55,136 nucleotides of DNA from Macrostomum lignano. Taxonomy: Eukaryota. Position 1 is the stretch's first letter. Each line of letters opens with the position of its first letter. The notes under the pieces are model-generated. The model worked only from the letters and a program-made list of their open reading frames with translations, was not told where the DNA came from and made no database searches. Below are positions 1 through 55,136 of the stretch, one piece after another. The translations under genes were made by a program, and so were the position numbers. The stretch covers positions 1-55,136 of the forward strand of contig NIVC01001273.1 in assembly GCA_002269645.1 (NCBI GenBank), read 5' to 3'.

Positions 1-1479
1 TGTTTGACGACTCCTAAAACAATTTGTAGTTATGGATTGTTCTGCATTAAAAATGTGAATAATGATTGTCAAATTGCTAAACAATGCATGAAAAGTCCAT
101 ATTCTATAGTAAAACCGCTGGAGAGACAGACGTTTACTCTCGTAATGGGAGAGTTTGAGTGACAGTATGTGTGGTGTGGTTTTACAGCAGCTGGTGTCTG
201 AGACCCTAACCCCAGGTTTTCGGGGTCTCGGAGACGGCCGCTAAATATACATAAGCGACTGCTGTAGTGACACATCTAGGTAATATAGAAGCTGTAGTTT
301 AAACTAATTTGTGGTCAAGCAGCATATTCATATTAATTTTTGGTGAGGATTCACTGTTGGCTTTGAACTGTAAAAAATCAATCTCTATATCAATTTTAGA
401 TGATACTGTGCGATTTAATTTAAAAAGGTTGTAATGAAGAATTTGGGAAAAATCAGCAGTCTTTGAAAATGTTCCCATGGTCTACCCGATTCCCATTTAC
501 GAGCCGTCGCTAATACCCCAGCTAATGATTGAGTTTAGCTGGGGGAACGATTTTGTCTCCAGCTTCCATTTATTGCCTTCATTAACAAGCTTCACTCCGG
601 GGTAATTCAGTGAAGCTGAGCATTCCGGCAGTAGATGACTGCTCTTCCCATCATTACTGTGAGCGTAATTTCACTTCCTGGGAAATTCTCTCTGAAAGTG
701 AAATCCACCGAAGCATGGATTTTGTCTATTAAGCTCTGAAGAAGGCTAAAAAACTATTAATTCAGAAGCTTGATGAAGCTTGAAAGAGTGACTCACTGGA
801 GTCAAATTTATATCCTGGATTGTTTTACTGAGTAATTAATCCTTATTTCAAAGAAAAGCTGCTGGGTCATTCAATTTCTTGAGTTGTTTAAAGCACTGTT
901 CCATCCTGAAAGTTCGTGACCTCACACAAATTACTTTCCAATTTTAATGAACTCTCAGTGTACTTTTAGTAAATTGATTTTTATTTTCATTTTTATATAA
1001 CCTAATGTTCGTTCTTTTCTAACAGCTATGAGTTAGTAAGTTGAAAAACTGATTGTGGAAGCTCTACTGGAGTACGTTAGGTAACCGTGGAAATGTAATT
1101 GCTTTCCAGGATCCTGTGTTTGCCAATACAATCAAAGCTTTAGACTGACTGCTGCTAAATTATAACAGCGGTTCTAATGCATTGAAGAAATTATGAAAGG
1201 TACCCATGTATTAGGATTATACAAATGTATTGACAATATTGCGCTCACATTATACATTTAGCTAAAGAAAACAGATAAAGTCTCAGGGGTACTTTTTGAG
1301 ACCGAAATCGTTATAAAGCCTCATGCCTAGTGCTTTGAAGAGTGTAATGAAATCTTTCCAATAGAATTTTTACAAACTAAAAATATTGTACATTTAGTGA
1401 TTGCAATTGTGCACATAAAAATGATGTGCGCAATCCCCCACAGCCACGAAAGCAGCCAAACCTCAAAACATCAGAAGCC

Positions 1480-2514
1480 TCAAAACACCCCAACCCCAAA
1501 ACACCCTAACCCCCAAAGCACCCCAACCCCAAAACACCCCAACCCCCAAAACACCCAATTCCCAAAAAAGACCCCAACCCCCAAAACACCCCAACCCCAA
1601 AACACCCCAACCCCTAAAACACCCCAATCCCAAACACCCAACCCCCAAAAGACCCCAACCCCAAAACACCCCAAACTCCAAAACACCCCTACCCCCAAAA
1701 CACCCCAAACTCCAAAACACCCCTACCCCCAAAACACCCCAACCCCCAAAACATCCTAACCCCCAAAACACCCCAACCCCCAAAACACCCCAACCCAAAA
1801 CACCCCAACCCCCAAAAGACCCCAACCCCCAAAACACCCCAACCCCCAAAACACCCCAATTCCCAAAAAAGACCCCAACCCCCAAAACACCCCAACCCCA
1901 AAACACCCCAACCCCTAAAACACCCCAACCCCAAAACACCCCAACCCCCAAAACACCCAACCCCAAAACACCCCAAACTCCAAAACACCCCTACCCCCAA
2001 AACACCCCAAACTCCAAAACACCCCTACCCCCAAAACACCCCAACCCCAAAACATCCTAACCCCAAAACACCCCAACCCCCAAAACACCCCAACCCCCAA
2101 AACACCCCAACCCCCAAAAGACCCCAACCCCAAAACACCCCAATTCCCAAAAAGACCCCAACCCCCAAAACACCCCAACCCCCAAAACACCCAACCCCTA
2201 AAACACCCCAACCCCAAAACACCCCAAACTCCAAAACACCCCAACCCCCAAAACACCCAACCCCAAAACACCCAACCCCAAAACACCACAACCCCCAAAA
2301 CACCCCAACCCCTAAAACACCCAACCCCAAAGCACCCCAACCCCCAAAACACCCCAACCTCCAAAACACCCCAACCCCTAAAACACCCCAATCCCCAAAC
2401 ACCCAACCCCCAAAACACCCCAACCCCCAAAACACCCCAACCCCTAAAACACCCCAATCCCCAAACACCCAACCCCCAAAAGACCCCAACCCCCAAAATA
2501 CCCCAACCTCCAAA
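1480..2514. repeat. C/A-rich minisatellite, 17-18 bp unit CCCCAAAACACCCCAAC(C), ~60 units
   Basis: Direct reading of the tandem repeat; explains the low-complexity ORFs at 1397-2532. Confidence 0.95.
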
Positions 2515-3317
2515 AGATGCGCCGACATCCAAAAAACCCCAGAATCATGTTAAAATATAAACTAAACAATACTACTGCAATACTAACAATGTGTATCAGG
2601 AAACTCAGATAATTAAGCGTGTTAATTAACAAACAGGAGCGAAGCAGATTTCTTTTGATTTCCTGTTCTATTATTCCTCTACTTTTCAAACATGGATCAG
2701 AGGAAGGATTTGGCCAAAGCTAATTAAGAAGTACAGGTATTCAAAGTCACACTTCCTTTGTCGAGCATCGTCAGTAAATGCTTTCGCGTAGTGCAGAGGT
2801 GAAAGAGGCTTAGAGAGCGACTTATTCGCATAATTAACTTGGCCAAGGGTAGTCCGAAGTGTTTAAAGTCTGTGAAAGAGAAATTTCCCTTTGGTAGTGA
2901 AAGGGGAGTCCCACTACCTCATTTCTCATTTCTTGTATCAACCGTTCCATTCAACCATTCTTGATTTCATTTGTCTGTGTCGAATATGAACCAATTGCAA
3001 GTAATGGCTTCATAGTAAATTCTTTTTACTCTCCCTAATATGCATATTTTTTAATTGCAGAAATATTTTTTCGTATTATGCATTTGGTATACATGTTTTA
3101 CGAGGTATTACAGCAATCAATTTAAACAATTTTTGCTCCATCAAATTAATTAAATTATCGCAGCTGGAAATGCTCTGGCGTCGCCAGGGACTCCCCATGC
3201 AGCTCCATTTTGTAGATGGAAAACATTTTTGAGCAGAAAATTATTGGAATCAGCTTTCGTCAAAATTAAATGATAGTAATATTTTTTATATCACTCGACG
3301 CATGCAAATCCCTACAG

Positions 3318-22097
<18,780 letters not shown>

Positions 22098-23139
22098 TTT
22101 TTTTAGCTCGTATTGAGGGAGCTAGCAACGACAGCTGCATGGTTGGTGCACAAATATATTCGATGAAAGCCGATAAATCCGGAAAGTCTGTTAAAGCTAA
22201 TTTTAAGCAAGTTTTCTCTGCGAGGAGGCTAATATTTTTATTGGATCATAGGCATCACGTTTTCGGGTTTCGAATTTTGCTCCATTATTAAATTTGTTTT
22301 TTTCGACCCATTACTCATGAATCAGTTTGCAAAGTTCTTTGCTGCTAGATTTAGTAGTGGAAGTGATTATTTTTTAAATAAATTACTTTAACGTAGCTAG
22401 CTAAAATTCGGCATAATATTGCTTATATTCAAAAACAAAGCATACAAAGTATTTTCCTTTGATTATTCTGGTTCCGGAATCACGTCATGAAAATCCTTTG
22501 TTGCAAACTGAACTGGTTATAATTGATTAAAGTATGTTTCAACATTTATTTTTACTGCTGAGGTGAGATTCTTTAAAAAATTATGAATAACTACTAAATT
22601 TAAGCAGTCGGGAACCTAGCTGCATAGCAATATTTTGTGTTTTGTTGTTTTGTTTCATGCAGTGCCAGTCCTACTGTAGTTGTTATCTTGCCTAATTAGC
22701 AAAAATCGTTGAGTAAGAAATCTCAGAACAGTAAATTCCGTCAATATTCGCCGAACATCTAATTTTCGGGCTAATTGTTCCGTTTTTTTCACTTATGCTA
22801 AATGCTTTCTGTTCAGTAAAAGTGTGCTTTTAGTGAAATTAACTTGCATATAAAAATAACATATTTGGTATTGTAATTTGCATGATGTCTTCTAATTGTG
22901 CAATAGCCCAGTGGAGCAATTCATATACGCCCCACTATACATTTTATCCTACGCCCCTTCGATGCGCGTCTAGCGCCCTGGCGCACAATTTGTCCAGTCA
23001 GGGCAACTACGTTTACCCTGCGCCCTTTCGACAGTCGAATAAATAATAACGGGATATCCTATTTATTCTACTTATAGTAGGAAGTAAGTAAATACCGGTA
23101 TATGTATTCACGGGCCATACTAATGGATCCCAGCCTGCA

Positions 23140-23213
23140 CCCTGCTGCTCCCCCGCCCTGCTGCTCCCCCGCCCTGCTGCTCCCCCGCCCTGCTGCTCCC
23201 CCGCCCTGCTGCT
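23140..23213. repeat. 16-bp tandem repeat CCCTGCTGCTCCCCCG, ~4.5 copies, in the left subterminal region of the large element
   Basis: Direct reading. Confidence 0.9.
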
Positions 23214-23675
23214 TCAAATGAATTTTTATTTTAATGTTAACTGCAGCCTACAATTTCCTAAGATTCAAAGATAGTCATTATTAGAAAATCAGGTATAATA
23301 TCAGAAATATAAAATGGACAATCGCTTTATTTTCCATACTGGAAACACTGCCACGATTCATGGTTAAGTAATACGTAAATTTGTATTCACCTAATTTGTA
23401 AACGGAATTGTAGTTTTGCGATTTAAATCTGATATCATTTTGATATCTTACAGTTACAGTTACATTTTCTAAAGTGACTGTTCATAATTAATAAAACTGA
23501 AAAGGGCTATGCTCCGTTAATAACATCAAGGAGCTAAGCTAAGAAGGTAGCGCATTTTAAAATGATTATTAAGATTAGCATCAGATTTTAATGTTGAATA
23601 ATGATATAAATAGAACACAGATGCCAAAAACGCATATTTAAATGTTACTATCTACCAATCCATATCAAAGCGAAG

Positions 23676-24204
23676 CAGGGGCGTAGCCAGGAATTTTGAT
23701 TGGGGGGGGCCGTGAGTTAGGGGGCGCCAGCTTCTTATAGGGGGCGCCAGTTTCTTTTAGGGGGGGAGCGCCAGTTTCTTATAGGGGGGGGCGCCAGTTT
23801 CTTTTAGGGGGGCGCCAGTTTCTTATAGGGGGGGCGCCAGTTTCTTATAGGGGGGCGCCAGTTTCTTTTAGGGGGGCGCCAGTTTCTTTTAGGGGGGCGC
23901 CAGTTTCTTTTAGGGGGGCGCCAGTTTCTTATAGGGGAGGCGCCAGTTTCTTTTAGGGGGGGGCGCCAGTTTCTTTTAGAGGGGGGCGCCAGTTTCTTTT
24001 AGAGGGGGAGCGCCAGTTTCTTTTAGAGGGGGGGGCGCCAGTTTCTTTTAGGGGGGGGTGCCAGTTTCTTTTAGAGGGGGGGGGGCGCCAGTTTCTTTTA
24101 GGGGGGGGGCGCCAGTTTCTTTTAGGGGGGGGGGGCGCCAAGGCCAGAGTTGGTGATTGGGGGGGGGCCACGGCCCCCTTGCCCCCCCTCTGACTACGCC
24201 CCTG
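23676..24204. mobile_element. hAT-type MITE with an internal G-rich minisatellite (GGGGGGCGCCAGTTTCTTTTAG)
   Basis: TIRs CAGGGGCGTAG...CTACGCCCCTG; perfect 8-bp TSD AAGCGAAG at 23668-23675 and 24205-24212. Confidence 0.92.
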
Positions 24205-24247
24205 AAGCGAAGTGAAATTAAGGACAAAACATTATCTAACCCTGCTT

Positions 24248-27214
24248 TCACAGTCGAAACAATTTCTGTCTATTTCCTCTTAATTCATCCATCAAATTTT
24301 CTGCATCACTGTCGCTAGAGCTAGTGCAATTCTGGTCATCGTCCGGGACATTGTCGGCCTGCTGGGAATAGGCGAAGCGTTCAATCGACTGACGCTGATT
24401 CTTCTGTGACCCATGCCCACCTGCACCACATGCTGAACGCTTTCTGCTGTCCACCGGTGCTGCAGTTGCGCTGGACGCCTGGTGAGCAGTGGCGTGGATC
24501 CGATGTCGAGTTGGGGTTGCTGGTGTAGTGGCTGTAGCAGATACGGGATGCGATGAAAATGCACCAGCAGCTGGTGTCATTACCGTTGAAGCTGGAGAGA
24601 CATATGCCGCTGCAGCCGCTGTAGATGTGCCCGCTGGGTCTCTGGCCAGGCTTGCTCGGTGACGCCGCTTTTTTAAACGGTCCGTACCGCGGTGCAACAG
24701 GTCTTTGCATATATCATGCACCTTAGCCGGTGTTGGCTTGGCTTCGTCCAAAGCATATAAGCTCGTGATGGCATCTGCGTGTGTTATAGTTTTATAGATA
24801 GATTTAGGAAAAATTCCAACTCTTAAGGTATTAGATAATATTACATTTCTACTAACAGTAGCTGATTTAGGAGTCAGTTCATGTTTAAGTTTATTTTTCA
24901 GATTTACGAAAATTTGCAGCATGAAAATTCTGCGAAGTTATTTAAGAATTATTTGAATGCCGCTTGAGTGGTCTCATAAAGCTCATGATATTGCATAATG
25001 AAATGATTCTCACCTTGAAAATAATTCAGGAGTATTACTTTAAAGCCCAGATGCTGATCAGTCAAAGCTGTGTTAGCTCCTGCCAGACGAGCTCGACTCT
25101 GCATATCTCTTCCGTTGAAGTTGACAGCTGCCTGTAGGTCGGGAGTCAAACAGGAGTCCATCATCGTCCGAACTGTCTCTGACACTGTCGACCGCTTAGC
25201 GAGAAGAAGCAGAGTTTTCTATAATGACAGAAACAACGGATATGGTTGACAAGTAATAGTTGAATCCGTGATTATCTGAGATTGTGTTGTCACTTGTCGT
25301 CAGGGAGAGTGCAAAGAGAATGAAACAGACGAGTCTAACATAGAGGGGTGCAGAAATTGAAAAAAATGAGACAAAAATACGATAATTTAGCTAAATTGAG
25401 GTTGAGATTAAAATGAGGTAATTAATACGCTCGTAGAGGGGTGATATAAATATTGAGGACTAAACTTGAGTCTAAGATTAAAATCTGCTTGAAATATCTG
25501 GCTCAAAACTTACCATTTCTGAAAGCATCTCTGTTGGCTGCAACTCAACGAACTCCACATACGCTTGCCAGCTACTGATGGGCCAGAACTGTGGTGAACG
25601 TGGAGCCGGTGCTGTCGACTGACGGTGCAGGTGCAGCTCTGCGCGAATTGACGCCAGTTCTTCTAGGCAGCGCTTTTGTTGGGCTTCCAATTTACTGTTT
25701 TTCACCATTTGTTCGCGGAGAAGTGACAGCTGCACGAAGAGGATTCCACGAATACTTTCTAAAGGAAAGTCGACCACCGACTGAATCTGCCGCTGAAGCA
25801 CGTGTACCGGACTTGGCCCGAAGCCAAATACTGAAGGCTTTGGGACAGCTGAGATGTCTGCGGCTGCTGCCTCTTCGACCCATGGAGCCATCACTGCAGC
25901 TTCAATTATTGTGATTGCTTCCTCATCCGCTTCCACTTCCGCTGCCGCTTTCGCTTCCGCTGCCGCTTTCGCTTCCGCTGCCGCTTTTGCTTCCGCTGCC
26001 GCTTTTGCTTCCGCTGCCGCTTTCGCTTCCGCTGCCGCTTTTGCTTCCGCTGCCGCTTTCGCTTCCGCTGCCGCTTTTGCTTCCGCTGCCGCTTTTGCTT
26101 CCGCTGCCGCTTTCGCTTCCGCTGCCGCTTTTGCTTCCGCTGCCGCTTTTGCTTCCGCTGCCGCTTTCGCTTCCGCTGCCGCTTTCGCTTCCGCTGCCGC
26201 TTTGCTTCCGCTGCCGCTTTCGCTTCCGCTGCCGCTTTCGCTTCCGCTGCCGCTTTGCTTCCGCTGCCGCTTTCGCTTCCGCTGCCGCTTTTGCTTCCGC
26301 TGCCGCTTTCGCTTCCGCTTGCACTGCAGCGCTTTCCAAAAGCTCCGTCTGATTTCCGCCTGATATCAAGTGTGCAGGCAGCGGGCACAGCGTCGCTAAT
26401 GTCTCAGGCAGTTGTTGATTTGGTAGCTGAAGTTGCGGGCGCCGCTTCTCAGTCGATCGGCCGTCCCAGAAGTGATCTGTGTCGGACGCAGAGCCACTGG
26501 ACAGGTTCTGTGAAAATATTTAATTTGGATTCTGGTCTAAGTACATTCAAAGTGTATAATCTTCTAGTCTAATTTGAATAAGCATAGTATTTCTCCTTCT
26601 TCTTCTCGAATTCATTTATCACTATTCACTGAGACATTCAGAAACACGAAGCTCACCCTTCCTTGATACAACCGACGGGCCTGGCGCTGATCGCTCTTGC
26701 AAAAAACTCGTGGAAGCACGAGAGCTAGAATATCCTTGAGCGTCTTTTTTTTCTTGATTAATTCTCGAGCAAATGCAAGGGCCGGTGAATCCAAAGAGTC
26801 GTCTAACACAACCTAAAATGAAATATAATTAGGTCTATAATGCGTGTATAAATGAGCTCAATTACTGAACTTCAGCGACAGCTAGTAGTTAATGTCTGTA
26901 CGCGCAGCAATTTGGTGAATTTTATTTTTTCAAATCGGCCCTAATCTCAATGGCAGTCGTAATTAAATCAATAATTCGTTGATAACTTAAGCTTGTAACT
27001 ATATAAAGTTATAAACAAAAAAGCTCACCTGGACAATAATTGCAGCAAAGTGCTGCCCTTCGTAGAGTGCCTTGCAGAACCATTTCTCAGTGCTATCTTT
27101 CAAAGCAAGCCACTCTGAGTCTGTCAAGTTTTCCAACTCTTCCGGGAGAATCAGATGCTCTTTGTTTGCCTCAACAACCTGTCTATCAGCTTTGAAAATT
27201 ACAATAAACTTCAT
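24248..27214 (-). CDS. Transposon accessory gene, DUF4806-like, 5 exons, ~690 aa, with an (EAKAAA)x21 repeat; two 1-bp deletions in the repeat shift the frame in this sequence
   Basis: Exons 27214-27029, 26812-26657, 26507-25514, 25218-25014 and 24774-24248, all GT-AG. Exon 3 is 994 nt and becomes 996 (phase 0-0) when the two short repeat units are restored. C-terminal LLLLAKRSTVSETVRTMMDSCLTPDLQAAVNFNGR...GFKVILLNYFQDAI...KVHDICKDLLHRGTDR resembles DUF4806. Confidence 0.75.
25941..26317. repeat. Coding 18-bp minisatellite (GCTGCCGCTTTYGCTTCC) x~21
   Basis: Encodes EAKAAA on the minus strand; 17-bp units at ~26201 and ~26254. Confidence 0.95.
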
Positions 27215-27565
27215 GATAACAAAAATAGTTTTTATATGCTATAGATGGATAGATATTTTATGAATTCGATGAGAATTCTTACATCTAGCTAATTTGATCT
27301 GATGCAAAGTGAAAAAAGCTCATTTGAGAAAATTTAAGCAAGGCTTCAGCTTCGAGAGGTTGGCACAGGGCGATCTCATTGGTTCCGAGCATTGATAAAC
27401 TCAGGAACCAATTTCTATTGGGTCTTACCAAATATCATGTATCTTCAACACATAATCGCATTCGACTTACCATAACCTATCTTAACCTTTCCTACCCATC
27501 TTTTTACCTGATTTACCTACATACAATTAATAATCTACTACAGGTAAAAGCATCTTTCAAACAAA

Positions 27566-29527
27566 ATGTCTTCCAAGAAAAATTTGCAACGACTTGCAAC
27601 AAAGCACTTGCTATCTTCATTTGTTGATAAAGAAAAGAGAGAGCAGGACAAGGTCACCACAGAGGCATCAAGCGGAGCGGAAGAACAACGGATGGACGTC
27701 GATGAAGGTGACCAGGAAGAGTTAAGTAATGTTGACTTTGATGAGATGGAGTGGAATCGTGATGCAGACGACATCTCCGAAGATGACACCGAAGAAGAGG
27801 AGAGAGAGGAAGATAATCGGCCTTTAGAAGTAAAGCTAGAAGCATTGCTTCTTCTATTTCTCTCAACGTACAATATTTCTCGCAGCGCCATGGCTTTCCT
27901 TCTCGCCGGACTTCGAGAAATCGGCATTCCTGCTCCAAAATCTGTTTTCCGACTGGAACGGCTTCTGAAGAAAGAATTTCCTGTAGGGGAATTACTGGCC
28001 ATGGGGGATGGACATTTTAAGTACATCTCAATACTCAATAATCTCCAACTATTAACTCGTCATGGGTTACTGCAACTTGCGCCTGAAAATCTGCAGAAAT
28101 CAAGTGGTTCAACAAAAGTGTACACATTTGAGGCCCACCTGAATAGTGACGGATGTCCTCTTTTCCGTGCGAGTCAATTTGGCTTGTGGCCATTATTAAT
28201 GACAATTCCAAAAGCATTCGCTAAGCCATTTCCGGTGGCAATTTGGGCTGGTATAGGCAAGCCACCATTAAAAGAATATTTGCAAGAATTCTGCGCGGAG
28301 GCGACGATGTTCTTATCTGAACCCGTTAAAATCTCCGATGAGATAAGCATCATGCTCTCCGCTATTTACTTTATATGCGACACCCCTGCGCGCAACTTCC
28401 TAATGTGCACATCCGGTCACACATCTTACGTTGGTTGTCAATACTGTAGAGCCGTGGGTTCACGTGACGACAACAGAGTTGTCTTTTCAACAACCATCGC
28501 CGAGAGTCGTTGTGGACAGATATATCGCGAAGGAGGTGAAAGCAATCAAGCTGAATCTAAAATATTGTCACCGCTGCTGCACTTGCCGAATATGGACTTC
28601 GCGAACTGGTTCCCACTCGATTTTCAGCATGCAATCTGTCTTGGAGCCGTGAGAAAAATTATGAACTTTTATTTTGGAAAAGGAGGCTGCAAACATTCTA
28701 GGAAAACAGTTAAACATCTGTCGGACTACATTGATGAAATTGCCTGCTGGACTCCAAGCAACTTTCAAAGAAGGCCACGGCGCATTGACAAGTGCTTGTC
28801 ATTTCTGAAGGCAACTGAATTCAGACAGTATGTTTTGTATCTGGGTCCTGTACTTTTTAAGAGATACATACCAGAAAAACTTTACAAAAACTTCTTACTT
28901 TTGCACTTTGCCGTGTTCTGCTACTCATCCGAGAAGTACTCTGAACTTTGGTCTCAAGCAAAAAGTTGTATCGAAGTCTTTGTAGAGCAATTGTCCAAAA
29001 TGTTTGGCAAAAAAGCTATCAGCTACAACATTCACGCTCTGCTTCATTTCGACTACTTTGTAAGGAAATTTGGTAATCTGAACAACTTTTCGACTTTTCC
29101 CTTTGAGAACTATCTTGGTTCCATAAAGAGGAAAATTAAAGTCACCAGGCATCCAGCTGCACATGCTGTTGTTCAAGCGCTCAAAGTTCGAAATTTGAAT
29201 TTGAAGGATCATTGTCTCCCGCCCTTAAAGTACAGCACAAAGAAGGGTGACAACTGCTGCTTCGTTGGTTCGCAGTGTGTGCTAATTCAACACGTGACTA
29301 TTAACGGCAAAGTGTCAGGTAGAATTCTGCGGCCTACTGAAAGCCTCTATACGTATCCATTCCCTTCGCTGCTTCTTGGAATTGGTGTATATCACCTGAC
29401 ATCCGAGATCACGACTGGACAACCAAGCCGCAAATGTTGGCTCCTACCCCATGCGACTTCGGCAGCAGCTGAGGGCGAGACAGTGGACTCATTCTATGTA
29501 ATTCCACTAGCAGGGCACGATGAATAG
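27566..29527 (+). CDS. CMC/EnSpm-like DDE transposase, 653 aa, intact and intronless
   Basis: Motifs NSDGCPLF...LWPLL, FICDTPARNFL, GHTSYVGCQYC, FPLDFQHAICLG, KATEFRQYVLYLGP, SYNIHALLH and STFPFENYLG, typical of metazoan EnSpm-like transposases; D/D/E candidates in SDG, CDTPA and FEN; acidic N-terminus. Confidence 0.9.
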   Translation: MSSKKNLQRLATKHLLSSFVDKEKREQDKVTTEASSGAEEQRMDVDEGDQEELSNVDFDEMEWNRDADDISEDDTEEEEREEDNRPLEVKLEALLLLFLSTYNISRSAMAFLLAGLREIGIPAPKSVFRLERLLKKEFPVGELLAMGDGHFKYISILNNLQLLTRHGLLQLAPENLQKSSGSTKVYTFEAHLNSDGCPLFRASQFGLWPLLMTIPKAFAKPFPVAIWAGIGKPPLKEYLQEFCAEATMFLSEPVKISDEISIMLSAIYFICDTPARNFLMCTSGHTSYVGCQYCRAVGSRDDNRVVFSTTIAESRCGQIYREGGESNQAESKILSPLLHLPNMDFANWFPLDFQHAICLGAVRKIMNFYFGKGGCKHSRKTVKHLSDYIDEIACWTPSNFQRRPRRIDKCLSFLKATEFRQYVLYLGPVLFKRYIPEKLYKNFLLLHFAVFCYSSEKYSELWSQAKSCIEVFVEQLSKMFGKKAISYNIHALLHFDYFVRKFGNLNNFSTFPFENYLGSIKRKIKVTRHPAAHAVVQALKVRNLNLKDHCLPPLKYSTKKGDNCCFVGSQCVLIQHVTINGKVSGRILRPTESLYTYPFPSLLLGIGVYHLTSEITTGQPSRKCWLLPHATSAAAEGETVDSFYVIPLAGHDE

Positions 29528-29985
29528 ATTTCTCAGGTAAATATAGTTCATTGGCCTTTCTACTTACTTGTGTCTGTGTTTTATCAATCAATTTAAATAA
29601 ACACCTGTCAGTAAATTAAAAAAGTTCTAAATTATTATTTAATTATTTAATTAGATTCAATTATCGACTTTCATTTCTAAAATAATTATGTTAACAGGAT
29701 CGATAGCGTCATCGACATCTTCCGATTCGTCCTGCGCTGTGTCCCAGAGAAGATGAAGTAAAGCTGTGATTCCATAAAGCAGCTAGAACAGCTGGAATTC
29801 CATAAAGACTGGAGAGGGCTGATAATAAGTAGAGCCATAAGTTTTCATGGAGTCTTGTGAAAGCCTTCACTTCCTATCCTATATACCAAAATGAGTCGTC
29901 TGTATGTACAGTATGTATGAATGTTATTTTTAAAACCCCATCTCGATCATTTGTAGAAGTCTGTGTCACTGTCAGTGTAACACAA

Positions 29986-30098
29986 ACACACACATATATA
30001 TATTATATATATATATATATGTGTGTGTGTATATATATGTACATATATATATATAAAACATATATATATGTGTGTGTGTGTTTGTGTGTATATATATA
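29986..30098. repeat. Compound (CA)/(TA)/(TG) microsatellite
   Basis: Direct reading. Confidence 0.9.
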
Positions 30099-30908
30099 CT
30101 TGTGTTGTTCCCTTGCTCCCCATTAATATTTTATTACCTTTGCGACTTACTGTGTATATTCTTGTTAACCTGTGCTTGTGTTGTGAGCCAGCCACACACA
30201 AGTCGTGCTGGTTTCTACGATATCCCACTATGAAAAATCCATGGAACTAGCTCTTGTTGAGGCATCAAACTAGCTATCGAGACTTTATTTTTAAGCCTCG
30301 TATTCTAATTCTATGCTAGATTTCCAGGAATTCGAGGCTGGTTCGAGAATAGTTTGCGAAAACGCTACCCTAGAACACCTGGTGTTTCCGTGTCCTTAAT
30401 ATGGCTTGTGTAAAATCCGAGACCTCTCTGTCTCCTTTCTTTATTGCATTTCCTAAGGGAAGCTAACAAAGGGGAATCACAGTCACTGAACAAAGTAAGC
30501 ACTAAGGGTTGCGTAAATACTCGTATGAATTGCGTTTTAGACCGCTTTATTAATCAAGCCATATTGTTATGAACCCCTTTTCGCGATCGATTCTTCAACT
30601 ATATAGTTGAGATTATTCTCACTGCTCCCAAAAAATTACTAAGCTAAGGCCCCAAAGCCTTCAAATTTGTGCAGACCTTGTGCAGTATGTTTACATCCGA
30701 ATGCTAAATATTCAAATGAGTGCGTTACTAAGTGTCAAGCTAAATATTACTTTAGAGTTAATCTTCAAGTTCAATGCTTGGCAGGCTTGTCATTTGAGTA
30801 TTCGAATTCTCAGTAAAGAGTATTGCAGCTTTTATCTAAAGGCAAATTTCTCAATGACTCGTAAACTTGTGCACCCAGGTCAAGTAATTTTCCAAGAAAT
30901 GCCTTTTC

Positions 30909-33900
30909 TATTCATCCTGTGTGAGCATTTTTGTAAGAATTAGCTGGTAAAATAAACTGAGTCTTGCTTTCAATTCCTTGCAATCAATATACATGTACCT
31001 ATATTTGAAAATGAGGAACCTAATACTTGTGTTGCTTTATTATTGTCAGATTATAGTTTTTAGTATATACATGTTAGGACATAGATAACTTTAATGGAGA
31101 CTCAGATATGAGATTCTAACCGATTATTAGAGCGTGCCAGTCGGTGTCACCCACAAAAAGAATGTCTCTATCTCAATCAGCTTTCGACTTCGAGATTTTT
31201 GAAGGGCGCTTATGCTTTCGCAGTTTTTGTACAGATGTTAAGAAACGGCGAATGCAACTGCTTGTTATTCTGAGTCTGTTTGAAATATCTGATACCATTT
31301 ATTTTTCGTAACTTGTGATACGGTATACATGTATATAATTAAGCCAATATATACCAAAGCTCTATACGAAAGAACAAAGCAAACCAAACAAAGATTTCCT
31401 AGCTCTGCTTCTCCCCTCTTCCCCTTAAGAGTGGTGTGCCACGATTTGCATGGATTTGGCCTTAAAAAATCGGGATACCGAACCGAAGCAACTGAAGCAG
31501 AAATTCGTTTCTGCGTTGTGCCTCTAACGGGCGACAGTGATTAGATTCAAACGGATTTGTTATTAGCTCGACTCGTATATAGCCTAAAGTTTATGTCAAG
31601 ATTTCTAGATTGTATATTGGTATTAATTGAAACGTATATCGTTTCCCACAGCTGTTTTGGAATCATCAATCAGCTGCTTTGATTTCTCGACTCCGCCCCG
31701 AATGCATTTGCCGAAAAAACTACTAGCTTATGCGACTGTGAACTGGCATCATCGATACACAAAGAGACTGAAACCTCGAGAACGCTAGCTATAAGTCCGT
31801 TTTTTGTTCTGCCTTGCTTTCTTGGTTCTGCTTTGTTGAAGGCCTTCCTAATGTATCAAAACCAAGATTTATATCTGTTTAGCTGCATAGCTAACAAAAA
31901 TCGTGGAAACCCATTCTATTCATGGTCTGAGAACCCTGATCATGCATGGACGACTATATATAAGCACCCGGACAGGAAACGGAAAATACATTATTTTTTT
32001 CTGTACAACATGGGGCAAAGTTCCTTTCTGAGGAAGAGAGGAGTGGGGGCCCTTCTCCGCAACACTCTTTCCCTCACGGCATCCCAAACAAGCAAACGCG
32101 TACATATCGCGTTCCAGCCTGAAGCCAAAGTGAGCAAGTGCATGAAAAGACAGTGACACAGACTGTGGGGTTGTACATTGACAAGTGGTTTGAATAAGGA
32201 TAACTGTTGCCTTTTCTCCTCGATTGCACTATAATTTAGTGACTCTAAAACGTTATTTATCTGCATTTTTTCACCAACTGTTTGCTGATTATTTTAAATT
32301 GCCAATCCTGCATAAATAAACAGTGCCGAATTCTGAAATAGTAGTTATTGGCATTGGCATGTCATCAATAAATGAGATTCTGTCTTGCGCTCAAAACTTA
32401 TTTTCCATGATTGATTCTTTTGGTGGCTGAGGAACGGACTGGCTGGGGGAAGAAAGAATGCCCTCATCTTGTACAGGCGGCAATTTCGCTTTCAGTCCAG
32501 TAGAATCTAGGAGTCCATGGATCGTGCCTGGATCAAACAAAGAGGCTGGAAAAAAAACTTTTTTCTTATCGGGGGAGTATCGGACGAGACAGTAGGAACC
32601 TGGTGGCGTGGCAAAAAAGATGTCGGAAGGAGAAGCTCGAGAGGCTAATAAATTAGATTTTTGCTTCTAAATGGAAGAAGCAAAAGAGATAAAGGGTTCC
32701 GAATGCCGTGGGTATCCTCATGCCCATTTCCAAACATATACAATATAGACAGGTAAAGTGAAGTAAAAAAGCCTCTAGGACCATAAAAATGGTTTATCTC
32801 ACCGCTCGATCGATACAGAGCGGGTCTCTTTCTTGGACAGAGCATATGTCCAACAGATACGGCTCTGTTGGACCAATGCTATACTTTTTGCGGCCTCAGT
32901 CATACATATCGGGGGAAGAACCTTCTGTGTTGATTTTTCGTCCCGGCAAGCCTCGAGATTTGGTCTGTGACTCGAAGAATAAGAACAAAGAGGTTCGGTT
33001 GTCTCCAGAGCGGCCAGATGTGGGTCTGCGATCTGTGAAGCATCTGCATTTGGCCCCCTGTCTTTAGCAAACTCAGCATTGCTTTTCCTGTGCCTGGTCC
33101 CCTGGGTCCAGGAAACTGCTTTCTCCTGGTCAAGGAAGCTGTATTAGTAGACTTAAACATGAAATTCTACAGATCACTAGAGCGTATCAGTCGGTGTCAT
33201 CTGTAGAATTTCATATTTGACTCTAGTAAAACAGCTTGGCAATTGCTGATTGATTATCCTGGATTTCCCGTATTTTAATGCATAGAAAATTTTCCGGAAT
33301 CGCCGCCTTGGAATATCTAGAAAGCAGATTAAGCTAGAGACACGATTCTTTCTAGGGAAGATAGGGACTGACACGCTCTAATGATCTGTAGAATCTCATA
33401 TTTGAGTCTTCTAATACAGCTTGGCAATTGCTGATTGATTTTCGCGAATTTCACCATTTGAATGCATTGCAATTTTCTGGAATCGCCGTTTTTGAGTGAA
33501 TATCTGGAAAGCAGATTAAGCTAGAGACACGATTCTTTCTGGGGAAGACAGGGACTGACACGCTCTAATGATCTGTAGAATCTCATATCTGAGTCTTCTA
33601 ATACAGCTTGGCAATTTGTGATTGATTTTCCTGGATTTCCCTTATTTAAATACATAGAAATTTTCCGGAATCTCCGCCTTCGAATATCTGGAAAGCAGAT
33701 TAAGCTAGAGACATGATTCTTTCTAGGGAAGATAGGGACTGACACGCTCTAATGATCTGTAGAATCTCATATCTGAGTCTTCTAATACAGCTTGGCAATT
33801 GCTGATTGATTTTCCTGGATTTCCCTTATTTAAATACATGAAATTTTCCGGAATCTCCGCCTTCGAATATCTGGAAAGCAGATTAAGCTAGAGACATGAT

Positions 33901-36900
33901 TCTTTCTAGGGAAGATAGGGACTGACACGCTCTAATGATCTGTAGAATCTCATATCTGAGTCTTCTAATACAGCTTGGCAATTGCTGATTGATTTTCGCG
34001 AATTTCACCATTTGAATGCATTGCAATTTTCTGGAATCGCCTTTTGAATGAATATCTGGAAGCAGATTAAGCTAGAGACACGATTCTTTCTGGGAAGACA
34101 GGGACTGACACGCTCTAATGATCTGTAGAATCTCATATCTGAGTCTTCTAATACAGCTTGGCAATTTGTGATTGATTTTCCTGGATTTCCCTTATTTAAA
34201 TACATAGAAATTTTCCGGAATCTCCGCCTTCGAATATCTGGAAAGCAGATTAAGCTAGAGACACGATTCTTTCTAGGGAAGACAGGGACTGACACGCTCT
34301 AATGATCTGTAGAATCTCATATCTGAGTCTTCTAATACAGCTTGGCAATTGCTGATTGATTTTCGCGATTTCCTTATTTGAATGCATTGCAATTTTCTGG
34401 AATCGCCTTGAATGAATATCTGGAAAGCAGATTAAGCTAGAGACACGATTCTTTCTGGGAAGACAGGGACTGACACGCTCTAATGATCTGTAGAATCTCA
34501 TATCTGAGTCTTCTAATACAGCTTGGCAATTGTGATTGATTTTCCTGGATTTCCCATTTAAATGCATAGAAATTTTCCGGAATCTCCGCCTTCGAATATC
34601 TGGAAAGCAGATTAAGCTAGAGACACGATTCTTTCTGGGAAGACAGGGACTGACACGCTCTAATGATCTGTAGAATCTCATATCTGAGTCTTCTAATACA
34701 GCTTGGCAATTTGTGATTGATTTTCCTGGATTTCCCTTATTTAAATACATAGAAATTTTCCGGAATCTCCGCCTTCGAATATCTGGAAAGCAGATTAAGC
34801 TAGAGACACGATTCTTTCTAGGGAAGACAGGGACTGACACGCTCTAATGATCTGTAGAATCTCATATCTGAGTCTTCTAATACAGCTTGGCAATTGCTGA
34901 TTGATTTTCGCGAATTTCACCATTTGAATGCATTGCAATTTTCTGGAATCGCCTTTTGAATGAATATCTGGAAAGCAGATTAAGCTAGAGACACGATTCT
35001 TTCTGGGGAAGACAGGGACTGACACGCTCTAATGATCTGTAGAATCTCATATCTGAGTCTTCTAATACAGCTTGGCAATTTGTGATTGATTTTCCTGGAT
35101 TTCCCTTATTTAAATACATAGAAATTTTCCGGAATCTCCGCCTTCGAATATCTGGAAAGCAGATTAAGCTAGAGACACGATTCTTTCTGGGAAGACAGGG
35201 ACTGACACGCTCTAATGATCTGTAGAATCTCATATCTGAGTCTTCTAATACAGCTTGGCAATTGCTGATTGATTTTCGCGATTTCCCATTTGAATGCATT
35301 GAAATTTTCTGGAATCGCCTTGAATGAATATCTGGAAAGCAGATTAAGCTAGAGACACGATTCTTTCTGGGAAGACAGGGACTGACACGCTCTAATGATC
35401 TGTAGAATCTCATATCTGAGTCTTCTAATACAGCTTGGCAATTGCTGATTGATTTTCCTGGATTTCCCTTATTTAAATACAGAAATTTTCCGGAATCTCC
35501 GCCTTCGAATATCTGGAAAGCAGATTAAGCTAGAGACACGATTCTTTCTGGGAAGACAGGGACTGACACGCTCTAATGATCTGTAGAATCTCATATCTGA
35601 GTCTTCTAATACAGCTTGGCAATTGCTGATTGATTTTCGCGAATTTCACCATTTGAATGCATTGCAATTTTCTGGAATCGCCATTTTTGAATGAATATCT
35701 GGAAAGCAGATTAAGCTAGAGACACGATTCTTTCTGGAAAGACAGGGACTGACACGCTCTAATGATCTGTAGAATCTCATATCTGAGTCTTCTAATACAG
35801 CTTGGCAATTGTGATTGATTTTCCTGGATTTCCCTTATTTAAATACATAGAAATTTTCCGGAATCTCCGCCTTCGAATATCTGGAAAGCAGATTAAGCTA
35901 GAGACACGATTCTTTCTGGGAAGACAGGGACTGACACGCTCTAATGATCTGTAGAATCTCATATCTGAGTCTTCTAATACAGCTTGGCAATTGCTGATTG
36001 ATTTTCGCGAATTTCACCATTTGAATGCATTGCAATTTTCTGGAATCGCCGTTTTTGATGAATATCTGGAAAGCAGATTAAGCTAGAGACACGATTCTTT
36101 CTGGGAAGACAGGGACTGACACGCTCTAATGATCTGTAGAATCTCATATCTGAGTCTTCTAATACAGCTTGGCAATTGTGATTGATTTTCCTGGATTTCC
36201 CTTATTTAAATACATAGAAATTTTCCGGAATCTCCGCCTTCGAATATCTGGAAAGCAGATTAAGCTAGAGACACGATTCTTTCTGGGGAAGACAGGGACT
36301 GACACGCTCTAATGATCTGTAGAATCTCATATCTGAGTCTTCTAATACAGCTTGGCAATTGTGATTGATTTTCGCGAATTTCACCATTTGAATGCATTGC
36401 AATTTTCTGGAATCGCCATTTTTGAATGAATATCTGGAAAGCAGATTAAGCTAGAGACACGATTCTTTCTGGGGAAGACAGGGACTGACACGCTCTAATG
36501 ATCTGTAGAATCTCATATCTGAGTCTTCTAATACAGCTTGGCAATTGTGATTGATTTTCCTGGATTTCCCTTATTTAAATACATAGAAATTTTCCGGAAT
36601 CTCCGCCTTCGAATATCTGGAAAGCAGATTAAGCTAGAGACACGATTCTTTCTGGGGAAGACAGGGACTGACACGCTCTAATGATCTGTAGAATCTCATA
36701 TCTGAGTCTTCTAATACAGCTTGGCAATTGCTGATTGATTTTCGCGAATTTCACCATTTGAATGCATTGCAATTTTCTGGAATCGCCTTTTTGAATGAAT
36801 ATCTGGAAAGCAGATTAAGCTAGAGACACGATTCTTTCTGGGGAAGACAGGGACTGACACGCTCTAATGATCTGTAGAATCTCATATCTGAGTCTTCTAA

Positions 36901-39900
36901 TACAGCTTGGCAATTGTGATTGATTTTCCTGGATTTCCCTTATTTAAATACATAGAAATTTTCCGGAATCTCCGCCTTCGAATATCTGGAAAGCAGATTA
37001 AGCTAGAGACACGATTCTTTCTAGGGAAGACAGGGACTGACACGCTCTAATGATCTGTAGAATCTCATATCTGAGTCTTCTAATACAGCTTGGCAATTGC
37101 TGATTGATTTTCGCGAATTTCACCATTTGAATGCATTGCAATTTTCTGGAATCGCCGTTTTTGAATGAATATCTGGAAGCAGATTAAGCTAGAGACACGA
37201 TTCTTTCTGGGAAGACAGGGACTGACACGCTCTAATGATCTGTAGAATCTCATATCTGAGTCTTCTAATACAGCTTGGCAATTTGTGATTGATTTTCCTG
37301 GATTTCCCTTATTTAAATACAGAAATTTTCCGGAATCTCCGCCTTCGAATATCTGGAAAGCAGATTAAGCTAGAGACACGATTCTTTCTAGGGAAGATAG
37401 GGACTGACACGCTCTAATGATCTGTAGAATCTCATATCTGAGTCTTCTAATACAGCTTGGCAATTGCTGATTGATTTTCGCGAATTTCACCATTTGAATG
37501 CATTGCAATTTTCTGGAATCGCCATTTTTGAATGAATATCTGGAAAGCAGATTAAGCTAGAGACACGATTCTTTCTAGGGAAGATAGGGACTGACACGCT
37601 CTAATGATCTGTAGAATCTCATATCTGAGTCTTCTAATACAGCTTGGCAATTTGTGATTGATTTTCCTGGATTTCCCTTATTTAAATACATAGAAATTTT
37701 CCGGAATCTCCGCCTTCGAATATCTGGAAAGCAGATTAAGCTAGAGACACGATTCTTTCTGGGAAGACAGGGACTGACACGCTCTAATGATCTGTAGAAT
37801 CTCATATCTGAGTCTTCTAATACAGCTTGGCAATTGCTGATTGATTTTCGCGAATTTCCATTTGAATGCATTGCAATTTTCTGGAATCGCCTTTTTGAAT
37901 ATCTGGAAAGCAGATTAAGCTAGAGACACGATTCTTTCTGGGAAGACAGGGACTGACACGCTCTAATGATCTGTAGAATCTCATATCTGAGTCTTCTAAT
38001 ACAGCTTGGCAATTGCTGATTGATTTTCGCGAATTTCACCATTTGAATGCATTGCAATTTTCTGGAATCGCCTTGATGAATATCTGGAAAGCAGATTAAG
38101 CTAGAGACACGATTCTTTCTGGGAAGACAGGGACTGACACGCTCTAATGATCTGTAGAATCTCATATCTGAGTCTTCTAATACAGCTTGGCAATTGTGAT
38201 TGATTTTCCTGGATTTCCCTTATTTAAATACATAGAAATTTTCCGGAATCTCCGCCTTCGAATATCTGGAAAGCAGATTAAGCTAGAGACACGATTCTTT
38301 CTGGGGAAGATAGGGACTGACACGCTCTAATGATCTGTAGAATCTCATATCTGAGTCTTCTAATACAGCTTGGCAATTGTGATTGATTTTCGCGAATTTC
38401 ACCATTTGAATGCATTGCAATTTTCTGGAATCGCCATTTTTGAATGAATATCTGGAAAGCAGATTAAGCTAGAGACACGATTCTTTCTGGAAAGACAGGG
38501 ACTGACACGCTCTAATGATCTGTAGAATCTCATATCTGAGTCTTCTAATACAGCTTGGCAATTTGTGATTGATTTTCCTGGATTTCCCTTATTTAAATAC
38601 ATAGAAATTTTCCGGAATCTCCGCCTTCGAATATCTGGAAAGCAGATTAAGCTAGAGACATGATTCTTTCTAGGGAAGATAGGGACTGACACGCTCTAAT
38701 GATCTGTAGAATCTCATATCTGAGTCTTCTAATACAGCTTGGCAATTTGTGATTGATTTTCCTGGATTTCCCTTATTTAAATACAGAAATTTTCCGGAAT
38801 CTCCGCCTTCGAATATCTGGAAAGCAGATTAAGCTAGAGACACGATTCTTTCTAGGGAAGACAGGGACTGACACGCTCTAATGATCTGTAGAATCTCATA
38901 TCTGAGTCTTCTAATACAGCTTGGCAATTGCTGATTGATTTTCGCGAATTTCACCATTTGAATGCATTGCAATTTTCTGGAATCGCCATTTTTGAATGAA
39001 TATCTGGAAGGCAGATTAAGCTAGAGACACGATTCTTTCTAGGGAAGATAGGGACTGACACGCTCTAATGATCTGTAGAATCTCATATCTAAGTCTTCTA
39101 ATACAGCTTGGCAATTTGTGATTGATTTTCCTGGATTTCCCTTATTTAAATACAGAAATTTTCCGGAATCTCCGCCTTCGAATATCTGGAAAGCAGATTA
39201 AGCTAGAGACACGATTCTTTCTAGGGAAGACAGGGACTGACACGCTCTAATGATCTGTAGAATCTCATATCTGAGTCTTCTAATACAGCTTGGCAATTGC
39301 TGATTGATTTTCGCGAATTTAACCATTTGAATGCATTGCAATTTTCTGGAATCGCCGTTTTTGAGTGGATATCTGGAAAGCAGATTAAGCTAGAGACACG
39401 ATTCTTTCTGGGGAAGACAGGGACTGACACGCTCTAATGATCTGTAGAATTTCATATTTGAGTCTACTAATACAGCTTGGCAATTTCTGATTGTTCTTAC
39501 TGGATTTCCCATTTAAGAATTGATGACGACACTCATAAAGCAGAAATTTAAAAAATCATCAAAGTTTCATTTCGTAGTTACCTACTTTCAGTAGCATTTA
39601 TTGAAAAATTCTTGGCTGAAAGATTCTGAAAAAGCTACTTTTTTGCCGAGAATGATTTTGATAACATACGAGCGTATTATTTCTTGAAATGAGGTTATAG
39701 ACTTGAAAATTGTTCAACAAATAAAAATGGAGATCCAGGAACATAAAATTACTAATAATAGACCCTAGACTTATGAAAAGCGTGTTTTTTTACACAGTGC
39801 CCCCCACTCTGCGCCCTCTCGATAGTAAGTAGTACAGTGAAAATTGTGAAAAACTCGGCGTCGAAATTTCGATGTTCTGGCGCCCAGCGCCATCTGTTGG

Positions 39901-39924
39901 ACCGGGCGCCAGTGCACCACTGGG
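30909..39924 (+). repeat. Right-arm macro-unit copy 1 (9016 bp)
   Basis: Starts TATTCATCCTGTG, ends ...CACCACTGGG; ~2.3 kb unique part + satellite array + ~0.4 kb terminus. Confidence 0.95.
33199..39514. repeat. ~184-bp satellite array 1 (~34 monomers, A/B variants)
   Basis: CTAGAGACAC spacing of 180-187 bp. Confidence 0.97.
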
Positions 39925-42900
39925 TATTCATCCTGTGTGAGCATTTTTGTAAGAATTAGCTGGTAAAATAAACTGAGTCTTGCTTTCAATTCCTTGCAAT
40001 CAATATACATGTACCTATATTTGAAAATGAGGAACCTAATACTTGTGTTGCTTTATTATTGTCAGATTATAGTTTTTAGTATATACATGTTAGGACATAG
40101 ATAACTTTAATGGAGACTCAGATATGAGATTCTAACCGATTATTAGAGCGTGCCAGTCGGTGTCACCCACAAAAAGAATGTCTCTATCTCAATCAGCTTT
40201 CGACTTCGAGATTTTTGAAGGGCGCTTATGCTTTCGCAGTTTTTGTACAGATGTTAAGAAACGGCGAATGCAACTGCTTGTTATTCTGAGTCTGTTTGAA
40301 ATATCTGATACCATTTATTTTTCGTAACTTGTGATACGGTATACATGTATATAATTAAGCCAATATATACCAAAGCTCTATACGAAAGAACAAAGCAAAC
40401 CAAACAAAGATTTCCTAGCTCTGCTTCTCCCCTCTTCCCCTTAAGAGTGGTGTGCCACGATTTGCATGGATTTGGCCTTAAAAAATCGGGATACCGAACC
40501 GAAGCAACTGAAGCAGAAATTCGTTTCTGCGTTGTGCCTCTAACGGGCGACAGTGATTAGATTCAAACGGATTTGTTATTAGCTCGACTCGTATATAGCC
40601 TAAAGTTTATGTCAAGATTTCTAGATTGTATATTGGTATTAATTGAAACGTATATCGTTTCCCACAGCTGTTTTGGAATCATCAATCAGCTGCTTTGATT
40701 TCTCGACTCCGCCCCGAATGCATTTGCCGAAAAAACTACTAGCTTATGCGACTGTGAACTGGCATCATCGATACACAAAGAGACTGAAACCTCGAGAACG
40801 CTAGCTATAAGTCCGTTTTTTGTTCTGCCTTGCTTTCTTGGTTCTGCTTTGTTGAAGGCCTTCCTAATGTATCAAAACCAAGATTTATATCTGTTTAGCT
40901 GCATAGCTAACAAAAATCGTGGAAACCCATTCTATTCATGGTCTGAGAACCCTGATCATGCATGGACGACTATATATAAGCACCCGGACAGGAAACGGAA
41001 AATACATTATTTTTTTCTGTACAACATGGGGCAAAGTTCCTTTCTGAGGAAGAGAGGAGTGGGGCCCTTCTCCGCAACACTCTTTCCCTCACGGCATCCC
41101 AAACAAGCAAACGCGTACATATCGCGTTCCAGCCTGAAGCCAAAGTGAGCAAGTGCATGAAAAGACAGTGACACAGACTGTGGGGTTGTACATTGACAAG
41201 TGGTTTGAATAAGGATAACTGTTGCCTTTTCTCCTCGATTGCACTATAATTTAGTGACTCTAAAACGTTATTTATCTGCATTTTTTCACCAACTGTTTGC
41301 TGATTATTTTAAATTGCCAATCCTGCATAAATAAACAGTGCCGAATTCTGAAATAGTAGTTATTGGCATTGGCATGTCATCAATAAATGAGATTCTGTCT
41401 TGCGCTCAAAACTTATTTTCCATGATTGATTCTTTTGGTGGCTGAGGAACGGACTGGCTGGGGGAAGAAAGAATGCCCTCATCTTGTACAGGCGGCAATT
41501 TCGCTTTCAGTCCAGTAGAATCTAGGAGTCCATGGATCGTGCCTGGATCAAACAAAGAGGCTGGAAAAAAAACTTTTTTCTTATCGGGGAGTATCGGACG
41601 AGACAGTAGGAACCTGGTGGCGTGGCAAAAAAGATGTCGGAAGGAGAAGCTCGAGAGGCTAATAAATTAGATTTTTGCTTCTAAATGGAAGAAGCAAAAG
41701 AGATAAAGGGTTCCGAATGCCGTGGGTATCCTCATGCCCATTTCCAAACATATACAATATAGACAGGTAAAGTGAAGTAAAAAAGCCTCTAGGACCATAA
41801 AAATGGTTTATCTCACCGCTCGATCGATACAGAGCGGGTCTCTTTCTTGGACAGAGCATATGTCCAACAGATACGGCTCTGTTGGACCAATGCTATACTT
41901 TTTGCGGCCTCAGTCATACATATCGGGGGGAAGAACCTTCTGTGTTGATTTTTCGTCCCGGCAAGCCTCGAGATTTGGTCTGTGACTCGAAGAATAAGAA
42001 CAAAGAGGTTCGGTTGTCTCCAGAGCGGCCAGATGTGGGTCTGCGATCTGTGAAGCATCTGCATTTGGCCCCCTGTCTTTAGCAAACTCAGCATTGCTTT
42101 TCCTGTGCCTGGTCCCCTGGGTCCAGGAAACTGCTTTCTCCTGGTCAAGGAAGCTGTATTAGTAGACCCAAACATGAAACTCCACAGATCACTAGAGCGT
42201 ATCAGTCGGTGTCATCTGTAGAATTTCATATTTGACTCTAGTAAAACAGCTTGGCAATTGCTGATTGATTATCCTGGATTTCCCGTATTTTAATGCATAG
42301 AAAATTTTCCGGAATCGCCGCCTTGGAATATCTAGAAAGCAGATTAAGCTAGAGACACGATTCTTTCTAGGGAAGATAGGGACTGACACGCTCTAATGAT
42401 CTGTAGAATCTCATATTTGAGTCTTCTAATACAGCTTGGCAATTGCTGATTGATTTTCGCGAATTTCACCATTTGAATGCATTGCAATTTTCTGGAATCG
42501 CCGTTTTTGAGTGAATATCTGGAAAGTAGATTAAGCTAGAGACACGATTCTTTCTGGGGAAGACAGGGACTGACACGCTCTAATGATCTGTAGAATCTCA
42601 TATCTGAGTCTTCTAATACAGCTTGGCAATTTGTGATTGATTTTCCTGGATTTCCCTTATTTAAATACATAGAAATTTTCCGGAATCTCCGCCTTCGAAT
42701 ATCTGGAAAGCAGATTAAGCTAGAGACATGATTCTTTCTAGGGAAGATAGGGACTGACACGCTCTAATGATCTGTAGAATCTCATATTGAGTCTTCTAAT
42801 ACAGCTTGGCAATTGCTGATTGATTTTCCTGGATTTCCCTTATTTAAATACATAGAAATTTTCCGGAATCTCCGCCTTCGAATATCTGGAAAGCAGATTA

Positions 42901-45900
42901 AGCTAGAGACATGATTCTTTCTAGGGAAGATAGGGACTGACACGCTCTAATGATCTGTAGAATCTCATATCTGAGTCTTCTAATACAGCTTGGCAATTGC
43001 TGATTGATTTTCGCGAATTTCACCATTTGAATGCATTGCAATTTTCTGGAATCGCCGTTTTTGAATGAATATCTGGAAGCAGATTAAGCTAGAGACACGA
43101 TTCTTTCTGGGGAAGACAGGGACTGACACGCTCTAATGATCTGTAGAATCTCATATCTGAGTCTTCTAATACAGCTTGGCAATTTGTGATTGATTTTCCT
43201 GGATTTCCCTTATTTAAATACATAGAAATTTTCCGGAATCTCCGCCTTCGAATATCTGGAAAGCAGATTAAGCTAGAGACATGATTCTTTCTAGGGAAGA
43301 TAGGGACTGACACGCTCTAATGATCTGTAGAATCTCATATCTGAGTCTTCTAATACAGCTTGGCAATTGCTGATTGATTTTCGCGAATTTCACATTTGAA
43401 TGCATTGCAATTTTCTGGAATCGCCATTTTTGAATGAATATCTGGAAGCAGATTAAGCTAGAGACACGATTCTTTCTGGGAAGACAGGGACTGACACGCT
43501 CTAATGATCTGTAGAATCTCATATCTGAGTCTTCTAATACAGCTTGGCAATTTGTGATTGATTTTCCTGGATTTCCCTTATTTAAATAGATAGAAATTTT
43601 CCGGAATCTCCGCCTTCGAATATCTGGAAAGCAGATTAAGCTAGAGACACGATTCTTTCTAGGGAAGACAGGGACTGACACGCTCTAATGATCTGTAGAA
43701 TCTCATATCTGAGTCTTCTAATACAGCTTGGCAATTTGTGATTGATTTTCCTGGATTTCCCTTATTTAAATACATAGAAATTTTCCGGAATCTCCGCCTT
43801 CGAATATCTGGAAAGCAGATTAAGCTAGAGACACGATTCTTTCTAGGGAAGACAGGGACTGACACGCTCTAATGATCTGTAGAATCTCATATCTGAGTCT
43901 TCTAATACAGCTTGGCAATTGCTGATTGATTTTCGCGAATTTCACCATTTGAATGCATTGCAATTTTCTGGAATCGCCGTTTTTGAATGAATATCTGGAA
44001 AGCAGATTAAGCTAGAGACACGATTCTTTCTGGAAAGACAGGGACTGACACGCTCTAATGATCTGTAGAATCTCATATCTGAGTCTTCTAATACAGCTTG
44101 GCAATTTGCTGATTGATTTTCCTGGATTTCCCTTATTTAAAACATAGAAATTTTCCGGAATCTCCGCCTTCGAATATCTGGAAAGCAGATTAAGCTAGAG
44201 ACACGATTCTTTCTAGGGAAGACAGGGACTGACACGCTCTAATGATCTGTAGAATCTCATATCTGAGTCTTCTAATACAGCTTGGCAATTGCTGATTGAT
44301 TTTCGCGATTTCACCATTTGAATACATTGCAATTTTCTGGAATCGCCTTGAATGAATATCTGGAAAGCAGATTAAGCTAGAGACACGATTCTTTCTGGGA
44401 AGACAGGGACTGACACGCTCTAATGATCTGTAGAATCTCATATTTGAGTCTTCTAATACAGCTTGGCAATTGCTGATTGATTTTCCTGGATTTCCCTTAT
44501 TTAAATACAGAAATTTTCCGGAATCTCCGCCTTCGAATATCTGGAAAGCAGATTAAGCTAGAGACACGATTCTTTCTAGGGAAGATAGGGACTGACACGC
44601 TCTAATGATCTGTAGAATCTCATATCTGAGTCTTCTAATACAGCTTGGCAATTGCTGATTGATTTTCGCGAATTTCACCATTTGAATGCATTGCAATTTT
44701 CTGGAATCGCCATTTTTGAATGAATATCTGGAAGCAGATTAAGCTAGAGACACGATTCTTTCTAGGGAAGATAGGGACTGACACGCTCTAATGATCTGTA
44801 GAATCTCATATCTGAGTCTTCTAATACAGCTTGGCAATTGTGATTGATTTTCCTGGATTTCCCTTATTTAAATACATAGAAATTTTCCGGAATCTCCGCC
44901 TTCGAATATCTGGAAAGCAGATTAAGCTAGAGACACGATTCTTTCTAGGGAAGACAGGGACTGACACGCTCTAATGATCTGTAGAATCTCATATCTGAGT
45001 CTTCTAATACAGCTTGGCAATTGCTGATTGATTTTCGCGAATTTACCATTTGAATGCATTGCAATTTTCTGGAATCGCCGTTTTTGATGAATATCTGGAA
45101 AGCAGATTAAGCTAGAGACACGATTCTTTCTGGGGAAGACAGGGACTGACACGCTCTAATGATCTGTAGAATCTCATATCTGAGTCTTCTAATACAGCTT
45201 GGCAATTGCTGATTGATTTTCGCGAATTTCACCATTTGAATGCATTGCAATTTTCTGGAATCGCCTTTTGATGAATATCTGGAAAGCAGATTAAGCTAGA
45301 GACACGATTCTTTCTGGGGAAGACAGGGACTGACACGCTCTAATGATCTGTAGAATCTCATATCTGAGTCTTCTAATACAGCTTGGCAATTTGTGATTGA
45401 TTTTCCTGGATTTCCCTTATTTAAATACATAGAAATTTTCCGGAATCTCCGCCTTCGAATATCTGGAAAGCAGATTAAGCTAGAGACACGATTCTTTCTG
45501 GGGAAGACAGGGACTGACACGCTCTAATGATCTGTAGAATCTCATATCTGAGTCTTCTAATACAGCTTGGCAATTTGTGATTGATTTTCGCGAATTTCAC
45601 CATTTGAATGCATTGCAATTTTCTGGAATCGCCATTTTTGAATGAATATCTGGAAAGCAGATTAAGCTAGAGACACGATTCTTTCTGGGGAAGACAGGGA
45701 CTGACACGCTCTAATGATCTGTAGAATCTCATATCTGAGTCTTCTAATACAGCTTGGCAATTGTGATTGATTTTCCTGGATTTCCCTTATTTAAATACAT
45801 AGAAATTTTCCGGAATCTCCGCCTTCGAATATCTGGAAAGCAGATTAAGCTAGAGACACGATTCTTTCTAGGGAAGACAGGGACTGACACGCTCTAATGA

Positions 45901-48778
45901 TCTGTAGAATCTCATATCTGAGTCTTCTAATACAGCTTGGCAATTGCTGATTGATTTTCGCGAATTTCACCATTTGAATGCATTGCAATTTTCTGGAATC
46001 GCCGTTTTTGAATGAATATCTGGAAAGCAGATTAAGCTAGAGACACGATTCTTTCTGGGGAAGACAGGGACTGACACGCTCTAATGATCTGTAGAATCTC
46101 ATATCTGAGTCTTCTAATACAGCTTGGCAATTGCTGATTGATTTTCCTGGATTTCCCATTTAAATACATAGAAATTTTCCGGAATCTCCGCCTTCGAATA
46201 TCTGGAAAGCAGATTAAGCTAGAGACACGATTCTTTCTAGGGAAGACAGGGACTGACACGCTCTAATGATCTGTAGAATCTCATATCTGAGTCTTCTAAT
46301 ACAGCTTGGCAATTGCTGATTGATTTTCGCGAATTTCACCATTTGAATGCATTGCAATTTTCTGGAATCGCCGTTTTTGAATGAATATCTGGAAGCAGAT
46401 TAAGCTAGAGACACGATTCTTTCTGGGGAAGACAGGGACTGACACGCTCTAATGATCTGTAGAATCTCATATCTGAGTCTTCTAATACAGCTTGGCAATT
46501 GCTGATTGATTTTCCTGGATTTCCCTTATTTAAATACAGAAATTTTCCGGAATCTCCGCCTTCGAATATCTGGAAAGCAGATTAAGCTAGAGACATGATT
46601 CTTTCTAGGGAAGATAGGGACTGACACGCTCTAATGATCTGTAGAATCTCATATCTGAGTCTTCTAATACAGCTTGGCAATTGCTGATTGATTTTCGCGA
46701 ATTTCACCATTTGAATGCATTGCAATTTTCTGGAATCGCCATTTTTGAATGAATATCTGGAAGCAGATTAAGCTAGAGACACGATTCTTTCTAGGGAAGA
46801 CAGGGACTGACACGCTCTAATGATCTGTAGAATCTCATATCTGAGTCTTCTAATACAGCTTGGCAATTTGCTGATTGATTTTCCTGGATTTCCCTTATTT
46901 AAATACATAGAAATTTTCCGGAATCTCCGCCTTCGAATATCTGGAAAGCAGATTAAGCTAGAGACACGATTCTTTCTAGGGAAGACAGGGACTGACACGC
47001 TCTAATGATCTGTAGAATCTCATATCTGAGTCTTCTAATACAGCTTGGCAATTGCTGATTGATTTTCGCGAATTTAACCATTTGAATGCATTGCAATTTT
47101 CTGGAATCGCCTTGAATATCTGGAAAGCAGATTAAGCTAGAGACACGATTCTTTCTGGGGAAGACAGGGACTGACACGCTCTAATGATCTGTAGAATCTC
47201 ATATCTGAGTCTTCTAATACAGCTTGGCAATTGCTGATTGATTTTCGCGAATTTCACCATTTGAATGCATTGCAATTTTCTGGAATCGCCGTTTTTGATG
47301 AATATCTGGAAAGCAGATTAAGCTAGAGACACGATTCTTTCTGGGGAAGACAGGGACTGACACGCTCTAATGATCTGTAGAATCTCATATCTGAGTCTTC
47401 TAATACAGCTTGGCAATTTGTGATTGATTTTCCTGGATTTCCCTTATTTAAATACATAGAAATTTTCCGGAATCTCCGCCTTCGAATATCTGGAAAGCAG
47501 ATTAAGCTAGAGACACGATTCTTTCTGGGGAAGATAGGGACTGACACGCTCTAATGATCTGTAGAATCTCATATCTGAGTCTTCTAATACAGCTTGGCAA
47601 TTTGTGATTGATTTTCGCGAATTTCACCATTTGAATGCATTGCAATTTTCTGGAATCGCCATTTTTGAATGAATATCTGGAAAGCAGATTAAGCTAGAGA
47701 CACGATTCTTTCTGGGAAGACAGGGACTGACACGCTCTAATGATCTGTAGAATCTCATATCTGAGTCTTCTAATACAGCTTGGCAATTGTGATTGATTTT
47801 CCTGGATTTCCCTTATTTAAATACATAGAAATTTTCCGGAATCTCGCCTTCGAATATCTGGAAAGCAGATTAAGCTAGAGACACGATTCTTTCTAGGGAA
47901 GATAGGGACTGACACGCTCTAATGATCTGTAGAATCTCATATCTAAGTCTTCTAATACAGCTTGGCAATTTGTGATTGATTTTCCTGGATTTCCCTTATT
48001 TAAATACAGAAATTTTCCGGAATCTCCGCCTTCGAATATCTGGAAAGCAGATTAAGCTAGAGACACGATTCTTTCTAGGGAAGACAGGGACTGACACGCT
48101 CTAATGATCTGTAGAATCTCATATCTGAGTCTTCTAATACAGCTTGGCAATTGCTGATTGATTTTCGCGAATTTAACCATTTGAATGCATTGCAATTTTC
48201 TGGAATCGCCGTTTTTGAGTGGATATCTGGAAAGCAGATTAAGCTAGAGACACGATTCTTTCTGGGGAAGACAGGGACTGACACGCTCTAATGATCTGTA
48301 GAATTTCATATTTGAGTCTACTAATACAGCTTGGCAATTTCTGATTGTTCTTACTGGATTTCCCATTTAAGAATTGATGACGACACTCATAAAGCAGAAA
48401 TTTAAAAAATCATCAAAGTTTCATTTCGTAGTTACCTACTTTCAGTAGCATTTATTGAAAAATTCTTGGCTGAAAGATTCTGAAAAAGCTACTTTTTTGC
48501 CGAGAATGATTTTGATAACATACGAGCGTATTATTTCTTGAAATGAGGTTATAGACTTGAAAATTGTTCAACAAATAAAAATGGAGATCCAGGAACATAA
48601 AATTACTAATAATAGACCCTAGACTTATGAAAAGCGTGTTTTTTTACACAGTGCCCCCCACTCTGCGCCCTCTCGATAGTAAGTAGTACAGTGAAAATTG
48701 TGAAAAACTCGGCGTCGAAATTTCGATGTTCTGGCGCCCAGCGCCATCTGTTGGACCGGGCGCCAGTGCACCACTGGG
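39925..48778 (+). repeat. Right-arm macro-unit copy 2 (8854 bp)
   Basis: Head-to-tail junction CTGGG|TATTCATCC. Confidence 0.95.
42214..48368. repeat. ~184-bp satellite array 2 (~33 monomers)
   Basis: Same monomer. Confidence 0.97.
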
Positions 48779-51700
48779 TATTCATCCTGTGTGAGCATTT
48801 TTGTAAGAATTAGCTGGTAAAATAAACTGAGTCTTGCTTTCAATTCCTTGCAATCAATATACATGTACCTATATTTGAAAATGAGGAACCTAATACTTGT
48901 GTTGCTTTATTATTGTCAGATTATAGTTTTTAGTATATACATGTTAGGACATAGATAACTTTAATGGAGACTCAGATATGAGATTCTAACCGATTATTAG
49001 AGCGTGCCAGTCGGTGTCACCCACAAAAAGAATGTCTCTATCTCAATCAGCTTTCGACTTCGAGATTTTTGAAGGGCGCTTATGCTTTCGCAGTTTTTGT
49101 ACAGATGTTAAGAAACGGCGAATGCAACTGCTTGTTATTCTGAGTCTGTTTGAAATATCTGATACCATTTATTTTTCGTAACTTGTGATACGGTATACAT
49201 GTATATAATTAAGCCAATATATACCAAAGCTCTATACGAAAGAACAAAGCAAACCAAACAAAGATTTCCTAGCTCTGCTTCTCCCCTCTTCCCCTTAAGA
49301 GTGGTGTGCCACGATTTGCATGGATTTGGCCTTAAAAAATCGGGATACCGAACCGAAGCAACTGAAGCAGAAATTCGTTTCTGCGTTGTGCCTCTAACGG
49401 GCGACAGTGATTAGATTCAAACGGATTTGTTATTAGCTCGACTCGTATATAGCCTAAAGTTTATGTCAAGATTTCTAGATTGTATATTGGTATTAATTGA
49501 AACGTATATCGTTTCCCACAGCTGTTTTGGAATCATCAATCAGCTGCTTTGATTTCTCGACTCCGCCCGAATGCATTTGCCGAAAAAACTACTAGCTTAT
49601 GCGACTGTGAACTGGCATCATCGATACACAAAGAGACTGAAACCTCGAGAACGCTAGCTATAAGTCCGTTTTTTGTTCTGCCTTGCTTTCTTGGTTCTGC
49701 TTTGTTGAAGGCCTTCCTAATGTATCAAAACCAAGATTTATATCTGTTTAGCTGCATAGCTAACAAAAATCGTGGAAACCCATTCTATTCATGGTCTGAG
49801 AACCCTGATCATGCATGGACGACTATATATAAGCACCCGGACAGGAAACGGAAAATACATTATTTTTTTCTGTACAACATGGGCAAAGTTCCTTTCTGAG
49901 GAAGAGAGGAGTGGGGCCCTTCTCCGCAACACTCTTTCCCTCACGGCATCCCAAACAAGCAAACGCGTACATATCGCGTTCCAGCCTGAAGCCAAAGTGA
50001 GCAAGTGCATGAAAAGACAGTGACACAGACTGTGGGGTTGTACATTGACAAGTGGTTTGAATAAGGATAACTGTTGCCTTTTCTCCTCGATTGCACTATA
50101 ATTTAGTGACTCTAAAACGTTATTTATCTGCATTTTTTCACCAACTGTTTGCTGATTATTTTAAATTGCCAATCCTGCATAAATAAACAGTGCCGAATTC
50201 TGAAATAGTAGTTATTGGCATTGGCATGTCATCAATAAATGAGATTCTGTCTTGCGCTCAAAACTTATTTTCCATGATTGATTCTTTTGGTGGCTGAGGA
50301 ACGGACTGGCTGGGGGAAGAAAGAATGCCCTCATCTTGTACAGGCGGCAATTTCGCTTTCAGTCCAGTAGAATCTAGGAGTCCATGGATCGTGCCTGGAT
50401 CAAACAAAGAGGCTGGAAAAAAACTTTTTTCTTATCGGGGGAGTATCGGACGAGACAGTAGGAACCTGGTGGCGTGGCAAAAAAGATGTCGGAAGGAGAA
50501 GCTCGAGAGGCTAATAAATTAGATTTTTGCTTCTAAATGGAAGAAGCAAAAGAGATAAAGGGTTCCGAATGCCGTGGGTATCCTCATGCCCATTTCCAAA
50601 CATATACAATATAGACAGGTAAAGTGAAGTAAAAAGCCTCTAGGACCATAAAAATGGTTTATCTCACCGCTCGATCGATACAGAGCGGGTCTCTTTCTTG
50701 GACAGAGCATATGTCCAACAGATACGGCTCTGTTGGACCAATGCTATACTTTTTGCGGCCTCAGTCATACATATCGGGGGGAAGAACCTTCTGTGTTGAT
50801 TTTTCGTCCCGGCAAGCCTCGAGATTTGGTCTGTGACTCGAAGAATAAGAACAAAGAGGTTCGGTTGTCTCCAGAGCGGCCAGATGTGGGTCTGCGATCT
50901 GTGAAGCATCTGCATTTGGCCCCCTGTCTTTAGCAAACTCAGCATTGCTTTTCCTGTGCCTGGTCCCCTGGGTCCAGGAAACTGCTTTCTCCTGGTCAAG
51001 GAAGCTGTATTAGTAGACCCAAACATGAAACTCCACAGATCACTAGAGCGTATCAGTCGGTGTCATCTGTAGAATTTCATATTTGACTCTAGTAAAACAG
51101 CTTGGCAATTGCTGATTGATTATCCTGGATTTCCCGTATTTTAATGCATAGAAAATTTTCCGGAATCGCCGCCTTGGAATATCTAGAAAGCAGATTAAGC
51201 TAGAGACACGATTCTTTCTAGGGAAGATAGGGACTGACACGCTCTAATGATCTGTAGAATCTCATATTTGAGTCTTCTAATACAGCTTGGCAATTGCTGA
51301 TTGATTTTCGCGAATTTCACCATTTGAATGCATTGCAATTTTCTGGAATCGCCGTTTTTGAGTGAATATCTGGAAAGTAGATTAAGCTAGAGACACGATT
51401 CTTTCTGGGGAAGACAGGGACTGACACGCTCTAATGATCTGTAGAATCTCATATCTGAGTCTTCTAATACAGCTTGGCAATTTGTGATTGATTTTCCTGG
51501 ATTTCCCTTATTTAAATACATAGAAATTTTCCGGAATCTCCGCCTTCGAATATCTGGAAAGCAGATTAAGCTAGAGACATGATTCTTTCTAGGGAAGATA
51601 GGGACTGACACGCTCTAATGATCTGTAGAATCTCATATTTGAGTCTTCTAATACAGCTTGGCAATTGCTGATTGATTTTCCTGGATTTCCCTTATTTAAA

Positions 51701-54504
51701 TACATAGAAATTTTCCGGAATCTCCGCCTTCGAATATCTGGAAAGCAGATTAAGCTAGAGACATGATTCTTTCTAGGGAAGATAGGGACTGACACGCTCT
51801 AATGATCTGTAGAATCTCATATCTGAGTCTTCTAATACAGCTTGGCAATTGCTGATTGATTTTCGCGAATTTCACCATTTGAATGCATTGCAATTTTCTG
51901 GAATCGCCGTTTTGAATGAATATCTGGAAGGCAGATTAAGCTAGAGACACGATTCTTTCTGGGGAAGACAGGGACTGACACGCTCTAATGATCTGTAGAA
52001 TCTCATATCTGAGTCTTCTAATAGCTTGGCAATGATTGATTTTCCTGGATTTCCCTTATTTAAATACATAGAAATTTTCCGGAATCTCCGCCTTCGAATA
52101 TCTGGAAAGCAGATTAAGCTAGAGACATGATTCTTTCTAGGGAAGATAGGGACTGACACGCTCTAATGATCTGTAGAATCTCATATCTGAGTCTTCTAAT
52201 ACAGCTTGGCAATTGCTGATTGATTTTCGCGAATTTCACTATTTGAATGCATTGCAATTTTCTGGAATCGCCATTTTTGAATGAATATCTGGAAGGCAGA
52301 TTAAGCTAGAGACACGATTCTTTCTGGGAAGACAGGGACTGACACGCTCTAATGATGATCTGTAGAATCTCATATCTGAGTCTTCTAATACAGCTTGGCA
52401 ATTTGTGATTGATTTTCCTGGATTTCCCTTATTTAAATAGATAGAAATTTTCCGGAATCTCCGCCTTCGAATATCTGGAAAGCAGATTAAGCTAGAGACA
52501 CGATTCTTTCTAGGGAAGACAGGGACTGACACGCTCTAATGATCTGTAGAATCTCATATCTGAGTCTTCTAATACAGCTTGGCAATTTGTGATTGATTTT
52601 CCTGGATTTCCCTTATTTAAATACATAGAAATTTTCCGGAATCTCCGCCTTCGAATATCTGGAAAGCAGATTAAGCTAGAGACACGATTCTTTCTAGGGA
52701 AGACAGGGACTGACACGCTCTAATGATCTGTAGAATCTCATATCTGAGTCTTCTAATACAGCTTAGCAATTGCTGATTGATTTTCGCGAATTTCACCATT
52801 TGAATGCATTGCAATTTTCTGGAATCGCCGTTTTTGAATGAATATCTGGAAAGCAGATTAAGCTAGAGACACGATTCTTTCTGGGGAAGACAGGGACTGA
52901 CACGCTCTAATGATCTGTAGAATCTCATATTTGAGTCTTCTAAACAGCTTGGCAATTTGTGATTGATTTTCCTGGATTTCCCTTATTTAAATACATAGAA
53001 ATTTTCGGAATCTCCGCCTTCGAATATCTGGAAAGCAGATTAAGCTAGAGACACGATTCTTTCTAGGGAAGACAGGGACTGACACGCTCTAATGATCTGT
53101 AGAATCTCATATCTGAGTCTTCTAATACAGCTTGGCAATTGCTGATTGATTTTCGCGAATTTCACCATTTGAATGCATTGCAATTTTCTGGAATCGCCGT
53201 TTTTGAATGAATATCTGGAAGGCAGATTAAGCTAGAGACACGATTCTTTCTGGGGAAGACAGGGACTGACACGCTCTAATGATCTGTAGAATCTCATATC
53301 TGAGTCTTCTAATACAGCTTGGCAATTTGTGATTGATTTTCCTGGATTTCCCTTATTTAAATACAGAAATTTTCCGGAATCTCCGCCTTCGAATATCTGG
53401 AAAGCAGATTAAGCTAGAGACATGATTCTTTCTAGGGAAGATAGGGACTGACACGCTCTAATGATCTGTAGAATCTCATATCTGAGTCTTCTAATACAGC
53501 TTGGCAATTGCTGATTGATTTTCGCGAATTTCACCATTTGAATGCATTGCAATTTTCTGGAATCGCCATTTTTGAATGAATATCTGGAAGGCAGATTAAG
53601 CTAGAGACACGATTCTTTCTAGGGAAGATAGGGACTGACACGCTCTAATGATCTGTAGAATCTCATATCTGAGTCTTCTAATACAGCTTGGCAATTTGTG
53701 ATTGATTTTCCTGGATTTCCCTTATTTAAATACATAGAAATTTTCCGGAATCTCCGCCTTCGAATATCTGGAAAGCAGATTAAGCTAGAGACACGATTCT
53801 TTCTAGGGAAGACAGGGACTGACACGCTCTAATGATCTGTAGAATCTCATATCTGAGTCTTCTAATACAGCTTGGCAATTGCTGATTGATTTTCGCGAAT
53901 TTAACCATTTGAATGCATTGCAATTTTCTGGAATCGCCGTTTTTGAGTGGATATCTGGAAAGCAGATTAAGCTAGAGACACGATTCTTTCTGGGGAAGAC
54001 AGGGACTGACACGCTCTAATGATCTGTAGAATTTCATATTTGAGTCTACTAATACAGCTTGGCAATTTCTGATTGTTCTTACTGATTTCCCATTTAAGAA
54101 TTGATGACGACACTCATAAAGCAGAAATTTAAAAAATCATCAAAGTTTCATTTCGTAGTTACCTACTTTCAGTAGCATTTATTGAAAAATTCTTGGCTGA
54201 AAGATTCTGAAAAAGCTACTTTTTTGCCGAGAATGATTTTGATAACATACGAGCGTATTATTTCTTGAAATGAGGTTATAGACTTGAAAATTGTTCAACA
54301 AATAAAAATGGAGATCCAGGAACATAAAATTACTAATAATAGACCCTAGACTTATGAAAAGCGTGTTTTTTTACACAGTGCCCCCCACTCTGCGCCCTCT
54401 CGATAGTAAGTAGTACAGTGAAAATTGTGAAAAACTCGGCGTCGAAATTTCGATGTTCTGGCGCCCGCGCGATCTGTTGGACCGCCAGCGCCAGTGCCAC
54501 TGGG
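48779..54504 (+). repeat. Right-arm macro-unit copy 3 (5726 bp, shorter array)
   Basis: Same junction; ends CTGGG|AG, then unique sequence. Confidence 0.95.
51065..54095. repeat. ~184-bp satellite array 3 (~16 monomers)
   Basis: Same monomer. Confidence 0.97.
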
Positions 54505-55136
54505 AGCTGATAAATAAAGCCGCTACAACTAAGTTCGAATTAAAATCCATTTTTTTACTATTAGAAAGCCGTTAAAAGTTTTTATGACCAACTTTTTTTT
54601 AAGCTGAGAAGTGCATCTATAGTGAGACTCTGGCGGTTTTTACTTGTCTTTGAATTTGGTAATTGACGGCTTCAGTAAATAAATTTGACTCATGCATAAT
54701 TTTAGCGAGCAGCGATAAGCATGCAACCGTTAAGGGAATGGTCTGGGAGATACAATTGAAGAATAATCTTGTCTAAAGACTCTCAATGTGTAAATTAGCA
54801 AGTGTTTTTACAGTACGCTCGTACGGCACTTTCTTAAAAAGCACACAGTAAAGCAAATACAAAAGTACGGGCGCAAATTTTAGGCCGAAGCAGTTAACTA
54901 TCACTAGTAGTATCTATATAGTATCTGTGATTATATGCAATTATTATTATTAAATACTTTTATTAATACAATAATAAATATATCCCGACTGTAAAAATTT
55001 TAAAACAATTGAATATCGACATCGTAAAAACTTAGTTAAAACGATGTGGCCGTTTAAATACGAAGGGGCTAAATAGATACTAACTCGTCTGTCTTAAAAC
55101 GGAAGGCGTTTAAAAGACGATAGAAAGCGATATTAC

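What the first reader, a model, noticed from the sequence alone, without database searches (positions are those of the whole stretch)
22907..54504. One ~31.6-kb two-gene EnSpm/CACTA-like transposon that carries its own satellite DNA
Seen: the right-hand repeat region ends in TGCACCACTGGG, the reverse complement of CCCAGTGGAGCA at 22907 (11/12 match for the internal ends; the outermost end is noisier and keeps the terminal 8 bp). The outer boundaries read caatAG|CCCAG and CTGGG|AGctga, a 2-bp duplication. Inside are an intact transposase, a divergent accessory gene and ~15.5 kb of a 184-bp satellite. Established: CMC/EnSpm elements have short TIRs, 2-3 bp TSDs, subterminal repeats and a transposase plus an accessory protein; plant CACTAs are known to carry tandem repeats. 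Inference: this is a young, possibly active, metazoan element that can amplify and disperse a nucleosome-length satellite. A single-arm form would be ~17 kb, or ~10.7 kb without the array.
Basis: partly seen in the sequence, partly recalled or inferred. Interest (0 to 1): 0.9.

Follow-up and report, generated by a model that had tools for sequence, protein, structure and literature searches.

The report
Transposon with satellite and triplicated arm
This is a real cut-and-paste DNA transposon in an animal genome: a complete 17-kb two-gene element with a 6.3-kb satellite array inside it, whose 9-kb right arm has been copied twice more in tandem, showing how a transposon can seed larger repeats.

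Summary
CCCAGTGG occurs once on the + strand (22907). Its reverse complement occurs only at 39924, 48778 and 54504. AG flanks both outer ends. Three 184-bp arrays total 15,496 bp.

The same CCCAGTGG...CCACTGGG termini bound three related elements elsewhere, two in Macrostomum lignano and one in two metagenome contigs. So the ends are a lineage signature, not chance.

The 653-aa ORF is intact. It carries a D-D-C(2)C-H(3)H-E signature, and its model matches only RAG1 and Transib. That places it in the CACTA/Mirage/Chapaev/Transib group, but with non-canonical termini and an accessory protein with no known family.

"One 31.6-kb element" needs refining. There is a complete 17,018-bp element (22907-39924) followed by two tandem copies of its 3' arm (from 30909). 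Each copy is joined exactly at the right terminus.

Variant phasing fits a transposase-made junction of the end to an internal site, followed by one unequal crossover within the arrays.

The satellite lies inside the element, and inverted partial monomers sit in the unique part. No second copy of this family could be found, so activity and satellite dispersal are untested. The 2-bp duplication is supported in 2 of 5 end pairs.

Satellites carried by transposons are already known. I rate this a new variant, of moderate interest.

The parts
22905..22906 (.). Left copy of the putative 2-bp target-site duplication (AG)
   Evidence: the left flank reads ...caatAG|CCCAG. It matches 54505-54506.
22907..22918 (+). 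Left terminal inverted repeat, CCCAGTGGAGCA
   Evidence: it is the only + strand copy in the window, with 0.10 matches expected by chance. Homology to the left end of M. lignano locus L001 begins exactly here.
22919..23140 (+). Left subterminal region with two GCCC(Y)1-3TCGA motifs, at 22953 and 23022
   Evidence: in the whole window this motif occurs only here and once in each right subterminal region, always on the + strand; the region aligns with the L001 left end about 6 standard deviations above shuffled controls.
23140..23213 (.). 16-bp tandem repeat, 4.6 copies (CCCTGCTGCTCCCCCG), in the left arm
23720..24132 (.). 21-bp tandem repeat, about 18 copies (GGGGGCGCCAGTTTCTTTTAG). It shares the 8-mer GCGCCAGT with each right terminus and is a candidate protein-binding array.
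   Evidence: GCGCCAGT occurs 16 times here, once within about 20 nt of each of the three right ends, and nowhere else in the window.
24248..27214 (-). Accessory gene of about 6 exons, transcribed divergently from the transposase. It starts with MKFIVIF at 27214 and stops at 24248.
   Evidence: the exon blocks are conserved with L001 at 36-61% amino-acid identity and have GT/AG borders. The L002 second gene starts with the same MKFIVIF and shares the ..AAVNFNG.. block. There is no Pfam family and no database relative.
25917..26320 (-). 18-bp coding repeat inside the accessory gene. Two of its units are 17 nt long, which shifts the reading frame.
   Evidence: A similar repeat sits at L001 7501-7569. 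The frame shift may be assembly error, because the assembly is noisy for 1-bp indels.
27566..29527 (+). Transposase ORF, 653 aa, uninterrupted
   Evidence: One search gives the ORF; 60% identity to an M. lignano protein and 96% coverage of a 636-aa relative. D195, D272, C291xxC294, H490xxxH494 and E514 are conserved; the AlphaFold2 model (pLDDT 86.5) matches only RAG1 (E about 3e-10) and HzTransib.
30909..39924 (+). 3' arm, unit 1 (9,016 bp): a unique part 30909-33198, array A, and the right end
   Evidence: this unit recurs at 39925-48778 and 48779-54504; the unique parts are at least 99.7% identical.
31098..31185 (-). Inverted partial satellite monomer (81% identity) in the unique part of the arm
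33136..33192 (-). Inverted partial satellite monomer (88% identity) lying 6 bp before the start of the array
   Evidence: D6.
33199..39510 (+). Satellite array A: 34 monomers of about 184 bp plus a 71-bp partial monomer. Two monomer types alternate, giving a 369-bp dimer.
39511..39924 (+). Right subterminal region and the first right terminus (...GCGCCAGTGCACCACTGGG), joined directly to a copy of position 30909
39925..48778 (+). 3' arm, unit 2 (8,854 bp): a unique part, array B (42214-48370, 33 monomers) and the second right terminus
   Evidence: Its left part matches unit 3 and its right 800 bp match unit 1.
48779..54504 (+). 3' arm, unit 3 (5,726 bp): a unique part, array C (51065-54091, 16 monomers) and the outer right terminus (...GCCAGTGCCACTGGG)
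54505..54506 (.). Right copy of the putative 2-bp target-site duplication (AG)
   Evidence: the right flank reads CTGGG|AGctga.

Best explanation
The locus holds one insertion of an autonomous cut-and-paste DNA transposon. It belongs to a flatworm-associated sublineage of the CACTA/Mirage/Chapaev/Transib group.

The element proper is 22907-39924 (17,018 bp). Its features are:
- termini CCCAGTGG...CCACTGGG;
- subterminal repeats;
- a multi-exon accessory gene on the minus strand;
- an intact 653-aa transposase with a RAG1-like fold;
- a 3' arm holding a 34-monomer, 184-bp satellite that arose from sequence already present in that arm.

Inferred history of the triplication:
1. The exact right terminus became joined to internal position 30909 of a copy of the same element. 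This could happen by insertion into another copy followed by recombination between the duplicated left parts. It could also happen by a sister-chromatid transposition that used one end. Either route gives a complete element followed by a second 30909-to-end arm.
2. One unequal crossover within the satellite arrays then added a third arm.
3. Array C later lost about 3.3 kb.

The composite, 22907-54504, still lies between the original AG target duplication. It probably sits in an intron of a KCNT/Slack-like potassium-channel gene.

Shown directly: the anatomy, the conserved termini, the enzyme class and the variant phasing. Inferred: the order of events, and any present-day mobility.
For: Termini:
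- Unique in the window.
- The same 8-bp termini bound L002, which has a 30-bp inverted repeat and CT/CT flanks.
- The identical 6,519-bp element in L003 and L004 loses homology exactly at CCCAGTGG and at CCACTGGG.
- The L001 left end is homologous and lies 4.7 kb upstream of its transposase, as in the window.

Enzyme:
- Conserved D195, D272, C291xxC294, H490xxxH494 and E514. This matches the signature described for this clade in PMC12730594.
- Foldseek returns only RAG1 and HzTransib.
- Some relatives carry DUF4218 or Transposase_21.

Accessory gene: conserved in L001 and L002.

Satellite is internal:
- It lies between the transposase and a 414-bp non-satellite right end.
- Inverted partial monomers occur at 31098-31185 and 33136-33192.

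Triplication:
- Both internal junctions read CTGGG|TATTCATCC, which equals position 30909.
- The three arrays share the same order of monomer types.
- In the unique part, unit 2 equals unit 3 and differs from unit 1. In the last 800 bp, unit 1 equals unit 2 and differs from unit 3. This is the pattern one unequal crossover predicts.
Against: - No second copy of this family and no empty site could be examined. Mobility, and whether the satellite is carried in other copies, are therefore untested.
- The relatives L001, L002 and L003 have no satellite.
- The 2-bp duplication is absent in L003 (GA/AA), L004 (TA/TT) and L001 (AA/AG, with an uncertain right end). Flank pairing in the short-read metagenome contigs is itself uncertain.
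- The accessory reading frame is shifted by two 17-nt units in its 18-bp repeat. This is either real damage or assembly error.
- The outer right end has 10 mismatches in 45 bp, and neither proposed route predicts this.
- The arrays carry further small rearrangements beyond a single crossover.
Confidence: 0.7

Rival explanations
1. The whole 31.6-kb block, with three arms, is the normal transposing unit of the family. On this view the family carries about 15 kb of satellite and moves as one piece.
For: The outer ends carry the matching AG/AG flanks. Any of the three right ends could in principle pair with the single left end.
Against: The internal right termini are intact and match the left end better than the outer one does, 11/12 against 8 bp. 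The arms are 99.7-100% identical, with phasing typical of a local unequal crossover. Relatives are 6-8 kb long with a single right end. The triple form therefore looks like a recent rearrangement specific to this locus.
Confidence: 0.12
2. The satellite is host DNA. On this view the transposon landed beside or within a pre-existing array, or two separate elements bracket host satellite, so the satellite is not cargo.
For: No other copy of the family is available to show that the array travels with it. Related elements lack it.
Against: The window has only one left terminus, so there are not two elements. Downstream of the transposase, the first right terminus lies beyond the array. Each array is followed by the same 414-bp non-satellite end, which carries the lineage-specific terminus. 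Inverted monomer fragments lie in the unique part of the element. No satellite lies outside 22907-54504.
Confidence: 0.05
3. The tandem triplication of the arm is an assembly artefact, caused by long reads being stacked wrongly across a satellite.
For: The assembly is noisy for 1-bp indels. Satellite-rich regions are prone to mis-assembly.
Against: The end-to-30909 junction appears twice. The three arrays differ in length and in internal rearrangements. The units carry substitutions that phase consistently. The outer end differs from the internal ends. A collapse or expansion artefact would not produce this structured pattern.
Confidence: 0.08

Closest known systems
Plant CACTA/En-Spm elements with internal tandem arrays that seed satellite DNA (for example in Chenopodium; PMC7320549, PMC8978399)
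   Same: A cut-and-paste element of the same transposase superfamily, with short terminal inverted repeats, subterminal repeats and a second gene. It has a large size and an internal tandem array that can expand.
   Different: This host is an animal. The termini are CCCAGTGG rather than CACTA, and the duplication is 2 bp rather than 3 bp. The accessory protein is unrelated to TnpA as far as Pfam can tell. The satellite does not derive from the transposase domain.
Satellite-like arrays carried by non-autonomous Helentrons in the Pacific oyster (PMC7492417), and the Tetris foldback element of Drosophila virilis (PMC4079207)
   Same: These are animal transposons whose internal tandem repeats of about 150-220 bp behave as dispersed satellite DNA.
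   Different: Those carriers are non-autonomous, rolling-circle or foldback elements. This one is an autonomous element with an intact transposase, carries a much longer array (34 monomers), and shows duplication of a whole arm.
Alternative (sister-chromatid or one-ended) transposition of Ac/Ds in maize, which makes tandem direct duplications (from my own knowledge, not checked in a paper here)
   Same: A junction lies exactly at a transposon terminus, fused to a new site, and a tandem direct duplication begins at that site.
   Different: Here the target lies inside the element itself. The transposase is of a different superfamily (hAT for Ac/Ds). The event is inferred from one locus only.
RAG1 and Transib transposase
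   Same: The predicted fold matches only these. The C(2)C and H(3)H motifs and the acidic residues are present. Their spacing resembles RAG1, by residue numbering I recall from my own knowledge. The terminal heptamer CCCAGTG is one base from the recombination-signal heptamer CACAGTG.
   Different: The duplication is 2 bp rather than 5 bp. There is no sequence-level similarity to RAG1. No RAG2-like partner is present. Some relatives carry the CACTA-associated domains DUF4218 and Transposase_21.

Membership tests
CMC/CMCT group (CACTA-Mirage-Chapaev, plus Transib/RAG1) | [quoted passage not shown] | tested here: met
   D195, D272, C291xxC294, H490xxxH494 and E514 are invariant or nearly invariant in alignments of 22 and 51 relatives.
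CMC/CMCT group | RAG1/Transib-like catalytic-core fold | tested here: met
   The AlphaFold2 model has pLDDT 86.5. The top 38 PDB matches are all RAG1 (E 3e-10 to 2e-7, about 580 aligned columns) or HzTransib. The next match has E 0.34.
CMC/CMCT group | Sequence membership in Transposase_21 (tnp2) or DUF4218 | tested here: inconclusive
   The window protein has no Pfam match at E up to 0.1. Of 22 relatives, 9 hit DUF4218 and 1 hits Transposase_21, with best E values of 1e-5 and 7e-6.
CMC/CMCT group | Short target-site duplication of 2-5 bp | tested here: inconclusive
   The window has AG/AG and L002 has CT/CT. L003 has GA/AA and L004 has TA/TT, with doubtful flank pairing. L001 has AA/AG with an uncertain right end. 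Two or more matches in five pairs has a chance probability of about 0.035.
CMC/CMCT group | Termini 5'-CA...TG-3' (CAC.../CACTA) 'in most cases' (PMC12730594; PMC4079192 for Chapaev) | tested here: not met
   The termini are 5'-CCCAGTGG...CCACTGGG-3' in the window, L001, L002 and L003/L004.
Plant-type CACTA/En-Spm | Second protein of the TnpA type, and a 3-bp duplication | tested here: not met
   The accessory exons have no Pfam match and no relatives among 5.8 billion proteins. The duplication here is 2 bp.
Plant-type CACTA/En-Spm | Subterminal repeated motifs near both ends | tested here: met
   There are 16-bp and 21-bp arrays in the left arm. GCGCCAGT is shared by the 21-bp array and each right terminus. 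The GCCC(Y)nTCGA motif occurs only in the subterminal regions.
Chapaev | Invariable CAC...GTG termini and a 3-4-bp duplication (PMC4079192) | tested here: not met
   The termini are CCC...GGG and the duplication is 2 bp.
Mirage | 2-bp duplication (from my own knowledge), and phylogenetic placement with Mirage transposases | not testable with these tools
   A 2-bp duplication is compatible with Mirage. No Repbase or Dfam reference sequences were available for a phylogeny.
Transib / RAG-like transposons | 5-bp duplication and a CACAATG/CACAGTG terminal heptamer (from my own knowledge) | tested here: not met
   The duplication is 2 bp. The heptamer CCCAGTG matches CACAGTG at 6 of 7 positions, but the critical CAC is CCC.
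Transposon-borne satellite DNA | The tandem array lies inside the boundaries of the element | tested here: met
   Array A lies between the transposase and the first right terminus. Monomer fragments occur in the unique part of the element.
Transposon-borne satellite DNA | The same array is present in several dispersed copies of the element | not testable with these tools
   The source genome is not in any searchable collection. There was no exact protein match and no satellite match in JGI metagenomes.

The most novel reading that the evidence does not exclude
The window, the two M. lignano elements and the metagenome element together define a lineage of RAG1-fold transposons that may be undescribed. 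Its features are CCCAGTG termini resembling the recombination-signal heptamer, a 2-bp duplication and its own accessory protein. In this lineage the transposase itself made the end-to-internal-site junction that turned a transposon arm with its satellite into a 9-kb macro-repeat. That would be a direct, sequence-resolved link between transposition chemistry and the birth of higher-order satellite units.
Probability: 0.2. Interest if true: 0.7.

Novelty: new variant of a known kind. Interest (0 to 1): 0.5.

Why it matters
Satellite DNA and transposons are the two largest repeat classes in animal genomes, and how one gives rise to the other is mostly inferred from fragments. This locus shows several stages in nearly undamaged form:
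- an apparently complete autonomous element;
- a long satellite that grew from its own 3' arm;
- a junction exactly at the transposon terminus that duplicated the arm;
- a crossover within the satellite that added a third arm.

If other copies in the genome carry the array, the element would be a vehicle that both builds and spreads a satellite.

The lineage itself may also help in tracing how RAG1/Transib-type and CACTA-type transposases relate. It combines a RAG1-like fold, CCCAGTG termini, a 2-bp duplication and a private accessory protein.

Tried and rejected
1. Pfam scans of the transposase and of all accessory exons gave no significant family. For the L003 second protein there was only a sub-threshold DUF4806 hint, E 0.049.
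2. A search of the large protein database with the concatenated accessory exons found nothing.
3. An exact-protein look-up of the transposase, meant to find the source contig or other copies, found nothing on record.
4. A scan of JGI metagenomes with a 28-mer present in 82 of 83 monomers gave no match.
5. A profile search of PDB sequences found no RAG1 at the sequence level. Only the fold search found it.
6. Eighty metagenome loci with transposases 25-37% identical were checked. None has a CCCAGTG...CACTGGG pair, and the two 8-mers are not enriched. A generic search for inverted repeats was mostly noise. One locus, L025, has a CACTA-like terminus, TGCACTAGTAC. The CCCAGTGG terminus is therefore confined to the closer subclade.
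7. I tested whether the satellite monomer carries the subterminal motif GCCC(Y)nTCGA. It does not occur in the arrays, so I rejected the idea.
8. The right end of L001 at 13391 shares only ...GTGCACTGGG. The alignment is not significant, so I treat it as uncertain.
9. Helitron-type and retroelement-type explanations were rejected. The element has inverted termini and a DDE, RAG1-fold transposase.
10. M. lignano as the host was rejected. The flanking KCNT-like exons are only 73% identical to the best M. lignano protein.
Full report
**1. The observation**

- Position 22907 starts with CCCAGTGGAGCA, preceded by caatAG.
- The sequence ...TGCACCACTGGG ends at 39924 and at 48778.
- The sequence ...GTGCCACTGGG ends at 54504 and is followed by AGctga.
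- The 8-mer CCCAGTGG occurs once on the + strand of the 55-kb window. Its reverse complement occurs only at those three right ends.
- The 12-mer with up to one mismatch has 3 matches, against 0.10 expected from shuffles.
- Tandem Repeats Finder gives three arrays of a 183-184-bp unit with a 369-bp dimer: 33199-39510, 42214-48370 and 51065-54091. Together they are 15,496 bp.

**2. Layout**

A self-comparison shows that the whole 3' arm is repeated, not only the satellite. The segment 30909-39924 (9,016 bp) recurs at 39925-48778 and at 48779-54504.

Each unit has three parts: 2.29 kb of unique sequence, a satellite array, and a 414-bp non-satellite end.

Both internal junctions read ...CCACTGGG|TATTCATCC.... 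The right-hand side is identical to position 30909, where the original sequence reads ...GCCTTTTC|TATTCATCC....

There are therefore one left terminus and three right termini. The shortest complete element is 22907-39924, or 17,018 bp. Without its array it would be 10,706 bp.

**3. Are the ends real?**

The best test available was comparison with relatives of the transposase.

- *L001.* The closest protein, at 60% identity, is from Macrostomum lignano. Its locus holds a degenerate related element. CCCAGTGG lies 4.7 kb upstream of that transposase, the same distance as in the window. The first 140 bp align with the window's left end about 6 standard deviations above shuffled controls.
- *L002.* A second M. 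lignano family, 37% identical, is bounded by CCCAGTGGAAAAGACAACGTTGATCCAACGG and its near-perfect inverse. The element is 6.0 kb long and is flanked by CT on both sides.
- *L003 and L004.* Two metagenome contigs from different samples carry a 100%-identical 6,519-bp element, 34% identical at the protein level. Their homology stops exactly at CCCAGTGG on the left and at CCACTGGG on the right.

Four families whose transposases are 34-60% identical to the window's thus share the same 8-bp termini. More distant relatives, at 25-37% identity across 80 metagenome loci, do not. One of those has a CACTA-like terminus.

**4. Target-site duplication**

A 2-bp duplication is seen in the window (AG/AG) and in L002 (CT/CT). 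It is not seen in L003 (GA/AA), in L004 (TA/TT), or in L001 (AA/AG), whose right end is uncertain.

The metagenome contigs are short-read assemblies. Their two flanks may not come from the same insertion, so I treat them as weak evidence against.

Two or more matches out of five pairs has a chance probability of about 0.035. The 2-bp duplication is likely but not established.

**5. The genes**

*Transposase.* The ORF at 27566-29527 is uninterrupted, 653 aa. It covers 96% of a 636-aa relative.
- It has no Pfam match itself. Of 22 relatives, 9 weakly hit DUF4218 and 1 hits Transposase_21, both domains associated with CACTA elements.
- Alignments of 22 and 51 relatives show conserved D195, D272, C291xxC294, H490xxxH494 and E514.
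- By that criterion E514 is the likely third catalytic residue, rather than the equally conserved E418.
- An AlphaFold2 model with mean pLDDT 86.5 and pTM 0.83 matches only RAG1 chains (35 chains, E 3e-10 to 2e-7, about 580 aligned columns) and then HzTransib. The next match has E 0.34.

*Accessory gene.* A gene of about six exons runs on the minus strand from 27214 to 24248, divergent from the transposase.
- Its exons have GT/AG borders.
- They are conserved at 36-61% amino-acid identity in L001.
- The second gene of L002 starts with the same MKFIVIF and shares the ..AAVNFNG.. block, although it lies downstream of that transposase.
- L003 also has a second ORF with a similar C-terminal block.
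- The protein has no Pfam family and no relative in the large protein database.
- Two 17-nt units in its 18-bp coding repeat shift the reading frame. The three otherwise identical arms differ mainly by 1-bp indels, so this may be assembly noise. It could also be real damage.

**6. Subterminal features**

The left arm has a 16-bp array (23140-23213) and a 21-bp array (23720-24132).

The 8-mer GCGCCAGT occurs 16 times in the 21-bp array, once within about 20 nt of each right terminus, and nowhere else in the window.

The motif GCCC(Y)1-3TCGA occurs only in the subterminal regions: twice at the left and once at each right end. All copies are on the same strand.

These are candidate binding sites. 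That reading is inference.

**7. The satellite**

- Array A has 34 monomers plus a 71-bp partial monomer. Array B has 33 and array C has 16.
- Two monomer types alternate. The order of types is the same in all three arrays, apart from a one-monomer loss in B and a deletion of about 3.3 kb in C. The arrays are therefore copies of one array.
- Outside the arrays, the monomer matches only two places, both inverted and both inside the unique part of the arm. One is 31098-31185 (81% identity). The other is 33136-33192 (88% identity), which ends 6 bp before the array starts.
- No satellite lies outside the element.

This supports an origin from the element's own 3' arm. It argues against insertion into a host array.

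The relatives L001, L002 and L003 carry no such array.

**8. How the three arms arose (inference)**

A junction exactly at the terminus points to transposase chemistry rather than random breakage. Two routes give a full element followed by a 30909-to-end arm:
- insertion of one copy into another copy at 30908/30909, followed by recombination between the duplicated 8-kb left parts;
- a sister-chromatid transposition in which the right end attacks position 30909 of the sister element.

The variants then phase in a telling way.
- In the unique part, unit 2 equals unit 3 with 0 substitutions, and both differ from unit 1 at four sites (33153-33168).
- Over the left 5.3 kb the substitution counts are 14 (units 2 and 3), 21 (units 1 and 2) and 29 (units 1 and 3).
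- In the last 800 bp, unit 1 equals unit 2 exactly, and unit 3 differs at 10 sites.

A middle unit with the left part of the last unit and the right part of the first unit is what one unequal crossover between arrays of a two-unit precursor predicts.

One feature is not explained. The 10 differences of the outer end are packed into its last 45 bp.

**9. Context**

The window carries exons of a KCNT/Slack-like potassium channel at 7753-8208, 19152-19565 and 20260-20700 on the + strand. The composite starts 2.2 kb after the last of these exons, so it is probably intronic.

The best M. lignano match to these exons is only 73% identical. The host is therefore another animal that shares this transposon lineage with Macrostomum.

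**10. Comparison with what is known**

Plant CACTA elements with internal arrays that seed satellites are documented (PMC7320549, PMC8978399). Animal transposons carrying satellite-like arrays are also documented: Helentrons in oyster (PMC7492417) and Tetris in Drosophila virilis (PMC4079207). Reviews are PMC9659126 and PMC10048060. The principle is therefore known.

What differs here:
- an autonomous animal element of the CACTA/Transib/RAG1 group;
- non-canonical CCC...GGG termini, whereas Chapaev has invariable CAC...GTG termini and 3-4-bp duplications (PMC4079192);
- an accessory protein with no known family;
- a long array of 34 monomers;
- a sequence-resolved tandem amplification of the arm.

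My literature searches found no report of this lineage, nor of a satellite in Macrostomum elements. That is not proof of absence, and Repbase and Dfam could not be consulted.

**11. Verdict**

It is a real, apparently complete two-gene transposon of this superfamily with an internal satellite.
- The 31.6-kb block is a complete 17-kb element plus two tandem duplicates of its arm. It is not a simple single element.
- Current activity and dispersal of the satellite remain untested.
- Interest is moderate, and the novelty class is a new variant of a known kind.

Noticed in passing
window 7753-8208, 19152-19565, 20260-20700 (+): These are exons of a KCNT/Slack-like sodium-activated potassium channel, covering the pore (TVGYGD) and the RCK domain. 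The transposon composite begins 2.2 kb after the last visible exon and is probably intronic. The best M. lignano match is only 73% identical, so the host is not M. lignano.
   Followed up: partly
window 22907-22913 and the three right ends: The terminal heptamer CCCAGTG differs by one base from the V(D)J recombination-signal heptamer CACAGTG. The transposase model matches only RAG1 and Transib structures. This may be coincidence. The critical CAC of the signal is CCC here.
   Followed up: partly
window 54460-54504, compared with 39879-39924 and 48733-48778: The outer right end has 10 mismatches and a few indels packed into its last 45 bp, while the preceding 370 bp or more are identical to the internal ends. 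This is unexplained. Possibilities are a different parental copy, a conversion tract, or repair after an aborted excision.
   Followed up: partly
window 30909-33198, compared with 39925-42213 and 48779-51064: These otherwise identical copies differ mainly by single-base indels, 3-6 per 2.3 kb. That suggests an indel-noisy long-read assembly, so frameshifts in this window should be read with caution.
   Followed up: partly
window about 26166-26236 (-): Two units of the 18-bp coding repeat in the accessory gene are 17 nt long, which shifts the reading frame between the upstream and downstream exons. This is either a real disruption or assembly error.
   Followed up: partly
window 1456-2515, 3507-3982, 10831-11196, 11292-11724, 13266-13393: The host DNA to the left of the element holds several other minisatellite arrays, with periods of 17, 19, 23, 18 and 42 bp. 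It also holds long (GACA)74 at 6004-6300 and (GATA)49 at 20967-21161.
   Followed up: no
L001 (M. lignano NIVC01000586) 5238-13391: This is a degenerate relative of the window element. Its transposase is split by a frameshift near 11229-11245. An RNase H-like ORF (7588-8124), presumably from a retroelement, is inserted in its accessory gene. A (GA)n tract abuts its left end.
   Followed up: partly
L003 350-6868 and L004 55-6573 (ENA metagenome contigs): An identical 6,519-bp two-gene element with CCCAGTGG...CCACTGGG ends sits in two samples with different flanks on both sides, which suggests a recently active family. Its subterminal regions are rich in GCTAGCA-type repeats.
   Followed up: partly
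L025 1840-6189 (JGI metagenome contig): A distant relative, with a transposase 29% identical, has a 21/24 inverted repeat that starts with TGCACTAGTAC. Its terminus is therefore CACTA-like, unlike the CCCAGTGG subclade.
   Followed up: no
window 29980-30098: A palindromic (AT)n/(TG)n microsatellite lies between the transposase stop and the start of the duplicated arm.
   Followed up: no

Follow-up and report, generated by a model that had tools for sequence, protein, structure and literature searches.

Footprints of alternative transposition are well documented for the P and Ac/Ds elements in laboratory crosses, and to our knowledge they have rarely been recognised in wild genome sequence. No such footprint of an animal CMC-type element was found in the literature searched. 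Tandem direct duplications with a transposon end at the boundary arise when P elements undergo hybrid element insertion and when Ac transposes by the sister-chromatid or reversed-ends route (PMC3744419; PMC2775673). The ends that pair in these systems come from no single intact copy, and sister-chromatid insertion produces a duplication whose boundaries are the exact tip and the target site, together with a reciprocal deletion product. In autointegration, a cut-and-paste element inserts one of its own tips into its interior, and larger elements are more prone to this (PMC3952818).

Here we describe a transposon in a 55,136-nt stretch of Macrostomum lignano DNA, referred to below as the window. 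The element occupies positions 22907-54504 (+), is 31,598 bp long as assembled, and consists of one left arm followed by three right-arm units.

Results

The element is most likely an autonomous cut-and-paste DNA transposon of the CMC group. It combines termini of 8 bp with two genes, one for the transposase and another that is conserved, and has a large 183-nt satellite in its interior. Its left terminus, CCCAGTGG at 22907-22914 (+), occurs once on the forward strand of the window. The right tip, CCACTGGG, is located at 54497-54504 at the outer end and is found again at both internal right ends. The terminal inverted repeat, CCCAGTGG/CCACTGGG, is 8 bp only. Such an octamer is expected about 0.8 times by chance per strand of 55 kb and is therefore insufficient by itself to define an element end.

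Related elements bear on the same point. An element 100% identical over 6520 nt occurs in two unrelated flanks. On the right, the identity breaks off precisely at ...CCACTGGG; on the left, it breaks off at CCCAGTGG, with one additional base shared. At the M. lignano locus L002, both octamers flank a transposase gene 37% identical to that of the window, at distances of 1.2 kb on its upstream side and 0.6 kb on its downstream side. At a further M. lignano locus, L001, only the left tip can be compared since the contig stops before any right end; it has a homologous left end at position 5238, with matching left tip and subterminal motifs, a spacing of about 4.7 kb to the transposase gene, and the second gene. 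The termini CCCAGTGG...CCACTGGG are common to the window element, L002, L003 and L004. Among relatives, only the closer ones (34-60% identity) have the CCCAGTGG tip; near those more distant it is absent. As the identity in two flanks stops at the octamers and the M. lignano loci share these ends, the octamers mark the true tip of the element.

The whole element is flanked by ...CAATAG on the left and AGCTGA on the right. The AG beside the left tip (22905-22906) and the AG at 54505-54506 may represent a 2-bp target-site duplication, a weak candidate given that such a match arises by chance in 1 of 16 cases. The dinucleotides flanking the tips are AG/AG in the window, CT/AC in L002, GA/AA in L003 and TA/TT in L004; thus none of the three relatives has matching flanks, and those of the two metagenome contigs may stem from different insertions.

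The transposase gene is a single uninterrupted frame of 653 aa at 27566-29527 (+). It has 52 homologues, the best of which is 60% identical and is also from M. lignano. D195, D272, C291-x2-C294, H490-x3-H494 and E514 are invariant in 11 aligned sequences; D195, D272, E514 and the C/H residues were taken as the putative catalytic set. The pattern D, D, C-x2-C, H-x3-H, E, which has been given for the CMC/CMCT clade (PMC12730594), is present in the 653-aa protein. No Pfam match to this protein was detected even at E<=1. The 11 aligned relatives gave weak matches, to DUF4218 (PF13960) in 8 of the 11 (best 2e-5), to Tnp2 (PF02992) in 2 (0.013) and to DUF1258 in 3 (0.002), and some database homologues carry a precomputed PF13960 or PF02992 annotation. 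Termini of the clade are 5'-CA..TG-3' in most cases, a usual rather than universal feature (PMC12730594). The present element ends in CCCAG...CTGGG, with CA and TG set in by two bases.

The second conserved gene region lies at 24248-26388 on the opposite strand (-) to the transposase gene, and its reading frame is divided into pieces. In translation, two segments of it have matches in the L001 left arm, in the same relative orientation (at most 48% identity over 115 aa, E 4e-29), and no match was found in Pfam. The left arm also contains a 21-nt minisatellite at 23720-24132 (+), each unit of which includes GGCGCCAG. The same GGCGCCAG is also found within the hairpin of the internal right ends.

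The right-arm units start at 30909, 39925 and 48779 and are direct head-to-tail copies spaced 9016 and 8854 bp apart. Each is built of a unique head of 2.29 kb, a satellite array of 183/184-nt monomers and a tail of 0.41 kb. Unit 1 (30909-39924, +; 9016 bp) comprises a head at 30909-33198, a satellite of 35 monomers at 33199-39510 and a tail at 39511-39924. The corresponding parts of unit 2 (39925-48778, +; 8854 bp) are at 39925-42213, 42214-48370 (34 monomers) and 48371-48778, and those of unit 3 (48779-54504, +; 5726 bp) are at 48779-51064, 51065-54091 (17 monomers) and 54092-54504. The size differences between units are confined to the satellite array. An earlier note on this DNA had described three head-to-tail units of these sizes, each ending at the transposon terminus, and this description was confirmed. 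Its proposal that the element could move in forms of 17, 26 or 31.6 kb agrees arithmetically with the lengths from 22907 to the three right ends, 17,018, 25,872 and 31,598 bp.

At junction 1 (39917-39933, +), the right tip CCACTGGG is joined to TATTCATCC, the sequence that begins at position 30909. Junction 2 (48771-48787, +) is identical, and the wider sequence of both is ...GTGCACCACTGGG/TATTCATCCTGTG. Unit 1 is preceded by ...GCCTTTTC/TATTCATCC, and unit 3 is followed by AGCTGATAAA. When the joint ...CTGGG/TATTC was compared with ...TTTTC/TATTC and with ...CTGGG/AGCTG, no base was shared on either side, and hence there is no microhomology, as the earlier note had also read from the letters. 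Both joints, 39924/39925 and 48778/48779, coincide with the final base of the end that relatives define. The coincidence of the junctions with the true element end, on which the earlier note had staked its interpretation, thus holds on the evidence of relatives and of the two insertions. Left-arm sequence reads continuously into unit 1. The window contains a single left tip and a single left arm; no second left arm or inner left tip was found in it.

The first 2244 nt of the unit heads contain no substitution across the three units, a likeness beyond chance, which indicates that the event was recent. Seven differences were found there, and every one is a single-base difference in homopolymer length. 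At unit positions 2245-3500, substitutions favour units 2 and 3 against unit 1 by 13 to 1. In the final 800 nt, units 1 and 2 are identical and unit 3 is different. Unit 2 is thus a mosaic, with a 5' part like that of unit 3 and a 3' part like that of unit 1. Units 1 and 3 agree at 800-1200 nt from the unit ends, where unit 2 deviates, which indicates more than one exchange and a pattern more complex than a single crossover. The satellite monomer strings have the same starts and ends in all units, and their interiors differ.

The last ~45 nt of the two internal right ends (39877-39924 and 48731-48778) are identical to each other. The outer right end (54458-54504, +) is a variant: aligned with them, it shows 2 mismatches and 6 gap columns. 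Of the three right ends that the earlier note called usable, the two internal ones are thus candidates that depart from the outer one in this subterminal stretch. The right tip is preceded, at a distance of 12 nt, by a GC-rich hairpin, with an energy of -10.8 kcal/mol at the outer right end and -14.4 kcal/mol at the internal ones.

Discussion

We consider the array to be probably the footprint of an aberrant transposition of a CMC element, in which the right tip was joined at 30908/30909 and unequal recombination followed. One boundary of the repeat is the exact tip and the other is an arbitrary site without microhomology, as in alternative transposition, and a joint that falls on the true tip points to a break of the transposase type. 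We infer from this that transposase made the joint; the route and the order of events given here are reconstructions. Transposase would have cut exactly at the right tip, and the tip would have been joined to 30908/30909 within a copy of the same element. Of the routes that need a single step, the simplest would be hybrid-end (sister-chromatid) insertion: once the element had replicated, one sister copy would supply the right end and the other the left end, and this pair would integrate into the sister at 30908/30909. The resulting chromatid would carry a left arm, a full right arm, the tip joined to 30909 and a right arm, and a circle of the left part and the empty-site chromatid would be lost. 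Unequal exchange between the two units would then bring their number to three, with the junction unchanged, and reshuffle the satellite arrays.

The internal junctions are identical and the middle unit joins a distal 5' part to a proximal 3' part; for these reasons unequal exchange is the best explanation of the third unit, in line with the later copying that the earlier note had suggested. Its other suggestion, that transposase had inserted the right end into an internal site, is supported as regards the joint at the true end, the intact transposase frame and the lack of microhomology. This support does not extend to the exact transposase route: hybrid-end insertion, insertion of a whole copy with recombination, and re-entry of a circle all yield the same product, and in every one of them the expected second copy of the target-site duplication is lost with the reciprocal product. 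Several observations stand against the preferred reading. The clade appears to lack a consistent target-site duplication, so that strand transfer, as against end-joining, is presumptive. The mosaic of the units goes beyond one crossover. The assembly carries long-read noise, seen as homopolymer length differences, and the three units are those of the assembled sequence. Further, the right ends of sister copies should be identical, yet about 8 columns differ in 45 nt, which would call for a local change at a later time, another donor copy or an error in the consensus.

A different donor could come with nested self-insertion, in which a complete second copy would have transposed into the resident one at 30908/30909, homologous recombination between the 8-kb left arms would have deleted the interval, leaving a left arm, the inner right arm, the tip joined to 30909 and the outer right arm, and unequal exchange would have come later. 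This course is doubtful, though worth serious thought. It would yield exactly the observed joint and leave the outer ends as one original insertion with its AG/AG flanks. With a donor from elsewhere in the genome, the difference between internal and outer right ends becomes a plain difference between copies, and large elements offer their own family large targets (the size argument; PMC3952818). It requires two events ahead of the unequal exchange, however, and a second left arm or inner left tip has left no trace in the window. The different donor must also match over the 2244 nt of the head yet differ in the terminal 45 nt. A simple nested insertion does not account for the locus, since only one left arm is present and the sequences that precede 22907 and 30909 are unlike each other; neither a complete inner copy nor a split host copy flanking it was found in the window.

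Near-identical 9-kb units with satellite interiors are the hardest case for an assembler, and it is conceivable, if unlikely, that one or fewer than three right arms exist and that reads of other copies, haplotypes or extrachromosomal molecules were threaded into an array. The homopolymer length differences reveal an imperfect long-read consensus, and units 1 and 2 match over the last 800 nt and lack substitutions in the first 2244 nt, as if the junctions had been polished from one read pool. Collapse or expansion cannot create the exact joint of the tip to 30909, however, and some real molecule must have it. The arrays also vary in how many monomers they have (35, 34 and 17) and in how these are ordered, and the right-end variant of unit 3 is anchored to unique flank, so that the units are not copies of one consensus.

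Autointegration of an excised copy could have formed a one-unit circle, from 30909 to the tip, that re-entered by homologous recombination, perhaps as a concatemer. Known deletion circles join a tip to an internal site and become commoner with element size (PMC3952818). A unit circle would carry precisely the observed joint, and a concatemer would account for two identical junctions together. We regard this as improbable: an acentric circle must persist and recombine in the germ line, and the unequal arrays and the mosaic unit 2 favour unequal exchange over a concatemer.

An origin free of transposase, in which chance breakage or template switching during replication struck the tip and end-joining linked it to a break at 30909, is highly improbable. 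The GC-rich hairpin near the tip could stall replication, and a target-site duplication is not demonstrable. The break, however, falls on the exact last base of an end independently defined in other genomes, with an intact transposase gene 1.4 kb away, and template switching and microhomology-mediated joining normally leave microhomology, of which there is none here. Among rolling-circle transposons, complete elements that carry a 3' hairpin are known to be arrayed head to tail. That the unit is an independent mobile element, such as a rolling-circle array deposited beside an unrelated transposase gene, is scarcely credible despite the hairpin preceding its 3' end. Inverted and complemented, this 3' end gives the left tip of the transposase-bearing element, and relatives have the same pairing; the left arm runs uninterrupted into unit 1; and the unit head has no reading frame above 107 aa and no replication or helicase gene. 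Helitron-type arrays have a replication/helicase protein and family-specific termini and lack a terminal inverted repeat, and the unit does not fit them: it has no such gene in its head, and its 3' end is the inverted repeat of a left tip that belongs to a DDE-transposase element.

With aberrant transposition and unequal exchange as the preferred reading, the structure is neat, yet most likely accounted for by known processes, and the current understanding of transposition is unchanged by it. If confirmed, the locus would show that such events can strike the element itself and leave several candidate right ends, that a transposon arm can carry a 6-kb satellite along and multiply it, and that unequal exchange soon dominates once two units exist. 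The true termini are now defined for an uncharacterised CMC-like clade, with 8-bp CCCAGTGG tips in the window, elsewhere in M. lignano and in two metagenome contigs, which aids annotation. There is a slim chance that the multi-ended state is a recurrent property of the family, its transposase readily joining right ends to internal sites. In that event, arm arrays or unit circles would multiply the 183-nt satellite and create alternative right boundaries, and the transposon would both generate new satellite DNA and carry it.

Within the CMC/CMCT elements (CACTA/EnSpm, Mirage, Chapaev, Transib and allies), the likeness consists of the signature residues, the two-gene layout and the short terminal repeats. 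The present element differs in its CCCAG...CTGGG ends, in showing no consistent 2-5 bp duplication, and in its own protein, which falls below the Pfam thresholds. Compared with the P and Ac/Ds systems, the inferred target is inside the element and the duplicated part is a transposon arm rather than flanking host DNA; no whole element sits at the junction, a CMC-type transposase takes the place of P or hAT, and the likeness is by product geometry only. Autointegration of Sleeping Beauty, piggyBac, Mos1 and Tn10 gives a similar joint of tip to internal site, but it is known to yield extrachromosomal circles, of the deletion or inversion type, that lead no further, whereas the joint found here lies in a chromosomal tandem array, for which one more recombination event would be required. 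Tandem repeats that undergo unequal crossing-over, and satellite arrays that transposons carry inside them, are alike in their identical junctions, mosaic middle unit and arrays whose first and last monomers are stable while the interior changes. As the repeat unit at this locus is a transposon arm of 6-9 kb that itself contains a satellite, exchange would have taken place at two nested levels.

Three right-arm units joined at the transposon tip

The putative CMC-type transposon of the window (22907-54504, +) has one left arm followed by three right-arm units. A repeat search of the window revealed a sequence present three times in direct orientation, with starts at 30909, 39925 and 48779; the copies define unit 1 (30909-39924, 9016 bp), unit 2 (39925-48778, 8854 bp) and unit 3 (48779-54504, 5726 bp). 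Both internal joints, 39924/39925 and 48778/48779, read ...GTGCACCACTGGG directly followed by TATTCATCCTGTG; the tip and then TATTCATCC form the sequence spanning the joint. Unit 1 is preceded by ...GCCTTTTC, while unit 3 ends as ...GTGCCACTGGG followed by AGCTGATAAA, at 54504. When the internal joints were compared with the sequence before unit 1 and after unit 3, zero bases were common to both sides, and thus there is no microhomology. The earlier note had described three head-to-tail units with identical joints and without microhomology, and after the repeat search and the reading of the sequence this description stands as written.

Each unit consists of a 2.29-kb non-coding head (no frame longer than 107 aa), an array of 183/184-nt monomers and a 0.41-kb tail ending at the tip. 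The satellite arrays are located at 33199-39510, 42214-48370 and 51065-54091, contain 35, 34 and 17 monomers, respectively, and show a 369-nt dimer periodicity. The satellite makes up ∼15.5 kb of the 31.6-kb element. Classified by type, the monomers read ABCCBCDCCBCDCBCBCBCBCBCBCDDCBCCECBF in unit 1, ABCCBCECCBCDCECBBCBCBCBCECDBCECCBG in unit 2 and ABCCBCECCBCBCECBF in unit 3, with common starts and ends and differing interiors. The size differences among the units are confined wholly to these arrays. Partial inverted satellite monomers lie in the unit head at 31098-31142 and 33136-33192. The first 2244 nt of the heads have no substitution among the three copies; all seven differences are single-base changes in homopolymer length, as is typical when a long-read consensus is noisy.

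Element ends and their relatives

The terminal repeat is only 8 bp long: the left end at 22907 reads CCCAGTGG, and all three right ends carry the complementary CCACTGGG. No long inverted repeat between the arms was found with 17-mers at up to 3 mismatches or with blastn-short on 700 nt, only the 8 bp being common; the remaining inverted matches between the arms are partial satellite monomers. One such octamer is expected by chance ∼0.8 times per strand of 55 kb (our calculation), and the ends were therefore tested against relatives.

In one related M. lignano locus (L001), CCCAGTGG precedes the transposase gene by 4.76 kb, compared with 4.66 kb in the window, and the subterminal motifs of this left end are the same (...CGCCCCA...ATCCTACGCCC). 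In a second M. lignano locus (L002), both octamers flank a gene for a 37%-identical transposase, giving an element of 3720 bp. Two metagenome contigs from different samples (L003, 350-6868; L004, 55-6573) contain one 6.5-kb element whose two copies match at 100% over 6520 nt and lie in unrelated flanks. On the right, the match stops exactly at ...CCACTGGG, and on the left at CCCAGTGG together with one common base. Such identity in differing flanks suggests that the family was active very recently, in a small eukaryote. The CCCAGTGG tips were absent within 10 kb in the more distant relatives, from a tick (L008) and a springtail (L009), so these were of no use for defining ends. Judged by the sequence boundaries, the mobile unit of this clade is CCCAGTGG...CCACTGGG. 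Checked against these relatives, both internal joints fall immediately after the final base of a true right end, whereas a joint away from the true end would have spoken against the earlier reading.

DNA alignment to the M. lignano loci covered the transposase coding region only (65.6%), arms and satellite not being common to them, and L001 had neither arm repeats nor a comparable satellite. Metagenome contigs contained no exact match to a 28-mer of the right end; a search of the same kind of contigs with the transposase protein gave 153 pattern matches, none of which was confirmed. A look-up of the transposase as an identical protein sequence found no entry, and these searches yielded no further copy from the same genome.

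Transposase, second gene and classification

The transposase is encoded by an uninterrupted 653-aa frame (27566-29527). It has 52 homologues; the best match, at 60% identity, belongs to the flatworm Macrostomum lignano. The alignment with relatives runs over the full length, and D195, D272, C291, C294, H490, H494 and E514 are invariant. This D, D, C-x2-C, H-x3-H, E pattern has been described for the EnSpm/CACTA-Mirage-Chapaev-Transib clade (PMC12730594). The window transposase reached no Pfam model; DUF4218 was weakly matched by 8 of 11 transposase relatives, and Tnp2 and DUF1258 by a few. A profile of the 11 transposases had no match among solved structures. Tips in the CMC clade are usually 5′-CA..TG-3′, whereas the CA of this element is set in by two bases. 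The element is flanked by AG/AG in the window (22905-22906 and 54505-54506), while matching dinucleotides were absent at the flanks of L002 (8808, 12527), L003 (350, 6868) and L004 (55, 6573), the latter two of which may mix flanks of different insertions. A CMC-type family has been reported with target-site duplications of 2-5 bp; in contrast, no consistent duplication was seen in the CCCAGTGG-ended clade. On its sequence features we filed the element as a putative CMC-type transposon of an uncharacterised subgroup; it is new within a known superfamily.

A second gene of the element (24248-26388, −) lies opposite to the transposase gene and is conserved with L001 at ∼6500-7500 (at most 48% over 115 aa). 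It had no Pfam match, and it contains an 18-nt coding-like repeat at 25927-26319. Unlike in the window, the 406-aa second gene of the metagenome element is oriented as its transposase. The left arm contains a 21-nt minisatellite of ∼18 copies (23720-24132) with GGCGCCAG in every repeat, and the hairpin of the inner right ends contains this octamer as well. The minisatellite and the hairpin octamers may be repeated protein-binding sites.

The window is eukaryotic, with micro- and minisatellites throughout. Exons of a KCNT/Slack-like sodium-activated potassium channel, covering pore and RCK domains, were found by protein matches at 7753-8208 and 20260-20700 (+). The best matches in the protein collection were 68% identical, to arthropod or unlabelled sequences. 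The transposon is located downstream of these exons, probably in an intron or the 3′ region. Neither an Rfam nor a tRNA scan gave a match in the window. A foldback or MITE-like element of ∼1.4 kb (10614-11974) has 59-nt arms that are 95% complementary, extended by ∼15 nt with one small indel, and its interior is filled by 23-nt and 18-nt minisatellites. Long C-rich, strand-asymmetric minisatellite blocks (periods of 17 and 19 nt; GC skew about −0.59), together with an array of 8-nt period, occur at 1400-4000 and 5948-6330. Outside the element, a 30-mer resembling the satellite occurs at 4631-4660.

Probable exchange among the units and reliability of the array

An assembly artefact is an improbable source of the three-unit array. 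The number and order of the units rest on the assembler, and the perfect identity of units 1 and 2 in head and tail may reflect joint polishing. However, repeat collapse or expansion could not produce the exact joint of the tip to 30909, and therefore some real molecule has this joint; moreover, the arrays differ and the right end of unit 3 is separately anchored, which argues for real, distinct units.

Both joints are identical and therefore descended from one joint. Substitutions at unit positions 2245-3500 unite units 2 and 3 against unit 1 at 13 sites to 1, whereas over the terminal 800 nt, with the right-end variant among them, units 1 and 2 are the same and unit 3 differs. One unequal crossover between the units of a two-unit array would give a middle unit that takes its 5′ part from the distal and its 3′ part from the proximal unit. 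The mosaic unit 2 has this make-up, and the unequal exchange that the earlier note had proposed for the copying of the unit is supported. In the stretch 800-1200 nt from the unit end, unit 1 goes with unit 3 and unit 2 stands apart, which shows, on the pattern of these sites, that further exchange or conversion occurred in the satellite.

The two inner right ends (39877-39924, 48731-48778) have the same sequence. Aligned with them, the outer right end (54458-54504) shows 2 mismatches and 6 gap columns over a stretch of 45 nt, and the inner hairpin is cleaner, with a 9-bp stem (−14.4 vs −10.8 kcal/mol for the outer one). The remainder of the units is near-identical. In every right end the 8-bp tip is intact and the 0.4-kb tail is the same, and the inner ends are candidate boundaries; the lengths of 17, 26 and 31.6 kb named earlier were correct and measure 17,018, 25,872 and 31,598 bp.

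Origin of the joint

The transposase would cut the right end at the exact tip. The joint at the exact true tip, the lack of microhomology and the intact transposase gene nearby point to transposase cleavage of the right end, in agreement with the break suggested earlier. For the joining of this end to 30908/30909, which the earlier note took for a possible insertion into an internal site of the element or a sister copy, the sequence fits three routes equally, since the second copy of any target-site duplication is lost in all of them.

In the first route, hybrid-end insertion, two sister copies would contribute one end each, a right end and a left end, and the paired ends would integrate at 30908/30909 of a sister copy in a single step. 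Insertion of a whole copy at 30908/30909, followed by recombination of the two left arms, gives the observed product as well and would be favoured if the inner right ends came from a different donor copy. The same product would result from autointegration to a circle of exactly one unit that re-enters by homologous recombination (PMC3952818). We prefer hybrid-end insertion for economy, because it takes one step. A simple nested insertion is excluded by the single left tip and left arm and by the sequence before 22907, which is unlike that before 30909; a rolling-circle tandem array misfits the gene content and termini, and gap-repair slippage would give no joint at the exact tip.

The difference between inner and outer right ends does not fit the proposed origin. 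It may come from a different donor copy, from a local template-switch or conversion event, or from a consensus error in the CpG-dense hairpin, all of which are possible. A joining footprint was rejected, the tip itself being intact and the changes lying 9-45 nt inside it.

Aberrant transposition here would have struck the element itself and multiplied its internal satellite. The case is unsurprising in principle, and useful to transposon biologists and annotators. The preferred hybrid-end insertion has the geometry of P-element hybrid element insertion, which yields direct duplications in tandem with a transposon end at their border, and of Ac sister-chromatid or reversed-ends transposition, which yields the same duplication product (PMC3744419; PMC2775673). 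The rearrangement is most likely a natural case of this known class of aberrant transposition products.
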